Position numbers and translations under genes: made by a program | The notes under the pieces: model-generated | Seen by the model: only the letters and a program-made list of their open reading frames with translations | Told to the model about the DNA's origin: nothing | Database searches by the model: none | Assembly (NCBI GenBank): GCA_965178125.1 | Contig: OZ237773.1 | Span: forward strand, 496,001-560,000 | Source: Bilabrum cf. latius | Lineage: Eukaryota | Direction of reading: 5' to 3' | Length of the DNA: 64,000 nt | Shown: one piece after another, positions 1-64,000 of the stretch | How the letters are laid out: each line of letters opens with the position of its first letter | How positions within the stretch are numbered: position 1 is the stretch's first letter

Positions 1-225
1 CCCCTTCTCCGCTAGGTGCTCCTGCCTCTGCACTCATCACACCGCATGGCCAACGAGCTCATCCCCGTGCTCGCCTTCTACCACCAGCACCTCGCGTGGT
101 ACCTGCTGGCGGCGTGCGGGAGGGCCCCCCATATGTCCGCTGAGTGCCTCCAGGGCTGATGCAGTGCCTCCCCGAGGACAAGGAAAGCGCGAGCAAGAAA
201 ACGCCGCTCTTTTTGAAAGCCCTAC
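1..225 (+). pseudogene. Fragment resembling a PP2A B56-type regulatory subunit, frameshifted and truncated
   Basis: Frame 1 reads PLLR(TAG)VLLPLH...VLAFYHQHLAWYLL...ECLQG then TGA 157-159. A -1 shift at ~156 continues LMQCLPEDKESASKKTPLFLKAL, similar to B56 VLIPLH..YHQQLAYC..GLLKYWP..SQKEVMFLNEL. Cut off by the duplicated block at ~215. Confidence 0.4.
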
Positions 226-639
226 ACGATCCAGGCGACCGTTGCAGGCAGCTGCAACGTTCCCGAGCTAATGAGCCAAAGCGGTAACGCAAGCAATTCC
301 ATTCTTTGATGTTAATTTTTGCTGCACCGTCGCCGGTCCTAAAATTCCGATTTGGTCGCATTATGTGGTCGCAAGTAGTCTGGACGCCTATTTTGTACAT
401 TGCATCTACTACACGGGTTCACACTTGCATTCCTTGTACAGCACACCAACGCACCCATCATCCAGCCCGGCAATTGCCAATCGCTGGTCCGAGTTGCCAA
501 ACACGCTGCGAACTCCGGCGGAGCGCTCCCGTCGTCGCTTCCGACCACCCTGCTTGCCCTCTTCAGCCGGCATTCCCGGCCAACAGCCGAAGGCCGCACA
601 GGTCCCGTTCCTCGCCAGATACACCCGTTCCGCTCCACG
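215..639. repeat. Diverged copy of 2387-2840 (~430-bp direct duplication)
   Basis: Long near-identical stretches in both copies (e.g. acacgatccaggcgaccgttgcaggcagctgcaacgttcccgagctaatga), with a few indels. Confidence 0.95.
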
Positions 640-662
640 AGTGGAATTGTTACCGTTTCAAC

Positions 663-2474
663 TCAGCTAACGACGCATCTCCGATTGGCCGTCGCTGCTC
701 CCTCCACCGGCTCAGCACTAGCGGCAGAGGCAGCAGAAGCAGTAGTAGCAGTAGCATCTGCGGCATTGCCCCCTGAAGAGTCGCTCCGCGGTGGGGCTTG
801 AGCAGGAGCAGGAGCTGCATCCTCACTGGCTGTGCCGGCCGAGACCTAGATGGCTCCGAGCACCAAGGCACCTGCAGAAAAGGTCACAGCCTGTGGGGCC
901 ATCATGGGCATGTAGTCATCAATCAGTTTCTTCAAAGATGCCATGAACCCGTCCTCTTCAGTCGCATCCATGGCCTGGGCAAGATTCGGCGGAAGCATCG
1001 CCACGAAGGCCAGCAAGCTCACCGCTTGCTTCCACAGCGGCCAGCACGCGAACGAATGCAGCTGCCCGATCGCGATTGCCAGCAGCAGTGCGTCCGCGAA
1101 GGGACGGAATGATACTACCCGCGACAGACCAGTCATTCTCTCGAACCAGTCCACGGCCCCGCCCTGCGCCCGCCTCACCGCCGCCTTGGCGCGCCGCAGC
1201 AGCCCCCACACAGCCCCGACAACTCCCCTCGTCTCGGTCTCCTAGCGCACCCCAGCGTCGTCATCTAAGCCATGGCGGCTGGGAGGAGTCATGATGGCCA
1301 CGACGAGTGCGAGATCGGCGGGCAGCGCCACGACGGGCTCGCCTGAAGAGAGCACACCGACAGCCCCGGCTGCGCCCGCCCGTACCTCGGGGTCGGCGCC
1401 CTCGCTGTCACTGTCGCTGCCCCTGCCGTCATCGTCGTCCTCCGCCCCTTGTCGTGGGGCGGGCGGCTGCCTAGAATCGGAAGCGGAGAGCTGGGCCGCA
1501 ATGGTCCTAGCCAGGGGGGCGACCTTGGCCAATATCTCCTCAATCGGGTCCGAAGCCCAGAACGTGCGGTGCGAAGGGTCCACCTCCATGCTTCGGGAGT
1601 GCCTGCAGGCAGCAACTAGGTCTCTGGCACTGCTCCCGTGGCGTTTGCTAGCCGCGATTGCGTCTCCCAGGGCCAGGTTCGCCCAAAGAAGCGACTTCCG
1701 CCATAACGGGATGGAGGTCAGGACATGGACCGCCAGATGGGCGTCGGCCACGTGGGCTGCGAATGAACCGTGCACGGCTGGCGTCCCATCCAATGCGGGC
1801 ACTGAGGCAATCATGTGGCACACGATCATTGCAGCGGCAGCCGCCACGATCCGGCCAGCCGCCATTTTGGTGCTGTTCCTGTCCCGACATGCGAGCGAGT
1901 CGAAAGTCACGGCCACTATTACGAGACCTACCAGGCGGTCCACAGAAGCGACGACAAAATCCCCGAGTGCAGTATAACACATACATGTAATGAAAGAGCT
2001 TGCTACCAGCGGGTTCAGAAAGCCAACCTTGAGCTTCTGAACCAGGAGTCCGGCCGGGAGGCCAAGGAGTTTGTCAAGGGCCGAGGGGACGACGAGCATC
2101 TGATTGGCCAGCTCCAGCGTGTCGAAGTGCGTGTAAAACTAGTAGCAGGCGCAAACACAGAGCACTGCCACAATTACGGGATTCGCATAAAGCCGCAGCA
2201 GCCACGCGCCATCCACTCCGTAGATTGATCCGGTCGAGTGCGTCGAAACAATGGCTACGTGCACAAGGAGCAAGACGGCGATCTTGCAAGTGCTGATTAG
2301 TCCGGTGTTTCTTGCTGCCTTGAACTGCTGCACCGCGCCTCGCCAAATGAGCCTAAAAATGCCAACATCGATCCAGAGGAGTCTCGGAAAGCCCCACACG
2401 ATCCAGGCGACCGTTGCAGGCAGCTGCAACGTTCCCGAGCTAATGACCCAAAGCGGTAACGCAAGCAATTCCAT
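663..2474 (-). CDS. Uncharacterised multi-pass membrane protein, 603 aa with TAG=Gln
   Basis: ORFs 2139-2474, 1242-2099 and 846-1211 share one frame, separated only by TAG (2139, 1242, 846). ATG 2474, TGA 663-665. Several hydrophobic segments. Confidence 0.7.
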
Positions 2475-2840
2475 TCTTTGATGTTAATTTTTGCTGTCGA
2501 AAGCAACGGGGGACCGTCGCCGGTACTAAAATTCCGATTTGGTCGCAATATGTGGTCGCAAGTGGTCTGGACGCCTACATCTCATCTACTACACAGGTTC
2601 ACACTTGCATTCCTTGTGCAGCACACCAACGCACCCATCATCCAGCCCGGCAAGTGCCAATCGCTGGTCCGAGTTGCCAAACACGCTGCGAACTGCCGGC
2701 GGAGCGCTCCCGTCGTCGCTTCCGTCCCCTCCTCGGGCAGCAGAACCACCCTGCTTGCCCTCTTCAGCCGGCATTCCCGGCCAACAGCCGAAGGCCGCAC
2801 AGGTCCCGCTCCTCGCCGGATACACCCATTCCCCTTCACG
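2387..2840. repeat. Second copy of the ~430-450 bp duplication, covering the first ~29 codons and upstream region of the 663-2474 gene
   Basis: Direct comparison with 215-639. Confidence 0.95.
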
Positions 2841-2890
2841 TGCAGCATGCCGGGTGCTCGAGCGACCTCCGGTACTGCTGCATCCAAACC

Positions 2891-3160
2891 CTACTGCAGC
2901 ACGAACTCGGCCTCATCGAGCTCCCGAGGAGGCAGCTCCGCGTCCCCTTCGGTGCTGCTGTCCGTCAATTCACTAAACCGGATCCCCCTTACGATCCCCA
3001 GGAATCGGCTTGTCATGCCAGGCTCGTAGAACTCGGGCAAGAGCTCCTTGACGTCACGGTCCATCCAGGCCTGGCGAACCCCGCGGAAGGTTTGGAGCAT
3101 CGAAGCTGCCCGACTGCAGCCGGAGCATGTGCTCGGGCATCACGCGGGCCAGGTACGAGA
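2891..3160 (-). pseudogene. BEACH-domain gene fragment with a frameshift
   Basis: YLARVMPEHMLRLQSGSFDAP, a frameshift near 3095, then TFRGVRQAWMDRDVKELLPEFY...GDAELPP. Matches BEACH motifs LQxGxFDxPDR, DVKELIPEFY and DVELPPW. The rest of the domain is missing. Confidence 0.7.
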
Positions 3161-3463
3161 TTAGGCAGAACTGGTCGCTGCATTGCGAGCAGTGCAGTTT
3201 CATTCGCTTGCCTTAACCCTAACGAGTAAGTGAGCCGCCCTGGCTTCTCCGTGGTGTCAAGCCCCAATCCCTAGCAGTAGGCTGCACATAGTGCGACTAC
3301 GAGCGCGGCCGCACAGGCACGCATCGATTCGCTGAACCCAGCATATCATGTGCTTGTCGAGTCTTGGCTGTGCGCCGCGCAACTGCTTCCGATTACTCAA
3401 TTTAAGCGGAACCTGCGCTGCGGGCATCTCGTCTATCTGGCCGAGGGAGGATCAGGATCATGA

Positions 3464-5284
3464 TCACGCTGGTGCCGGCATGGGCCCGACAGCGGCGATG
3501 TACAGGTCCATCACGTTGGTGCCGGTGGGGCCGGTCCGCAGCAGGCCACCCTCCACGGAGGCCTGAACCAAGTGTGACGAGTGCGATGATTCTTCAGGCC
3601 CGGCTGCTTCGCCTACCTCTTCGGAGCCCGCTGGCCCCGATGCTGGCCCCGATGCTGGCCCTGCCCGCTTCAGCCAGTGGTAGCTGCGGTGAGAGGCAAG
3701 AGCGGCTGCCACGTCACAGTCCGGGTCACCACCTGTGGAATCGCCCTTCGTGTCCGGGTCACCATTCTCCAGGGCCAGCCTGACCGAGTCGCCGTCCACG
3801 ATACCCCCTGCTGCATCGGTGGGGCCATCAGTCCCGTCAGTGCCCCCTGCAAGGAACACGATGTCGGACAAGCCTACGATCTCTGCAGCGGCGGCTGCTG
3901 CCATCTCCTGCGCCCTGCCGCCCATGGGCCCCGAGTCTGCTTCTGGAGGGCCAGGTGCCGCTGCACTGGCTGCATCTGCTTCTGGAGGGCCAGGTGCCGC
4001 CGAGGAGGGCGAAGAAGAGTCGGAGGAGGAGGAGGAGGAGGAGGAGGAGGAGGAGGAGGGAGGCGATTTTCGAAAGGTTACTGTGGTCTCCCCTCCCCCC
4101 AGCAGCACGCAGGGTCCCCGCCCCAGAGACAGCCGCACACCCCCACCGCATGGCCCTGGCCCTGCACCCCCCTCGCCCTCCTCGCCCTCGGGTGTCTCTC
4201 TGCATGCCACAGCCATGCTGGCAATCGTGCGCGCCAGTTCCCCGGCCTCCCCCTGCAGCTTGGTGCCCAGCACGAGGGGGGCAAAACCAAGGCGACGGGC
4301 CTCAAAAGCGGCTGCCTACACAGCCAGTCGGTTGCTGCCCACCACCTCGAGCAAGTGCTCCATGCCTGTGCCCGTGGCCTTGCCCGCTTCGGTGCTGCCT
4401 GCTTTGCCCGGGCTGCGGGCTGCATGGTGACTCGCATCGCCCGATCCAGGTTGTTCCCTGGAGGCCTCCTGTTCCAGCCGGTCCATGACGGGAGCGGGCA
4501 GGCGATCCCGCATGCGGAACCGGCGAACGACTCCAAGGGCCCGCTGCGCGGCACCGGTCGACGAGTCAGGAGGCACGGTGGGACCCGACCCGATCACGGC
4601 TGGGTCATCCCCGATGACGTCACTGAGGACGAGGGTCCATGCCCGGGGACACCCAGCCTCGCGGAGGGCGGCGAGTAGTCCGCCCCCCTTGACGCGGCAC
4701 AGCTGGCTGCGGACAGCGTTCATGTCCTCTATGCTGGCCCCGGACTGGAGGAGCTGCTCGGAGGTGTGAGTGATGTCCTATAGAGAAGTACCCTCCACGG
4801 GTGCAAAGGCCAGCGAGGAGGCTCCCCCTGAAATGAGCACGAGCGCCAGGTCTGCTCCCTTGGCAGAGGCCGCCGCATCCAGAAGCGCCTCACCGGCCTT
4901 TATGCTGGATTCATCCGGTACGGGGTGGCTTGATTCAATTGTTTTGATGCCATACATTTTCAGAGTTTCAGCAGTCGTTGCATGGTGCGCCTCATCTAGT
5001 GTTCCTGCCTTGGTGACCAGCGCACCGCTGATGCGAACGCTCTCGGAGCACTTCTGCAGAATATCAACCGCTGCTGAGCACATGTCCAAGGAGGCTTTGC
5101 CCGCCCCAATCACAACGATTCGCCGCGCTCCGGTTCCGAGGTCAACAGAGCCACGCGTCGTCTCGTCGCCGCTGGCAGAAAAGAGTAGCAGGGTGCCCTC
5201 TCGGCGCAGCCCCCTTTGGACAGCATTCCCAGGCCTAGCAGCGTTAACCCCTGCCAAATACATCTAGAGTACTGCGCGGCGCAT
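3464..5284 (-). CDS. GLYCTK: Glycerate kinase (GLYCTK/MOFRL type)
   Basis: Motifs VIGAGKAS, SSHPVPDESS, LISGGASSL, VKGGGL, LSDVIGDDPAVIGSGPT, GGETTV, GTDGTDGPTDAAG and TGTNVMDL lie in one frame across TAGs at 5264, 4778 and 4316. Ends TGA 3464-3466. Start approximate. Confidence 0.9.
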
Positions 5285-5462
5285 GATGCGCGTCAAATCT
5301 AGCTTGTCCTGATATTTGCAGGCTTCATGCTGGCCGGTTGACGCTTCCGGGTACACCTGCGGATTAAATCAATGTTGCTAGTCATTCGACAATAAAGCAG
5401 GCAAGTGCCCGCGCCCTATGCGTCGTATTTGATTGTATATACTGCAAGCAGGGAGTGCTAGA

Positions 5463-6985
5463 ATGGACCCTGTTGTCACACAACTACGCGATATCTTTCC
5501 GACAGCGGATGATAGCGGGCTTGAGCTCCTCGCAAGGGCGTGCGACAATGATCTGGCGCAAGCTGCGCATCTTGGTCTATGTATCGAGCGGTTTCTTCTT
5601 GATCGCGATGCAGAAGACGACCTTGTGGGCGAAGAAGACTCGAATCGCGGTTCTGGTGCCAGATCCGCGTGTTTGCCATCGCCTGTTGACGGGGCAGCTT
5701 CCACCGAGCCCTCGGTTTCAACATCAAGGCAAAGCTCATTTCCATCACTCTCTGCCGGAATGCTCATCCCGCAGATGCGCAGTGCGATCGCAAAAGAGAC
5801 GGGCCGGGATGCTTCCTTTTTAACAGATGAGTATCTGTGGGGCCTCCTGCAGCAGAACGGGGAGCGGCTGGAGGGCGCGATGTCGCAGCACCGCCAACTT
5901 TAGGACGCCAAGGTCGCCGCAGCCCGCGAACAGGATGAGCTGGACATGGCCCTTGCCCTCTCGGGGCAGGCCGCGCAAGAGGAGGAGGACCAGCTGAAGG
6001 CCGCCCTGGCTGCCTCCATGGCCGTGCACGGAGATGAACAGCAGCAGCAGCAGCAGTACGCGAAGGAACAGGAGGGGGCGGGTCAGTCCAAGTCTGCATC
6101 ACTTGCACCGCATCACGGGGGCTCTCATACGGGGGGCAGCGATATGGCTCGGGGCGCTGCCCGCCTCCTCTCCCTCACCGAGGGGGCCGATGCAGAGGGG
6201 CTGGAGGCGCTGGCTCGGCTCTGGGAGGTGTCCGTTGAGCATGTGTCCGAGCTCGATGCAGAGGCAATCGCACTGAGGAGAAGCGCCTCCGCATCCTCCT
6301 AGGGGTCGGGAGGGGTGCTGGCGCCGCTGGTGCGGAGCGACTCGGTGGCGGGTCGGTTGCTGGCTGCCTGCCTGGACGCGGCTGAGGAGTTCCAGTCGTG
6401 GTGCGCTAAAATGGAGGCGATGCAGGCCGCTGAAATGGAGGGAAGAGTGGCCGGTGGCAGCAGCAGTGTGACGAGTGATGCGCGGCAATCGAGCGATCTA
6501 CCCGAGGCCCCCGGGGACGAAGGCGTGGCGCAGATGGGGCGCAGCATCAGCGCCGTGTCGCAGGGGCTGCAGGAAAGCCTCTGCCACCTTCCGGCTGATG
6601 TGGCGGAGGCGGTCGCTGTGACTGTGATGAGTGACATGGCCGATGATGCTGCCAGTGGGTCTTGGGGGCGAGAGGACAGTGTGGAGGAGGGTGTGAGGGC
6701 TGGGCTGCAGCTGCTGCGGGAGGCGGATCCGGAATCATTCGCAGCCGATGGCGGCTTGGATCCATTCTCATCTTCATCTTTTCAAAAAGACGGTTGGGCA
6801 ATAGCGGGCGGATCCGATGCAGTGGTGGGAAGCGGGAGCGGGAGCAAGTCGTCGGTATCGGTCTCGGCTCTTGCAGAGGCGGAATGGGGGGTCCCAGTCG
6901 AGACCGGAGATAGAGCTGGCGGTACCAGCGGTGATGCAGATGGAGAGGGTGCGGCGGGGCCAGGCCAGACGAGCGACGGGGGCAT

Positions 6986-7024
<39 letters not shown>

Positions 7025-8504
7025 GCAGGGACAGGGGGCGGCACTGCTTGGTGGTGCAGGGGCGGGGCTATGGCAGGGCCCCGGGGCTGGACGCAAGGGG
7101 AAGGGCAAGGGCAAGGGCAAGGGCAAGGGCAAGGGCAAGCGAGAGAGGAAACGGCCTAACCGCAAGGGCAAGGGCAAAGGCGGGCCAATGTCAACGTCGG
7201 TGTCAACGTCGGTGCAGTCGAGGGGTACCCTGGCACCGACCGATGCGCCCTCGTCGTTGTTCCCTGGGCCAGGCCGGGCCCCAGGGGCTGGCACAGCCGA
7301 AGTGGTCCCGATCGAGGCCCAGATGCGGGCCCTCCAGCAGGAAAAGAGGGCCAGGGAACAAGCGAGGGAGGCAGACCCGAGGCGCCGCACCGCCGCGCAG
7401 CTGGACGCTTCCGCCTCGCTGCCGTGGACCAAGCTGGCCAAGGGGGGCCGGAGGGGGCTGCTGCGGCACCTGCAGTCCACTGCGGTGAGCAGCGGGGCAG
7501 GGCGGGCGGGGTGGGCCCAGCAAGTGAGGCAGAGATCGGATCAGGCAGTGCACGATCCAGAGGCTGTGACGAGTGCTCGCATCGTGGCGGTGGGGGAGCG
7601 GCGCGGGGGCATGGACGACCTGGCCGGATTGGAGGCGCTTGAGGGCGGGGCGGTCGGTGGGGCAGGGATAGGGGTTGCAGGGGGGCGGGGGCGGGCTGAG
7701 AGCAGGCTGCTGCAGGCGGTGTGCGAGAGGTTGGGCGTGTATGGGTGTGCGGCTCTATTGGAGGCGGTGGGTGGGAACTGGCACCGGCTGCGACTAGAGC
7801 TGGAGGCCCCTGCGCGAGAGCTGGATAGGAGGAGGACACGGCTGGCATCGGCGGCATGCCGGCAAATGGCGGGGGGTGCTGCAGCGAGTGCCGCTGGGGG
7901 GTCCATGCTGGGGGCCAGGTCTCGGGAGGTGCTCGCGGCCGCAGAGGCCTAGCGGAGACATGCCGCGAGCGTGCTGGTGCTGCTGCGCTCTGCGGGTCCC
8001 CGCGCGGGGGACAGGCTTCTGTCCTAGCTTGATCGGGGGAGGGCGGGCGCGGGGATCGCGACGGGCGCGGGGGCGGACGGGGCTCTCCTCTCGGCTGCTG
8101 ACCTGCTGTCCGAGGAGCAGGAGAAGGAGAAGGAGAGGAGGGGGGAGGGCGGGAGCGGGAGTGGGCATGCGGGGGGTGGGACTGGGGGCAGGGGGGCTCG
8201 GCTGCTGGACCTGCATGGGGCGCGTGCAGCCGATGGTGTCGCGCTGCTTCGGAGTACCCTTGGGGCTCTGGGCCGGCGGGCTGCGGCCTTGGGCGTCTCT
8301 GCTGGAGCGGGGTCGGAAGCGGCTAGGGCACTGCACGTGGTGACGGGGCGGGGGTCCCACAGCAGGCACTTGGGGGTGAGTGCACTGCGGAGCGCGGTGC
8401 ATAGCGAGCTGCAGCGGCTGCGGGATGCGGGGGCTGTGAGGTTCTCGGCGGTGGGCCCGGGTGCATTCGACGTGAGAGTTCTAGGATCAGTATCCACTGG
8501 ATGA
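5463..8504 (+). CDS. CUE-like/UIM/Smr-domain protein (Cue2/N4BP2-like architecture), 1013 aa
   Basis: N-terminal VTQLRDIFP (CUE-like), UIM-like DELDMALALS and EEDQLKAALAAS, C-terminal Smr LDLHG...VVTGRGSHS. One frame through TAGs at 5901, 6300, 7950 and 8025; ends TGA. Confidence 0.8.
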
Positions 8505-8725
8505 ATATACTCGATGTATGGTTGACGCTTTGCACACTGCTGACTCTCTCAAGCTTTCGTTGCGTTCACTGCGACCACATCGTCGAGGCACCGGACTGTT
8601 TTGCGACCAACCGAATGCAACCACGCACCAAAGTTTCCAACGAGACACCCTCCATATCTAAAACGATTCTAACGCTACCATATCTCATTTGCGATAAATC
8701 ACGCTATCTTGCATATATAGGTCGC

Positions 8726-11700
8726 ATGAGAACCAGCGTCATCTTGCTATTCGGTGCGCTACTCGCTCTGGCGGAACCAATCGCCAAGCCTGCAAGGCAT
8801 GGCACAGAGAGACAAGGACAACCCCTGGATGCGCTAAGAACGGATGTAAGCAACCTATGCACACAAGTAAGTTTACTCGGTCCAGCACGGAATAGCCTGG
8901 CTTCATCAGATGCCTTCGGTGATGATCCGATTGTCATTGCAATAGCTGTATAACCCTCGCCTCTTTGATGTAAGAAACTATACACATGCGTTTTTACAAC
9001 AAATTCTCAAATACTGGTGCAGTAGCGCGATGACGGTGTCGCTGTAGACACCTTGTCGGGAGTAAAATTATGCGATGGGGCTGCAGTCGGCGACGTCAAT
9101 GATTATGATATTCATGGCTTCGCAGCACGTGCGCCGTCCAGCGCAGGCACCATCGCTTACATGCCTACTGCGGATCGACGGTCGCTGTCGGGAGGAGGCC
9201 CCAACCCCTCTCCCTCACCGAGCCCAGCAGCCCCTGGAGTCGTGGTGGGTGCCGTGGATGTCATTGCCGGGGAGAATACAGCATGTCTCCTGGACCTTAC
9301 CACTGGAGACAACATGGGCAGCGCGGTGCTTGGACTTGGCGACCTTGACGGGGACACGGTCCCAGACGCGGCCGTGGGTGCCCCCCGGGATGACGCAGGG
9401 TAGGTAGATGCCGGCGTGGTGCATGTGCTGCTGCTGCACCAGAACGGGAGCTGCAGGGCGTCAACTACCATCGGTCCGACGCGCGGGACTTCTCCTGCTT
9501 TTGATGGAGGCAGTTCCGGTCAATTCGGGGCATCGCTGGGCCTGCTCAGGTAGCCTGCAGGTGAGATGCCAAGCAGTCCGCGGCTGTTGGTGGGGGAGCC
9601 GGGAAGCAGCCAGGGTGGCTCCACTTCGGGGATGCTTCGAGTGGTTCGGCTGCATTCCAACGGTACTGTCCGTCTGGTCACCCGCATTGGGAGGGGGCTG
9701 GACCCTGCATCCGGTGGGGTGGACATCCCTGCATCCGGCAGGTTTGGAACATCTGTAGTGGGTGACCTAGGGGACCTGGACCAGGACGGGCTGAATGACA
9801 TCGCGGTCGGGTCGATCACGGAGGCAGCGCCGCACGGCCTTGCTGGCGCGATTTACCTTGTCTTCATGCACGGAAATGACACGGTGAAGGGGGTGGCTCG
9901 TATCAGCCAGGCGCAGGGGGAGGGGCTGCACACAGTGTCTGCAAGCCTGGAACTGATCGGGACAGCCATGGCGGTGCTGCCCCCACCGGAGCCTGGCATG
10001 CTGCCCAGGCTGGGAGTATCTACTTCGACGTACCTGGCCGTTGCACAGCTGGACACACCCACGGCCGAGAGGACGAGCTGGGTCTCTCATTTGGACGAAC
10101 TGGCGGGCGGTGCGTAGGGGAAGAATCCAATCGGGGCCAGATGGGCGACGACGGATGGGTTCGGCAAGGTGTTGGCCCCAGTGGGCGACATGAACGGCGA
10201 CGGTCATTACGATCTTGCAGTGGGGGCACCGTTTGACTTTGCGCATGGCGCCAGTACGGGTGCTGTGTTCCTTGTGTATCTGCAATGCAATGCAACCAAC
10301 ACATGGACGGTGGGATTCAGCACGATCGATGCACAGGTCCCATCGATCGGTTCATTGATCGGAGCAGGCGACCAACTGGGTGCAGTGTCTCTTCTCGGCG
10401 ACATGAATGCCGACAGGAGAGTCGACCTCGTGGTGGGGGCTCGGCTGGAGGACTCAAAGGGGTCCAACGCAGGCGCTGCCCTGGTCCTCACCATGGGGGG
10501 CAGTGCAGCATCACCCACCCCCAGCCCCTCTGCCACCCCCAGTCCCAGTCCAACCCTAAGCCCTGCATCCGCGGGTCAGGTGGTCGGCGCTCGGCGCTTC
10601 GTGGGCAACGGCAGCAGCTCTTCGCAGCTGCACGTGGGCGCCGAGGATCGATTCGGAGGGTCTATAGTCGCACTGGGCGATGTGGATCTCGATGGAGTGC
10701 CTGACGTGGCGGTGGGGGCCTCCCGGGATGACGATGGGGCAGCAGATGCAGGCGCGGTGTGGGTGCTCCTTCTGCGGTAGGACGGCTCGTGCAAGGCTGC
10801 TTAGAAAATCAGCGCCGCGGAGGGCGGGCTGGATGCGATGGAAGGTCAGCTGGGAGGAGAGTTTGGAAAGGGGCTGGGCGTGCTGTGGCAGCCCGGTGGG
10901 GAGCATCCGACTATGCCCCGGCTGCTGGTGGGCGAGTTCGATAGTGACCAAGGTGGCTCTGGCACGGGGAGGCTGTGGGTGCTGAGGCTGTCTAGAAATG
11001 GTACTGTAGGATTCAGTACGGTCATCGGAAAGGGTACCAACTACACCCGTGGAGATGTGGACATCGCCGCAGCGGTGGCATTCGGGTCCTCCGTCACCGG
11101 ATCATTAGGCGATCTGAACGCAGACGGAATCAATGACATCGCAGTGGGGGCCGTAGGGGACGATGTGGCAACCAACTTCGGCGGTGCGATCTACCTTCTG
11201 TTGATGCGCGGAGATGACACAGTGAAGGAGATGGGTCGTGTCAGCCAAGCGCCTGGGGAAGGGCTAGACGCCATATCCTCAAGCTTGCTATTCATAGGGG
11301 AAACGGTGACTGTGCTGGCTCCCCCGGAACCGAGCATGCTGCCTCGTCTGGTAGCGGCGACAGGAATACAGAAGTTCATAGCGGTGATGCAGCTGCATGC
11401 ACCTGGGACTGATCCAGAGGCCAGCGGTTGGGTGTCTCATGTGGACCAGCTGTCTGGGCCATCAGGGGCGAATCCCATCGGGGCCTGGCAGGTGAGTGCG
11501 AATGGATTCGGCAGCGGGGCCGCGTCGGTGGGCGATATGGACGGCGATGGTGACCATGACCTTGCAATAGGCGCGCAACAGGACTATGGAGCAGGGCAGG
11601 CTACTGGTGCGGTCTATCTGCTGTACCTTCGGAGCAATGCAACCCGCACCTGGGTGGCTGGCTTCGATGTAGTGAACCCCTCGGCTGCTGCGATCGGGGC

Positions 11701-14700
11701 CCTCGTGCAGTCCGGGTCTGGGATGGGCAGCTCGGTGGCGGCTGTCGGGGATTTAGATGGGGACGGCCGCATGGACCTCGTTGTGGGAGCCGAGAGTGAC
11801 AGCGGGGATGGGACTAACGCAGGTGCTGTGCTCGTGATCTACATGGGAGGCAGCCGCGTCACTGCCAGCCCCAGTGCATCAGCCAGCAGCAGCCCATCCA
11901 GCAGCGCATCTCCCAGCACGTCGGCAACACCCAGCGCATCTTCCAGCACGTCAGCAACACCCAGCACATCTCCCAGCACGTCGGCAACACCCAGTCCTCT
12001 CGGTGCAGGCAACGTCACGGGTTACACGCGCATCAGCGATGATGAAGGCGGTTTTCCAGCGGACTCGCTCTCGAACGGATACCGCTTTGGAAACGCCATC
12101 AGTAGTCTGGGTGATATCAATCAAGACGGCGTGGAGGACTTGGCTGTCGGCATGCCTGGGGCGAGAGCCAACGGTGTTTCGGGCGGGGACGTGGCTGTGC
12201 TGCTGATGGATGCAGATGGCACCGTGGGGTCTGTCGTGCTGTTGCTCGGTGGGCAATCTTCGGGATTCAATTACACAGGGGAGTCCGGCAGCGAGTTTGG
12301 CCGCGGCCTGGGCTGTATCAGGTCTCAGCCTGCAGGCGATGACCCATCCATGCCTAGGCTGCTCGTGGGTCAGCCCGTCGCTAGTTTCGGCGGCAGCAAT
12401 GACGTGGGCCGGCTGTGGATCATCCGCATGAAGCCCAGCGGGCAGGTGGCCGACTATGCCAGAATTGATGGGGATGACCCGGTCATGGGCCATGAACTGA
12501 GGACTGCAGATGATGACTTCGGGTCGGGAGTGAGCGGAGATGTCGGGGACATTGACAACGATGGCATCAACGACATCATCTCGGGTGCTGGAGGTGCAGA
12601 CGATCAGCGCTCGAATGGAGGCAGGCTGTACGTGATTTTCTTGCGCGGCGATGACACCGTGAAGAACTACACGGTCGTGAACCAGGTGCCAGGGGGCGGC
12701 CTGGATGGGCTGGGGTCCCACCGCTGGCTGGGCGAGTCGATCGCTGTTCTACCCCCAGAATCGAGCACTCAGGCAGTTGCTGACGTCGCACTGGGGTCAA
12801 AGATATCGCAGACGATTCTGCTGTTCGGGCTGGGGGCAGACGGGCGTGTGGTCCACGGGACCGCTCAGGCCATCACAAACGACGGGCAGGCAGGCCTGGA
12901 CGAGGACGATCTTGAGGCCTTAAGCCGGTTTGGGTATGCTGTTGGGGCGATCGGCGATGTGAACGGGGACGGATGTACCGATCTGGCAGTAGGTGCCCCT
13001 TAGGACAGCGAGGGGGGATCTGGATCAGGGGCGGTGTACCTTCTCGTGCTGGACCGCAGCGGGGCCAGCGCTCGCGTGTCCTCCTGGACGAAGATCACGG
13101 CTCGAACCCAGGGCCTCGGTGGCGCTGTCACAGCAGCGGATGAGCTTGGCTCTAGCATTACGTCACTAATGGATGTTAACGGGGACGGGCGTCTTGACTT
13201 GGCAGTGGGCATGTCGCGCTACAACGGGGGCGCCGTGCTCGTGATGCACCTAGGGGGCGCAGTGCCCAGCACCAGCCCTAGCCCTAGCCCCAGTCCCAGT
13301 CCCAGTTCCAGCCCCAGCTCCAGCTCCAGCTCCAGCTCCAGCTCCAGCTCCAGTTCTAGCCCCAGTTCAAGCCCCAGTTCCAGCTCCAGTTCTAGCTCCA
13401 GTTCTAGCCCCAGTTCAAGCCCCAGTTCAAGCCCCAGTTCCAGCTCCAGTTCTAGCCCCAGTTCAAGCCCCAGTTCAAGCCCCAGTTCCAGCTCCAGTTC
13501 TAGCCCCAGTTCTAGCCCCAGTCCCAGCACGACTGCAACTGCTTCACCATCGTCCAGCTCAACACCAAGCCGCAGCCCTATCCCAAGCTCTGGTTCTAGC
13601 CCAAGCAGTACTAGCGATCCGCTCCCCAGCCCCAGCATGACCCCGGTGCCCATGGTGCGGCTGGCTGGCATCCAGGCCCTGTCTCTGGACGGCGCCATCA
13701 GCGGTCAGCTCTGGGAGTCGCTTGCAGGGCCCAATGCCACCACGGTGGTGTCTGGCCCCGGGCTGCTGCCAGGGGATAGACTGCCGGACAGACTCGTTGG
13801 CATGCCGAGCGCGTTCGGCCTCGGGGCTGTGGCGGTGCTCGAGGCCCGTGCAAGCGGCAATGCATCCCTGGCTGATTATGCCGTGAAAGGAGTATTGACC
13901 GGGCATGAGGGGACGGGTGTGCTGGCTGGCAAGATGTTGGCACAGGTGCTCGTGTCGCCGCTTCGGTTTGGAGCTGCTGTGACGTTTGCGGGTGATGTGG
14001 ATGGTGATGGACATGCTGACGTAGCCGTGGGGGCCCCGGGGGCACAGGCACAGGAGGGCGCAGTGTTTCTGATTCGACTAAATGGTACGTCCGGTGCTCC
14101 ACTGGATGTGACGACGATCGGTTCTTTCTCCGGTGGAATGGACACGGGCCTTTCGGTGGCTGCCGAGTTTGGTGCTTCTTTACTGGGTGGTCCAGAGATT
14201 GACATGAACGGCGACTCCGTGCCTGACCTAATTATCGGGGCACCTGGCCCTAGCACGGGGGAGGTGGGGCTGGTCACACTCACGAGGAGCATGGCCGTTG
14301 AGTCGTTCCGTTGGATAAATCGTGCACAGTCCGTGCCCGAGGACCTGCGGTACGGCGCTTCCCTCGCCCGCCTCGGCCCCTCCAGCTGCGTGGCCTCGGA
14401 TGACGCTCTGTAGGCGCTGTAGCTGGGCGACCACTTCGGCTGGCAGTCCTATCCACCGCCTGCTGGAGGGCAAGAGCCGTGTCTCTTGCGGATCGCAGTA
14501 GGCCAACCGGGGGACAGGCCGGCTGACGCAACGGCTCTACTCGGGATTCCCATCCATACACCATCGGGAGCTGTGGCCGTTTTGACGGTGCGCGGCACCA
14601 GCAGGAGCATGCAGGACCCGGTCACGATCACGTCTTTGTCTGGTGGGCTCGACGTGGATCTCCCTGCAGGGGGTCAGTTCGGCCTGTCTGTGGCGGCAAT

Positions 14701-15619
14701 GGGGCCTGGGCTGAGGCATGGCGACCACTCTGTGCTGGCAGTGGTGGGGGCCCCGCCCCTGCCACTGAGTCAGGAAGGCCTCCTGGTGCTCAAGGACGGG
14801 CTCTTTCACATACAGAATCCGGCTGCTTCTGCGGTGTTTGTCCTGGAGATGGGTCCCAGGTGTGTGGACCAGACCCGCGTGCTCCAGGTGACTCGTGCGG
14901 CAGGCGAGATGGGAGAGCAGGAGGCTTCTGCTGCCGCTGCAGTCTAGGCCGTACCCGATGCGATAGGCTTGTTGGGTTCTCTGGGCGCACTCGCTGCATC
15001 GGGAGGCAGGGATCAGCTTGTCGTGGGTGCGCCAGCAGGTGCATTGCAAGGTGGTGTAGCCACCGTCCTGCAGATGGAAGCCTACCCATGGTCATCTGCG
15101 GCGCCAAGCCCCACTGGCACAGGCACCCCCAGCCCCTTATCGGCTGCGTCGATCAGCGGCACGCCCTCTGTTACCCCCACCCCGACTCCAAGCAACTTCC
15201 CGAGCCCGCTGCCGGACGCACCAGCTGTGATGCGGGAGAGCCTCCCGCCCGTGCCATCCGATGCGCCTCCCGCCGGAATGTAGTGGGTGCTCGTGGAGCT
15301 CAACGGAACTATCGCCATATCGGTGTTTGGCTCAGCCCCGGCAGTGCTGCAGACCCCACAGAATGAACCGGAATTCCAGCGCGTTCGAGAGAGGATACAA
15401 TTGCTGGTTGGGACCAGCCTTCTGCGGTCGATGGGGGGTGACTTGCAGTGGGGCTTGCAGGATGGTACCGTGGGCTCCGGTGGAGTGGACCGTGGGGGGA
15501 GCTTGTGGGCCCGGGCTCGCACATATGGCCATGCGATCGGCAGCGATGGGGGTGACTTGGTCCTGCACAGCACAAACGGTGGAATATACGGTGGAGAGGG
15601 CGTTGCGGCAGTGCCTGAA

Positions 15620-15664
<45 letters not shown>

Positions 15665-17992
15665 TCGGGCCCAGGGGGCGTCAATGTGGAGGACGGGCTA
15701 GTCCTGCAGACGGATGGCGGCATGCAAGGTGCACAGAACGACTCGCAATCAAGCCGCGTGCTCTCGGGTCGGTCCAACGACACGGAGTCGGGTGCTTCTT
15801 TGCCTGGCGAGCCAGCAGGAGGCCCAGCTGACAGTGCGCTGCAGCCGTCGTCCCAGCCTGAACTGTTCGCTCCAGATGCACCCATGACGATCAGTTTCGC
15901 GGCTCTGGCTCGTGTGCAGGTGGATTTCAACTTGGCGGCGCGAGCGATCGCCTCGGAGGAGCTAGTCCAGGCCATGGCAAGTGCAGCACCTGCCGGCCAG
16001 AATGCCTCAACACATGCCGCGGGCCAGGGCCCAGGAGCAGACCCCTCTGCCATGCTGCTGGCCAACCTGACCGATGCATTCATGGATCAGACGTTCGCCA
16101 GACAGCTGTTTGCCAGTGATCCTGGGCTGTTCAGCAGCGACTCTAGAGGGGCGCCCACGGATGCAGTGCTGGTAGGTATCGTTGCTGCCGTGCGGCTGAT
16201 CGACTCGATTGATCAGGACCAGGGGAGTGCGGAGGGTGAGAGAGATGCCAGTGGCAACCCGACACAGACGGGCGAACGGGTCAGTTTCAGTATGCGCGAG
16301 CTCGTAGTTGGCATAGTTGTCTTCGTGAGTGCAACTGCTCTGTGCGTGGGTTTCGTGTTCGCCGGCCTGTGGTACCTGAACGCGCGGCAGACTGCAGCGG
16401 TGCAGGCCGAGATGGACGAGGCCAGCAGGATGCAGGAAGAGCTGTCCCGTGCCGATGCCGCAGACGAAGAGGAGGGGGAGGGGGACCGGGAGGCGGCTCG
16501 CATGATTGGCGCGCGGCTGGCAGGAGGCAGCAGCATGTGGCCAAGAGGGGGCAAGGACGGGAATGGGCTTAGGTCGGCTGGGAGGGTGTCCCCGCATGTC
16601 CTGCCGGTGAGCGTGCAGGGGACGCACATTCCAGGGACTGGCGCCCCTTAGTAGGCCGCAGCTCGAATGAATGGTGGGAGCAGCAGGAGTTGCGCTCCCT
16701 GGGAGGATCGGGGGCGTGTCTCCATGAGCACTCGTCACTCAAGCATGACCCAAACTTAGGATGAAGCAGATGCCGCTGCCCAGCATGCCACTGCCGCCTT
16801 CTCCCTTGGGCGCAATAAGGAAGGAATTAAAGTTACCGAGGCGTGGGGACAGGGTTAGCCGGGTGTCGATGGAGCTATCTCGAGGGCGGTCGGCAGCGAT
16901 GTCCTTGCATTGCAGCAGAGGTCAGACCGCAGGCAGCTGAGGGAAGCCGCGATCCAGGCACCGCTATCGGCTGCAGAGCGGCGGGCCCTGGCTGGGTTTG
17001 AGGGTGGGCCGCACACTACGCTGCTGCAGCGTGGCATGCACACCATCGGGGCAGACAGGGCGCTGGATCCGGGATTGAGGCTGGCCCCACCGACTGCTGC
17101 TGACCCCTCCAGCCCGTCCACTGCCCACGCAGCCGCCCTCGCGACCCGCCGGTCCTTCAACTACTCGCCCAGGGCCCGCCGGCGGTCGTCGTAGCCTGGC
17201 TTTCTGATGCACGTTCCCGCTGGCTCAGAGGACGCCAGCAGCATGCGCACAGCAGGCTCTGGGATAGACCCATTTGAGGATGATAGAGTTGACTCTGTCT
17301 CTGAGGACGACGGCATCATTGCGGCTGGACTGGACCCGCAGGGTCGACTTCCACGTGGCAAAGTAGATGCCTTCCAGACAGATGTCTCCAAGGTCGTTGT
17401 TCTGCGAGACCTGGACCAAGCAGAGGGACATAGTGTTACTGCTGCTGCCGCTGGATCGCGGGCTGGGTACGCCGCAGCGAGATCTCAGGGGGGGCTGCTT
17501 AGCGGTCGAGCAGCCGCGGAGGATGGTGTGGACTCCCGCGCGCGCTCTCGACGGAGCTCTGACCCCGGTTTCCTGATTGACATGGTGGCCAATGGGTCGG
17601 AGGAGCTGGTCGTTGGACACTCGGTGCCGGTAGGACAGCAGCGCGATCTGTCTGCTGGCACCTAGGGTGCGCAAGCGGAAGTGCACACGGAGCAAAAGGA
17701 CGAAAGCGTTGTTCCTAGCGCACTGCGTGCCCTTCGCCACGCCGCCAATGTGGGACACGACTCCTCTCAGGAGGCAGGCAGGGGCCCAGCCAACGACGTG
17801 CACTCGAATCTAGAAGTCGCACCGGGCGAGCCAGTCACTGTGGGTGGGGAGGAGGACGGAGGTAAATAGAGCGAGGAGGTGTACGAAGACGAGAGTGATG
17901 AGGAGGACGAGGATGATGTCATGAAGCTGATCAGAGCAGCTGTTGCCACTGGGATGTCCCTCGACAACAAGCCCGAGGATCCGGATGGTTGA
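8726..17992 (+). CDS. Giant FG-GAP (integrin-alpha-like) repeat type I membrane protein, ~3,030 aa; exons 8726-8866 and 9023(or 9026)-17992
   Basis: Signal peptide [22 protein letters not shown] donor at 8867, many GDLDGDG..D.AVGAP repeats, Ser/Pro/Thr linkers, TM helix ~16300-16380. About 9 kb of one frame with 17-18 TAGs and no TAA/TGA until TGA 17990-17992. Confidence 0.88.
13268..13530 (+). repeat. Coding Ser/Pro low-complexity repeat (tccagc/agcccc units), mucin-like linker
   Basis: Visible in the sequence; translates as SPSPSSSSS. Confidence 0.9.
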
Positions 17993-18201
17993 CTGGCGTT
18001 CATTGTAGCTGAAATTGACCCACCCCCCGTGAGCTGAACAGCGGGGGTGCGACCAAATGCTCTAATTGATCCCGGATCCCTAGAACAGGTACCACCTGTC
18101 TCTGGACACATTGCCCAGTCTAGGAGAAACTTGGAACGAAAAAGCTATTTGGTAGATTACAACCTAGGTCATCTCCAAACAAATTGTGCTTTTCAGCGTG
18201 C

Positions 18202-19862
18202 TCACATGCCCATCCCTGGCATCATGCCGCTCTTCTGCATGGCCTTGGCCAACCTCTTCTGCTCCTTCTTCTTCATCGCCTTGGCCTTCTTGGGGTTGGT
18301 GCGCTCCAGCTCCGCCAGCCTGGCCTCTTTTTCTCTCTGCTTCTGGGCCTCTTCCAGCTCCCTCTGCTTCTGCTCCCGCTCCCTCTTCACCTCTGTCAGC
18401 TTCGATTCGCGCTGCTTGCGGCAGGCAGCCAGCTCCCGCTGGTCTCCCCGCACGGTTGCCACGGCATCCGTCAGTTGCAGGGCCAGCTGCACCAGCCTCT
18501 CGATCTTAGAGGGCCAGTCGGACCCCGAGGGCAGCTCGATGCGCATCTGCACCGCGAAGTTGGTCATGGGGCTGTCCTGCGATGCAGCCGCGTTCTTGGC
18601 GTGGTCCGTGACGAGCAGTTGCTTGAAGGCAGCGGGAATGCCTTCTGCCTTGTCTCCCTTGGCGTACCGCAGCATCACCTCCAGTGCGGTCTCAGCGGCC
18701 CCCTCGTCCTCGTCCTCGTCCTCTTCGTCCTCCGGGTCCGGGGTCAGCTTGGTGGCGCCCAGCACACCAGAAGCCAGTCCCGTGGAGGGCCCCACCTCCA
18801 GGGCCTTGCCCAGGGCCAGAGGCTCGGAGAGGAGCTTCATCCCAGTCACCCTAGCATCGGCAGCCACGGCCAGCTGCTTGGCCAGCGCCTGCCCCAGCCG
18901 CTCCCTAGACACCTCCGAGGCGTACTCCCGGAGTCCATGGTCCTGCTGCATGAGCGTGCGGACCCGCTTGCGGGGGAGCACAGCCAGGACCATGTTGCGA
19001 GCCGCAGAAGGCTCCATCCTGAGGTCAATGGTGAGCGAGTCCTTCATCCCGGTGAAGAGCGCGTACACGTACATGAGTAGGTTGTGCCGGGGGATCAGCT
19101 CAAAGGTGGCCACAAGCCCGCGTACGTGCCGCCGCCCCGTGGCGAAGAACTTGAACACGTCGTTTGCCTCTGTCAGGAAAGGGAAGTTATCCGCGCTGTC
19201 GGACTGCTCGCCCTTCTTCGCCTTGGCATTCGCCTCGGCGGTGCCATCCGAGACTACTGCCAGCTGCTTGAACTACCTCTCCAACAGCCCGCGGAAGTGC
19301 TCCAAGAACTTGAGGGGGATCGATCGGTTCGCGCTGCGCCCCCAAAGTAGTACAATCACAAATGCTGCTACAACTGCCCCGGCCATCGCCTCTAGGATGA
19401 GCCCATTCGCTGCAACGAAATCGTCAATTACCTTCACACCAGTAATGCCGCCTGCAGCCGGAGCGACCACGGTATTGCTGGGCGAATCAGCCACTTTCCT
19501 CTTCTTTCGCTTGCCTTTCTTTGATTTCCTGCGCTTGGGCAGCTTAGATTTCTTGGATGGCTTGTCACTTGCATCAGGCGTATCCACCGGCGCACTTCCA
19601 GCGGGTTTTTCGCTAGCAGCAGACACTTGGTCGTTTGATGCCACCATATTGTCTTCAGTAGTTCGCGAAGTTATCCCAAACTCGTCTTCTTCGGCAACAC
19701 CTGCAAGGCATAGTGGTGAGAAGGCATATTCTTTGCACGTGGCTGGAAGAAAGTACAATGATGCCGGCAGTAGTTCCTAAAATCGTCGTTTATCTCACTA
19801 GAGGCTGCCACAATGACAGACAATACCAGGGTTATTCCCAATACGGCCCTTATTATTGGCAT
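18202..19862 (-). CDS. CCDC47: CCDC47/DUF1682-like ER membrane protein; exons 19862-19799 and 19700-18202
   Basis: Signal peptide, frame-restoring GT-AG intron, TM followed by GRSAN, FKFFATGRR and LIPRHNLL motifs, basic C-terminal coiled coil. TAG at 19273; ends TGA. Confidence 0.72.
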
Positions 19863-20825
19863 GTTGAGTCCTTGTGTGATTTCTTGCAAGCGGGCCTGGC
19901 CAATATACCGCAAATCGCTCGCAACCCATTCAGCCCCAGCCATGAAAGAAGCTGCTTTGCTTGCTGGCGCTACAAATATTGATGTACTGCTTGGTATGTA
20001 TACTGCAACAAAGTTCTTTGACCCCCAATCACTATACCGCTACTCCGGCCCGCATTCGCGACGCCTCCCTCAGGCTGCGACCTCAGGCTGCCTCAGGCTG
20101 CCTGCGCACCACTGGCAAGAGCGGTGCTCGCCATGATCCAGTTCCGAGCGGTGCGCTCGCTTTCGCAACCAAGACAACTGGAAGCAAAAGGGTTTGCACA
20201 TTTCCAAAGCACTACCCATTCGCCATGCTGTCAGGGCTGCATTAGAGGCAAAGGCAGCACATCATTCGTTGTAGCATCCATCTCCATCTTGACCCACGCC
20301 TCGTCTCCGTGGTAGTAGCTTTTGATATATCCGTCTGCACCCACATCCACATTTTTGGACTCGCCCAGGTTCACTGTTTTGGTATCCTCAGAGCGGCCCG
20401 CGTCCGCATTGGATCCTGTGCTTTAGTTCGCACCGAACGCACCGCGACGACGATCTTTGCCCCATATAAGTCGGAACTGCCCTTTGTCTCATTTTCGCTC
20501 TTCCAAGTGCCGGAATTCGGTACAAGCTGCAAATAAATAGCGTAGCATATCGTGGTTCACGCACGGCGTGTTACTGGAGACGTGGCAAGAACGCTATGAG
20601 CTTGAAGCGCTGCATACCTTGAGAGACAGACGACGGCGCCATCAATTTCTACAGTGTCAGCCATACTTATCAATTGACTTCATTTGTCAACTATGCCCCA
20701 AATCATGATGCAAGACCATTGCAGTGCTAACCAAGTGTCGTCAAGCCGCCGTTCTAGAACGGCGGCTCCGAATGCGTTTGCGCTCGACGCAACGAAATGA
20801 TCAGAAACGGTGCCTTTGTCACGGT

Positions 20826-23800
20826 ATGGACGGTGGAGCCCGAGACAATAGGAATGCCGAGCAAAAGGCGCGCTCAGCGAGGCTTTTGAATCTAATTTTC
20901 GGTGTGCCAAGGGACATTCACCTTGAGGACTTCTCCTGCGCTCTATACCACGGCCCTGTCCCCAGACAAGGGCGACTATATCTGACCACAACCAATCATT
21001 TGTACTTTTTCAGTAGCGTGTTTGGATCTGAAGTGCGGTTGTCGATCCCGCTCTCACGAGCTACGTCCGTATCAAGGCAGCAGGCGTTGCTGATGGTCCA
21101 AGCTGTCCGTGTCGAATACTGGGACGCGGATGGGCGACCTGCAGTGGCAGTATTTGGCTCTTTTGCATCGAATAGTCGAGATTTAGCATTTGGCGCATGT
21201 CTGCAGGCCTTGTATAGAGCTAGACCAGGGATGAGGCCGGCACCGAAGTCCACCCACTTGGCTGCACCGAACGCTGCCAGTCGACCTGAGAGCGCCATGG
21301 GGAGCAGATTAGTGCAGTCAACCGCTCGATCATCAGATGATGAGTTGTTGAGTACCCCGAAATCGACTGGAATCCGCCTAACGGAAGAGGATGAGGCGCG
21401 CATGGCCTCCATAGCAGGCGCTCTCGAGGCTCTCAAGAAGGGAGACCAGCCTGTGGGCCCGGGGGCTCCTCCCAGTGCTAATGTGAGCGGAGCATCCACA
21501 GATCTCACACCTGGTAGATCAAGTCAAGCCGCACATGCTGACAGTATGGATGGCCAGGAGCCAGACGCGAGAGGCAGGGGCAGGGTGCCACACCGCACGT
21601 CCATGGCGGGCCCCGAGTAGTCAGGGCCTGCATCCCCCGAGCGTGCCTCCTCAGCTGGGTCTGCAGGTGGCTCGGGCAGAACGTTCGGGTCACAGTCGGC
21701 GCAGGTGCTGCGGCGCAGGCGCAATAGGCTGCAGGGGGGTGACGGGTCGAGGAGCAGGCCCGGGGCCGGGGAGGGGGAGGGGGAGGGGTCCTCGCCGCAC
21801 GTGGAGGTGACAGGGTCAGGGTCAGAGACAGGGATGCAGAAACATGGTCAAGAGCATGGGAATGACCTTGACTCTCTCAGCCTCTGGCAGACAGATCTGG
21901 CTCGGCTCTCGGAGGGCGGGGACACTCCCGTTGCATGGAGCAGTCCAGATGGGCACTTTGACAGGAGCTCATCGGGGCCTTTGCTGGCCTCTGGCAGCGG
22001 GTCGGGCATGGGAGATGCTGCTGGTCCAAGCGCCAAGCCAGCGAGGGCCCAGTCGAGTGTGCTTGGAATTGAAGCCGGGGCTGGCACTCAGCACCAGCGT
22101 CTGCGTGCAGGCACCGCCGCGGCCAGTCTGCAGGCGGCCGGTAGGGTCGGTCTGCTGGAGCCGGGTGGGTAGGAGGCCGAGGAGGAGGGTGGGGGGGAAG
22201 TGAGACGAGGTGGAGAGGAGGATGTAGATAGGAGGGGAAGAGGGGTCGAAGCGACGATGGCTGCCGGGACAGGTGGCAGTGGGGATGGGTCTAGGCCGGT
22301 AGGGCTGAAACGGGGGCAGGATCCGGGACTGAGTCTGGAGCGAGGGGCCAGGCATGCCTCTGAAGTAGAGGAGGCATGGCTGCCCGAGGCACCCGCGGGC
22401 CTGGCTCACAGTGCGCTGCAGGACATGCGCATCATCTTGGACGTGCGCCTGCCGCTGCACCCCTCTTGCGTGTTCCCCGAGTTCTTCGCGGATGATGCAC
22501 CGTCGGGTGCGGCTGCCTTTCACAGGTATCAGGGCAACATCACGGACCTGGTGGTGACCCCTTGGGTGGACGAGGCCTCGTGGAACAGGGAGGGGGAGGG
22601 GGAGGGCGAGGGGGGCGAGGGGCCTGCGCTACCACCACTTTCGTCGGCGGGTGCTGCTGCAGCACCAGGTGGGGCTGGAGCTAGTGGGGGCGCGCCCTCG
22701 CCCTCCACCGGTGAGCTGCCCTCCCACACGATGGTCCGGTCTACATCGTACGTGATGCACCTCAAGCCCGGGTTCATGCTGCCCAAGAGCACGCGGGTGG
22801 AGAAGACCTGCCGCGTGCAGAGGTTCAGGGGAGGCGTCCTCGTGGTGGAGCACCAGGCCCGCTCGCTGGATGTGCCCTTCGGTGATCTCTTTGCCACTGT
22901 CGACCGCTGGATCGTGGAGCCGTGTGACCCAGAGGGTGGAGGCGAAGGGACGGCTGCAACAGGCAGTGGCAGTGGCAGTGGCAGTGGCAGTGGCAGTGGC
23001 AGTGGCAGTGGCAGTGGCAGTGGCAGTGGCAGTGGCAGTGGCAGTGGCAGTGGCAGTGGCAGTGGCAGTGGCAGTGGCAGTGGCAGTGGCAGTGGCAGTG
23101 GCAGTGGGGGGTCCTGGGTGCGGCTGCGGGTGGGGAACACGGTTCGCTTCAGTTCCTACACCATGTTCCGCGGCCAGATCGAGTCCCAGTCCACCGATGG
23201 ATTGCGGGAGTACCACGAGCAATGGGCCGCGTTTGCCAGGGAACAAGCAAGGGAGGCACCTGAGCGCATGCGGCAAAGGGAGGCGCCGTGCATGCGGCAG
23301 CTGACGCGGGAGAGCAGTCACGCGAGCAGTCTCGCTGGCTCGCTGGTGCCAGGGGGTGGCGCTGGGGCTGGTGGGCCTTGCCCTGGTCAGCTCGACCACG
23401 ACCGGTCGCACAGGGCAAGTGCGGCGGGAAGCGAGTACCTGGAGGGGCCCACTGCCGCTGCGGTGGAGGAGGAGCTGCGGCAGGCGGCTCGGGAGGACAG
23501 CCGGGGCAGCAGCTTCGACTCGGAGCGTGGCTTGCACGCAGTCATGGGGGATGCGCGAATGGGGGCTAGAGCAGGTGGTGGTGGGCCTGCCTCCATGCAG
23601 AGCGCAGGGGTGTCGGGTCAGGCATCGGCCCGCGAGGGGCAGTCCAGGGAGAGCTCTGGTCCCAGCCTCTCGCGGTCCGTCCTGCCGGTCCCTGCGTGGG
23701 CGATCCTCGTGGTGATGGCGCTGCTATGCGGTTTCTTGGCGGGATACCTGGTGGGCAGGCAGGGAGGCGGTGTAAACGTTACTACTGCCGGCGGCGATGA

Positions 23801-23873
23801 TAATTTAGAGGCGAGGCTCCTCGAGAAAATGCGGCAGGAAATGCGGGCCCTGGTGGGCAAGCAGAGCTCGTGA
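20826..23873 (+). CDS. GRAM + VASt (StART-like) + C-terminal TM protein (GRAMD1/LAM-like lipid transfer protein)
   Basis: GRAM EDFSCAL...QGRLYLTTTNHLYFFSSVFG; VASt DVPFGDLFATVDRW and FRGQIESQS; C-terminal TM. TAGs at 21618 and 22170; ends TGA. Alternative start 20772. Confidence 0.85.
22962..23106 (+). repeat. Perfect (GGCAGT)n microsatellite, ~24 units, encoding (Gly-Ser)n
   Basis: Visible in the sequence, inside the VASt region. Confidence 0.97.
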
Positions 23874-24038
23874 TGGGTGCGCTGGATCAGCTGGTTCCAT
23901 GCACCGTGGTACAACTAGTCAGCCTTAACGATTGCATGTATGTACTAGATCTAAGTTTGTGTCAATTATCAACACTCGGTACACTCGCGTACCATCACAC
24001 GGGTGCCACGACAAGACTGACGACACACTTGGGCCAAC

Positions 24039-24923
24039 TTACTCCTCGATCGTCTTCGCGGCTGTCCGTCGCACGCGCCGCTTGTACTGCTTCCTATCAT
24101 TCACATACAGTCGCGCGGCATCGACGTTTGCCGGTGAGTCGCAATTGGGATCTGTCAGCAGCGACTGGATAGATGTGAGCAGCATGTCTACCGTGTAGAT
24201 TGGCTTCCATAGATTCTGGATGATATCCAGGCAGATTGATCCATCGGGGTACACTGCATAAAAAATTCGGATTCGAGTCAGGGCGGCAGCGAAGTCATCT
24301 CGAATCGTTTGCCTCGGCAACTTTACCAACCATTCCGTCTCACCGTTTGGATGAAACATCTCGCAAGTGAACCGAACCTTGGGTGCTTTGTTTGGATACT
24401 GGTCTGGAAAAGTGAGCCTCAACGAGAAAATCCCTCCTGCGTGCTCGGCAAAACACTAGAGTGAGGCGCAAATTGTGGTGAGGGAGAAAGTGCTCGCTCA
24501 GTGTCGGGGTGAACGAGCGCCAGCTCACCCTCCCAAGGGCTTTCCTCTGGCCCCATAATGGAAGCATTCCAAATAAACAAGTTGTCTTCACTCATTGGGC
24601 TTGCTGATACTCCCTGCGATAGCCAGTGAAGCATTCTTGGACGGGACGTAGACGTCTCGAAGTAGCAACCATTCCATATACAGCGACTACAAATACATCA
24701 ATCTTACAGGTGGGGCATCTTCCTACAGGCGTTTCATATCAGATACTAAGCGAAGGGTGGCAACGCGTCTGTCCTTGCCAGAAGATGCCACGGACTTCGG
24801 TTTCGGCGCAGGTGCGGGAGCTGCGGCTGGGGCCGGAGCAGGAGCTGCTGTGCTGGAGGATCCAGAGACCCCAGATGACCCTTCTGATTGACCTGAACCG
24901 GATGTTCCTGCAACTGCCGCCAT
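24039..24923 (-). CDS. RAD6: Ubiquitin-conjugating enzyme, Rad6/UBE2A family; 3 introns
   Basis: RLVSDMKRL(TAG 24723)EDAPP | [22 protein letters not shown]...WEG | GIFSL...FHPN | [24 protein letters not shown] junctions restore the frame; ends TAA 24039-24041. Confidence 0.93.
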
Positions 24924-25141
24924 TATTTTCGAGGTTGCTCTGATCTCGCCTGCCCAGCCGATTGGTGGTTGCGTGCACATAGACGAACCGGAATTTCCCG
25001 GAATCGTGTAAATTTCTTGGCGCATTCTGGTGTGTCTAAAACTCGGCAAAGCTGCTCCTACGCAGGAAGACCGGCCTAGTTAGGCAACGTGGATGACCTA
25101 AGGCTTGCCGAATGGCAAAGAGCGGACTAGGATCTCCTCTA

Positions 25142-26087
25142 ATGCAAGCGCAGGATCCCTATCATACATTCAGCGAGTGAGTTTGGGCGATTGAGCAAAT
25201 TTCATCGTATACTTGCGCGCACTGCATGCTCGGTTCACGATATAGCATTATAAGGTTGCGGAAAACCCGCACCGCAGAGATCTTCAGGAGCGGTTGGAGC
25301 GGCTAAGGGTGGATTTAGGGGACTGGAACTCTCTGTTGACAAGCACGAATACCGCAACAAATGTAGGATTTTAGACAAAAGACAGCAGTGAGTTCAAGAT
25401 ATGGTACAAATATGTACGGCTCTTTAGTAGTTTCCCTTCCACCCATCTACTTGCACCGAATCTGGGCCTAAGCTGCGCGACGTCGCAGCAATCCGGAAGA
25501 GCCTAGGACTTGCCAGGAAGAAGCTGAAGATGGTTAGAGTAACCATCGCTGGGGTTGAAAAGAATAGAGCAAAGTTCGATTACATTGACGACGAAGAGCT
25601 CGAGTCGCGGAAGGAGTTCGTCGATCGGTCCACGGCGCAGCTGGACGAGATCCAGGAGGAGCTGGATGCCCCTTCCTCCAAGCAGAAGCTCGACAGGGAC
25701 AAAAAGGCAGCGGAAAAGGTGCGCTCGCAGACCTCTGCAGACGCGGCTGGCAGCTCCAATCGGTACACGAGGTCGCATGGGCGGTTCATGGGGGACCAGC
25801 GGGAGGCGCAGGCGACGGTGATGCACGACCAGGAGCAGCACCTGGAGGCGATCGAGGGCTCCGTGGTGCGGCTGGAGGAACACGCAAGGGCCATCCACAC
25901 GGAGCTGGGCGAGCAGGACACGCTGATAGACGATCTGGACAAGGACGTGGACGACGCTCAGGGCAACTTGGACAGGGCCATGCAGCTGATCCAGACCCTG
26001 CTGGACACAAAGGACAACTGCACGCTGTGCTCCATCGCAATCCTTGTCATCATCCTGCTCGTGCTGGCCATCGTGGCGTTCTCATGA
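25142..26087 (+). CDS. Syntaxin-6-like Qc-SNARE; 2 introns
   Basis: N-terminal DPY motif, ELESRKEFV, SNARE motif with ELGEQDTLIDDLD, C-terminal TM. TAG at 25372 in exon 2; ends TGA. Confidence 0.85.
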
Positions 26088-26274
26088 GCACTCGGATGGA
26101 TAGCGGGGTGCATGGAACTGGTCCTTGCGGAGGGTGAGTGCCGTTGAGTTATCGTCTGTCCGCGCGTGCCTCGGCTAGGCCACAGCTATTCGAGGCACGG
26201 TTTCGGCGGGTGTGCTTGTCAAGTTGAACTGATGCATGGTAGTCTTCGGTTACAATTCGTCCAAAGCGCTGCAG

Positions 26275-27873
26275 TCAGCCCAGGGCACCCGTCAAGTCCC
26301 GCAGCAGCCCGGCATCTCGTTCATGCAGCACCCTCCGCAGCCCCCCAGCGCCCAACACACTCTGCATGCATGCAGGAGACAGCCGCACCAGCCATGCCCC
26401 TCGCGAGAAGCCAGTCGCAGAGTCCGGCGGCATTCCATCACCACCGCCACTGCCACTGCCACCGCCAGAGGGGCCTCCCTCTCCCACCGCTGACTTGATA
26501 GTCCCCCCAGATTCGCCCGCTGCGCGTGCCCCGTCCAATGGCAGGGGCTCCTCCGTTTCCTCCTCTGCCCCCGCTACTGCGCTGCAATGCCACTGCCGAT
26601 CGAAGAGCAGCGCGCCCACGCCAAGGGCATCCCCGGGCCGATGCAGCGAGCCCAGCGCATCAGCTGGCGCCCTGGGTTCGTCCTGCGTGCAAAGGGACAC
26701 GGAGCCCCTCACCAAAACCAGCATGCCCGGGCTGGGCTGCCACTGCCGCGCAAGCACAGACCCTGGTGCCCCTGTGATGTCAGCGGCGCGGCCTGCCAGC
26801 TGCCTCTTCTCCTCCCGGGAGAGAACATCGAGCCATCTGCAACGACTCAGGGCATGTGCCCGTGCCTGTTCCCTGGCTTGTTCCCTGACCTGGCACACGG
26901 TCGCCCGCACAGCCGCAGGCAGCACCAGCAGCGCGCAGCCCCGCCGGGCCACGATGTGGTGGGCCCACCGGGCCCCGGGCACCCCGCTGCTCCTGCCACT
27001 GAGCACGGAGGGGCCCTCGGTGACGGTGCCGGCCTGCCGTGCCGCCCACTGTGCGGGGGTTGCCAGTGCGGGGACATCCACCTAGTCTGCCCCCCCTGAT
27101 GCTGCTGATTCTGGTGTCGCTGTGCCAGCGCCAGCACCTTCGCTTGCAATGCGCCCTGCGAGCGCACAGGCGAACCCATGACCGATTGCCTCCTCGTTTC
27201 GATGAACCGTAACCCCAACGTCAGCAGCACTGGCACTGGCACTGGCACTGGCACCAGTGCTCGGTTCGCCAGCCCCTGCATCTGCCCCTGCATCTGTTCT
27301 CGGTACTGAGGCGCGAGGCAGCTTGCCAACCGCCACGACCTGGCCTTCTAGCAGCGCAATTGCCTGCACGGGCTCCCCCGCAACAGCCAGGACGGTGCCG
27401 GCAGGACAACGAGCCAGCAGCGAGCGTCGCCAGCAAGACTCAAAATCCCATGGGTGAACACCTAGGCCCCTGTCCCCGGACCACGCATGCGAATGCCGGC
27501 TCTAGCAGCCCTCCAATTGAATCGACAACCGCTACAGCTATCCCGCAGTTGGGGTTATGGCACTACGCACCACCGGCAAATTGCAGACGACGCCTGCTGG
27601 CCTCCTCGCGGACACTGCCGGCTGACTGGTGGGAGGCGATTGTTGTTCTCCCCGCAAGTCCTCCTCATCAGAACTGTATGAATGCTCAATAATCGAACGA
27701 AAACGGGCCTAGGAACCTCCACTGAGCTCGGGGTACCGTTGTTGCAAGTATCGTATAATAAAACGTACAGGGTTTCGAGGTTTCTCTGAGCACAGCGACA
27801 CAACAATATCATCAAACAGCTGATGGATGCCGTGGCTCGCTAAATACTACTAGATTACCTTGGATGAGCTCAT
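26275..27873 (-). CDS. PKA regulatory-subunit-like protein (D/D domain plus degenerate cNMP-binding domains), 532 aa
   Basis: MSSSKVI(TAG)(TAG)YLASHGIHQLFDDIVVSLCSEKPRNPVRFIIRYL is a docking/dimerisation motif; cNMP-like IALLEGQV and LVLVRGSV...GDALGVGALL. Seven TAGs in one frame; ends TGA. Confidence 0.7.
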
Positions 27874-27981
27874 TGGAACGCCTTTATGGGCCTCAAACGG
27901 ATAGATCCAAGACTGCTGCAGCGCAGGGGTGATGAGTGCATCAAGCAACTGCAGTTTGTGCATTACCCATCCATCATTTAC

Positions 27982-29313
27982 ATGTCGGATGGGAACGATG
28001 ACTTAATTAGCATAAGTCGGTCGAGGCAACTATTGGGAGCCCTTGAATTGCGGCCAAACGAGCACGAATTCGATGATGCACCCGAGGAATCTGGGAAATC
28101 ATCAGCCAATACCCCGTGGTGGCGGAGCAGCATTATGTATTATGCCGCAGGAATAGGAGCTTTTGTATTCATTATTGCCGTGGTAGTCGGTTGGATCGCG
28201 ACTATGAAACGCTGGGACAAATAGGAAGAGATTTTCAGCTCATCATTTGCGACACCGCAAGACTCATTCACGTCTGGAATAGAGGGAGCCGTAGTTGGCA
28301 GCGACGGTGTACCGTATGCTTGCGATGCAGCTTCTGTTGAGGAAGCGAACCTTGCGAGAATAGATCCGTCATCTGGCGCCATCCACGTCGTGTTCAAATT
28401 TCCAACGGGAGGCGGCTGTGTGGGGGCCCGATACCGTGAGATTGGCGGTGTGTTGGCCGGCGAGTCCGCATCAAGGTCTATAAATGCGACTGCTTCGCAA
28501 ACGAGCTGGGGTGATCTGATATTGACAGACTACAAGCACCACACGCTGCTCCTGGTCGACACATCCCTGCCTCCGCCGTGGAGCTCCCGCGTGGTGCTGG
28601 AGGGCCCCTTCACTCAGCCAAACGATCTGGCCATGACGCCGGGGGGACGCTTCGTGTTCTTAAGCGACCCAAATTTCCCTGCCAGCAGCGGCAGGATCTG
28701 GCGCGCTCGCTGGGACGGCTCGAGCTCCTCCTTCGTTGACCTCCAGCTGGTGGCTAGCGAGGGACTGACCACAGCCAACGGGATTGAGATTCTGGACACG
28801 AGTGGGGATGGAGGGTCAGGGGAAGAGGTGTCGTGGACGCTGGTGGCCAGCGAGAGCGCCGCGCAGGTGATCAGGCAGTGGCCCATTGACCCCAATACGG
28901 GGTCACTTGGGAGCCCCTCGGTGCTGCTGGACCTGTCCACCGCCAAGCCGAGCTTTGACTTTGATGGGATGCGAGCTACCACGGACGGTGTGCTGTACGT
29001 GACGATGAATGCGGGTGGGGGCCGTGTGCTGGCGATCACACCGCAGGGGCAGGTGCTGTGCGAGATAGACGCGCTGGGCGCGGGACCCTCCAACATCGCG
29101 TTCGGCGGCAGCGACGGGCGGACTGCATTCGTCACGCAGGTCAAGGGGGGTAGGGTCGTGCAGTTCCGGGTACCGCACGAGGGGTCCGCGTTCGCCCGCA
29201 TGCACGGCCGGGCGTCGTGGGACCCACGCAAGCAAGCACAGCAGGGGCAGCGCAAGTGGATGGACTGCAGACTCAAAACCGAGCAGATCTACACGTCTCA
29301 AGTGGCGAAGTGA
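27982..29313 (+). CDS. Membrane-anchored SMP-30/gluconolactonase family protein
   Basis: N-terminal TM, then GIEG, PNDL, ANGIE, FDGMR and PSNIAFGGSDGRTAFVT. TAG at 28222; ends TGA. Alternative start 27886. Confidence 0.85.
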
Positions 29314-29487
29314 CGGGGGTAGTGTTTCGTTCTATTCGTATTGAATGGATCGCGTGTTGGTTTCATGTTCGATTCATGTTTTTTGTTTATTCCACCTTGC
29401 ACATCCCAGACTCCTATTTTGAAGCACGCAAATCACTACACCCGTGTCAAGCAGATTGAACCTAAAGACAAGGGACTGTTCATGGAT

Positions 29488-32400
29488 TCAGTTGTCCACT
29501 TCCGGGATCATCTCATCCAGCTCCTGCTCCAGCTGCCTCATCTCCGCGGAGGAGGGCCGCAGGCTAGGCCCGTGTGCAGCCCGCTAGGCCCTAGACGAGG
29601 CCAGCGGGCGGGGCCGCCGCTGCACCGGGCTGCTCAGCGGCGTGGTGGAGGGACGTCCCGCTGCCGGACCACTCACTGCTTCCGCTGCCTCTGCGGCGCT
29701 GGCCATCCCCTCTAGCGCGAAGCTGTCGTCCAGCGACACCCCCCTCCCACCCCCACTGCCACTACCAGACTCGCTATCACCCGATTTCGAGAAGCCCCCC
29801 ACCCCTCCCCTAGGCCCCTGCCCCGCCAAGGCAGCGAGTAGATCAGCCTCGAGCGCACCTGCTCTCCGCCGGGCCTGCGACGGAGACAGCCACCGGTGGC
29901 GGGGCCTAGAGCGGCGGCTGTCCCCAGCATTAGCACCCGCAATTGCGCCCAAATTGGCACAGCCCGAATGCGCAGCATCACCGGCACGGCTATCCGCGCC
30001 TGGCTCCAGACCTTGCCCTTGGCCTTGTCCTTGGCCTTGTCCTTGGCCTTGCCCTTGCCCCCGCCACTGACCCCGCTCGCGGTCGATGCTACCAACGGAA
30101 GCTGTCACGCTGGCTCGACTGGAGAGATGTGGGCGGTTCGCACCTCCGTGCAGTGCACCCGCGCCCCCGCCCCACCTGCGGTCGGCATGCTCTCGGGCTC
30201 TGTCCCCGTCTCCGGCAAGCAGCCCCGGCCCCATGCCTGTCCCTGTCGCATCACCATACGGAGGGATTTCCCACGGGAGCCTGCTGTGCCTGTCCATCAC
30301 TCCCCCCGGGCGCAGTCTCAGCGCTGCCTCCCCCAGCACCTGCACCGGGGAAGCGGGTGTATCCGTGTCAAATGCAGCCGAAAGCATGGCCATGTCCTCC
30401 GGAGACAGCCACGAGGCAGGGGCGGACACACCCCCACCCAGGTCCTCTCCCCCTCCCTCTCCCTCTCCCTCCTCCCGGCCCCCCTCCAGTTCCACATCTC
30501 CATCGCTGAGAGCATCCCCGCGAGCCCCTTCACCTCCATCGCGGCCCCCCCCCTCCCCCTCCCTATCCATCTCCCCGCCTTGCTCCCGACTGGACCTTCC
30601 GCTGCTGCCAGTCGCGAACCTCACGTGGAAGTCCGCCCTCTTCCTCCGCTGGATGGCAGAGGAGGCGCTGGACCTGGACATGGACATGGCAGAGGGGGCT
30701 CGGGAGGATGCGCTGCCCTCGTGGCCTTGACCTTGACCTTGACCTTGACCATGTTCAAGCGCCTTACCATCCTATTCATCCTCGTTTCCTGCTTCGGCCC
30801 CGCGCTCCTCGTGCTAGCTGCGATCCACCCTTCGCATGTCCCCGTCCCCCGAGGACCCGGAGTCCCCTTCAGTGAGGACACCCCCCCACCCCGATCCAGC
30901 CTGGTACATCGCAGCGGCCAGATGAGGAGGCTGCCCCACGTCATCGGCAGCCCCTCGGTCCACTGGGTCGAAGGCCAATCGGCCCCTGCCCCCCCCTGCA
31001 GGTCTTCCTGGCGGCCCCTGCAGCCCTCGAGGCACCGGGTGTCCATCCTCCGCACCGCCATCCCGGCTGTCGTCACCGTGTCCCGAGTTCGAGTCGCTGT
31101 CGCTGTCACTGTCGGTGGCCTCGTCATCATTACCACCCTTGTCTTCATCTTCATCTTCGTCATCGTCATCGTCCTCAAGAGCGTCACCATGGGACCCAGC
31201 AGCCCCCACTGAGGTCCTCCCGTCCTCGTCCTCGCCCTCGCTGTCCTGCTCCCGGTCCGCAACGGTGGGCAGCAGCCCGACGATGCCCCCTGCAACCGAG
31301 CCCCCCTTCTCCTTCTCGCTGCCCCCCACGTCCACCCGTCCACCATGACCTCTCCTGGCCCCACCGGCCCTCCCCATCGCGCCGGTCTTCGTGCCCTGCT
31401 TGCGGCGCTTCTACGCGAAAGCAGCAGCTGACCCCGTGCCCCGGCGCGGCCTCCACCCGAACCGAGGCCGAGTGCCTGTGGTGGCGGAGGCGCCTCCCCC
31501 GCTGCCACTGCCGGGGGCTGGTACCTCGCGCCCTGCCCCGGAACCCGCCCTGCCAGCCACACCGGTCTATGCGACTCCTGCCTGTCTATCCTCTTCCCCC
31601 CCCCTCCCCTCCTCGTCGTCGTGTCCCTCTCCACCTGGGCCCGACCCAGCGCTCAGGCCCTCGCTGAAGGACCGGGGCCTTCGCCTCTATCCCCGCCCAA
31701 TCCCACGACCCGCCCTTGCCCTTGCCCTTGCCTGCGCCGCAACCACAGAGGCAGATGGACCCACATCATAGTCCGTGTCTGCGTCAGTCGGTACATCGCT
31801 CTCCCCGTCGTGATGGTGCTCCTGATTTCTACCCCTCTCATGGCGCATGCCCTCACTCGCTGGCACACCGTCCAGCTCCTATCCGATGCCTTCACCCTCC
31901 GCCTCCACCTCACGGATGCGTCTCCCGCGACCCACGTCTGCATCGCCCACCACCCCAACCACGCTGCCACTCGCGCTCCCATTCCCACGCACGGGCTGGT
32001 GCGGGCCGGGGTCTCTCAACCGGTGTGACGAGTGCTACGCAGAGTCCCACCGGATCCCCCGCATCCTGCCACCTCCACCGGCGATGCCAGCCGGGGATAG
32101 ATCCACGCCCCCCTCATTCTCACCACCATTGCCATCTTCCACATCCTCCTCGCGCGCGCTGCCCTGTAGCCCAGGACCGCCCGCTGCCCCGGGCATCTGC
32201 CGCAGGGACGGTGACGGTGGCCTGGCCACCACAGAGGCCACCTCCACGTGTGACGCATCGTCCGCCACATCCCCCTCGACGTCCCCTCCTCCATCGCTGG
32301 TCCCCGCACCCGCCCGGGGCACACTCCCCACAGATGCTGCCTCCCGCCGGCTCCCCACAGCGGGCGAGAGAGCACCCCCCCCCTCACGGGACCCTCCACT

Positions 32401-33456
32401 CCCCCCCCTCTCTTCCATCCCATTCCCAGTGCCCGGATCCCCCGCATGGGTCCCCGCCGCAGACCGACTCCCCTCTGTCCTCGTCCCCAGCGTGGACCTG
32501 TCCCCGGCACTGGAGGCACCCCCCGCAGACCGCGCCCCTCCCCGGACACCCCCACCCCCTCGCGATCGAGGTGCAGGACGAGGAGGATCCACCCCCGCCA
32601 CTCCCAGGCCGGGCCCACGGACCACGCCTGGCCGCCGCCCCCCTCGCCCGGGTTCATCCACCCCGCCCCCCGCCCTCTGCCCCGCCCGCCCCCGCTGCTC
32701 CTCTGGGTCCCCTTCATCGCGCTCCCCCGCGCGGATCCCCGTCGCGTCCAGCAGCCCCCCCGCGCTCACCACCGGAGGCCGCACGCCGCCCCGCCCCGAG
32801 AGCGCCTCCATCCTCGCCGATGCGTCCTCCTCGTCGTCTCCGTCCACGGCCAGAGTGGAGCCCGCGTACTGAGAGCTGGCGCTGCCGCTGCCGGCGCGCC
32901 CAACAAGTGCAGTGCTCGGCTGGCCAAGGTCAGGATGTGCCCCTTCCTCGAGTTCACGAGCGGCTTCGGAAGCGTCATCATCGCCGTCTGTGGAAGGGGC
33001 TAGGACGGATCGGTCCCCCGCTGTGACCGCCACCGATGATGCGCTGCCGATGCCTCGACGCGATGCCTCGAAACCCTCATCGCCGCCAGGATCGGACGAA
33101 TCGTCCTCGAAGCCGACAGAGCTCTGGCCAACACTATTTGGTTGCGTAGACCACCGCCCGCTTACAGGCACGCGGCCATTCACGGGCGGCTCGGGGTTGC
33201 TTCGGAGCGCCCTGGACCTGGCTCGGAGAAGCCCGCTGAGGGTTCGATTTTCTGGGCCACTCAAACGGGCAGATGGTGGCATACGACTTGCATTTCTGGA
33301 CGGCTGTCGCCCGTCAGTGCTTTGGATTGCATCACCAGAGCCAATCGAAGAGATTGTTGCGCCTAGCTCTGAAAAGGCGGAGGCTGAAACATGCCCACTG
33401 CGGTGGAGATCACGAAGCTTCGAAAGCAGGTCACTCAGCTAAATATTTTCATCCAT
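29488..33456 (-). CDS. Uncharacterised low-complexity Gly/Arg/Asp-rich protein, 1322 aa
   Basis: One frame from ATG 33456 to TGA 29488-29490, interrupted only by 9 TAGs; head-to-head with CCT8. No recognisable domain. Confidence 0.6.
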
Positions 33457-33602
33457 TGCGAAGTGGCACCTCGCTCGGCCACCCCCACGGCCGACAGTAA
33501 ACCGTGGAGCGACCCAAGCCCGCTCTTGGTTCCGCTAGATTGCGCGGCAACAGTTCGAAATCATGCGCGCCGGCCGCATACTCGGCTTCGCGTGATAGCA
33601 CC

Positions 33603-35466
33603 ATGGCGGGCAAGATGCGCATGGGAATGAGATAGCCCGGTATGACCGGATTGTTGAAGGATGGGTACAAGCACATGGAAGGACTGGAAGGTGCCATCTT
33701 GAAGAATGTAGAGGCGTGCAAGAAGCTGTCTGGCATTACCCGGACCTCCTTGGGACCAAACGGGATGAACAAGCTGGTGATCAACCACTTGGAAAAAATA
33801 TTTGTTACGAGTGATGCGGCAACTATTGTGCAGGAGCTGGAAGTGCAGCACCCCGCAGCGAAAATGTTGGTCATGGCAGCACAGATGTAGGAAAACGAGG
33901 TGAGATACACGGCTCAGCGGGTTTCCCGAGGTGTGCGGCGCGCGCCCGCACGGGCCTATTCAATACGCCATCTTGCCAAGCACCATACATTTGAGTGACG
34001 CAGGTAGGTGATGGCGCGAACCTTGTGGTCACGTTTGCTGGCGAGTTGCTTTCTCAAACCGACGAGCTTCTTCGAATGGTGAGCTAAACCAAGCATGAGG
34101 AACCACTGCATGCACCGTGCGAACTTGTGCCTGTCACACCGCCTTCTATGTTACGAGTCTGCCTATATTATCCCTGCAGGGAGTGCACCCCAGCGACGTT
34201 GTGACTGGATACCGGGCGGCTGCCGCCAAAGTCATGGAGCTGCTCCCGTCCCTCAGCACAGTTGATCTCGGGGAGGACGACGTCAGGGATCCTGCCAAGC
34301 TGGCCGTCCCGTTGCGCAGCGTGATCGCCGCCAAGCAGCTGGGCCTGGAGGGCGTGGTGGCGCCCCTGGTGGCGCAGGCATGCGTGAACGTGATGCCGGC
34401 CAAGCCCCGCAAGCCGTCGATCAACATCGACAACGTGCGCGTGGCGAAGATCGTCGGCGGCAACGTGCGGGACAGCCAGGTGGTCCGCGGCATGGTGGTG
34501 CTTCGGGACGCGGAGGGCACGATCAAGCACGTGGAGGGTGCCAAGGTGGCCGTGTTCGGGGTGGGGCTGGAGGCCTCCGAGACGGAAACCAAGGGGACGG
34601 TGGTGCTCAAGTCCGCGGAGGAGCTCAAGAGCTACACGGACGGCGAGGAGGCGCGCATGGAGGCCTCCATCAAGGCCATCGCGGACTCGGGGGCCACAGT
34701 CGTGGTGAGCGGGGGCAGCATCAGCGAGATCGCGCTGCACTACATCGAAAAGTTCGGTCTCATGGCGCTCAAGATCGTGTCCAAGTTCGAGCTGAGGAGG
34801 CTCTGCAGGGCCACTGGAGCCACCGCGCTGGTCAAGCTGGAGGCACCCACGGAGGCGGACCTGGGGCGGGCGGACGTGGTGTCGGTGCAGGAGCTGTCTG
34901 GGAGGAGGGTGGTGGTGGTGCGGCAGGACGACGAGGAGAGCGCCATCAGCACCATCGTGCTGCGAGGCGCGACCACCAGTCTGCTGGATGACCTCGAGAG
35001 GTCTGTGGACGGGGCCGTGAACGCCGCTAGAAACCTGTGCAGGGACGGGCGCTCCCTCCCAGGCGCGGGTGCCACCGAGACCGCGCTGGCCCTCAAGCTG
35101 GCCGAGTTCGCGGGCACCAAGACGGGCCTGGAGCAGTACGCCATCACCAAGTTCGCCGATGCGCTCGAGGTGGTGCCCCGCACCCTGGCCGAGAACTCCG
35201 GCCGGTCTGCCACGGAGACCATGAGCCGATTGTTCGCGGAGCACACGGCGGGCAAGGGGGCCCAGGGCGTGCTCATCGACCCTGAGTCGGCGGAGGCCAC
35301 TGTGGACACGGAGGAGGAGGCCATCCACGACGGGTATGCCGCCAAGGAGAGCGCGCTCAAGCTTGCGGCTGACGCTGCTATCACTGTGCTGCGAGTCGAC
35401 CACATCATCATGAGCAAGCAGGCGGGCGGACCCAAGCCCAGGGCTCCGGGGCCGCCCGACATGTGA
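33603..35466 (+). CDS. CCT8: Chaperonin CCT theta; exons 33603-33899, 34004-34078, 34180-35466
   Basis: TRTSLGPNGMNKLVINHLEKIFVTSDAATI, MAAQM(TAG 33888)ENE|VGDGAN, SKFELRRLCR, VDHIIMSKQAGGPK. Second TAG at 33633; ends TGA. Confidence 0.97.
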
Positions 35467-35682
35467 GCGCCTGGACGCGGCCTATCTTGGCCTCATATTG
35501 GAGAGAGGGAGGGAGCATGCCTCTGCATGTTCGTTGCAGTGTGATGAGTGAGGTGCCAAAACAAGATGAATGCAGAATGCAGAATGCAGAATCGGCTGAA
35601 ATAACGATCATGCATAAAATCACCGTATTTGTCTCTCTCTCCCATCGGATGACTGAAGCTAGCTCCGCCCTTGAACACCCCT

Positions 35683-35860
35683 GGGCACCTGCCTCCCCGG
35701 AGCGAGAGAGCTCAGTTGCCCTCCATGGGCACCTGCCTCCCAGGAGCGAGAGAGCTCAGTTGCCCTCCATGGGCACCTGCCTTCCAGGAGCGAGAGAGCT
35801 CAGTTGCCCTCCATGGGCACCTGCCTCCCAGGAGCGAGAGAGCTCAGTTGCCCTCCATGG
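35683..35860. repeat. Tandem repeat, 4 x 44 bp, overlapping the HGD stop codon
   Basis: Unit gggcacctgcctcccaggagcgagagagctcagttgccctccat starts at 35683, 35727, 35771 and 35815. Confidence 0.95.
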
Positions 35861-37594
35861 GGTACGAGGCCTCCATGCCGGCAGACGCGGAGGAGGAGGA
35901 GGCAGGCACTGCGTCTGCCTTTGTCAGCGGCACTGCCACCACCCCGCTGGCACCGCCAGTAGCTGCCCCAGCACTGCTGCTGCTGCTAGAGGCCTTGGCT
36001 GCCTCCTTGACGTCAACGACCTTGACGTCAGGCGCGGCGGGGTTGAAGAGCTTGGGCACGGCAGCCCAGCACTTGGGGTAATCCATCTCCCTCTCGGGTG
36101 CCTCCAGGGCCCGCTTGGTGAGGGTCATGATGTACGTGGTCTCGAACATGAATGCGAGGCCACCAGAGAACCACTCGGGCTCGAGCTTAGCCTTCGAGGC
36201 ACCAGCGAATGTGGGCGCGTCCGGGCCATGGGCCGACATGCACGAGTGCAGGGAGGAGCCCCCGGGCACGAAGCCCACCTTAGCGTCGTACTTGCCGTAG
36301 ATCATGCCCATGTACTCCGTCATGCAGTTGCGGTGGTAGTACGGGGGCCTGAAGGACCGGTGCATGGCCATCCAACGGGGAGGAAAAATCACGAAATCCG
36401 CCACTGCCACGCCCGGTGTGTCGCTCTAGCACGTGAGCACCGTGTAGATGGACGGGTCCGGGTGGTCCACCGTGACGCTGTTCATGCACACGAATGCCTC
36501 CAGGTCGTACTTGTATGGGACGTAGTTGCCGTGCCAGGCCACGACATCGTAGGGAGAGTGCCCCTGCGTGTACCGGAACATCTTTCCTCCGAACTTGACC
36601 CTCACGGCCCACTCCACGCCCTCCCCGTCCTCGTCCTCGAAGCTCGCCACGGGGGTCAAAAAGTCCCTGGGCTGGGCCAGCCCGTTGGCACCGATGGGCC
36701 CCAGGTCGGGCAGCTGCAGGTGCCCCTGGTGGATCTCCAGCACGTACCCGCGGGAGGGCCCGTCCACGTCGATGGAGAAACGCATGCCCCGGGGCAAAAT
36801 CAGAATCTCCCTCGGCTTCACGTGCAGCCGGCCCGTCTCAGTCGTCACACGGAGGTCGCCCGTCTACGGGACCACCAGCATGTCTCCGTCCGAGTTGTAG
36901 AAGGAGCGCTTTTGAGGGGTCATGGAGGCTGCGCATGCGTACAAGTACACAGCCAGCCCCGACTTTGCCTTGGCAGACCCCGCCCCTGCCATGGCCGACA
37001 GGCCCTGGATGAAGTCCACCTTGGCATCGCTGGCGGGCAGAGCCTGCGGCTGCCAGCGCATGCGCTCCGGATGCACAGCCTCGCTCTCAAAATCGGCACA
37101 AATCCCATCGTGCTTGTCCTCCACCATGGGCCCGTGGCACACGCTGGGGCGGATGCGATACAGCCAGACTCTCTAGTTGCTCTTGCGAGGCGCCGTGAAA
37201 GCTGTGCCCGACAGCTGCTCCGAGTAAAGCCCGTAGGCGCACTGCGATTTTTATTTAAGCTCAATGAGAAGTACACAAAGTCCAGAACATTGATGGCGTG
37301 GGTTTCCTACAGCGTTCGAGAGTGCTGTGACTTGGTGTTGATTGCTGCACATCTTACAACTTGTGGGCTGTTCTAAGCTTTGGGAAGCGCGCCAGGGAGT
37401 GCCTCCGAGGCGTGCTCATTCCCAAAGCCAGAAATATACTTCAGACCGCCGTCTGTAACGTGGCCGCCATCTCTGGTCTCCCGTCCCCTGGAAACACCGG
37501 CTGCTGCTGACAGAGCGCCCGTTTTCTCCGGAGCTTCCGTCATCTCGACGCGTGCCCGCTTCGCTGGTAGCTCTCCTGCTCCACTAGCTGCCAT
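35844..37594 (-). CDS. HGD: Homogentisate 1,2-dioxygenase; intron 37242-37357
   Basis: YISGFGNEHASEALPG, EQLSGTAFTAPR, WLYRIRPSV, VVAWHGNYVPYKYDL, DFVIFPPRW, FRPPYYHRNCMTEYMG, LAFMFET. TAGs at 37373, 37173, 36864 and 36426; ends TGA. Confidence 0.97.
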
Positions 37595-37699
37595 ACTGTA
37601 AGGAAACAATGAGCAAAAGAAGCTGGAACAACCAGAAACTGCAAGATTCGACGAACACCTGGCCAAGCCGCCAAACTGCACGTTATAAAAATCGAATGT

Positions 37700-39450
37700 G
37701 CAGTGCATTGTGAGGAACTTTCGTGGTTTGGTTCGATTTTTTTTCCCACGTGCAGCATATTTGAGGCCACTCGTAGAGCCACTTTCCATCATTTAAGCCA
37801 CAATCTATCCACAGAATTGTTAATATCAACTATATTTACATCTTATCACGGCACTAATATTGATGCTGCGCAGATCGAAAGCGTATTTCTGGACCAGCCA
37901 GTAGGTCCTGCCCTGGGCGGCAAGATCGCTGTCCTGTACATGAACATTTTGTCCCTCTAACCCGCCTACAACACATGCAATATTCTCATAGAATCAAATG
38001 GGGCGCTGCATATTTACCGCATCCGGATTTTAGGCTCATAAATGGACCAGCCACAACTGCTTCTCCAAACTGCAATCGCGTACCTGTAGCTCTAATAGAA
38101 GTGTTTCTACACTAAATGACCATCTCGTGGAGATATTTATATACTTTAAAATAAATCGTGCCATCATGAAGTGATTTGCTTCATACGGCGTCGCTTTTCA
38201 AGGCAATGATCGACCTGCGAGATTGAACTCTATGCTGCTGTCTAGCGCATTCATCTTGTGTCCAGCAGACTCATATTGCAGATATATCGATAACTCAGAG
38301 TATATTTCGTCATATTAGATCTACAATGCACCATTGTACGGTCCAGCTGGTGAATTCAGAGTGAAGTGGTGACGATTTTTTTGGCTGTAGCTGCCGTCAA
38401 ATAATCGATATTGGGTGTAACACCAGCTAATTACATAAATAAATAATATTTAAGTTGTATTATGCCAATGATTATCACGTGTAGGCCTTCAGAAGCACTC
38501 GAGGGTGGTGTCCAGTGTCGTCGCAAGGATCCAGTGCTCCGACCGGATGTCCAATAGATGGGCCACATACGGATTAAATGGCCACAAAATGGATTTGCAT
38601 GCTTATTAGCTACAGCAATTGGGGATGCAGTAGTCGGTGATACAAGTATGTGGTGTGCAAGCGGTAGATTATTTGAAGTGTCGTACTGGCACGAAGTCCC
38701 GATTTCTACCAAACAAACGGCACATTTCATATTATGGCCATCGTTGTGGTATGTAAATACTAACATTATACCTATTCAGCATAACGTAAGATATTTTACT
38801 GTAACGTGAATCGAGCAATACACGATTGTCCATCTTCATACAGCCACGCCAATCTCGTTGTTGTCTTCGAAATATGATTCATTTACTCCCACACTGCCGA
38901 GATTATGAATAACTAAGTACATTTCTTTAGTTTGGTGGCAGCGATCATGCACGTCACGTTTGGAACTGCAGTATGTGCAGCTCCGGTTGCAGATCAGTTT
39001 CAGCCGAGCCGCGTGCGTAGACTAGCACCTAAATTGAGAATGATATGCACAGTCTGGCGAGCTTCCTGTATTGCAGAATACATGAATATATAGCAGAGCC
39101 GATAAATTCATCAGTTTAAGGCTGGATACTTGCATGAACTCAACCGGGGCTTGCGCGGTGCCATGGGTTCAACCAAGCCAGTCATAGGTGCTATGCAACT
39201 GAAAGTTGCCAAACCCACATTTTTATATCAATATATACCAGATGGGACAGAAGGAATTTCGACATCGTCAGAATCAAGCAGCCCATTGGCGCCTATGCTA
39301 TTTGTTCAAAAAGCTCCAGCGTACTCACGCCATATTTCTGGACACAAACAACACGAAAGCCAGCGCAATAAATAAATACGTCATATTTAATTTCATCTAT
39401 AGCAGTTTTGGCGATGAACTGTCACTGTTGGTCGGGTGAATTGCAAAACG
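37700..39450 (-). mobile_element. AT-rich island, probable decayed Ty3/Gypsy LTR-retrotransposon pol relic
   Basis: Abrupt GC drop and stops in all frames. Minus-strand remnants in Gypsy order: RWTIVYCSIHVTVKYL (end of RNase H region), HANPFCGHL (integrase zinc finger), EGLHVIIIGI..KYYLF..ATAKKIV (integrase core). No LTRs seen. Confidence 0.4.
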
Positions 39451-39567
39451 GGGGATTTTTCCCGGGATTTTTCCCAGACTGGCACAACCTGACGAGTGCC
39501 TGTGAACCGGTCCTGGCTGATCTGCTGATGGCGCAAGCGCGAAAATCACATGCAAAGCAAACTATGA

Positions 39568-42500
39568 TTACTCCAGCGTGGCCAGGTGCACTGCAGCCCC
39601 CAGGTGCGCCGAGTCATGCTCCCGCAGCACCGCCTCCAGGTCCCGCCTGGCCGCGTCCTTGCGCCCGAGCCCGGCCTGGCCGAGCCCCCGGAGGAACTTG
39701 CATAGGCAGCGGTTGGCCGCTCCCAGGTCGGCCTCGAACACGAGGAACTCGGGCAGCGACACCGCGAAGAAATCGATCTCGGGCCTGTCCCCCTCGTGGT
39801 TGTCTCCGAAGTCAACCAGCCCCTGGAAGCTGCGCCGCGCCCCCGACTCGTCCCCCAGGGCCCTCCTGGCCAGCCCCTGGTAGAACTGCATCTCCGGGGG
39901 CTGGTCGTTGTAGTACATCTGGCCGCCGCTCACCTCCTCCTTCCCCTCGGCAGCCCGCCCCAGAGCCGCCCTCGCCTCCTGCTCCTGGCCCAGCCCACGG
40001 AGCGCCATGCCCCGCAGGTAGTCCACCACGTTCTCCCTGTGCCCCGGCAGCTTGCCCTCGCCCAGACTCTCCGGCCAGTGGTCCGTCAGCGCCAGCAGCT
40101 CCAGCGCCCGCCGCATCCCGGCCTTACCCCCCTCTTTCATCGCCTCCCGCGCGAGCCCCGCCACGGCCCACGTGAACTGAGCGGGTACCTTGCCCTCGCC
40201 CCCCTCCCAGGGCCTGAACTGCCGGCTCAGCACCAGGTCCAGCGCGTCCTGGTGTCTCCCCAGCCGGTTGAGCAGCGAGACCTGCTCCACGCACAGGTCG
40301 TCTCTCGAGGAAACCAGCGATGGGTGCTGCTGCAGGCGAGCCAGTCTCGTAGCAGGTGCCTCCTTGCGGCGCTTGGCCAGCTGGTCCAGCTCAAAGAGCA
40401 CACGCGCGTCATTGGGCGCCAGCTAAAAGGCCTTCTTCAGGCACTTCCACCCGGCCTCGTCGTCCTTGCTCACATTCACGAGGGCCAGTCCCAGGTTCCT
40501 GTGGGCCGTGGGCAGGCCCTCAGGGTCCCTCCTCACGGCCTCCCTCCAGCAGGCCATGGCCTGGTCCTTCTGCAGCCGGTCCATCCACAGGTTGCCCAGC
40601 TGGTACGGGGCCCGCCCGTCCTCGGGGCTCAGCCTCACGGCCTCCTCCAGCACCACCACATCCTCGGTTTTGTTGGGGAACACGGCCCCAACGGGGGCGC
40701 GGGCAGCGGCCTTGAGTTGCACATCCGCACGCTCCTCGAGCCCCGCCTCCCGCAGCACAGAGGCGAGGTGGTACCGCACCAGGCCCTCTGCATCTGCAGC
40801 TGCGGGCTGCACGAAGGGGGGCAGCTCGCCGCCCGTGCCCCTAGCGCGACCAGGCCCGCCGCAGTGGGAGTCCACCCACATCTCCAGCACCCGTGCAGCT
40901 GGGCCCAGCCTCCCCGCGGCCCTCAGGTCCAGTGCAAGCTCCGTCAGCGAGTTCCAGTCCATGCGGGACCTGGCCCTGAAGGTGGCCCAGCTCTCCTCCC
41001 CGGCGCTGCACAGCTCAAACAGCACGCCAAGGTTGAAAGGGTCCCTTCGGAGCTCCTTGCGAGCCAGAGCCAGGGCCTCCTTGCGCTGATCGGGAGAACC
41101 CGCCTCTAGCAGAAGCGCCACCAGGAGGTGCGTGGCGCGCCCGTTGTTCGAGTTGCGCTCCAGGCACATGCGCGCCATCTCCATCGCGTGCTCAGCGGGG
41201 GTGCAGGGAACAGGGGGGTCGCACGCCCCGCGAGCCGCCAGCCGAGCCAGCTCCAAGTAGGCGGGCTCCTGCCACGCGCTGCACCAGGCCGCCTTCCACA
41301 GGGCAGCCATAGCCTCTGCCTCCCGCGCGGCCCTCTTGGCGCTGCTCTCGCCCTCCAGCCGGCTCCTCTCCAGCCGCTGCTGGATGCATCGCCCCAGCAA
41401 AAAGTGGGCCTCGCCCTCTGCAGGGTTCCGGTTGTGCCTCGTCAGGCGGGTCACGGCCTGCCGCAGCAGAGGCTCTGCATCCCCCGGCCTGCCCCTGCGC
41501 ATGAGAAGCCGACCCAGGGCGGTGTTGCAGCGGCTGTCGCCGGGGTCGCGCCGGAGGGCCTCCCGGTAATACGGCTCCGGGTCCCTGGTGGCGTGTCGGT
41601 ACTGCTCCAGGTGCTGCCCAGCGAGGTAAAGGTCCTCCGTGGAGCCCAGGGTGGAGGGAGGACCGATCGGGCGGGCGGCATCGGGGGTGTCCGCGAGAGC
41701 CTTGGTGGGGTCCACGGCGGTGGCCTGCCCGGGGAGGGGCGCATCGGTCGGCTTGGGGGAGTAGGCCACCAGTTCCCGGCCTGCTGCCAGCACGCGCACT
41801 TCCAAGGCATCCTCGCTGGTGCCTGCAGGGAGGCTGGCAGTTGACTCGAAGGGGGCGGCGGGTGTGGCCCCCTGCCAGACCTCGTCCATCAGCACCTTCC
41901 CGGTGGTCCCGTCCTTGAGCTCAACGCGCACCTCAGGGTGCGACGATGTCACGTGCGCGCGCACCGTGGCTCGCCTGCCACTGCCCTTGCCCTTGTTCCC
42001 GGTGCTCATTTCCAGTCCAACGCAGGCCGCTGCAGTCGCGTTGGCCAGCCGCCCCACCCCTCTGTACGGCATAAAGTACTGCGTGAATCTCTTCTCCTCC
42101 CCGGGCTGCAGGAACGTAAAGTCCGGCTGGTTCACGGTGAAGCAGCCGCACATGAGCTCAATGTACGGACCATCCGCGTCCGTCAGGTGCCTGTCCCAGG
42201 CCCTCCCAAAGTCCGCGTGCCCCCAGGTCCACTGCTTCTTGCCCGGGGCCACGTGCCTGTTGGCCACGTGCAGCAGCCCCGCCTGCTTGCCGTGGTCGTA
42301 GGCGCCCACAAAGTTGTAGTCGCTGTAGTAGGCCATGTAGCTGGTGGGCACAGGCACGTTGGCATATCTCGAGATGTCCGTGCCCCCCCCCGGCGCGGGC
42401 CCCTCCGAGTAGTCTATCTTGTAGTACTCCCCCCTCGCGATCGGGAAGGTGCTCACGTCTCGCTCACCGTGGTCCATCACGGCCGTCACGTCCAGCGGAA

Positions 42501-43568
42501 ACATGGACTGGTGGTGCTTGTCCACGTGGAAGGCGGGGTTGGCCCACCACAGGAAGGACTGCCTCTCGTCGGACCGGTTGTTGAGCCGGGCACTGACCTC
42601 GATCACGCTCGAGTCGGGCCGCAGGGTGATCGCGTGGGTGCCGCGCATGCGCTGCATGCGATCCAGCTCACTGCAGTAGCAAGTCACGGAGCCGTCTGGG
42701 TGTTCCTCAATCTCGTAGTCCACGGGGCCGTATGTGTTGGGGCGGTGGTGCTGTGGGTAATTGAACTCGATGCCCCCCGAGATCCAGGGGCCCGCGAGAC
42801 CGACGAGGGCGGGCTTGATGACCTTGTTGTGGTACACGAAGTCGTAGTCGTTGGTCTTGTCCCGAGCCATCTGGATGCGCCCGCCCAGCTGCGGGAGGAT
42901 CATGACCTTGACGAGGTCGTTCTCCAGATACACGGCCTCCCACTCCCGGTCCCGCTTGCTGCCCTCGATCGAGTCCACGACGGGGTGCGGGTACACTTTT
43001 CCGCTTGACCCTTGGTATACCCGCTTCTCAAGAAACATGGGGTTTGGTGATGGTGCACCGATTCCATACGTGGGGATGCGCACGGTTTCCTTCCAAATCT
43101 GCGACGGGCATTGGTCAAGATTCGAAGTGAAGCGCTGATGTCGATGCAGAAACCAGTTGAAGTCCTTCACGTACACAACTCAGGTCATGGCCACGACAAC
43201 AAAACAGAAGCAATAAAATTATACCCTTCATAAACACGCGCGCTTACTTTGGCTGGGGATCCTCCCGTGCGATCTTTCGACACGCTGCTGCCAGCAGCGG
43301 ACGGAGTGTCGTAGGGTCCGGGGTTCGAAGCGGACTAACAATGTATCGCAGATCCCGCCCCCAAAGCTGCGAGTGCCCATAGCATGATAGACAAATCCTA
43401 ACTCTGGGACTTCCAGCTGTCATCTCCGTGCCTCGGAGATGACAACGCTGCTGGCGCCAATCGGCAACTATGAACAGATGCAGCTCTTCGCATGCCAGAG
43501 CACACCTGGGCATTAGACATGAGCGCAGACGCAAATTTGCGGGACTTATATATGCTAGAGCGAAACAT
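39568..43568 (-). CDS. YphG-like DUF5107 + TPR protein, ~1283 aa; exons 43568-43248 and 43098-39568
   Basis: IPTY...PMFLEKRVYQGSSG, KPALVGLAGPWISGGIEFN, APGKKQWTWG, GPYIELM and IDFFAVSLPEF match bacterial YphG-family motifs. Phase-0 GTAAGC..CGCAG intron; TAG at 40423 plus two in exon 1; ends TAA. Exon 1 is inferred. Confidence 0.85.
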
Positions 43569-43795
43569 AACCAAAGCAACCGCGAGTCACGCCCAAATAT
43601 ACGATTGGACGCGTCACCGCTGGATCCTGTGCGTCAAGAGTTTTGGCTCCGATTCGTGAGCTCCAGCGCCGCCAGCGTGCGTGCCTGCAGTGCAGGCGTG
43701 GCCCTGTGGGCAGCACATATTCGTATTTGAGTAAAGCACACCGATCCAGAGTCAAAAAGTTAATGCTGCAGGCAAATCCACGCAACCAAATGCGC

Positions 43796-44604
43796 TCAGT
43801 CTTCCAGCGTCTTCTGTGCAGAGCGCCTAGCCTTCCGGTTGAATGCCTTCCGGTCCTCCCTCCACTGCTTGGCCGCGTCGATATTCGCGGGGGACGAATC
43901 GTTCGGGTCACCTAGCATGGAAATGACGGACATGAGCACTGCCTCTACGCTGAGGATGGGCCTCCAGCGCTCCTCGGCAGTCTCGAGCTCGTTGAAGCGG
44001 TCCGTGCCGGGGGCATGCAGGATCGAGATACACACCTTGCCGTCCTCGTACACGTTCGGGTGCCAAATATCGCTAGTAAACTGGAGAGTGGGCGGCATGG
44101 AGGGGAAATCGTCGGGGAATGTCAGCTTGGCGGCGAAGAGGCCTCCCTCGCTGCGGAGAATGGGGTGGCGGAAGACATCAACAATCGTCCAGCAACTTGA
44201 ATCGAACCGGGGCAAGTACTGATTCTACTAAAATCATCTCACTATGGGGTGCCAGGCGGGCCTTGCAAGGTCACATCCCACTCAAAAATATTGTCTTCCT
44301 TTGCGCCGACGTTGATGAAATCAGGGGCGTCCTTCGTTAGCTCTGCGATTTGCCAGCAACAGATACAACAGATAGAACAGCACGTACATGTGCAGCGGAT
44401 CTGATCCTAAGTAGACAATTGCGCGCCAAACAATGATAAGTTTGATGGGCCCACAATTCAACTACACGGAGCAGCTCAGCTCTCACCCTTCAGTTGCCTA
44501 GCCAACAAGGTGGCAGCGTACGCCTTCGAGCTACCAGATGACGCCTTGCTGGATCCTCCGCTGCCTGCTCCACCGCCGGCACCACTGCTAGCAATTCCAG
44601 CCAT
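43796..44604 (-). CDS. UBC7: Ubiquitin-conjugating enzyme, Ubc7/UBE2G family; 2 introns
   Basis: LLARQLKEL, NIFEWDVTLQGPPGTPYEGG, WHPNVYEDGKVCISILHAPG with the acidic-loop insertion, AEERWRP. No TAG; ends TGA. Confidence 0.88.
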
Positions 44605-44873
44605 TGTATCGCCTGACTGTCACACAGAACCGGGAACGCAACTGATAGAACGTATTAGAGCGGTACAATCAGCATATGAGCTTACACAAAATAATACTAA
44701 TATCACATCAGGCAATTATCGCGAATTCCTCACAAGAATCAGGATTTATTTGAGTTTGGTGGTTTTGCTCGCTCAAGCTGTTCATGTGACGAATATACCA
44801 CATTTTCTACTCAACAAATCCGCCGGCCCGAAAAGTAAGCATCCAAGGTTGCTGATCGCGGTAGGGTTGTGTG

Positions 44874-45287
44874 ATGCCTTGCTATAGATTATTGGCTTAT
44901 ATGAGACCAGAGTCAGCGCCAACGTCGCTTGCAAAGTCATTCAGGCAGGTGGCCAAGCTTGTGTACAGGGAAAAAGGGTAGTTTCGAAGAGTGAAGAACC
45001 TTGGAGTCCGCCCGCTTTCATTTCCGCTGAAGAGGGAGAAAGAATTGTTTGATGATGCTAGATTTGTGGAGTGCACCTACGATGTTGCACCGGATGGACT
45101 CAAAGAGGTGGAAAGGACGCTACGGTCGGACCCCCAGGTGCTCCGCTACATGCACTTCAGAGACACGTCAAAACTGGCGGAATTCCGTAGAGGGCCTGCG
45201 AAGAGAAAGACTAAGCCCGTCACTGCATCGATGGTAGCCAAGGGAAGGTTGTTTAACCCAGAAACAATGAGAGTGGAGCCGCTGTGA
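44874..45287 (+). CDS. Ribosomal protein bS6 family, probably mitochondrial
   Basis: MPCYRLLAYMRP...G(TAG 44979)FRRVKNLGVRPLSFPLK...LRSDPQVLRY fits the S6 pattern; ends TGA. Confidence 0.8.
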
Positions 45288-45366
45288 TGACTCTATGCCT
45301 CCGAAGGCCTACATGAATAGATTTCCTGGTGCAACATGATAATCCATCGATGGCCTGCAAACCGTT

Positions 45367-47112
45367 TCATCTCTTTCGTCGCGCCTCATGACTGGTTCCA
45401 ACTGCACCCATCAGGGGTGACGATGCCTCCCGCGGTCCCACCAACGCGCTCGCTGCTGCGGCGTCCGTGACCGCAGTGTACCCTAGCCCAAGGAACACCA
45501 CGACAAACAGGATAGAGGCGATCATCTCAGCGCCTACCGCCAGCCTCGTGTACCACCCGCTGGGGTACACAGATCCGTACCCAGTCCCGGTGAGCGTGGT
45601 CACGGAGAAGGCCAGCAGGTAGGGCACCAGTCTCGAGAAGGAGGGCACCTGCACGGGGGGCGGCTGGGCGTCCTCTCCGACACGGGGGTCGTCCGCGACA
45701 CCTCCACCGTCCGGGTCTTCTGGCTGCAGCCTGGGATGCGGCTGCCGGTGGTGCCCGTCGTCCATTGCGAAGGCGGGCTGCTGCGGCGCCACAAGGTACA
45801 GTCCCACGTAGAGCGTCCCGAAGAGCAGTGCCACCGTGGCCCCGGACTCGAGCAGAAACCGGACCCCCAGTGCCCTGAGTCCCCTGCGCTGGAGAGACAC
45901 GCAGCACGGCACACGACAGCAGCGACCTCCTTGCGCTGCAGAGTTGCCCCGCTTCACCGGCCCAGTGCCCTGCTGCCTGGATCCCAGTCCCGATGCACCG
46001 GGGCCTAGAAGAGCAGAGCCCTCCCCCACACCACTCGCCACCCCCGGCCCCGCCCCCTTGCCCAGACTTCCAATCAGCGCCCATACAAGCCCCACAAACC
46101 AGCCAGTGCTAGCCAGCTGCAGGCAGGTCCACACCGCCAGCATGCCTCCGGACACTTGCCCGCTCTGCAGCGAACGGTCCGCCCCCATGCCCGCCATGGC
46201 TCCCAGCTGCACAAGCGCCAGTGGCGCGGCCACCAGCAGGGGGTGCTCGGGGACCGCCTCCAGGGCTGTCCCTGGCCCACACGTGCACGAGCACGGCCGC
46301 TCCCAGCACCGCCACAGGCTGGGTGCGGATTCGGCGAGTGTTATGCTCGGACCCGACTCCGAGCCCCGTCTCCGGGCCGCCGCTTCGTCTGGCCCCGGGG
46401 CTACTACCAGCCCGCCCGTGGAGGCCATTCCCGGCGGGGTGTCCACGCCTGGTGCACTCGTGCCATATCCAACAGAACTAGAGGCCTGAAGAGACCCGTA
46501 TCCCTGCCGAACAGGTGCTTGACGATCTGCAGGTGGAGCAAGGCTGCCGATCGGAACCGCAGTATCTTGGTCCGTCTCGGTTGGCTCATCAGGCACCGGT
46601 TCCTGTTCTCCACCATCGGTCAAGGACTGAATAGACTATGATATGATTCCAACCGAATACAATACGCCGCTCATGGTCTGCAGGCCTGCAATGGCTCTAG
46701 CTGCAATACTCGACGGAGCGCATGCACCATAGCCCACGAGAGTCTAAATCGTTACTGACAGGAAATAGAAGGAGGTTGGATCGTCTTCCGCATCCCTCGC
46801 AAGAAGTGGGCGGTCAAAAGAAAAAGCTGTACTGTCCAATTGTGCACAGAGCAGGTATAATCCACCGAAAGCTAGCAGAGTCGATGCGTAGTACATCAGA
46901 GCACTCGACAGCGAAGGCAGTACTCCTCGAAACACCAGGCCTATTGTTGCTACTGATAATAGAATCCACTGCATGCACGTAATCGCAAACATTGCTCCAT
47001 AGCCCCTGTCCAAAAGGGCAGTCACGCACACGAGTGCAACCTGGAGAAGGAATGAGGACACTAGAAGGACCTGCGCTCCGATGAATAGATGCAAACCATG
47101 GCTTTCGCTCAT
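45367..47112 (-). CDS. Potassium-channel-like protein with two pore domains
   Basis: Pore 1 FYFLSVTI(TAG 46744)TLVGYGA; pore 2 FSVTTLTGTGYGS; second TAG 46636; ends TGA. An in-frame upstream ATG exists at 47160. Confidence 0.82.
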
Positions 47113-47286
47113 TTGGCTCGAGAACTGAGCGCCATGCTACCGACTAAGGGTGTTTGGCATGCGCCTGGCTGCTCTCCGCCGAGTCCGAAGGCGCCGCGCA
47201 CTGCAGCGTGCGCAATGGTTCCGCTTTCCCGCAACTGCAACTGCAAGTGCCACAAAACAGTCTAGATCTAGTCTTTCAAACCTAAC

Positions 47287-48455
47287 ATGCGGACGCTGGC
47301 TCTGCTCCTCGGTTCAATTGTAGTCAGTGCATACGCAGCTACCCTAGGAGTGGTTTCGGTCGACAAATATACCATTCACAAGGTGAGACAAAGGAAGATC
47401 CCAACAAGTGGCCCAACTGGCCAGGTGGCACACTCTCATGCCAAGCAGGATGCGCATGCCAGGGCGCAGTAGATCACGGTACCATGCCTCATGTACTACA
47501 TACATGCAAATTGATCCGATGCAAGCGTTAGGTAGGCTCTGCGAAGCAGTGTCCGTGAGGCCCGTCTTCCTGCAGGCCACGTGGCTCCCTGGCAGGGTGG
47601 GACGGTCTGAGCCTTCCTCCCTGATTTCTAAGTCGAAACATGCGCAGCGTTGTGTAGTTTCCACTATGTTCTCTTGGGTTTTATCTATAAACCCGAACTG
47701 TCAGCCATGGCAATGTGCCACGTGCCACTGCGCCCTCACCCACCACGTGCTGCCGCTGCCACTCGCAGGTGGTCGATGGCTCCCGCAGCGTGCTGCTCAA
47801 GTTGGACACGACCTATCCGTACGGGGAGAAGGAGGACCAGTTCAAAGACCTTGCAAAGAGAGTGGGCGAGGCGGGCGATCGGGCCAGCGACCTGATCGTG
47901 GCCGAGGCGGGCGTGCAGGACTACGGGGACAAGACCAACAAGGAATTAGCGGACCGGATGGGCGTGAGCAAGGATGACTTCCCCGCGTATTTCTTGTTCC
48001 CCAAGGGCAAAACGGCAGACGAAAAGCCCATCAGGTACAGCGGCGAGCCGAATGCCAACGACGTCGCCAGGTTCCTGCGGGCTGAGGCCGGCGTGCGGGT
48101 GGGTCTCCCCGGCACCATCCCTGCCTTGGACGATGCCGCGGGGCACTTCGTGGCTGCACTGGCTGCGGGAGATGCGGAGGGACAGGCAGCTGCACGGACC
48201 GAGGCTGAGGAGGTTGTGGAGGGGCTGGAGGTGGGCAGCGAGGACGTGCGCTTGGGAAAGTACTACCTGGGTGTGATGAGCAAGGCAGCCAAGGCCGAGG
48301 AGTAGGCGACTGGCACCTGGAGCGATGCGGTTAGAAAGGAGCAGGGGCGGCTGCAGCGGCTGCGGGACAGCAAGGGTGTGACTGAGGAGAAGAAGAAGGA
48401 GTTTGGCAGGAAGCTCAACGTGCTTCCGTCCTTCGACGCACCCGCGAAAGCTTGA
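47287..48455 (+). CDS. ERP29: ERp29-like ER protein; exons 47287-47382 and 47769-48455
   Basis: Signal peptide, VLLKLDTTYPYGEKEDQF, VQDYGDKTNKELA. The D-domain end (EQGRLQRL...KLNVLPSF) lies after TAG 48303; ends TGA. Confidence 0.9.
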
Positions 48456-48654
48456 TCCAAATTGGGTCTGGTCTGATCGGATGCTGTGGGTTCTGCTCCT
48501 GGCCCAGAACACGTCTGGCTGCTGGGCATACGAACATTCGATGGAATCCGCAATAATGAACATTGAATGGTACAGATAGGAAGAATTAACCATCTATGGT
48601 ACGCCCTCCGGCCACTGCAAGCGCGGCGCACTCTCCTGCTCCTCTTCGCCCCGC

Positions 48655-49746
48655 TCAGCCGTCGATGTCCTCCTCCTCATCTGCCTCCATAGCAGCATCC
48701 CCTTCACCACCGCCAGACGCAGCCTCGGCCAGTCGCCGGCCCTCTGCCACCGCATGCGCCAGGTTCTCTGGGGGCACCATGGAGAAGGCCCCCGGCTTGC
48801 CGTCCTCGCCAAGCTTGATCCACGCCATCTCCACCTCCATGGGCTTCTCCTTCGAGTCGTCGTGCACCGTGTGCAGCATGCGCGATACGTCAGTGAGGGC
48901 CTCCTCCGATGATTTGCTCCACAACTTGGCCTTCTCGACCTCGGTCTTGCACGTGCGGGCCCCCTTCCCGATGGCGATCCCGAAGAAGCGGTGGTACGTG
49001 CCATCCACCTCCACCATGTACAGCTCCCAGCCAGACGCGCTGCCGTCGGCGCCCTCCTCGCCAGCAGCAGCCTTCTCGGCATCGTATCCTGCTATCAATA
49101 CCTGGGCACCGAACGGCCTGTATCCCCCGCTTGTGGTGTAGGCGTACACCACGTCTGCGAGCTGCTCGGCTAGCATCTTGGGCGGGACTGGCTCGCCCCA
49201 GTTCTTTCGGTGGCTTGAGGCAATCCGCTGGGCGTATAGAACAATCGATCTAGCATCTCCTGCCAATCCCGTGACAACCAGTCCGACGTGCTTGTCGATC
49301 GCAAAGCATCGCCTGTCGCTGCCCTTGACAAGCAGGCGCGATACCCGAAGTTTCTCCACACCCAGCACAACCCCATCTGTGCATCTCACGCCAACGGCAG
49401 TCCTGCAGACTTGAAAATGGTACAAACCAGACGTGCTCATGCTAATAATTACGAAAGGAAATCGTGAATTTTGGATGATGCTCGCTTTGGTTAGATGCTG
49501 GTACATCGAGCTTCCTACAAGAATCTCACCCCGCTGCGTCCACTGCTTTCTGTGCGTATTCCAGCTAAATCACCTTTCCCTCGGGTGAAATCACATTGGT
49601 CGAGTAATCATACTGCGGTGGAAGGCAATCAAGCAAAGTGCTGGCTAGGATTTCAAGTGAGACTTGAGCACAGCTCATTCTTCATGGCACAAAGAAGCGG
49701 GTTGAGAAACCTGTACTATTCTTACTCCTGCGGCTGTACTGGCCAT
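48655..49746 (-). CDS. PSMA3: 20S proteasome subunit alpha7; exons 49746-49726, 49612-49530, 49402-48655
   Basis: MASTAAG|YDYSTNVISPEGKVI(TAG 49565)LEYAQKAV|GTAVGVRCTDGVVLGVEKL, YRPFG, AIGKG, HDDSKEKPMEVEMAW; ends TGA. Confidence 0.92.
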
Positions 49747-49976
49747 ATTATTGGGAGAGTTATAGTACGACCGTGACGGTTCGACCGCGGCGCTTGGGGG
49801 GGCGTGAGCGATCTTGTTCCGCAAATTGCGCGGCGACTGTCCAGCCAGGTTTTGCGTAAAGTACACGGTACATTTATATTGCCTGGCCGATGCTCGGATG
49901 CAAACATTCGCCATTTTTGGCGAACTGGCCGAGTTCTTGATCCTATTTCGCTTGAAATTCTGTAGCCATCAACAAT

Positions 49977-52900
49977 ATGGACTTCGGTGCAGCAGGAATA
50001 ATCGCTTTGCTGGATGAAGAGGACGAGCAGCTCCAGGTAAGAACGCGATTCAAGTTGGAGCCGGGCGTGGCACTTGTTTTTACCGGACATGGTCGCATGC
50101 GCGTAGCCGATCCCAGCAGTTCATAAATCATTTACTACGGTCTGTCTCCGTGGTTTCATGAATCTGGAAATGTCGCAGGTGTTTGCACTGCGCAAGCTAG
50201 CAACGGTGATCGACCGTCATTGGGCCGAGGTATCCGATTGCCTCCTGCAGATTGAGGAACTGAGCGAGACGGACGGATTTGATGGAAAGCAAATTGCTGC
50301 TTTTGTGGCGTCGAAGTGCCACTTCCACCTGGAGCAGTACGAGGACGCCTTGCGGTTCGCGCTGGAATCCGGCAATCATTTTGACGTGGCAGTCAAGGGC
50401 GATGAGTTTGTCGACTGCATGGTCGCCCAAGCCATAGATTAGTACGCTACCCTCAGAAAAGCGGCTGCATCGGATCCTGATGATGCTGCCCCAATCGACG
50501 CCTCGCTCGAGCGAGTGGTCAACAGCATGTTTGAGCGATGCCTGTCCGATGCTGCCTTCGAGCAGGCGGTCGGCATGGCGATCGAGTGCCACCGCCTCGA
50601 TATCATTAAGGACGCCGTGACTCGGGCTGCCGCCGGAGACACCCGCGCGAGCCAGGAGCGGGCGGAGGCGCTGCTGCGGTACTCGTTCGACCTCTCCCAG
50701 AGCAAGGTGCCTGGCCGGGCTTTCAGGCAGCAGATCGTGGAGGCTATCACGGAGCTGCACCGCGCACAGGCCTCGGTGGACCACCTGGCCCTGGTGCGGT
50801 GCCTGGAGGCCCTCGGGGATGCCGACGGGATCGCAGCCCTGCTGGTTGGGCTGCTGGGGGCCCCTGAGGAGGACGAGCGGGCGCACCTGGTGGCCTACCA
50901 GATCTGCTTCGACCTGGTGGAGGACGGAGACCAGCGGGTGCTGGCTGCGGTCAGGGGCGCGCTCCCCGACAAGCAGGGGACCCAGGGGGGTGGGGATGGA
51001 TCCGCTGGTGGAGAGGGCGAGGAGGGGGGTGCTGCGGCCGACGGGGGTGCGGAGGGGGAGGCAGCGGGGGATGCAGCAGCAGGAGATGGGGCGGAGCCTT
51101 CGGCTGCAGTGGCTCGCGCGACGGAGGGGGTAGACCTGCCCGCTGATAGCAAGGCGCCCGTGTATGACCGCTTCCGGTAGGCGAGGTCGATCCTGAGCGG
51201 CATCGAGTCGCTGCGGCTGCACCTGCACGTGCTGCACAAGCTCAACAACGCGGACCCGCTGGTGCTGCAGCGCATCAAGCAGGCTCAGGAGAGGTTCAAC
51301 CCTGTCACGCACCAGGCGTCCTTCGGGGCACACGCGATCATGTACTGCGGGACCACCTCGGATAGGTTTCTCCGGGAGAACGTGGCGTGGATGGGCAAGG
51401 CATCCAACTGGAGCAAGTTCGCCGTGGTGGCCGGCATGGGGGTGGTGCACAAGGGAAACGTCGAGTCGGCCCTCACCGTGTACGAGCCATACCTCCCCAA
51501 CCCCGCGCGGGGGGGAGCCTCCAATCCGTACGAAGCAGGCGGTGCCATGTATGGCCTGGGTCTAATCTTCGCCAACTGCGGCGGGACGGGCGTGGGAGGC
51601 ACCAAGCAGAGGCTGCTGCAGGAGCTAAACAGCAGCGTGCACACGATGCAGATGCAGGCGTCCCATGGAGGCGACGCACCGGGAATGCAGAACGGCGGGC
51701 TGCCTGGACATGTGAGAGATACGCGCACTGACTCTAACTTTCGCAGGTTTGGTTAATCGTGCTTGTCATGGCTTTGGTGTGGATTGCCCCGTGACGATTT
51801 CCCGTTTGGGACGATTGCATTGCCGAAGGCCCCTCGGGGCCTGCTGCGGATCTTCTCACTGACGTCTTCTGAGGGTTGTTTGTGCTGCTCGCGAGCTCGT
51901 TGGTCACTTGAATGCGTTGTGGATTGCCCCGTGACGATTTCCCGTTTGGGACGATTGCATTGCCGAAGGCCCCTCGGGGCCTGCTGCGGATCTTCTCACT
52001 GACGTCTTCTGAGGGTTGTTTGTGCTGCTCGCGAGCTCGTTGGTCACTTGAATGCGTTGTGGATTACCCCGTGACGATTTCCCGTTTGGGACGATTGCAT
52101 TGCCGAAGGCCCCTCGGGGCCTGCTGCGGATCTTCTCACTGACGTCTTCTGAGGGTTGTGTGTGCTGCTCGCGAGCCGTTCGATTCCGCTTTGATTCCGC
52201 TTTGCCGGTAATCATGTATTATGTCCCTTATTCTCCTGCTTCCATCTCGCAGCAAGTTGCCCACGGTGCCTGCCTGGGCCTGGGTCTGGCGTGCATGGGC
52301 ACGGGCGATGCCGAGTCTCTCGAGTCCTTGCTGGCAGTTGCCAAGATGGAGTCTGCCACCGCAGGGGAGGCAGCCGGATACTCGATGGGGTTGCTGCTGG
52401 CCGGCAGCGGCATGTCGAGAGACCTGACTGGGCATGATGCTGGGGCTGGTGAGCCCACGGCTCGCGAGACTCTGTTAGATCTGGCGCAGCGCACGAGCCA
52501 CGAGAAGGTAACCCGCGGGCTGGCAGTGGGCCTGGCCCTCTCTTGCTACGGCCGGGAGGACGAGGCAGATGCCTTCTTGGAGCAGATGACCTCGCACAAG
52601 GACCCCATGATCCGGTACGGAGGCATGCTTGCCGTGGCTATCGCGTACAGCGGCACGGCAGACCGCACGCGCGTCAAGCAGTTGCTGCACGTGGCTGTCA
52701 GCGACGTGTCGGACCAAGTCAGGCGAGCCGCCGTGATCGGCCTCGGGTTCTTGCTGTGCAGGCAGCCCGAGCAGCTGCCGCCTCTGGTCGCTCTGCTCGC
52801 GGAGTCGTTCAACCCCCACGTCAGGTACGGTGCCGCCATGGCCACTGGGATCGCGTGCGCCGCCACAGGCATGCCTCAGGCCATGGCCCTGCTGCAGCCC

Positions 52901-54224
52901 CTGCTAGACGACAGCGTTGATTTCGTGCGTCAGGGCGCCTACATCGCAGGTGCCATGGTGCTGCAGCAGGAGAGCGAGGCGCGCACCCCGCAGGTGAAGG
53001 CATTCCGCGCTAAGATCGCCAAGGTATCTGCAGATGCAAGGTTGCACCCCACCATGGCGCGCGTGGGTGCTATCCTTGCTTCAGGTATCATCGACGCAGG
53101 AGGCAGGAACGCCTGTGTTGGACTTCGGTAAGTCGCTGTGGCCTGACATGTGGCTCTGCCGCAGTTCGCCTGTCCATAGCTTGCGATTGCATGGCTGGGT
53201 TCATCCCTTGGTGCTGCCTTCCGCTCTCAAGATCCCCATCGCTGCTTTTGCTTCTTCCCTCGCTCGCAGTTCTAGGGCGGGTTTCCAGCGCATGCCGGCC
53301 GTGCTGGGCATGGCGCTGTTCGTGCAGTACTGGTACTGGCTGCCGCTGACCCACTGCCTCTCTCTGGCCGTGCACCCCACGGCCCTCGTGGGGCTGCACA
53401 AGTCCCTCAAGATCCCCAAGTCCTTCCAGGCAGAGTGCCTCTGCAAGCCTTCGCTCTTCGCATACCCCGAGCCCCTGCACGTGAAGAAGGAGGCCGAGGA
53501 CAAAAAGGTGGAGGTCGTGGAGCTCTCTACCTCGGCCAAGGCCAGGGACAGGGCCAGGCGGAGGGCGCAGCGGAAGAACAGGGACGGGGCCGGCTCGGAG
53601 ATATCCACCCCCTCGGGCAAGGGCAGGGCCCCCTCGGCGCTGACCCCGCTGTCGGACTCGGGGCGGGGTGCCTCGGGGCAGTCGCAGGGGGACGAGGGGG
53701 GTGCAGCGCAGGGTGGTGCTTCGCCTATGAAAGGGGGTGACGAGGACGAGGGAACAGGCGCTGCCGCTGGTGCGGGGGCCGGGGACGAGGGCGAGGACGG
53801 GAAGGGGTCATCAAAGGGCAAGCAGGGAGGCAAGGACAAGAGCGGGAAGGAGGAGGCCCGGTCCTTTGCGCTGACCAACCCCAGTCGTGTGACGTTGCCG
53901 CAGCAGCGCTTCGTGCGTTTCTCGCAGAAGGGCAGGTGGGTGCCGGTGCGCAAGGACGCTTCTCTCAACCTGGGCGCCGTAATGCTGATGGACCAGGGCA
54001 AGGCGGCGGCCGGGACGGGTGCTGCGGCTGCAAGCGACGGCTCCGCCAAGATGGAGGACGGGGCCGATGCGACCGCAGCTGCTTCTGGGAGCGGGAAGGT
54101 GGAGGAGGAGGAGGACGACGATCTCGAGGAGGTGCACGTCCCGCGGCCGGGCGAGGAGGAGGAGAAGGACTACGAGGCACCAGCGGAGTTCGTGTGGGTG
54201 GTTGGTGACTACGTTGACTTCTAA
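49977..54224 (+). CDS. PSMD1: 26S proteasome subunit Rpn2; exons 49977-50036, 50179-51711, 52253-53127, 53270-54224
   Basis: AAGIIALLDE, GTTSDRFLREN..W..KASNWSKF, LLHVAVSDVSDQVRRAAV, ESFNPHVRYG, QYWYWLPL. TAGs at 50440 and 51178; ends TAA. Confidence 0.96.
51778..52176 (+). repeat. Intronic tandem repeat, 140-bp unit x ~2.9, candidate box C/D snoRNA array
   Basis: Period 140 (51781, 51921, 52061). Each unit has GTGACGA...CTGA with short complementary flanks. The repeat is certain; the snoRNA call is tentative. Confidence 0.9.
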
Positions 54225-54381
54225 GTGGCTTGATCATCATCGTTGGATTCACTTCGAGTGTCTGTGACGTGGCAGGAACAATCAATGCGCGGCGCCGTGC
54301 TCCGAATCGTGTGGCCGAACGATCGCCTAGTGCGTTAGTACCACTGCACACACTGCGTACTATCACAGCCTGCAGACACCC

Positions 54382-55655
54382 ATGCTCCCACGTAGAGTTG
54401 TAAGGCGCGGTCTATCAAGATGTGCTGCGTTGTCGAGGGGCTTTCATGAGAACGCTAGCGGCACAGGGCACGCGAAAAAGATTTGCGTGTTTGGCAGTGG
54501 ATCTTTTGGCACTGCGCTTGGCTCGGTCCTGGCTAGACAGGGAAATCACGTAGTATTGCTTACTAGGCGAGAAGAAGTTAGCGATCATATTAAGAAGCAC
54601 CACCGGAATCCCTCATACCTCTCACGTGAGATCTAACCCTAACCCTTACACCTGTAAACCGGCGCGGACGGTGGATCCGACACTCAGCAACTATACACAT
54701 GCTCTCGATATTAATACGTCGTCGAGTCCATTCTAGTCTAATTAACTTGCATTCTGCCCGTGCATTCCCTGCGTGGTTCCAACTCGCAGAGTACCCGCTC
54801 CCCTACAATTTGACAGCGACCACAGATCCAGAAAAGGCGATCAGCAAAGCATCAGCAATCGTGCATTGCGTCCCGGTACAGTCAAGCTTTGAATACATGC
54901 AGGATTTGAAGACCATTCTGCCGGCAGACGTGCCGATCATCAACACCAGCAAGGGGCTTCACACAAACAAGCTCCAGCTTATGACAGAATTAATCCCAGA
55001 GGCACTGGGAAGAGATCAGCCATTAGTCTGTGCGTCCGGACCCTCATTTGCGCGCGAGCTGATGGAAGGCTGGCCAACTGGCCTTGTTTTCGCGTCCACG
55101 GACGAGCAGCTGGCCCGCGAGTCGGCCTCCCTGTTCAGCTCGCAGGTCGTACGCACGTGGACCACCACGGACGTCGTCGGTGTGCAGCTTGGAGGTGCGC
55201 TAAAGAACGTGTACGCGATTGCCTCCGGCGTGCTGGAGGGCCTGGGCCTCGGCCTCAACACCACGACGCTGCTGGTGACACGGGCTGTGGCGGAGACGAA
55301 TCGTCTGGCGACAGCCATGGGGTCTACCGAGCCCACGCTGGTGGGACTTGCGGGCATCGGAGATCTTATGCTGACTGCCTTCGGGTCTCTCTCCCGCAAC
55401 AGGACGGTGGGAGTGCGTCTGGGCCGCGGGGAGACCCTAGCGGAGATTATGGAGACGACCAATGAAGCGGCGGAGGGAGTGGCCACCACCCCGGCGGCGC
55501 TCGCCATCGCCCGGTCCCATGGGATCGATGTGCCCATCATCGAGGCCGTGGATGCATTGCTGAAAGAGGAGACCACCCCAGTTGATGCGCTGCTGAGTCT
55601 CATGGGCAACGCCGAGGACCCGCAGCAAGTCAACCCCGAGAAGATCCTCTCATGA
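54382..55655 (+). CDS. NAD(P)-dependent glycerol-3-phosphate dehydrogenase (GpsA-like); exons 54382-54625 and 54790-55655
   Basis: GSGSFGTAL, TSKG, SGPSFA, GGALKNVYAI, GIGDLMLT, SRNRTVG; Arg-rich presequence-like N-terminus. No TAG; ends TGA. Confidence 0.93.
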
Positions 55656-55762
55656 ATGACCAACTGACCGCCCGACCGATAGTGGAAGGCGACACCTGGA
55701 TTCGACATGATTCCAAATACGCTGCTCACATGACAATTTTAGTCGCACGAAATCACATACAC

Positions 55763-58700
55763 TCAGTCGCCGCGCCCCTAGTCACCCTCCCTCTCCCTCT
55801 CCCTCCCCGCCTCCTACTGCGCATCCACCGTGCCCCCACGAGCCCTCCGCCGATCCCCCTGATCCCTTGCTGCCCTCCCCCTCCCGCCGCCGCGCTCCTC
55901 CGCGACAGCCTGCACCTCCTGCTCGGCTCTCTGGATGCGTCTCCTCCCAGCCCGAGCCAGCGCCCGCAGGCCCATCAGCACTAGCAGCCCCGCTGCAATC
56001 CACGCGATTGCGTGCTGCTCCGCCCGGCGCACCTCCCGCGGCCAATCCAGTCCGCGCCCCACTGCCTCGCTCCTCCCAGCCCCCGCCTCAGGGCCTGCCA
56101 GGCGGTCCGTGACCCACTCCGCAGCCCCCGCCACACCCTCCACCACCGCCGCCAGCCCCCTGGCCCCTGCCCTCCACCCCGAGCGAAGGTCCCTGTGCAA
56201 GCCCCCAGGCGGCCTCCTCGCAGCCTGCCGCAAAGAGGCACCCACAGAGGCAGCCAGGCGGGCCAAGGACCCCGCGTCCTTTGCCTATAGCTCAAGAGGG
56301 CGCCTCCTCCTCGCTGCCCTCCTCCGACGGTCCCCACGACTGCCCCCAGACTCCCCATCCGTGCCACCCGCCCCGCCACCCACAGCACTCGATTTGCCAC
56401 TCCCGCCTTCTTCTCCACCCATTCCACTGCCTCCATTCCCAGCCGCACCAGCCCGTCCAGCCTCCTTCGCGCGAGTCTCCGCGGCCCTTGTGGCCAGCTG
56501 CCGGGCAGCGGGCGAGTCGGCAATTCCAGACGCCCGAGCCAGCCACCTCAACCCGCCCTCTACCCCTCCCCAGGCCCAGGCTGTAAGTGAGGACCGATCA
56601 GCCACACTGTGCTTGCCGACTGCCGCCTTGGCGCCATCCAGGTCGATCTCGTGCACCCACGCGCGGAACTTCAGCCATGTGGCAGCTGCGCGCGCGGGCA
56701 GTGCGGCTGGGTGCGAGGTCATGAGGCCCCCGAATGCGCGGTCTAGAGGAGTCACTGCCTTCCCGCGGCCCCTGCCAGAGAGTGCGGCGGCGGCGTGGTG
56801 TGCCCCCGAGATGGCCTCTGCTGCAGCCGCGCTCTCGTCGTAGAGCCGCTTGGCCAGGTGCCAGTCGGGCCTGGGCTGCTCTTTGCCCAGCCCGTCCTGC
56901 AAGCCCAGCTCGTGCAGCCGCCCCAGTTCCCAGAGAGCCCTTGGCCCCCTCCGAGCCGCTGCCGCCCTCCACCGGCGGGGTGACTCTGCTCCCGCCACGT
57001 GCAAACCAGCCACGCCGGCCTCCGAGAAAGCGGCTGCCAGCACCTCGAGGCTCTGGTTCGGAAGACCGTCGGCACCCGATGATGTTTGTCCTGACCCAGA
57101 CGACCCAGATCCCGCCCCGGCAGCCTGCGAGAGAGCCAGCAGTGCCTTGGACTCGGCGCTCTCCGCAGCGATGACCAGCACCTCGTGAAGAGGAAAGGCA
57201 TGCCCGCCCTCGCCGCCCCGCGCCTCGTGTATCGCAAACTCGGCCGCCTCAGCGCCCGCCACTCCCCACAGCAGCAGCAGGTGCAGGTCGTCCAGAGGGT
57301 CGCCCTCCTGGCCCACGCCCGCGCCTGCCTCCCGCACTGTCGCGGCGTCCATGCCCACGAGAGCAGCAAGATGCACCGCCAGTGCTTGCCCAGTCCCCTG
57401 CCGCTGATGCCCTGCCACATTCAGCAGCTCACTTGATTCATACAAAGCCCCTACCACGCGGTCAGAGGACGGGGGCGGCAGCGCCGGGACTTCGCAGTGA
57501 AGCCGCCCGCACACGAGTCGCACGGGCATGGGTTCTGGGCTGCTGGCCCCTTCTCTCAGTCCCAGAGCTGTGCCAACGTGCGAGCCAGGGAGCCCCGGCA
57601 CGCGGGCTGCCGCCAGGTCAAGCCCGAGGCCCCGCCAGACCATTGCCAGCCAGTGCCCCCCCTTCGCTAGTGACCGCAGCAAGGGGGTGCTAGGGGGCCC
57701 GGATGCATCTGACACCAGCATCTGCCCGGCCTCATCGCTCATCCGGCGGATCAGCTTGCCCACCTGCCCGGCCAGCAAGCCCGTGTTCCACACCGCTGCA
57801 TCGTACTCGGCGCCCTCGCCCCATGGGCCGCCCAGCACCACGTCACCCTCGGCCCGCTGGCCCTCCCCGCCCCCACTTGAGTCCGCCTCTAGCGCGATTG
57901 CGCCGTGCGCGGCTATGCCCATGCTGCCCTGCGAGCCGGCAGCCAGGGTGCCCCGTGACCACGCCAGCAGAGCCAGCACGGGCTGCCCAGCGGCCAACCG
58001 CCGGACGCCCTCCCTCGCTGCCAGCGCAAAGTCACCTCGTCTGGCCACTGCAGCCAGTAGCGTGGTCGACCCGACGCACGTGGGCACTGGTGCATTGGCT
58101 GACGGCTCCCCGATGCCCCTGAGTCGCAGCTGTGCCAGTGCATGCAGTGCAGATAGACTGCCCCTGGAGGCAGCAGAGGCCCATGCCTCCTTGGCTGCCT
58201 GCAGGTGCAGCCTGCCCCTGTGGTGGTCGGGCACTAGCACCAACCGCTTCCTCTCCTGCAACAGCTCGGCCAGCTCCAGGTCCATCTCTTCATCCACAGC
58301 AACAGAATCATCGTGCTCCTCTCCCACCTCTCTGCTCTCCCGCATCGCTTGCAAGGCTGGAATCTACTCCATGTGGACCAGCACCTCCAGCAGGCGCTCT
58401 GTCCACGGCCCCTTCACGACATCGCCCAACGTGATCGGCGCATCAGCCCCCTTGCGCTTCGAGCCACCGGTGGATTTTCCTGTTGCAGAGACAGGGGCTG
58501 CCTGCCGCCCAACGCTCCCGCTGGCCAGCATGTGGCCCAGCATCGTGAGTGCCTCAGAGCTGCCCTGCGAAGCGGCGAATCGCAGCAGTTCCATACCACG
58601 GTCCTTGTCTGGCCTAAGGAGCCAAGACCCTTCCACAACTCCATCGATGCCACGCACCCAGATGCCGTGCATCCTGGCCTAGCCGAGCGCGGATGCTGCT

Positions 58701-61279
58701 CCAGCCTCGCCTCGGACTGCAGCCGCAGCCAGCATCTGCAGTCCCGATGCAGCCTCTATCAGGCGATCTTCTCTGGCCCGCTCCTGCCCGACCACACCCT
58801 CCCCAGGGCCTGGCGTCACATCGCCTGCGTTCACTTGCCAGTAGTCCCGGCGGAACTCTGCCATGCCATCCCGGCCCACCCATCCACCGAGCCATTCGCT
58901 GTACGCCCGAACGCCACCATGCTCACAAGCTGTATCTCCTCTGCAATCACTGGTCTCGCTTTCATCTCCATCGTCAGCCGTCTCCGACCAAGCCCAGGCA
59001 TGCCGAGAAGCAGCATCTCCCCACTGCTGCACATCCGAAGCCCTGCCCACAGTGATCCAGCTCCCGGGTCGGCTCAACAAAACAGCCTCCGATTGCCCTG
59101 CACCCTCTGGATGATGACCGGTGCCCGTCTCTGCGCCCCAATTCCCCCTCGCGCCTGATTGCACGCCGGCAAGCGCCAGCCGGCCAGCTAGCCCGAGGGC
59201 GCCTGCAAACTTGCGTCGCAGCTGCCTGGCCATATTGACGTCCTCTGACTCGTCCTGTCCCTGGGAGCCCCCTGCATTCTTGCGCTTCCTCTGACTGCCG
59301 CCGTCGTTCTGGCCCTGCCCCTCCTCTTCAGCATCCCCACCAGCATGGGCCAGCTCGTCAAAGTGCACCTCTCCGCCCGCGCCCTCCAGCGACTCGATCA
59401 CATCGCTCGCAGAATGGTGCTCCTCCAACGCCCCGCCCCCGTCTGCGTCCATCATACCAATCGTTGCCTGCAGGGCAGCCTCGTAGGCGCCCACCAGCGC
59501 CGTCCATCCCCCCTGCGGCCCCTGCGCCACGCCATGCATGAGCCTCCTGCCCGCCAGCTCCAGCGATACAGAGGGGTCGCTCAGCATGGAGTGCTCCAGG
59601 AACTCCATCTGTGTGTTCTCTTGGTCCAGCAGTCCCTGGGCCTGGCCCACGAGACCCATCCAGTGGCCCGTCTCCAGCTGGTCAGACTGCTGCGGAGAGG
59701 CCAGCCGGAACCTGGAGGCATACCCCACTGCCCGCATTGGCATGTCCAAAGGCGCACTGGCCCGCATGGCCCGCAGCACTGCGCTTGAGGCGCGCTCCAG
59801 GTGAGCCGAGGCAGCCGCGCACCTGGCGATCCGGGGGGCCTGGCTCCACGGTGAGGCGGGGAGGAGGGTGGCGGCAGAGTTAGGTGAAGAGCTCGGCTGC
59901 TCGGCGGCAGGGGAACTCACCATGTCTGCTTGAGCCAGGCCCAGGGCCAGCGTGGCTGCGACGGAGAAGGACGAGACTGAATCAACCTGGTGTCCTGCTT
60001 TATTTGGTTCCGAGTCCTTTGAGCCGGCTGCCCCCTTTTGGTCATGGCCGTGGTCATACGCAAGACCGGGCAAGGGGGCCAAGCCCCGGCCCGCCGCCGC
60101 AAAGGACAGCAAGCTGGCGGCCTTGCCCGGGTTCCTCCGCACGCCTAGTATGCCCTATGAGTACATGCCCGCCACAGTGGCCTGAGCATGCGGGTCGCCC
60201 AGAGCCGCCGCCCTCCGCCAGTGCAGAGCCGCGAGAGGTGCCGAGGGGAGCAGAGCCACGGGGCAGGAGGCACTGCCCGGGGGGGAGGACCTGCCTGACG
60301 GATCGGGGGCCCGGGGGAGCAGTGCCTCCAGGTGCGACCATCGGCCGGGGCTGTTTGCATACTCTTGCACCAGCGGTGCCTCCGCCCCCGGGCTACTATC
60401 CCCTTGAATGCTCTGTGGGTCAGTGCCCTGCATGGATCGGGAGGGCAGCAGCATCCAATGCTTGCCACTGCCAGTGGACGAGGACGCGGCGCCGTCTGAT
60501 GGATCATGCCGTGGCTTGATATTCTTCGTAAGCTGTACAGAGGTGAGCGAAATGCCTCCCGCTTGCCACAGCTTGCCTCCCAGTTGGTAGGGCTCGCACG
60601 CCTCGCCCAGCCCCACTCCGTGCTCGTACGCCTTGGCGAGGATCGCATGGCCGGCGGCTGCGATCATGGACACGCTCGGATCGTGCGTCTACGATGCGCC
60701 TCCGCAGTCACCTACGCTCTCGCAGTGAGCCTCAAAGTCCGCTTCGGTGGCCAGAACCACTGCCGCTGTGTATGCGAGCGCCGCTCGTACGGATGGAGAC
60801 CGAGACACCGACGTGACGACCAATGCGCGTTGGTCGCCCAGGAGACTATGTAGGTCATTGATGCTAGAAAGTGCGCCAGTGGATGCGTTTTGCGCAATCT
60901 TTGACAGCACCCGCCTTGCTACATCGGCTGCAACAGCAGGCTGAGGCCCCGGAACCCGACGTTCCATCCAGCTGCCCGGGCCTAATACTCCGCTCGAATC
61001 CTCTCCAAAGGCATAGCCAGATGCGGCTGTCAATGATCTTTCTGAGGCAGCTAGCAGGGCAGCCGCTGCTGGCACCCGAATCACTGTTGGATTGCTTCGA
61101 CACGGGTGGTGCAACGTGGCCATGGCACGAGATTCACCGGTACCTCCACCAAGGCCCTCACCTGGCAAACACCCCATCACAAGAGCGTCTCGCAACTCAT
61201 AATTATGATTTGGCTGAGCCGCGGTCGAAAAGAAACCGCATCCCCCTAGGATCGCTAGCACGACGTACCAGGCCCTCAT
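55763..61279 (-). CDS. SEL1-repeat membrane protein, SEL1L/Hrd3-like, 1838 aa
   Basis: Signal peptide, SEL1 repeats (WRRAAALGDPHAQ; FAASQGSSEALTMLG), DWHLAKRLYD motif, C-terminal TM. One frame through TAGs at 60689, 60155, 58679, 58364, 56285, 55814 and 55778; ends TGA. Confidence 0.78.
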
Positions 61280-61530
61280 TGCTTCGGGATAGCCCGGAAG
61301 ACTAGGTTCGTTCGAATTCGAATACGAGCTACTGGTAATCCAGCGCTATAATTGGAGTTTAAAGAGTACCTGCTGGCAGTTCCAACGCGGCGAAAATGCC
61401 TTGGCTGAGCCTGATGACGCAGGGACCGGCAAAATCTGGGGGCTGGCCGCCTTTGAGCGGCTGTGACGATTAGGATCCGCAGGCATCCAGACCAGACGGA
61501 CTGACGGACTGATCAGATCGACTGAGCAAT

Positions 61531-63741
61531 TCACGGACACTTGTCGTGGCCCCCATTGCCTCCCCCTCCCAGGTCCATGGCCACCGTCACAGTGGAGGCC
61601 ACAGCACTCGCCACTCCAAACAGAGCGATGCCGCAGTGCACCACCCAGCTCGCCGTGGAGGGCTCCCCCGATGCGATCGCCTCCACCGCCTCTCTCACAT
61701 CCACTGCTCCAGGCCTACCACCCGCCTTGCCTTGTCCTTCCTCCGGCAGCTGCTCCAACACGTGCCTGGCCATGCGTGCCGCCCTGCCCCTTGCCATGAG
61801 CCACACCAGCGTCGAGGCAGTGTATCCGATCGTGCAGTTCACGCCCCCGCCCACCAACGCCAGCAAGTCTCCGAAGTCAGGAATTCCGAAGGCCAGTGCA
61901 TATGCCACCACCACGAGACAGACACGCACCGCCACACGAGCTCCATGCTCATCCCAGCCCCCTCGCCTAGCCAGCCAGCGGGTGCACGGCCAGCAGAGGC
62001 ACGAAGCCAGGCACGCCCTCGCACCCAAGGCCTCATCCTCCTGCCTTCTGGCAGCGTGCCCCACTTCACTTCCCACCGCCTCGCTATTCGTTCCCCCCGG
62101 AGCACTTGCCCCGGCACTCTTTTCCCCCTCTGCCCCCGTCTCTCTATGTCTACCCCAGCCCTGTCTCTCCCCTGCCAGCACACCCCGGGCCTCTGCCCTG
62201 GCTTGCCGAGCCTCCCGCATCCCACCCACGACGAATCGCTCCACCACCTGCCGCCCCGCCGCCAGCACCATGGGGGCAGTGAGCAGCAGGTCCAGGCACA
62301 GGAGGGCTCGCACGACCTGCAGGACCCAGCCGCTGCTGAGTGCGTCCAGCACGTTGGCAGGCGTGTTCAGCCCAAACAGCATGGCTGCAGCCAAGCCAAA
62401 TGCTACGTTGCTTGCTGTGACGATCCCAAATCCGATGCCTAGGGATCGAGCTGCTGCCGGTGCGCTGCCTTGCTCGGCTAGGATGGGCAGAGTCACGATG
62501 TGAATGGCGAACAGGAACGCGATCTGTCCTATGGCCCGGGGCAGGCCGCCGGGCTTCAGGTGCGGTAGCGCACCCCACGACGCCATCGAGATGCCTTCGA
62601 CAGTCGACCCATACGCCCCCGCCACCACAACCGCGACAGCCCCCCCGAGCACCGCCACATTGCCCAGCGTTGATGTCCAAGCCAACCAGTGGAAAGACTG
62701 AATCTGCGCCAGCCCCAGCACCAGAGGTGCGGTAGCCAGGGCGGCCATCTGCACCGACAGCGGTCGGCTGGCCCCGCTGTCTCTCCCCGCGCATGCGATA
62801 TCTGGCAGGGTGGAGGCAATGAAGTCGATGTAGACAGCGCACACACCGATCGAGGTCAGCAGCAGCCCGAAGTAGAGCCCAACCTCCGCGAAATTAGGGC
62901 ACTGTGAACCTGCTGAGTCAATGTGCTAGCCAGCAGCACTCATATCGGACCCACCCATGTCCCCAACCCTCTCCTGTCCGTGACCATCCTGTCCATGCCC
63001 ATGCCCCTGGATGCCCTCCAGGACAGCCAGTGTCACTCGCACATGGACCGGCTGCACCAGCACGTCCTCGCAGCCCAGAGGGGACCCGTCCCCACCACTG
63101 CCAGCAGATGGAGCAGGCCGACTGGCTTGGTAGGACGGCGCACCGGGCGACCCATCCATCATCGGGGCCTGGCCCCGCGCCCTTGCAGTGGCAGAGGGCC
63201 CGGCCTGCGGTGTGGGTGGGACGTACCGGGGCGAGGGCGGGGGCGCCTGCTCCCCTTTCATAGCGCCCTAAACCACCGTGCTCTCGTCATGATTCTGTTC
63301 CCTTTCAGGCTGGTCTCGCCCTGGGCGTTCGCTCCCATCATGCCCTGCGGCTTCCAAGGCGCCGAGCTGCACAGGCTGTCTCGGCGGTGGCTGCAAGTCA
63401 CGAGCCCGCCACGAGCAAGCTATCCTGCCTAGCTCTGGAAGCGTTAGCCTAGTCATGCTTGTTCGGGGTAAAGCTGGGTTGCCAGTCGAATGTACGGTCC
63501 AGTAAAAGGCCAGGTCGCACAAGGTTGCCTCTGCGTCGGCCAATAGCCACATGGTGTATGCAGAAAGGACGCCAAGACAAAGTGTTGCTGCCATACCCCC
63601 GGCCAACCCGGCAATCAAAAAAGCTGCTGGCAGCGAAAACGACCCTGCGCCCACCGCACATTTTATAATATTTAAGATCGCAGCCGTTGTGCCAAGCTAG
63701 GCTGGGCTTGTAGCTGCGGCACTGGTACTGGCTTCAGCCAT
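61531..63741 (-). CDS. Amino acid transporter, AAAP (SLC36/38-like) family, 736 aa
   Basis: LNIIKCAVGAGSFSLPAAF, FLFAIHIVTLPI, IPDFGDLLALVGG; many TM helices. TAGs at 63697, 63268 and 62926; ends TGA. Confidence 0.88.
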
Positions 63742-64000
63742 TCTAATTCAACTATTGATGACGAAACAATTGGAGCAATGCTCGCCAAAAAAAAACTGGA
63801 CTGCAAGCCGCTAAAGGTAGCACAAGCCTGGCTGCGGACCGTGCTTGCCTAGGTTTGGCTATCGGCCTATTCTCGAGACGGGCCACCACTGCGTTGGTAT
63901 GCTATGGTAAACCGTATGGTATGAGTACAATTAGAAGTGGTGTCCTGCCACAGTGTTCGGTGCCTCTGATGTGCATGCAATGAGTTGGATCGTTGTGGTG

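Follow-up and report, generated by a model that had tools for sequence, protein, structure and literature searches.

Open reading frames across the 64-kb stretch of DNA analysed here (the window; 62% GC, with spliceosomal introns) carry TAG triplets in frame. The question is whether UAG is a sense codon in the genome from which the window derives and, if so, which amino acid it specifies and whether UAA and UGA still terminate translation. Under the standard code the longest frames in the window are 918, 732 and 692 amino acids; with TAG read as sense they are 3007, 2037, 1415, 1203, 1054 and 1023 amino acids. Reading TAA as sense gives 918, 843 and 732 amino acids, essentially the outcome of the standard code, and reading TGA as sense gives no frame above 1095 amino acids. 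TGA is the commonest stop trinucleotide in the window (1518 occurrences; TAG 853, TAA 396), and because it is TGA rather than TAG that is commonest, the opening of frames is specific to TAG. GC3 by itself failed to tell coding frames from antisense ones in the window, and an Rfam family search of the window found none.

The genes and frames of the window are given below.

663-2483, minus strand: membrane protein; 3 in-frame TAGs (ORF list, count).
3464..5368, minus strand: glycerate-kinase-like protein (DUF4147/MOFRL; Pfam); 3 in-frame TAGs.
5433-8504, plus strand: reading frame; 4 in-frame TAGs (ORF list, count).
8969..17992, plus strand: FG-GAP repeat membrane protein (Pfam FG-GAP, 9 repeats, E 4.7e-74); 3007-codon frame with 17-18 in-frame TAGs.
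18202-19794, minus strand: CCDC47; 1 in-frame TAG (ORF list, Pfam, count).
20709-23873, plus strand: GRAM/VASt protein; 2 in-frame TAGs (ORF list, Pfam, count).
24039..25079, minus strand: Rad6/Ubc2-like E2 of several exons (Pfam UQ_con on the last exons; weak PDB alignment); in-frame TAG 24723-24725 (ORF translations).
26275-28002, minus strand: cNMP-binding protein; 7 in-frame TAGs (ORF list, Pfam, count).
27868-29313, plus strand: SGL protein; 1 in-frame TAG (ORF list, Pfam, count).
29488-33735, minus strand: low-complexity frame; 10 in-frame TAGs (ORF list, count).
33603..35466, plus strand: CCT8 (T-complex theta; Pfam Cpn60_TCP1; spliced contigs); exons 33603-33897, 34002-34077 and 34179-35466, introns taken from spliced contigs, spliced frame open; in-frame TAGs 33633-33635 and 33888-33890; stop TGA 35464-35466.
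35844..37600, minus strand: homogentisate 1,2-dioxygenase (HGD; Pfam HgmA_N/C; PDB search; 120 homologues); intron 37242-37357; in-frame TAGs 37373-37375, 37173-37175, 36864-36866 and 36426-36428; stop TGA 35844-35846.
39568..43589, minus strand: DUF5107 and TPR protein (Pfam; homologous frame in a relative); intron 43099-43247; in-frame TAG 40423-40425; TAGs at 43335 and 43398 may lie before the true start; stop TAA 39568-39570.
43796..44898, minus strand: second ubiquitin-conjugating E2 (spliced contigs; spliced translation); introns 44151-44242 and 44343-44486; no in-frame TAG; stop TGA.
45367..47313, minus strand: two-pore K+ channel-like protein (Pfam Ion_trans_2; contig cover); in-frame TAGs at 47137, 46744 and 46636; ORF ends in TGA.
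47290..48455, plus strand: ERp29-like protein (Pfam ERp29_N, ERp29; spliced contigs); intron 47381-47766; in-frame TAG 48303-48305; stop TGA.
48655..49681, minus strand: proteasome alpha subunit (PDB alignment; spliced contigs of runs X7 and X8); intron 49402-49528; in-frame TAG 49565-49567; stop TGA.
49902..54224, plus strand: 26S proteasome subunit RPN2 (Pfam RPN2_N; PDB search; contig-derived introns); four exons, open spliced frame of 1147 codons; in-frame TAGs at 50440 and 51178; stop TAA 54222-54224.
55763..61876, minus strand: 2037-codon frame, matched to no family in a Pfam search; 8-9 TAGs; upstream end overlaps the Aa_trans gene.
61531..63747, minus strand: amino-acid transporter (Aa_trans; Pfam); 3 in-frame TAGs.

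Counting from the first ATG, 21 ORF or spliced models together contain 79 in-frame TAGs, a few of which probably lie in UTRs or introns (two upstream of the ERp29 signal peptide, two in a SNARE exon and perhaps two in DUF5107 exon 1). At least one TAG is present in 19 of the 21, and the first exon of the Rad6-like gene holds one more, outside the 79; in-frame UAG is found in about 20 of 22 genes. A preliminary description of this DNA had put the figure at about 75 TAGs in 21 of 23 genes, which the recount bears out, and the six sites it singled out (24723, 33888, 49565, 37373, 36864 and 46744) each fall on an outer base (first or last) of a TAG codon on the strand of the gene named. Alongside 486 CAG and 114 CAA, the 79 TAGs make up about 12% of Gln-type codons in the window. 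With TAG read as X, Pfam domains run continuously across the TAGs in HGD, DUF4147/MOFRL, RPN2_N, CCDC47, Aa_trans and Ion_trans_2, and likewise in FG-GAP (9 repeats), GRAM/VASt and ERp29.

The TAGs are also present in transcript-like contigs. GT..AG introns are removed in contigs of runs X6 and X7 (study P3) and X8 (study P4), whose transcript nature is taken from this splicing, the runs not being recorded as RNA; contigs of the DNA-like run X5 are collinear with the genome. Across the four runs, from three studies, comparison with the window gave zero differing letters. Contigs of X6-X8 cover 14 of the 17 in-frame TAG sites in the compared stretch, and all carry TAG, with no other letter at any of them, in assemblies that drop rare variants and are hence blind to partial editing. 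All four HGD sites lie under spliced contigs of X6, X7 and X8. Because spliced contigs cover 14 of 17 sites without a differing letter, UAG is taken to be present in the mRNA; the preliminary description had proposed this check, and no CAG was seen in the contigs.

The comparison was extended to a relative represented by two metagenome loci, L001 and L002 (53-55% GC), which share the gene order E2-DUF5107-HGD with the window and whose HGD is 89% identical to that of the window. Among 13 metagenome loci tested, only these two gained long frames when TAG was read as sense. The DUF5107 protein is 72% identical over 1196 amino acids to the relative's 1406-codon frame, which has seven TAGs of its own. 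Window TAGs correspond to CAG, CAG, CAA, CAA and GTT in the relative; TAGs of the relative correspond in the window to CAG (three times), AGC, TCG, GAG, AAA and one gap. Seven of the 12 aligned cross-species TAG sites thus fall on CAG or CAA, the remaining five being V, S, S, E and K, and for HGD all four window sites are CAG or CAA in L002. By these alignments, the relative evidently shares the in-frame TAG trait, and UAG swaps reciprocally with CAG and CAA between the two related species.

The seven transcript-supported genes of the window read from Met to a final TGA (five) or TAA (two) with no other stop in between, the TAA genes being DUF5107 and RPN2. In the relative, TAA is the stop of both DUF5107 and E2, at C-termini that coincide with those of their window orthologues, and the C-terminal tail of HGD, past the Pfam domain, stays conserved as far as the TGA in relative P0001. 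No in-frame TGA occurs in the conserved segments of the window (2909 homology-supported codons), and these data support continued termination by UGA. The earlier claim that genes contain no internal TAA or TGA stands for the seven transcript-supported spliced models; for plain ORFs it is circular.

The ends of genes bear equally on whether UAG might have two meanings, specifying Gln within genes but termination at the ends of some. Such context-dependent termination is a feature of Condylostoma and of karyorelict ciliates. Transcript-supported ends are available for seven of the 21 models, and in plain ORF models a late TAG, not the TGA that follows it, may be the true end; two TAGs lie among the final 25 codons of the 2037-codon frame. 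However, TGA or TAA closes all seven transcript-supported genes and the two genes checked in the relative, at C-termini that homologues share, and conservation of the HGD tail continues to TGA in P0001. We consider a dual UAG improbable, though the least improbable of the alternatives.

A somewhat weaker case can be made for both UAA and UAG specifying Gln (UAR = Gln, NCBI table 6), with UAA too rare in 64 kb of GC-rich DNA to show itself. Only 0.47 in-frame TAA would be expected in the conserved, GC3-rich segments of the window were TAA sense, and because of this the window on its own does not decide the matter; it is the relative, together with four gene ends, that carries the case against UAA = Gln. 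The relative is less GC-rich, and its 1863 homology-supported codons include eight TAG, zero TAA and zero TGA, against an expectation of 6.2 TAA if TAA:TAG equalled CAA:CAG (P(0)=0.002). The four ends are those of DUF5107 and RPN2 in the window and of DUF5107 and E2 in the relative, where TAA stands at conserved C-termini. Furthermore, no frame in the window or in the 13 metagenome loci was lengthened by reading TAA as sense. Reassignment of both codons is therefore very improbable; from what is a small sample, the data support UAA as a codon that still terminates and is not sense. The proposal that UAA and UGA remain stops is upheld by gene ends of both kinds at conserved C-termini and by the relative's zero TAA where 6.2 were expected.

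That the amino acid is Gln follows from what homologues carry at TAG sites. Q occupies the four HGD columns in 98 of 113, 46 of 114, 110 of 120 and 33 of 120 homologues, the first and third being positions 37373 and 36864. Summed over seven columns (the four of HGD and three of the glycerate-kinase-like protein, the latter with no dominant residue), log-odds are +21.2 bits for Q, -11.0 for K and -11.3 for E; on this measure the margin of Gln over any other residue in the homologue columns exceeds 30 bits. At proteasome alpha 49565 both of two PDB alignments have Q, and so do the five listed for CCT8 33888, all near-identical mammalian CCT8; CCT8 33633 aligns with A. The preliminary description had placed TAGs at conserved Gln positions: this is confirmed for HGD 37373 and 36864, proteasome alpha 49565 and CCT8 33888, but not for Rad6 24723, where K is found in all five listed alignments (all yeast Rad6/Ubc2, weak at E ~0.8 and from a shorter query stretch), nor for the K+ pore site 46744, where five weak PDB alignments give T, A or L and never Q. 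Its rendering of the proteasome motif as DGR.F[Q]VEYA was inexact, the window reading GKVIxLEYA. RPN2 sites align with E/H and K in a PDB search; a homologue search with the RPN2 exon returned only two proteins, swamped by low-complexity words, and was left out of the columns. A PDB search with the Rad6 first exon matched low-complexity proteins only. Internal FG-GAP repeats, off-register alignments included, gave 34 cells (A 7, G 5, P 5, Q 4, T 4 and others), a mixture that was not used. Taken together, UAG sites correspond to Gln in homologues, sites in variable columns being uninformative.

Other assignments of UAG are known, namely Glu or Lys in some ciliates and Leu or Ser in a rhizarian and Scotinosphaera, and some sites here do align with E, K, S or A. 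Against such a residue are the log-odds, negative for both K and E, and the cross-species sites, seven of 12 of which are CAG or CAA while no other residue occurs more than twice; we give the idea almost no credence. Equally hard to credit is the absence of any code change, with TAGs produced by assembly errors, pseudogene lesions, U-to-C editing or programmed readthrough, given the same sequence in four runs of three studies (spliced transcript contigs included), some 80 sites in essential genes, and a relative whose own TAGs sit at other Gln positions. Pyrrolysine, selenocysteine-like recoding, readthrough, editing and pseudogenes were likewise rejected on the number of sites, the housekeeping nature of the genes, the alignment with Gln and the TAGs in spliced contigs.

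The reading of UAG as Gln first proposed for this DNA is thus sustained by transcript contigs that keep TAG, by exchanges of TAG with CAG and CAA in the relative, and by Gln-favouring columns. We conclude that the window very probably belongs to the GC-rich nuclear genome of a eukaryote, most likely a bigyran stramenopile, in which UAG specifies Gln while UGA (the usual stop) and UAA terminate.

As to the host, the best named match of CCT8 is Cafeteria (60%), with oomycetes at 54%, and the CCT8 tree unites the window with the Cafeteria clade (SH-aLRT 86). In the HGD tree the window, L002 and P0001 form a clade (100) that is sister to Cafeteria plus P0020 (80), and this sister pair falls in a group with Hondaea (90). 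These two single-gene trees, built from the proteins of the top matches only, put Cafeteria closest among named organisms, with weak support; on them the window is most likely nuclear DNA of a bigyran stramenopile. Searches of the literature found no report of a nuclear code change in stramenopiles.

Ciliates are a group known for code changes; the genomes of Protocruzia tuzeti and of the two phyllopharyngean lineages discussed below are AT-rich, and UAR reassignment is usually associated with AT-rich genomes. Iotanema and some ciliates already provide examples of the code type found here (NCBI table 15: UAG = Gln; UAA and UGA stop). The nuclear code of Iotanema spirale (Fornicata) has UAG as Gln and UAA and UGA as stops (PMC5304391). 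As would be the case here, UAG alone is reassigned to Gln with UAA kept, and a tRNA-Gln(CUA) and an altered eRF1 are predicted to be needed. Iotanema differs in being an anaerobic metamonad, known from a transcriptome, with eRF1 T32G in the GTS motif (PMC5304391), whereas the window is genomic DNA with introns from a GC-rich, stramenopile-like lineage with UGA as main stop. Protocruzia tuzeti and two phyllopharyngean ciliate lineages also read UAG alone as Gln (PMC11687900), the same codon meaning with UAA and UAG uncoupled; unlike those ciliates the window is 62% GC and its best matches are not ciliate-like. The same source, on this point, agrees with the earlier statement that very few eukaryotes are known to read UAG alone as Gln. 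UAR = Gln (table 6) is found in many ciliates, hexamitin diplomonads, Ulvophyceae, Streblomastix and Amoeboaphelidium (PMC11687900); there UAA is also Gln, whereas here it ends genes and is absent in frame. The rhizarian exLh (UAG = Leu) and Scotinosphaera (UAG = Ser) (PMC5304391, PMC11687900) resemble the window in a nuclear reassignment of UAG alone, with UAA a stop, and differ in the amino acid, here Gln by more than 30 bits.

By analogy with other UAG-only codes (PMC5304391), decoding would need a tRNA-Gln whose anticodon, CUA, pairs with UAG and not with UAA, and a glutaminyl-tRNA synthetase that accepts this anticodon; no tRNA with anticodon UUA would be expected. The N-terminal domain of eRF1 would have lost, wholly or in part, its ability to recognise a G as third base of the stop codon, with recognition of UAA and UGA kept; altered stop-recognition motifs (GTS, NIKS, YxCxxxF region) would be expected in eRF1. 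A tRNA gene scan found none in the 64-kb window, nor in loci L001, L002, L010 and L011, and the window contains no eRF1 gene.

The consequences reach existing data. Standard-code gene callers cut genes with in-frame TAGs into pieces: a public protein collection holds two fragments 100% identical to the glycerate-kinase-like gene, with ends exactly at TAGs. Errors are likely in the annotations and metagenome bins of this lineage. As to origin, we lean towards an independent change of UAG to Gln in a clade of at least two bicosoecid-related bigyran species. If true, the Stramenopiles would have their first nuclear genetic-code change, and it would have arisen, or at least been maintained, in genomes rich in GC (62% and 53-55%) with UGA as main stop, contrary to the usual AT-rich association. 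UAG-only reassignments bear on how one eRF1 ignores UAG yet reads UAA, and one more independent instance, from a different supergroup, would be a natural replicate for comparing changes in eRF1 and in tRNA-Gln and GlnRS. This case offers a GC-rich genome, introns, a sister species sharing the trait and a standard-code neighbour, Cafeteria; with genomic DNA and transcript data public, the changes in tRNA and eRF1 by which UAG is told from UAA should be directly testable.

The longest stop-to-stop frames in the window, 918, 732 and 692 aa under the standard code, reach 3007, 2037, 1415, 1203, 1054 and 1023 aa once TAG is read as sense. Reading TAA as sense brings no real change (918, 843 and 732 aa), and the top frame with TGA as sense is 1095 aa despite TGA being the most frequent of the stop trinucleotides (TGA 1518, TAG 853 and TAA 396 on both strands; GC 54–68% in 4-kb windows). 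The lengthening of frames is thus specific to TAG. With TAG translated as X, Pfam domains extend over the X positions: homogentisate dioxygenase (HGD), CCT/TCP-1, DUF5107+TPR, DUF4147/MOFRL, RPN2_N, Ion_trans_2, Aa_trans, CCDC47, cNMP-binding, SGL, FG-GAP (9 repeats), GRAM/VASt, glycerol-3-phosphate dehydrogenase (GPDH), SNARE/syntaxin-6, UQ_con and ERp29. Judged by sequence, the long TAG-containing frames are real genes. TAG-rich antisense frames (11 TAG each) were rejected as products of a Ser/Pro tract. The large frames include long microsatellites within their coding sequence (poly-Ser/Pro, (GS)n, (GQ)n and (GK)n; 13176–13875, 22900–23100, 7000–7200 and 32500–32600).

Public sequencing runs were searched with one stretch, window 33001–43000, which is wholly or partly present in 20 rows from 13 studies; seven of these rows contain half or more of its words. 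The contigs of four runs, X5 (study P2), X6 and X7 (P3) and X8 (P4), were compared with window 33701–53700. None of the runs found is recorded as RNA, and the transcript nature of X6–X8 is taken from the splicing of their contigs. Contigs of X5 are collinear with the genome, introns included; those of X6, X7 and X8 have short segments removed, with GT..AG borders on the strand of the gene, which marks them as spliced transcripts.

Genes of the compared region and the segments spliced out of them
33603–35466, + strand, CCT8; 33898–34001 and 34078–34178 removed
35844–37600, − strand, HGD; 37242–37357 removed
39568–43589, − strand, DUF5107+TPR; 43099–43247 removed
43796–44898, − strand, second E2; 44151–44242 and 44343–44486 removed
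47290–48455, + strand, ERp29-like; 47381–47766 removed
48655–49681, − strand, proteasome alpha; 49402–49528 removed
49902–54224, + strand, RPN2; 50034–50175, 51712–52252 and 53127–53268 removed

Removal of the introns leaves a single open frame in each of these seven genes. Contigs and window agree over 33701–53700 with no differing letters and no indels, every listed piece showing no other letter. At least 14 of the 17 in-frame TAG sites of this region are covered by contig pieces or by the sides of joints; the other three (47263, 47269 and 51178) lie outside the contig pieces listed, and the first two are probably 5′ UTR. Since the TAG sites are unchanged in spliced contigs, UAG is kept in the mRNA. 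Editing to CAG is unsupported by these contigs, in which minority variants would be hidden. One X6 contig runs unbroken across 47767–49403, from ERp29 exon 2 (+) into the last exon of proteasome alpha (−); with only about 200 bp between the 3′ ends of these convergent genes, the transcripts of the two may overlap. The spacer between DUF5107 and HGD (37600–39400) is 1.8 kb of 39–45% GC, is without a long frame and has almost no X6–X8 contig cover.

From their first ATG onward, the 21 ORF and spliced models comprise 17,222 codons and contain 79 in-frame TAGs, with at least one in 19 of the 21, alongside 486 CAG and 114 CAA; the first exon of the Rad6-like gene adds one more TAG. A few of the 79 probably fall in UTR or intron (two upstream of the signal peptide of ERp29 and two within the SNARE exon), as perhaps do two in DUF5107 exon 1. 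Within this margin the preliminary description's estimate of about 75 TAGs in 21 of 23 genes is borne out, and all six sites for which it quoted coordinates are TAG codons on the correct strand. TAG is absent from the main CCT8 exon (34179–35466, 428 codons), the second E2 gene and the GPDH exon (54630–55655); its share of Gln-type codons is about 8% in conserved housekeeping segments versus about 12% overall.

One line of evidence on the amino acid inserted at UAG comes from a related species. Metagenome contigs scanned with the HGD exon yielded 38 loci. Two of these contigs, L001 and L002, belong to a single organism (identical across their overlap; 53–55% GC) whose HGD is 89% identical to that of the window. 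Gene order (E2, DUF5107, HGD) is conserved in L002, where DUF5107 forms a 1406-codon open frame only with TAG as sense; the equivalent of the DUF5107–HGD spacer there is only about 470 bp (5898–6365). Among 13 loci tested from the scan, only L001 and L002 gained long frames with TAG as sense. Window TAGs are aligned with CAG, CAG, CAA, CAA and GTT in the relative, and the relative's TAGs with CAG (three times), AGC, TCG, GAG, AAA and one gap in the window; TAG is therefore paired with a Gln codon at 7 of 12 aligned sites, and with every other residue at most twice. In the alignments TAG and CAG/CAA replace each other in both directions, which is the pattern of synonymous change in one codon family, and this also shows the trait to be that of a clade rather than of one strain.

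Loci L010 and L011 (72% and 71% GC) come from the same metagenomes as L002 and L001 and represent a second organism, whose HGD is 57–61% identical to that of the window and adjoins a homologue of the same E2. Reading TAG as sense did not lengthen the frames of L010. This organism may be a standard-code neighbor with a GC content like that of Cafeteria.

Homologue alignments also bear on the amino acid. The four TAG columns of HGD (120 homologues) have Q in 98 of 113, 46 of 114, 110 of 120 and 33 of 120 sequences, P being more frequent (75) in the fourth; the three of the glycerate-kinase-like gene (3464–5368, − strand; 148 homologues) are variable, without a dominant residue. Summed over these seven columns, log-odds are +21.2 bits for Q, −11.0 for K and −11.3 for E. 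The claim that TAGs occupy conserved Gln positions holds for HGD, for CCT8 33888 (opposite Q of mammalian CCT8) and for proteasome alpha (opposite Q of a conserved motif in two of two PDB alignments), and is not confirmed for Rad6 (K in yeast Rad6, a weak match) or the K+ channel (T, A or L). CCT8 33633 lies opposite A, and the RPN2 sites opposite E/H and K.

The glycerate-kinase-like gene is present in a public protein collection as two 100%-identical fragments, P0123 and P0124, covering query residues 36–196 and 216–350. These start after or stop exactly at TAG codons, which shows that standard-code gene callers split the genes of this organism. An HGD relative, P0001 (79% identical, 438 aa), starts only at a Met that aligns with residue 42 of the main HGD exon in the window, so that the conserved N-terminal region is missing; this truncation would be explained if its organism had an in-frame TAG farther upstream.

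That UAA and UGA still serve as stops is upheld by three observations. The seven of the 21 models that have transcript support end in TGA (five) or TAA (two, DUF5107 and RPN2). The relative's DUF5107 and E2 have TAA stops at C-terminal residues matching the window genes. Finally, homology-supported segments of the relative (1863 codons) contain TAG 8, TAA 0, TGA 0, CAG 36 and CAA 28 times, versus 6.2 TAA expected if TAA were Gln in the CAA:CAG proportion (P(0)=0.002). On TAA as Gln the window by itself carries no information, since just 0.47 TAA are expected in its conserved segments.

The host was tentatively placed by two single-gene trees, CCT8 and HGD, built from top matches only, with no rRNA. 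Among named proteins, those closest to the window's HGD come from oomycetes and Rhizochromulina (63%), from Cafeteria (67% over part of the sequence) and from Hondaea (55%); those closest to CCT8 come from Cafeteria roenbergensis (60%), oomycetes (54%) and green plants (about 53%). The CCT8 tree joins the window to the Cafeteria clade and two unnamed proteins (SH-aLRT 86, not starred); this group is nested in a mostly unnamed clade apart from oomycetes and Ectocarpus. In the HGD tree the window, L002 and P0001 form a fully supported clade, sister (80) to Cafeteria plus P0020, an HGD homologue, in a group (90) that includes Hondaea. The best reading of these trees is a bigyran stramenopile near bicosoecids.

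Nuclear codes that split UAG from UAA include UAG = Leu in a rhizarian, Ser in Scotinosphaera, and UAA = Lys with UAG = Glu in one ciliate; UAG = Gln with a different UAA is described in Iotanema, Protocruzia tuzeti and two phyllopharyngean lineages (PMC11687900). The mechanism expected for such a split is a tRNA with anticodon CUA, unable to read UAA, together with eRF1 changes (Iotanema carries T32G, and the rhizarian has A at position 69), the anticodon being an identity element for GlnRS (PMC5304391). By analogy, UAG in this organism would be decoded by a tRNA-Gln(CUA), with a change in eRF1. Within the 64-kb window there are no tRNA genes and no matches to Rfam families.

A literature search of incomplete coverage (stramenopile, bicosoecid, Bigyra, protist) retrieved no paper describing a change of the nuclear code in a stramenopile, its sole stramenopile item concerning labyrinthulean mitochondria. 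The window's code is of an already known kind, the NCBI table 15 type; its occurrence in this lineage appears to be new, and at least two species share the change.

Follow-up and report, generated by a model that had tools for sequence, protein, structure and literature searches.

The window analyzed here, a stretch of 64 kb with a GC content of 62%, is cellular nuclear DNA and carries housekeeping genes and spliceosomal introns. Twenty-two gene 3′ ends were modeled in it, 19 at TGA, three at TAA and none at TAG, a sample from a single window that rare TAG termination or TAA read-through elsewhere in the genome could escape. The original prediction had counted 23 genes, with 20 ending in TGA and three in TAA; the three TAA ends stand, the number of TGA ends is 19, and a 23rd gene was not found.

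Several TGA ends can be compared with the C-termini of homologs or with domain boundaries. The TGA of the CCT-theta gene (35464..35466, plus strand) falls in the same column as the ends of 45 of 91 full-length homologs and lies within 3 residues of all 91. For the glycerate kinase (DUF4147/MOFRL; TGA at 3464..3466, minus strand), the PDB alignment extends to residue 600 of 608. Domain profiles finish 3–21 residues short of the TGA in the genes for a syntaxin-6-like SNARE (26085..26087, plus strand; profile matched to position 52 of 53 at residue 228 of 231), a second E2 (UQ_con; 43796..43798, minus strand; introns 44151-44242 and 44343-44486), an ERp29-like protein (48453..48455, plus strand; intron 47381-47766) and an NAD-dependent glycerol-3-phosphate dehydrogenase (GPDH; 55653..55655, plus strand; intron 54626-54789). 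Profile matches also identify TGA-ended genes for a CCDC47 homolog (18202..18204, minus strand), a GRAM/VASt protein (23871..23873, plus strand), an SMP-30/gluconolactonase-like protein (29311..29313, plus strand), homogentisate 1,2-dioxygenase (HGD; 35844..35846, minus strand), a two-pore-type K+ channel-like protein (45367..45369, minus strand) and an amino-acid transporter (Aa_trans; 61531..61533, minus strand). A proteasome alpha subunit gene with an intron at 49402-49528 ends at 48655..48657 (minus strand). The other genes that end in TGA encode a 2943-aa FG-GAP repeat protein with 17 in-frame TAG and no TAA codons (17990..17992, plus strand), a cNMP-binding protein with seven in-frame TAGs (26275..26277, minus strand), a 1363-aa low-complexity protein with ten (29488..29490, minus strand), and three proteins without known identity: a membrane protein (gene 663-2474; TGA at 663..665, minus strand), a 1013-aa protein (8502..8504, plus strand) and a 1907-aa protein (55763..55765, minus strand).

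Direct reading confirmed the three predicted TAA stops, each of which is the earliest in-frame TAA or TGA 3′ of a coding region supported by homology (UQ_con, DUF5107 plus TPR, and RPN2_C). The prediction placed all three at plausible C-termini, and this holds well for two of them. The first (24039..24041, minus strand) ends a spliced gene for a Rad6/UBC2-type E2, whose last exon lies within the ORF 24039-24497. The UQ_con profile is matched to position 139 of 140 at residue 145 of 152, and the C-terminus is at most 1 residue from the ends of the solved homologs (PDB chains 5v0r_A and 2aak_A). Reading through this TAA would add 37 codons up to the next TAA, or 39 up to the next TGA, in a stretch that scores −0.11 per codon, versus a coding mean of 0.25 ± 0.14. 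The second (39568..39570, minus strand) ends a gene with DUF5107 and TPR domains, described in the prediction as YphG-like, with exons at 39568-43098 and from 43248 to about 43589; the intron between them (43099-43247) is spliced out in contigs of runs X6 and X7. This TAA lies where the conserved region ends: of 120 homologs, 111 reach the last query residue and 14 terminate in the same column, and homolog tails extend 0–38 aa further. Read-through would add 80 codons with a score of 0.04, again versus the coding mean of 0.25. A TAG lies two codons 3′ of this TAA.

The third TAA (54222..54224, plus strand) ends the RPN2/PSMD1 gene, in which a profile search found the RPN2_C domain. Its exons run up to 50033 and then at 50176-51711, 52253-53126 and 53269-54224; the exon joints are present in contigs of X6, X7 and X8, and the frames run on across them. 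Here the prediction holds loosely, since the tail agrees with PDB RPN2 chains only in a loose fashion. Moreover, an in-frame TGA (54231..54233, plus strand) follows two codons 3′ of the TAA, so this gene is uninformative on whether TAA is a stop or a sense codon.

The use of the three codons inside genes was determined from 17 coding segments with a total of 15,793 codons. In frame, these segments contain 68 TAG, no TAA and no TGA codons; read in the other two frames, they contain 34 and 27 TAA, 109 and 92 TAG, and 257 and 294 TGA codons, a pattern that exceeds chance. Thus, UGA does not behave as a sense codon, and UAG is found inside genes and at none of the 22 ends, a sample that is small for detecting rare use as a terminator. 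Context-dependent codes, in which TAG (or TAA) is sense or stop according to its position, are known from Condylostoma, karyorelicts and Blastocrithidia. Such a code could be at work in rare genes that escape a sample of 22 ends, and the TAG just beyond the stop of the DUF5107 gene could be viewed in this light. However, if TAG is assumed to make up 15–35% of stops, the probability of finding none among 22 ends is 0.028 to 8e-5. No conserved gene has TAG at the C-terminus of its homologs, and TAA never occurs internally. A context-dependent code is therefore improbable. No codon in the window has both meanings, with TAG internal in 68 cases and terminal in none, and TAA and TGA found at ends only.

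A second alternative is that both UAA and UAG encode glutamine (UAR=Gln), that TAA is scarce because of GC pressure, and that the three TAA codons are sense codons located before the real TGA. The RPN2 gene, with its TGA two codons past the TAA, could be read in this way, and TAA is indeed scarce throughout this GC-rich sequence (203 on one strand and 193 on the other, compared with 421 and 432 TAG). The expected number of sense TAA codons was derived from third-base bias, as the A share of A/G codon pairs, which is 0.145–0.191 for the two-fold pairs and 0.097 for CTA/CTG in the 17 segments. On this basis, 7–16 in-frame TAA codons would be expected as opposed to the zero observed (P(0) = 9.7e-4 to 5.5e-7). 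One qualification is that ORFs were bounded with TAA as a stop, such that a gene truly broken by a sense TAA would appear split. The gene at 663-2474 may be such a case: a TAA lies three codons 5′ of its ATG, after an open stretch of 142 codons that scores −0.04 per codon, between coding and non-coding values. The TAA codons found in frame at the ends of exon ORFs (37251, 50038, 54739, 51754-51756 and 53129-53131) all lie inside introns that are absent from spliced contigs. Furthermore, the read-through stretches of the Rad6 and DUF5107 genes extend past C-termini that match those of homologs. Given that TAG is a sense codon and that TAA ends at least these two genes, the code is distinct from UAR=Gln (NCBI table 6), which would have UGA as its sole stop. 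The data support a code with UAG=Gln and both UAA and UGA as stops, and UAR=Gln is very unlikely. In this respect the original prediction, which separated the two codes on the strength of the TAA ends, is borne out. Of the two findings named there as counting against it, neither was seen: the 15,793 codons hold no internal in-frame TAA, and the 22 gene ends include no TAG.

The sense meaning of TAG was assessed from the residues that homologs carry at the same positions. In HGD (minus strand), the in-frame TAG at 36864..36866 falls in a column that is Gln in 110 of 120 homologs, and Gln is the top residue (47 of 120) opposite the TAG at 37173..37175. The column of a third TAG (36426..36428) has Pro in 75 and Gln in 33 of 120 homologs, with Gln in the closest relative (79% identical) and in oomycetes. 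In exon 1 of the same gene, a TAG at 37373..37375 faces Gln in all three PDB homologs found. Likewise, a TAG in exon 1 of the proteasome alpha gene (49565..49567, minus strand) faces the Gln of a conserved N-terminal motif in all three PDB alignments listed. Among the paralogous repeats of the FG-GAP protein, Gln accounts for four of the ten residues that face six TAGs. These alignments, which include TAG at conserved Gln positions, support glutamine as the probable meaning of the codon. An assignment to another residue (Glu, Lys, Leu or Tyr) could draw on glycerate kinase and RPN2, whose PDB alignments place E, D, K or H, and not Q, opposite TAG, and on the variability of several aligned columns, as four of the nine homolog-tested sites lie in variable columns with Q at just 7–12%. 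When log-odds are summed over seven homolog-aligned TAG sites in three families, however, Q scores +17.3 bits, versus +1.2 for E, −0.2 for K and −15.9 for L. Together with the HGD column that is Gln in 110 of 120 homologs and the two sites that match Gln in all listed PDB alignments, this makes a residue other than glutamine highly improbable.

The in-frame TAGs are genuine and are unedited in spliced contigs. Where contigs from four runs (three studies) align with the window, no mismatched letters are listed, and the TAG-bearing exons are kept in the spliced contigs; contigs lose rare variants, so partial RNA editing could go unseen in this comparison. Ten GT..AG introns are skipped in contigs of runs X6–X8, again without letters differing from the window, and the runs with spliced contigs carry no record as RNA. 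The idea that the TAGs are artifacts of assembly errors, pseudogenes, missed introns or RNA editing, for which no supporting point was found, is barely credible given this agreement and the spread of the 68 TAGs across 15 of the 17 segments, in long frames that are otherwise intact.

The window is thus very probably written in a nuclear code of the NCBI table 15 type, with TAG as glutamine, TGA as the main terminator and TAA as a rare one. UAG would have been reassigned to glutamine, with UAA and UGA kept as dedicated terminators; TAA, scarce as it is, would still be a functional stop without use inside genes. The presence of TGA at most genes and of TAA at few may be attributed to the GC-rich genome, and fits a GC content of 62%.

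The meanings of UAG and UAA nearly always shift together. In the available text of PMC11687900 and PMC5304391, reassignment of UAG alone is confined to few lineages: Iotanema, a rhizarian, Scotinosphaera, Protocruzia and a few phyllopharyngean ciliates. In the parts of these sources at hand, genes end chiefly with UAA in the rhizarian, Iotanema, Hartmannula sinica and Trochilia petrani. Panek et al. (2017; PMC5304391, in the text available) described UAG=Gln with UAA and UGA stops for Iotanema spirale (Fornicata). As here, UAG alone has shifted to Gln, the other two codons serve purely as stops without a dual meaning, and a tRNA-Gln(CUA) has been proposed; unlike the organism studied here, Iotanema belongs to a different supergroup and, in the same text, has UAA as its main terminator, whereas TGA ends 19 of 22 genes in this GC-rich window. 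Translation table 15 is also assigned to the phyllopharyngean ciliates H. sinica and T. petrani and to Protocruzia tuzeti (PMC11687900, available sections). The codon table and the type of evidence (internal UAG at conserved Gln, and alignments of C-termini) are common to both, but 93.5–100% of the ciliate C-terminal alignments end at UAA according to those sections, whereas here the stop is mainly UGA. The UAR=Gln code, listed in the accessible part of PMC11687900 for Tetrahymena, Oxytricha, Hexamita, ulvophycean algae and Streblomastix, likewise has UAG as Gln and UGA as the main or sole stop, but reads UAA as Gln, in contrast to a window where UAA ends genes and is absent in frame. The rhizarian exLh resembles the window in that UAG and UAA differ in meaning; unlike here, UAG is Leu and UAA is the dominant stop (UAA 56, UGA 15; PMC5304391, as far as its available text goes). 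Code-15 phages (crAss-like) share the codon table but are viruses, in contrast to this cellular window.

With UAG as glutamine and UAA as a stop, the putative UAG decoder would be a tRNA-Gln with anticodon CUA, unable to pair with UAA. By the standard inference, the UAG-reading tRNA would thus not read UAA, as originally predicted. For Iotanema, the available text of PMC5304391 words the tRNA-Gln(CUA) argument identically. ARAGORN and Rfam found no tRNA genes in the 64-kb window, and profile searches found no eRF1 gene among its 22 genes. Eukaryotes have a single eRF1, which in this organism would have lost recognition of UAG and kept that of UAA and UGA. Such a termination system might be said to work like bacterial RF2, which recognizes UAA and UGA, not UAG (PMC5304391, in the part available). 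A natural eRF1 with this specificity would be expected.

The likeliest source is a heterotrophic stramenopile close to the bicosoecids and Cafeteria. The literature searched yielded no report of UAG=Gln with UAA as a stop, or of any nuclear code change, in stramenopiles. If the source is a stramenopile, the code would have arisen independently in a branch for which this literature gave no nuclear code change. The window also indicates that UAG and UAA can part ways without an AT-rich genome in which UAA is the main stop, and a split in a GC-rich, UGA-dominated setting bears on codon-capture versus ambiguous-intermediate models. Cafeteria-type flagellates are known hosts of giant viruses (PMC6972860, in its available text). 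It is conceivable, if unlikely, that this is the first nuclear code change in stramenopiles, with UAG=Gln arising independently in a GC-rich Cafeteria relative with UGA-led stops, and that the lineage represents the type of host that giant viruses with TAG=Gln require. For annotation, gene callers should retain TAA as a stop and use table 15, not table 6. Under the standard code, genes of this organism are split at TAG, and the public protein set already contains two pieces of its glycerate kinase, cut at TAG codons.

The codon table of the window is NCBI table 15, in which UAG encodes glutamine and both UAA and UGA remain stop codons. The 64-kb sequence has a G+C content of 61.9%, and both of its strands code for eukaryotic housekeeping proteins, with Pfam matches that include glycerate kinase, CCDC47, a GRAM/VASt protein, a Rad6-type E2, a syntaxin-6-like SNARE, CCT-theta, homogentisate 1,2-dioxygenase (HGD), a second E2, ERp29, a proteasome alpha subunit, RPN2/PSMD1, GPDH and an amino-acid transporter, and it also codes for several very long low-complexity proteins. 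Most of the genes are broken by the standard stops, and reading through TAG joins the pieces into uninterrupted frames, the longest of 3,008 codons. One frame of about 3,000 codons (8969-17992, plus strand) encodes an FG-GAP repeat protein with 17-18 in-frame TAG codons, built from three paralogous units of about 430 residues with long Ser/Pro-rich linkers between them; a transmembrane segment and a long tail come after the units.

Exon boundaries came from contigs of three public sequencing runs (X6, X7 and X8, from two studies), which matched the window with zero listed differences. Ten short stretches, each bounded by GT..AG on the coding strand, are missing from these contigs: one in HGD (37242-37357), one in a gene encoding DUF5107 and TPR domains (43099-43247), two in the second E2 (44151-44242 and 44343-44486), one in ERp29 (47381-47766), one in the proteasome alpha gene (49402-49528), three in RPN2 (50034-50175, 51712-52252 and 53127-53268) and one in GPDH (54626-54789). 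Because GT..AG introns are skipped, we infer that the contigs derive from cDNA; the runs are not recorded as RNA. A fourth run, X1, follows the genome and has none of the ten joints. The joints restore continuous reading frames, and the TAA codons at which several exon open reading frames close prove to lie within introns (37251, 50038, 54739, 51754-51756 and 53129-53131). Contig cover is absent at about 38.0-38.7 kb of the window.

Evidence that TAG encodes glutamine came from the residues found opposite it in homologous proteins. At the three TAG columns of HGD, glutamine is present in 47 (where it is the commonest residue), 110 and 33 of 120 homologues; at the third of these sites proline is found in 75, and glutamine occurs in the closest relative (79% identical) and in oomycetes. 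The single TAG of the DUF5107 gene (glutamine in 8/120) and the three of glycerate kinase (15/148, 11/148 and 17/148) fall in variable columns, too variable to be read singly, and were entered only in a summed score. Across these seven sites, log-odds against the family background sum to +17.3 bits for glutamine, +1.2 for glutamate and −0.2 for lysine, with all other residues negative. Two further sites, in the first exons of the proteasome alpha gene and HGD, could be tested only once the exons were known. The former lies opposite the glutamine of a conserved N-terminal motif in all three printed PDB alignments, one of them archaeal, and the latter lies opposite glutamine in three of three PDB HGD proteins. 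The three paralogous units of the FG-GAP protein, of which the first two are identical at 211 of 437 columns, have six TAG codons opposite ten residues, four of them glutamine. On the contrary side, glutamate, histidine, lysine and aspartate stand opposite TAG when RPN2 and glycerate kinase are aligned with PDB chains; all four are common replacements of glutamine.

TAG accounts for 68 of 627 glutamine codons (10.8%). It is commonest in poorly conserved genes (7/27 and 10/51), rare in the DUF5107 gene (1/42) and RPN2 (2/51), and missing from the last exons of CCT-theta and GPDH. The glycerate kinase gene (3464-5284, minus strand) has TAG codons at residues 7, 169 and 323, and is matched at 100% identity by two public protein fragments covering residues 8-168 and 188-322. 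Standard-code gene calling has thus cut this organism's genes at TAG.

Under the more common UAR=Gln code (NCBI table 6), TAA would also be a sense codon. Seventeen coding segments (15,793 codons) contain 68 TAG codons in frame, and neither TAA nor TGA, whereas the remaining two frames of these segments contain 34 and 27 TAA, 109 and 92 TAG, and 257 and 294 TGA. If TAA were a glutamine codon beside TAG, 7-16 occurrences would be expected, and the probability of finding none ranges from 9.7e-4 to 5.5e-7. The share of the A-ending codon is 0.191 for CAA/CAG, 0.180, 0.155 and 0.145 for the other two-fold pairs ending in A or G, and 0.097 for CTA/CTG. The reading frames had been delimited with TAA as a stop, and the DNA upstream of each was inspected; TAA is the nearest upstream in-frame stop for 6 of the 17. 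Three of these six TAA lie in introns removed by the spliced contigs, and two lie where the neighboring gene is on the opposite strand. The sixth is three codons ahead of the ATG of the gene at 663-2474, and beyond it is a 142-codon open stretch (2487-2912, minus strand). The codon score of this stretch, −0.04, is intermediate and indecisive when set against coding DNA (0.25 ± 0.14) and antisense DNA (−0.31 ± 0.23).

The gene ends also bear on TAA and TGA. The original prediction listed 23 gene ends, 20 with TGA and three with TAA. Direct reading of the sequence confirmed the three TAA codons, at 24039-24041 (minus strand; Rad6), 39568-39570 (minus strand; DUF5107 gene) and 54222-54224 (plus strand; RPN2). 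The modeled 3' ends in the window number 22, with TGA at 19 and TAG at none; no further gene was found. The TAA codons had also been placed at plausible C-termini, which holds for Rad6 and the DUF5107 gene, while RPN2 gives only a loose and uninformative match. The last 66 residues of Rad6 align to residue 165 of 169 in PDB 5v0r_A, with five query residues left, and to residue 144 of 152 in 2aak_A, with seven left. The TAA therefore lies at the C-terminus of the family. Reading past it adds 37 codons if the next TAA ends translation, or 39 if the next TGA does, with a codon score of −0.11. For the DUF5107 gene, the last query residue is reached by 111 of 120 homologues, 14 of the 120 end in the same column, and the rest have 1-38 further residues that are not conserved; read-through would need 80 extra codons, with a score of 0.04. 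The TAA of RPN2 was dropped as a test of stop versus sense, with a TGA only two codons further on and a loose match to the tails of PDB RPN2 chains (42 residues left versus 21). Rad6 and the DUF5107 gene are thus the real tests among the three, and both support termination at TAA. Together with the lack of in-frame TAA, these ends support the predicted distinction from the UAR=Gln code.

The TGA ends are orthologous wherever they could be checked. The TGA of CCT-theta falls in the column where 45 of 91 full-length homologues end, and all 91 end within three residues of it; the PDB alignment of glycerate kinase extends to residue 600 of 608, and domain profiles finish 3-21 residues ahead of the stop in the SNARE, E2, ERp29 and GPDH genes. 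Contigs of the DUF5107 gene end at 39523 (X6) and 39562 (X7), both from one study. Spliced RPN2 contigs from two studies (X7 and X8) both end at 54177, 45 nt ahead of the TAA; the X8 contig has a 14-letter adapter-like loose end there, and the letters that follow are not GT, leaving no obvious splice donor. The shared RPN2 contig end at 54177 may be an assembly end. At best, the contig ends of both genes hint weakly at short 3' ends, and they were left out of the evidence.

From this directly observed pattern of codon use, we infer how decoding may work. A tRNA-Gln with the anticodon CUA would read UAG and could not read UAA, in line with the original prediction that the reader of UAG does not read UAA, whereas a UUA-anticodon tRNA would read both; the lack of sense TAA speaks against the latter. 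The CUA argument was previously made for Iotanema (PMC5304391). ARAGORN detected no tRNA in the 64-kb window, and Rfam detected no other RNA family at gathering thresholds. eRF1, whose gene lies outside the window, would have to have lost recognition of UAG while keeping UAA and UGA. Such a specificity would resemble that of bacterial RF2, described in the same source as UAA and UGA but not UAG (PMC5304391).

UAG=Gln codes with UAA retained as a stop are reported for Iotanema spirale, Protocruzia tuzeti, Hartmannula sinica and Trochilia petrani, with UAA ending 93.5-100% of C-terminal alignments in H. sinica and T. petrani (PMC11687900). UAA is likewise given as the predominant stop of Iotanema, and a rhizarian, exLh, in which UAG encodes leucine, has 56 UAA and 15 UGA stops (PMC5304391). 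The ratio in the window (19 TGA, 3 TAA) is reversed relative to these UAA-dominated organisms, as expected at a G+C content of 62%. The literature searched, in which subscription journals are thinly covered, yielded no paper describing a nuclear UAG=Gln code for a stramenopile; as the runs date from 2025, one may have appeared elsewhere. A review of stramenopiles (PMC11412368) uses the terms “genetic code” and “codon” only in the title of one cited work, on mitochondrial codes. The observation is thus confirmed and its interpretation supported, and the finding adds a new, TGA-dominated lineage to a known but rare type of code.

The organism may be placed, tentatively, near Cafeteria among the stramenopiles. 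The best named HGD matches are oomycetes, Rhizochromulina and Cafeteria (61-67% identity). For CCT-theta, the two best matches after the window's own protein have 64% and 61% identity; Cafeteria roenbergensis follows at 60%, and oomycetes reach 52-54%. Across HGD and CCT-theta, the best JGI-sourced relatives are 61-62% identical, which makes close relatives unlikely among metagenomes and viral contigs. In a FastTree phylogeny of 55 CCT-theta sequences, chosen from 120 listed, the window falls in a stramenopile-rich group, where it joins the Cafeteria clade (local support 84). The placement is tentative because it relies on one gene and a quick method. Cafeteria is a genus of known giant-virus hosts.

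The DUF5107 gene (39568-43589, minus strand) is probably a bacterial gene that was transferred into this eukaryote and has since adapted to its code. Its best 120 matches are 47-55% identical, and all organism-named matches among them are bacterial, mostly Planctomycetota (Pirellulales, Phycisphaera) with a few Chloroflexota. It is flanked by eukaryotic genes, its intron is spliceosomal, its GC3 is 0.86 and it has an in-frame TAG. The lowest G+C content of the window (0.538 per 4 kb) is at 36001-40000, in the stretch between HGD and this gene, where no long open reading frame has a Pfam match.

Spacers between genes are very short across the window. The ERp29-like gene (plus strand, stop at 48453) and the proteasome alpha gene (minus strand, stop at 48655) are convergent with about 200 nt between them, and one X6 contig (47767-49403) covers the last exon of the former plus the latter. 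A low-complexity gene (ATG at 33579, minus strand) is head to head with CCT-theta (first exon from about 33600, plus strand), with almost no spacer, and a cNMP-binding gene (start at about 27873, minus strand) is likewise head to head with an SGL gene (ATG at 27886, plus strand).

Follow-up and report, generated by a model that had tools for sequence, protein, structure and literature searches.

The gene for homogentisate 1,2-dioxygenase (HGD) lies on the minus strand of the 64,000-nt stretch of DNA analysed here (the window) and contains four in-frame TAG codons, which raises the question of whether these triplets terminate translation, reflect a decayed gene or are decoded as an amino acid. 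All four had been noted in a preliminary description, at coordinates corresponding to the lowest base of each codon, and our analysis confirmed them. The gene comprises two exons separated by one GT..AG intron and ends with TGA. Exon 1 (37594-37361), supported by its translation and Pfam, consists of 78 codons starting at the ATG in 37594-37592 and holds the TAG at codon 74, while exon 2 (37241-35844) consists of 465 codons followed by the TGA at 35846-35844 and carries the TAGs at codons 101, 204 and 350. The resulting CDS is 1632 nt long (543 codons plus the stop). The intron (37360-37242) measures 119 nt, a length not divisible by 3. Support for the splice junction comes from the HgmA_N profile, whose positions 1-27 matched residues 52-78 in the exon 1 translation and whose positions 29-273 fell on exon 2, leaving the profile continuous (27 to 29) across the intron.

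The identity of the encoded protein is clear from both halves of the enzyme. On exon 2, HgmA_N (PF20510) scored 348.4 bits against a cut-off of 20.2 (E 3.4e-104, profile 29-273 of 273) and HgmA_C (PF04209) scored 221.6 bits against a cut-off of 21 (E 5.4e-66, profile 2-151 of 153), so that both domains were full length and above the curated thresholds. Comparison with solved structures retrieved the human enzyme (1ey2, E 2.2e-142), that of Pseudomonas putida (3zds, E 1.9e-127) and 9pz4 (E 9.3e-105). The human alignment covered residues 1-402 of the 465 encoded by exon 2 and ran ungapped through its three TAGs. Tiny introns around each TAG, which we considered as a way of removing the codons, were discarded because the alignments were ungapped at every site. 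In the 1ey2 alignment, the PPYYHRNCMxE and HGPD stretches were identical to those of human HGD, and we take them to hold the predicted His/His/Glu iron ligands. The protein shares the two-domain HgmA_N and HgmA_C architecture of the human and P. putida enzymes and differs from them by an N-terminus longer by about 50 residues, by a low-complexity tail of about 60 residues at the C-terminus and by the four UAG-encoded positions. This tail was common to the closest relative, the predicted protein P0154. A tandem repeat with a 44-nt unit and 4.1 copies (35682..35861) covers the final codons of HGD together with its TGA and extends into the 3′ flank.

The HGD frame is not decayed. It contained four TAGs, no TAA, no TGA and no frameshifts, the two other frames holding 14 and 5 TGAs, and its GC3 reached 0.84 compared with a GC2 of 0.49. 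Together with the 79% identity to P0154, the intact frame and this codon composition argue, indirectly, against neutral evolution. A 667-aa ORF on the plus strand, antisense to HGD (35373-37376), and a second overlapping ORF had no Pfam match and were set aside as shadow ORFs of GC-rich coding DNA. No separate TAG-free copy of HGD was present within the 64-kb window, a question that becomes moot since TAGs occur in essentially every long gene nearby. Read with UAG as Gln, which places Gln at positions 74, 101, 204 and 350, this gene in all likelihood encodes an intact and functional homogentisate 1,2-dioxygenase that is 543 residues long.

An alignment with orthologues, the check suggested in the preliminary description, bears directly on the amino acid inserted at these positions. 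Residues were counted in the 120 best homologues and in a second set, 150 cluster representatives that sample a greater diversity. The two strongly conserved Gln positions that had been anticipated correspond to codons 74 and 204. At codon 74 (LPKAxNSPQ, 37373..37375, minus strand), Gln occupied the column in 96 out of 112 close homologues and in 55 out of 94 cluster representatives, and at codon 204 (MLVVPxTG, 36864..36866, minus strand) in 109 out of 120 homologues and 90 out of 136 members of the wider set, including both P0154 and human HGD. The other two columns were not Gln-specific. Codon 101 (KSNxRVWLYR, 37173..37175, minus strand) falls in a variable column in which Gln was the plurality residue (50 of 117, followed by Leu 16, Lys 12 and Arg 10), Arg exceeded Gln in the wider set (29 and 19, n=98), and the human and Pseudomonas enzymes carry Lys and Arg, respectively. 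Codon 350 (VLTCxSD, 36426..36428, minus strand) falls in a column dominated by Pro (63 of 120), with Gln second (42 of 120) in the best homologues and found in 7 of 134 in the wider set; P0154 and the Aphanomyces protein P0155 have Gln there within the same local motif. Thus, in the 120 best homologues Gln ranked first at three of the four columns, and the log2-odds summed over the four columns were +16.7 for Gln, -5.7 for Lys, -10.1 for Leu, -10.3 for Glu, -13.6 for Ser and -18.4 for Tyr, which places Gln more than 22 bits ahead of every other residue. P0154, identical at 343 of 434 positions (79%), has Gln at both TAG columns that it covers (204 and 350). The predicted P0154 protein starts at the first Met past the codon-101 column.

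The preliminary description also held that the bases flanking the TAGs differ at each site. This was true of the 5′ neighbours (T, C, G and C) and did not apply to the 3′ side, where the base was A in all four cases. We considered this shared A as a possible read-through context and rejected it, because the base following 80 in-frame TAGs across the window had the same distribution as the base following all codons; the four As are treated as chance.

The TAGs in HGD are part of a pattern that extends over the window. Among 18,040 supported codons, frame 0 contained 83 TAGs and neither TAA nor TGA, zeros that are partly circular as most ORFs were delimited by TAA or TGA, unlike HGD and CCT-theta, which were delimited by homology. 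The two off-frames of the same codons held 126 and 116 TAGs, 51 and 38 TAAs, and 294 and 333 TGAs. Reading through TAG replaced a longest ORF of 918 aa with ORFs of 3007, 2037, 1415, 1203, 1054 and 1023 aa, while reading through TAA changed ORF lengths in the window hardly at all. At least 11 TAGs lay within the Pfam-matched stretches of seven genes: four in HGD, two in glycerate kinase and one each in CCT-theta, ERp29, mS6, CCDC47 and RPN2. If counted as Gln, TAG would be a minority codon, accounting for 83 (11.6%) of the 717 Gln-type codons next to 124 CAA and 510 CAG, and it was absent from CCT-theta exon 2, the proteasome alpha gene, GPDH and the middle and C-terminal ORFs of RPN2. The next in-frame stop at the 19 supported gene ends was TGA in 16 cases and TAA in three (UBC_a, RPN2 and a DUF5107-TPR gene), the TAA of UBC_a being located 7 residues past the Pfam UQ_con match.

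Additional genes pointed to the same amino acid. In CCT-theta (TCP-1 theta), which adjoins HGD, the TAG at 33888..33890 on the plus strand (AAQMxENE) occupies an invariant column with Gln in 65 out of 65 aligned homologues and also in mammalian CCT-theta PDB chains, and a second TAG (codon 11) falls in a variable column (Pro 25, Gly 14, Ala 10, Gln 2). The 3007-aa FG-GAP protein contains internal repeats that are about 50% identical; when these were aligned by self-comparison of 250-residue pieces, two of its five TAGs stood opposite CAG in a paralogous repeat. For RPN2 and glycerate kinase, the PDB homologues reached were distant and carried Glu, His, Lys or Asp at the TAG columns, which is compatible with Gln and not diagnostic of it. 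A separate homologue search with RPN2 gave no match at E <= 0.001, apparently owing to low-complexity words that dominated its candidates. ARAGORN found no tRNA gene in the window, which also contained no Rfam family, and the Pfam matches of its ORFs included no eRF1 domain.

In-frame TAGs in conserved full-length genes, columns that favour Gln, the lack of in-frame TAA and TGA, and gene ends marked by TGA or TAA together support a nuclear code in which UAG has very probably been reassigned from stop to Gln, whereas UGA, used at most gene ends, and UAA have been kept as stops (NCBI table 15). The four TAGs in HGD would then be ordinary sense codons read as Gln. The earlier proposal that they are recoded, probably as Gln, and that HGD is a good gene in which to test the recoding is thus upheld by the column test, P0154, the full length of the gene and the other genes of the window. 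By analogy with other UAG-reassigning eukaryotes, such decoding would require a tRNA-Gln with a CUA anticodon able to read UAG and not UAA, most simply arising from tRNA-Gln(CUG) through a single change in the anticodon and charged by glutaminyl-tRNA synthetase, along with an eRF1 whose recognition of UAG has been weakened (Panek et al. 2017, PMC5304391). The window contains the gene of neither the tRNA, the synthetase nor eRF1.

Of the rival explanations, the least probable is a pseudogene, or TAGs that arose as artefacts of sequencing or assembly, for instance through C-to-T damage at CAG. Four nonsense codons would inactivate HGD under the standard code, but the gene has no frameshift, TAA or TGA, retains full-length domains, a GC3 of 0.84 and 79% identity to its relative, and TAG breaks up essentially all long genes of the window, with 83 occurrences in total, including essential genes of single-copy type (CCT-theta, RPN2, CCDC47 and mS6). 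Moreover, C-to-T errors would equally turn CAA into TAA and CGA into TGA, yet no in-frame TAA or TGA occurred. It is highly improbable that the standard code is retained and that UAG is edited to CAG by U-to-C conversion of the mRNA before translation. Editing would also place Gln at every site, and the DNA alone would look the same under either reading; however, it would need to be restricted to TAG, since a general system would also tolerate TAA and TGA in frame (edited to CAA and CGA), neither of which occurred. In addition, the start of P0154 after the codon-101 column would be expected if a stop codon persists in frame in the assembled sequence of the relative. We know of no nuclear U-to-C editing system of this kind. 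Equally improbable is the translation of TAG as a residue other than Gln. Other eukaryotes offer precedents for UAG or UAR being read as Glu, Lys, Leu, Tyr or Ser, and the Glu, Asp, Lys and His found at the RPN2 and glycerate kinase columns of distant homologues, like the Lys and Arg at HGD codon 101 in human and Pseudomonas, would fit such a reading. Against it stand the HGD log-odds, in which Gln is positive and Lys, Glu, Leu and Tyr are all negative, the CCT-theta column (Gln in 65 of 65), the two Gln residues at the two columns covered by P0154 and the CAG codons opposite two TAGs in paralogous repeats.

Two further explanations retain Gln and change the role of a stop codon. It is very unlikely that UAA and UAG both encode Gln (UAR to Gln, NCBI table 6) and that TAA is merely rare in a GC-rich genome, even though the two codons usually change meaning together according to the available text of PMC11687900 and TAA is indeed scarce in the window, which is 62% GC (203 occurrences compared with 421 of TAG). 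The CAA:CAG ratio of 124:510 predicts about 20 in-frame TAAs, and none was observed next to the 83 TAGs, while the off-frames held 51 and 38. Furthermore, TAA read-through barely lengthened the ORFs, and TAA ends UBC_a, RPN2 and the DUF5107-TPR gene. A dual meaning of UAG, read as Gln and also used as a terminator, is unlikely but the least so of the alternatives, and it would refine rather than contradict the reading of UAG as Gln. The long ORF at 55766-61876, with TAGs at codons 2021 and 2033 of 2037, near its end, could be taken in its favour. Nevertheless, none of the 19 supported gene ends in the 64-kb window, a small sample in which few C-termini are fixed by homology, needed a TAG; where Pfam does fix the C-terminus (CCT-theta profile 489/490, UBC_a 139/140 and UBC_b 138/140), a TGA or TAA follows a few residues later and no TAG is near, and the base after in-frame TAGs showed no bias.

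Changes in the nuclear code are rare, and those that separate UAG from UAA are rarer still. A code with UAG as Gln and with UAA and UGA as stops is an already known type, found in Iotanema and some ciliates. The case described here could nonetheless be, with a likelihood that we place slightly short of even, the first nuclear stop-codon reassignment in stramenopiles and an independent origin of the UAG-only change to Gln, in a GC-rich lineage. The organism is apparently related to the flagellate Cafeteria, which uses the standard code and was the nearest named relative in the databases searched. Our literature searches, in which subscription journals were thinly covered, found no nuclear code change in a stramenopile or bicosoecid. 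Mentions of 'genetic code' in papers on these groups concerned mitochondria, other taxa or reference lists. The source organism of P0154 may share the UAG-to-Gln code. If the reassignment is real and shared by that organism, it would be young and phylogenetically bracketed, with culturable and sequenced relatives, and would suit the study of how UAG becomes decoupled from UAA. Its value as a test case would lie in the GC-rich genome, the use of TGA as the main stop and the availability of Cafeteria as a standard-code comparison, and another independent case would test whether GC content favours UAG-only capture and whether a tRNA-Gln(CUA) and an eRF1 change suffice. There is also a practical consequence: under the standard code the longest ORF of the window is 918 aa and HGD falls into pieces of fewer than 200 residues, so that standard annotation would truncate or mis-splice a large share of genes, and the genome needs table 15.

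The known UAG-only cases, as presented in the available text of PMC11687900, are limited to Iotanema, Protocruzia and two phyllopharyngean lineages with Gln, a rhizarian with Leu and Scotinosphaera with Ser. One close match is Iotanema spirale (Fornicata), in which UAG is Gln and UAA and UGA are stops (Panek et al. 2017, PMC5304391). Codon, amino acid, the retention of UAA as a terminator and the non-ciliate protist host are all the same as here, and the code of Iotanema was likewise deduced from UAGs in frame at conserved Gln columns. In contrast, Iotanema is an anaerobic metamonad from another supergroup, while the organism studied here has an O2-dependent HGD and a mitochondrial-type ribosomal protein S6, and its CCT-theta groups with those of Cafeteria and Pythium. 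The primary stop is UAA in Iotanema and TGA here (16 of 19 gene ends), and the evidence comes from transcripts in the former and from genomic DNA alone in the latter. Table 15 has also been assigned to the phyllopharyngean ciliates Hartmannula sinica and Trochilia petrani and to Protocruzia tuzeti (McGowan et al. 2024, PMC11687900). In the available text on these ciliates, 58-70% of the inspected internal UAGs are at conserved Gln positions, a share comparable to that of the HGD and CCT-theta columns, whereas UAA is the terminator in 93.5-100% of C-terminal alignments, unlike the TGA-dominated, 62% GC and stramenopile-like genome examined here. The UAR-to-Gln code (table 6) is listed for many ciliates, hexamitid diplomonads, Streblomastix, ulvophycean green algae and Amoeboaphelidium in the same text (PMC11687900); as here, UAG is Gln, presumably through a tRNA-Gln derived from CAG or CAA readers, but TAA is not a sense codon in our window, with none in frame against 83 TAGs and three genes ending on it. 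Finally, the rhizarian exLh (Leu, PMC5304391) and Scotinosphaera (Ser, PMC11687900), as far as these sources describe them, resemble the present case in that UAG has changed apart from UAA in the nuclear code of a non-ciliate and differ from it in the amino acid, as Leu and Ser scored -10.1 and -13.6 bits on the HGD columns compared with +16.7 for Gln.

The homogentisate 1,2-dioxygenase (HGD) gene lies on the minus strand at positions 35844-37594 and consists of two exons. Exon 1 (37594-37361, 78 residues) is separated by a 119-nt GT..AG intron (37360-37242) from exon 2 (37241-35844, 465 residues), which ends in TGA. In the Pfam analysis, the splice junction was fixed by the HgmA_N profile, whose positions 1-27 matched exon 1 and whose positions 29-273 matched exon 2; a full HgmA_C match followed. 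The motifs and splice sites were as intact as the preliminary description had claimed, and the four in-frame TAGs (codons 74, 101, 204 and 350) were located exactly at the coordinates it had assigned to them. No TAA or TGA was present in this frame, while the other two frames contained 14 and 5 TGAs. Alignments to the human (1ey2, E 2.2e-142) and Pseudomonas (3zds, E 1.9e-127) enzymes ran without gaps through the three exon-2 TAGs, ruling out mini-introns that might hide them and, together with the open frame, indicating no gene decay.

Several features were observed around the gene. A 44-nt unit repeated 4.1 times (97% matches, 35682-35861) begins within the last HGD codons (PMEGN), takes in the TGA stop and runs on into the 3′ flank, so that the stop and the sequence coding for the C-terminal pentapeptide occur in several tandem copies. 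Upstream of HGD, the stretch of about 2 kb that separates it from the DUF5107-TPR gene (37600-39500) showed no long ORF in any frame, and its GC content is the lowest in the window (0.49 at 38001-40000, against about 0.62 overall).

In order to score the residues at the TAG columns, the HGD protein with its TAGs set to X was aligned to two sets of homologues. Among the 150 best cluster representatives from a search of 1.84 billion proteins, Gln occupied 55 out of 94 rows at codon 74 and 90 out of 136 at codon 204; codon 101 had Arg in 29 and Gln in 19 out of 98, and codon 350 had Pro in 87 and Gln in 7 out of 134. Among the best 120 matches of a word-indexed search, Gln was found in 96/112, 50/117 and 109/120 rows at codons 74, 101 and 204, respectively, and codon 350 presented Pro in 63 and Gln in 42 out of 120. 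Thus, two columns are strongly conserved Gln, as previously proposed, and the other two have Gln in the nearest relatives but vary, or are mainly Pro, across the family at large. When log2-odds were summed over the four columns with a small pseudocount, Gln scored highest (+16.7 bits), followed by Lys (-5.7), Met (-8.7), Pro (-9.3), Arg (-9.4), Leu (-10.1) and Glu (-10.3). In the HGD of Aphanomyces and in that of Cafeteria, three of the four columns are occupied by Gln. P0154, the closest HGD relative retrieved, is identical at 343 of 434 positions; it carries Gln at codons 204 and 350, and the local motifs around both are identical. Its predicted start corresponds to the Met that is the first to follow the codon-101 TAG in the window HGD, and its 1809-nt contig has room for the missing N-terminal 116 codons; this late start would be consistent with the relative also having a TAG in frame upstream.

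TAG also interrupted other genes of the window. When TAG was read through, the longest ORFs grew from 918 aa to 3007, 2037, 1415, 1203, 1054 and 1023 aa; reading through TAA left ORF lengths almost unchanged. The long ORFs are genuine genes; according to Pfam, they encode an FG-GAP repeat protein, a DUF5107-TPR protein, a GRAM-VASt protein, an amino-acid transporter, a K+ channel, a glycerate kinase and RPN2, and the smaller ones CCDC47, two E2 enzymes, a syntaxin, an SGL protein, CCT-theta, mS6, ERp29, a proteasome alpha subunit and GPDH. Across 18,040 supported codons, frame 0 contained 83 TAGs, no TAA and no TGA, the off-frames having 126/116 TAG, 51/38 TAA and 294/333 TGA. The in-frame absence of TAA and TGA is partly built in, since most ORFs were delimited by these codons; the ORF lengths with TAG read through are a part of the signal that delimitation does not build in. 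At least 11 TAGs fell within Pfam-matched stretches of seven genes.

The best single column outside HGD was the TAG at 33888-33890 of CCT-theta (33501-35466, plus strand), which adjoins HGD in convergent orientation. This position is Gln in mammalian CCT-theta structures and in all 65 aligned homologues (near-full-length sequences chosen from 120 matches). A second CCT-theta TAG, in the N-terminal region, fell where the homologues vary (Pro 25, Gly 14, Ala 10, Gln 2). To be complete, the gene model requires another small exon, located between 33900 and 34176. The FG-GAP protein (8969-17992, plus strand) is a single 3007-codon ORF with 18 in-frame TAGs. It is repeated internally in three units of some 450 residues that share about 35-50% identity, in which CAG stood opposite two out of five TAGs and codons for Ala, Ser and Thr opposite the others; it also presents Ser/Pro-rich linkers, an apparent transmembrane segment and then a long tail. 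The RPN2 and glycerate kinase columns, with Glu, His, Lys or Asp in distant PDB homologues, are compatible with Gln, not diagnostic of it. In many window proteins, microsatellite-like DNA encodes long stretches of dipeptide or simple repeats (GQ, SG, GK, poly-Ser, Asp/Glu runs), as at 5433-8504, 20709-23873 and 29488-33735. Two directly repeated copies of an approximately 430-bp sequence (215-639 and 2387-2840; 95-98% identical in four collinear blocks), about 2180 bp apart and with matching six-frame translations, flank a 606-codon minus-strand ORF (663-2483).

The usage of TAG resembles that of a rare Gln codon. TAG made up 11.6% of Gln-type codons window-wide; its share in HGD, 4 out of 14, does not stand out against this (binomial P 0.07). 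Many TAGs occurred in the long low-complexity proteins and none in CCT-theta exon 2 (34099-35463), proteasome alpha (48658-49569), GPDH (54630-55652) or the middle and C-terminal RPN2 ORFs (52052-54221); we suspect that TAG may be avoided in highly expressed genes. The flanking bases of the HGD TAGs had been described as different at each site, which was true of the 5′ neighbours (T, C, G, C) but not of the 3′ base, A in all four cases. Window-wide, A followed 17% of 80 in-frame TAGs, the same as after all codons, and its presence at all four HGD sites is probably due to chance. Since the base after in-frame TAGs is distributed as after any codon, nothing points to context-dependent reading.

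Taken from the sequence, these data make it very likely that the UAG recoding is real, and we are confident in a reading in which UAG encodes Gln, UGA and UAA are kept as stops and HGD is intact. Pseudogenization or sequencing error has a negligible chance of explaining the TAGs, because TAG, and TAG alone, interrupts essentially every long gene, and C-to-T errors would also have produced in-frame TAA and TGA. Assignment of both UAA and UAG to Gln is very improbable: with a CAA:CAG ratio of 124:510, about 20 in-frame TAAs would be expected and none was observed, and some genes end in TAA. Specifically, for the 19 supported gene ends of the 64-kb window, the first stop reached in frame was TGA in 16 cases (in CCT-theta, 15 residues beyond profile position 489/490) and TAA in three, UBC_a, RPN2 and DUF5107-TPR, with the UBC_a TAA only 7 residues beyond the end of the Pfam match.

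An amino acid other than Gln is a highly improbable reading of UAG given the column statistics. U-to-C editing of UAG under the standard code, which predicts the same DNA and would yield the same protein, would have to be TAG-specific and is just as improbable. A dual meaning of UAG, sense and stop, is unlikely, as no gene end in the window needs it, although 64 kb is a small sample of gene ends. Coming back to UAG as a dedicated Gln codon, a mechanism can be modelled on eukaryotes already known to reassign UAG (Panek et al. 2017, PMC5304391). By analogy, a tRNA-Gln(CUA), differing from tRNA-Gln(CUG) by a single anticodon change, would be charged by glutaminyl-tRNA synthetase and pair with UAG and not UAA, while recognition of UAG by eRF1 would be weakened. 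The 64-kb window contained no tRNA gene (ARAGORN) and no Rfam match, and its ORFs had no eRF1 domain among their Pfam matches.

Regarding the lineage, the best named HGD matches were oomycetes (Aphanomyces, 64%), Rhizochromulina and Cafeteria, and the four Cafeteria sequences, at about 60% over 428 residues of CCT-theta exon 2, topped the 120 homologues retrieved for that gene. In a FastTree of 91 CCT-theta rows (query plus matches of 500-620 residues, leaving out two of the four Cafeteria copies), the window sequence was sister to Cafeteria (SH-like support 92), within a clade also holding Pythium (support 99). The organism thus appears to be a stramenopile whose nearest named relative is Cafeteria, albeit distant, a wording to which we keep because the tree was built quickly from a single gene, and the way in which matches were retrieved biased its taxon sample. 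Cafeteria CCT-theta (FNF27_02830) and HGD (FNF27_02835) are five locus tags apart on the same 645,921-bp contig, suggesting that the linkage of these genes, adjacent in the window, is conserved. The Cafeteria code is presumably standard, as its proteins are predicted normally. With 46.8% GC, Halocafeteria does not match the 62% of the window.

A full-text literature search, which covered few subscription journals, found no report that stramenopiles or bicosoecids have reassigned a nuclear stop codon, and the chances that this is the first in stramenopiles are about even. The UAG-only assignment to Gln is itself known and rare: the passages on it in PMC11687900 give it as NCBI table 15 and name Iotanema spirale, Protocruzia tuzeti and two phyllopharyngean ciliate lineages. 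The window case constitutes a further instance of this known code.
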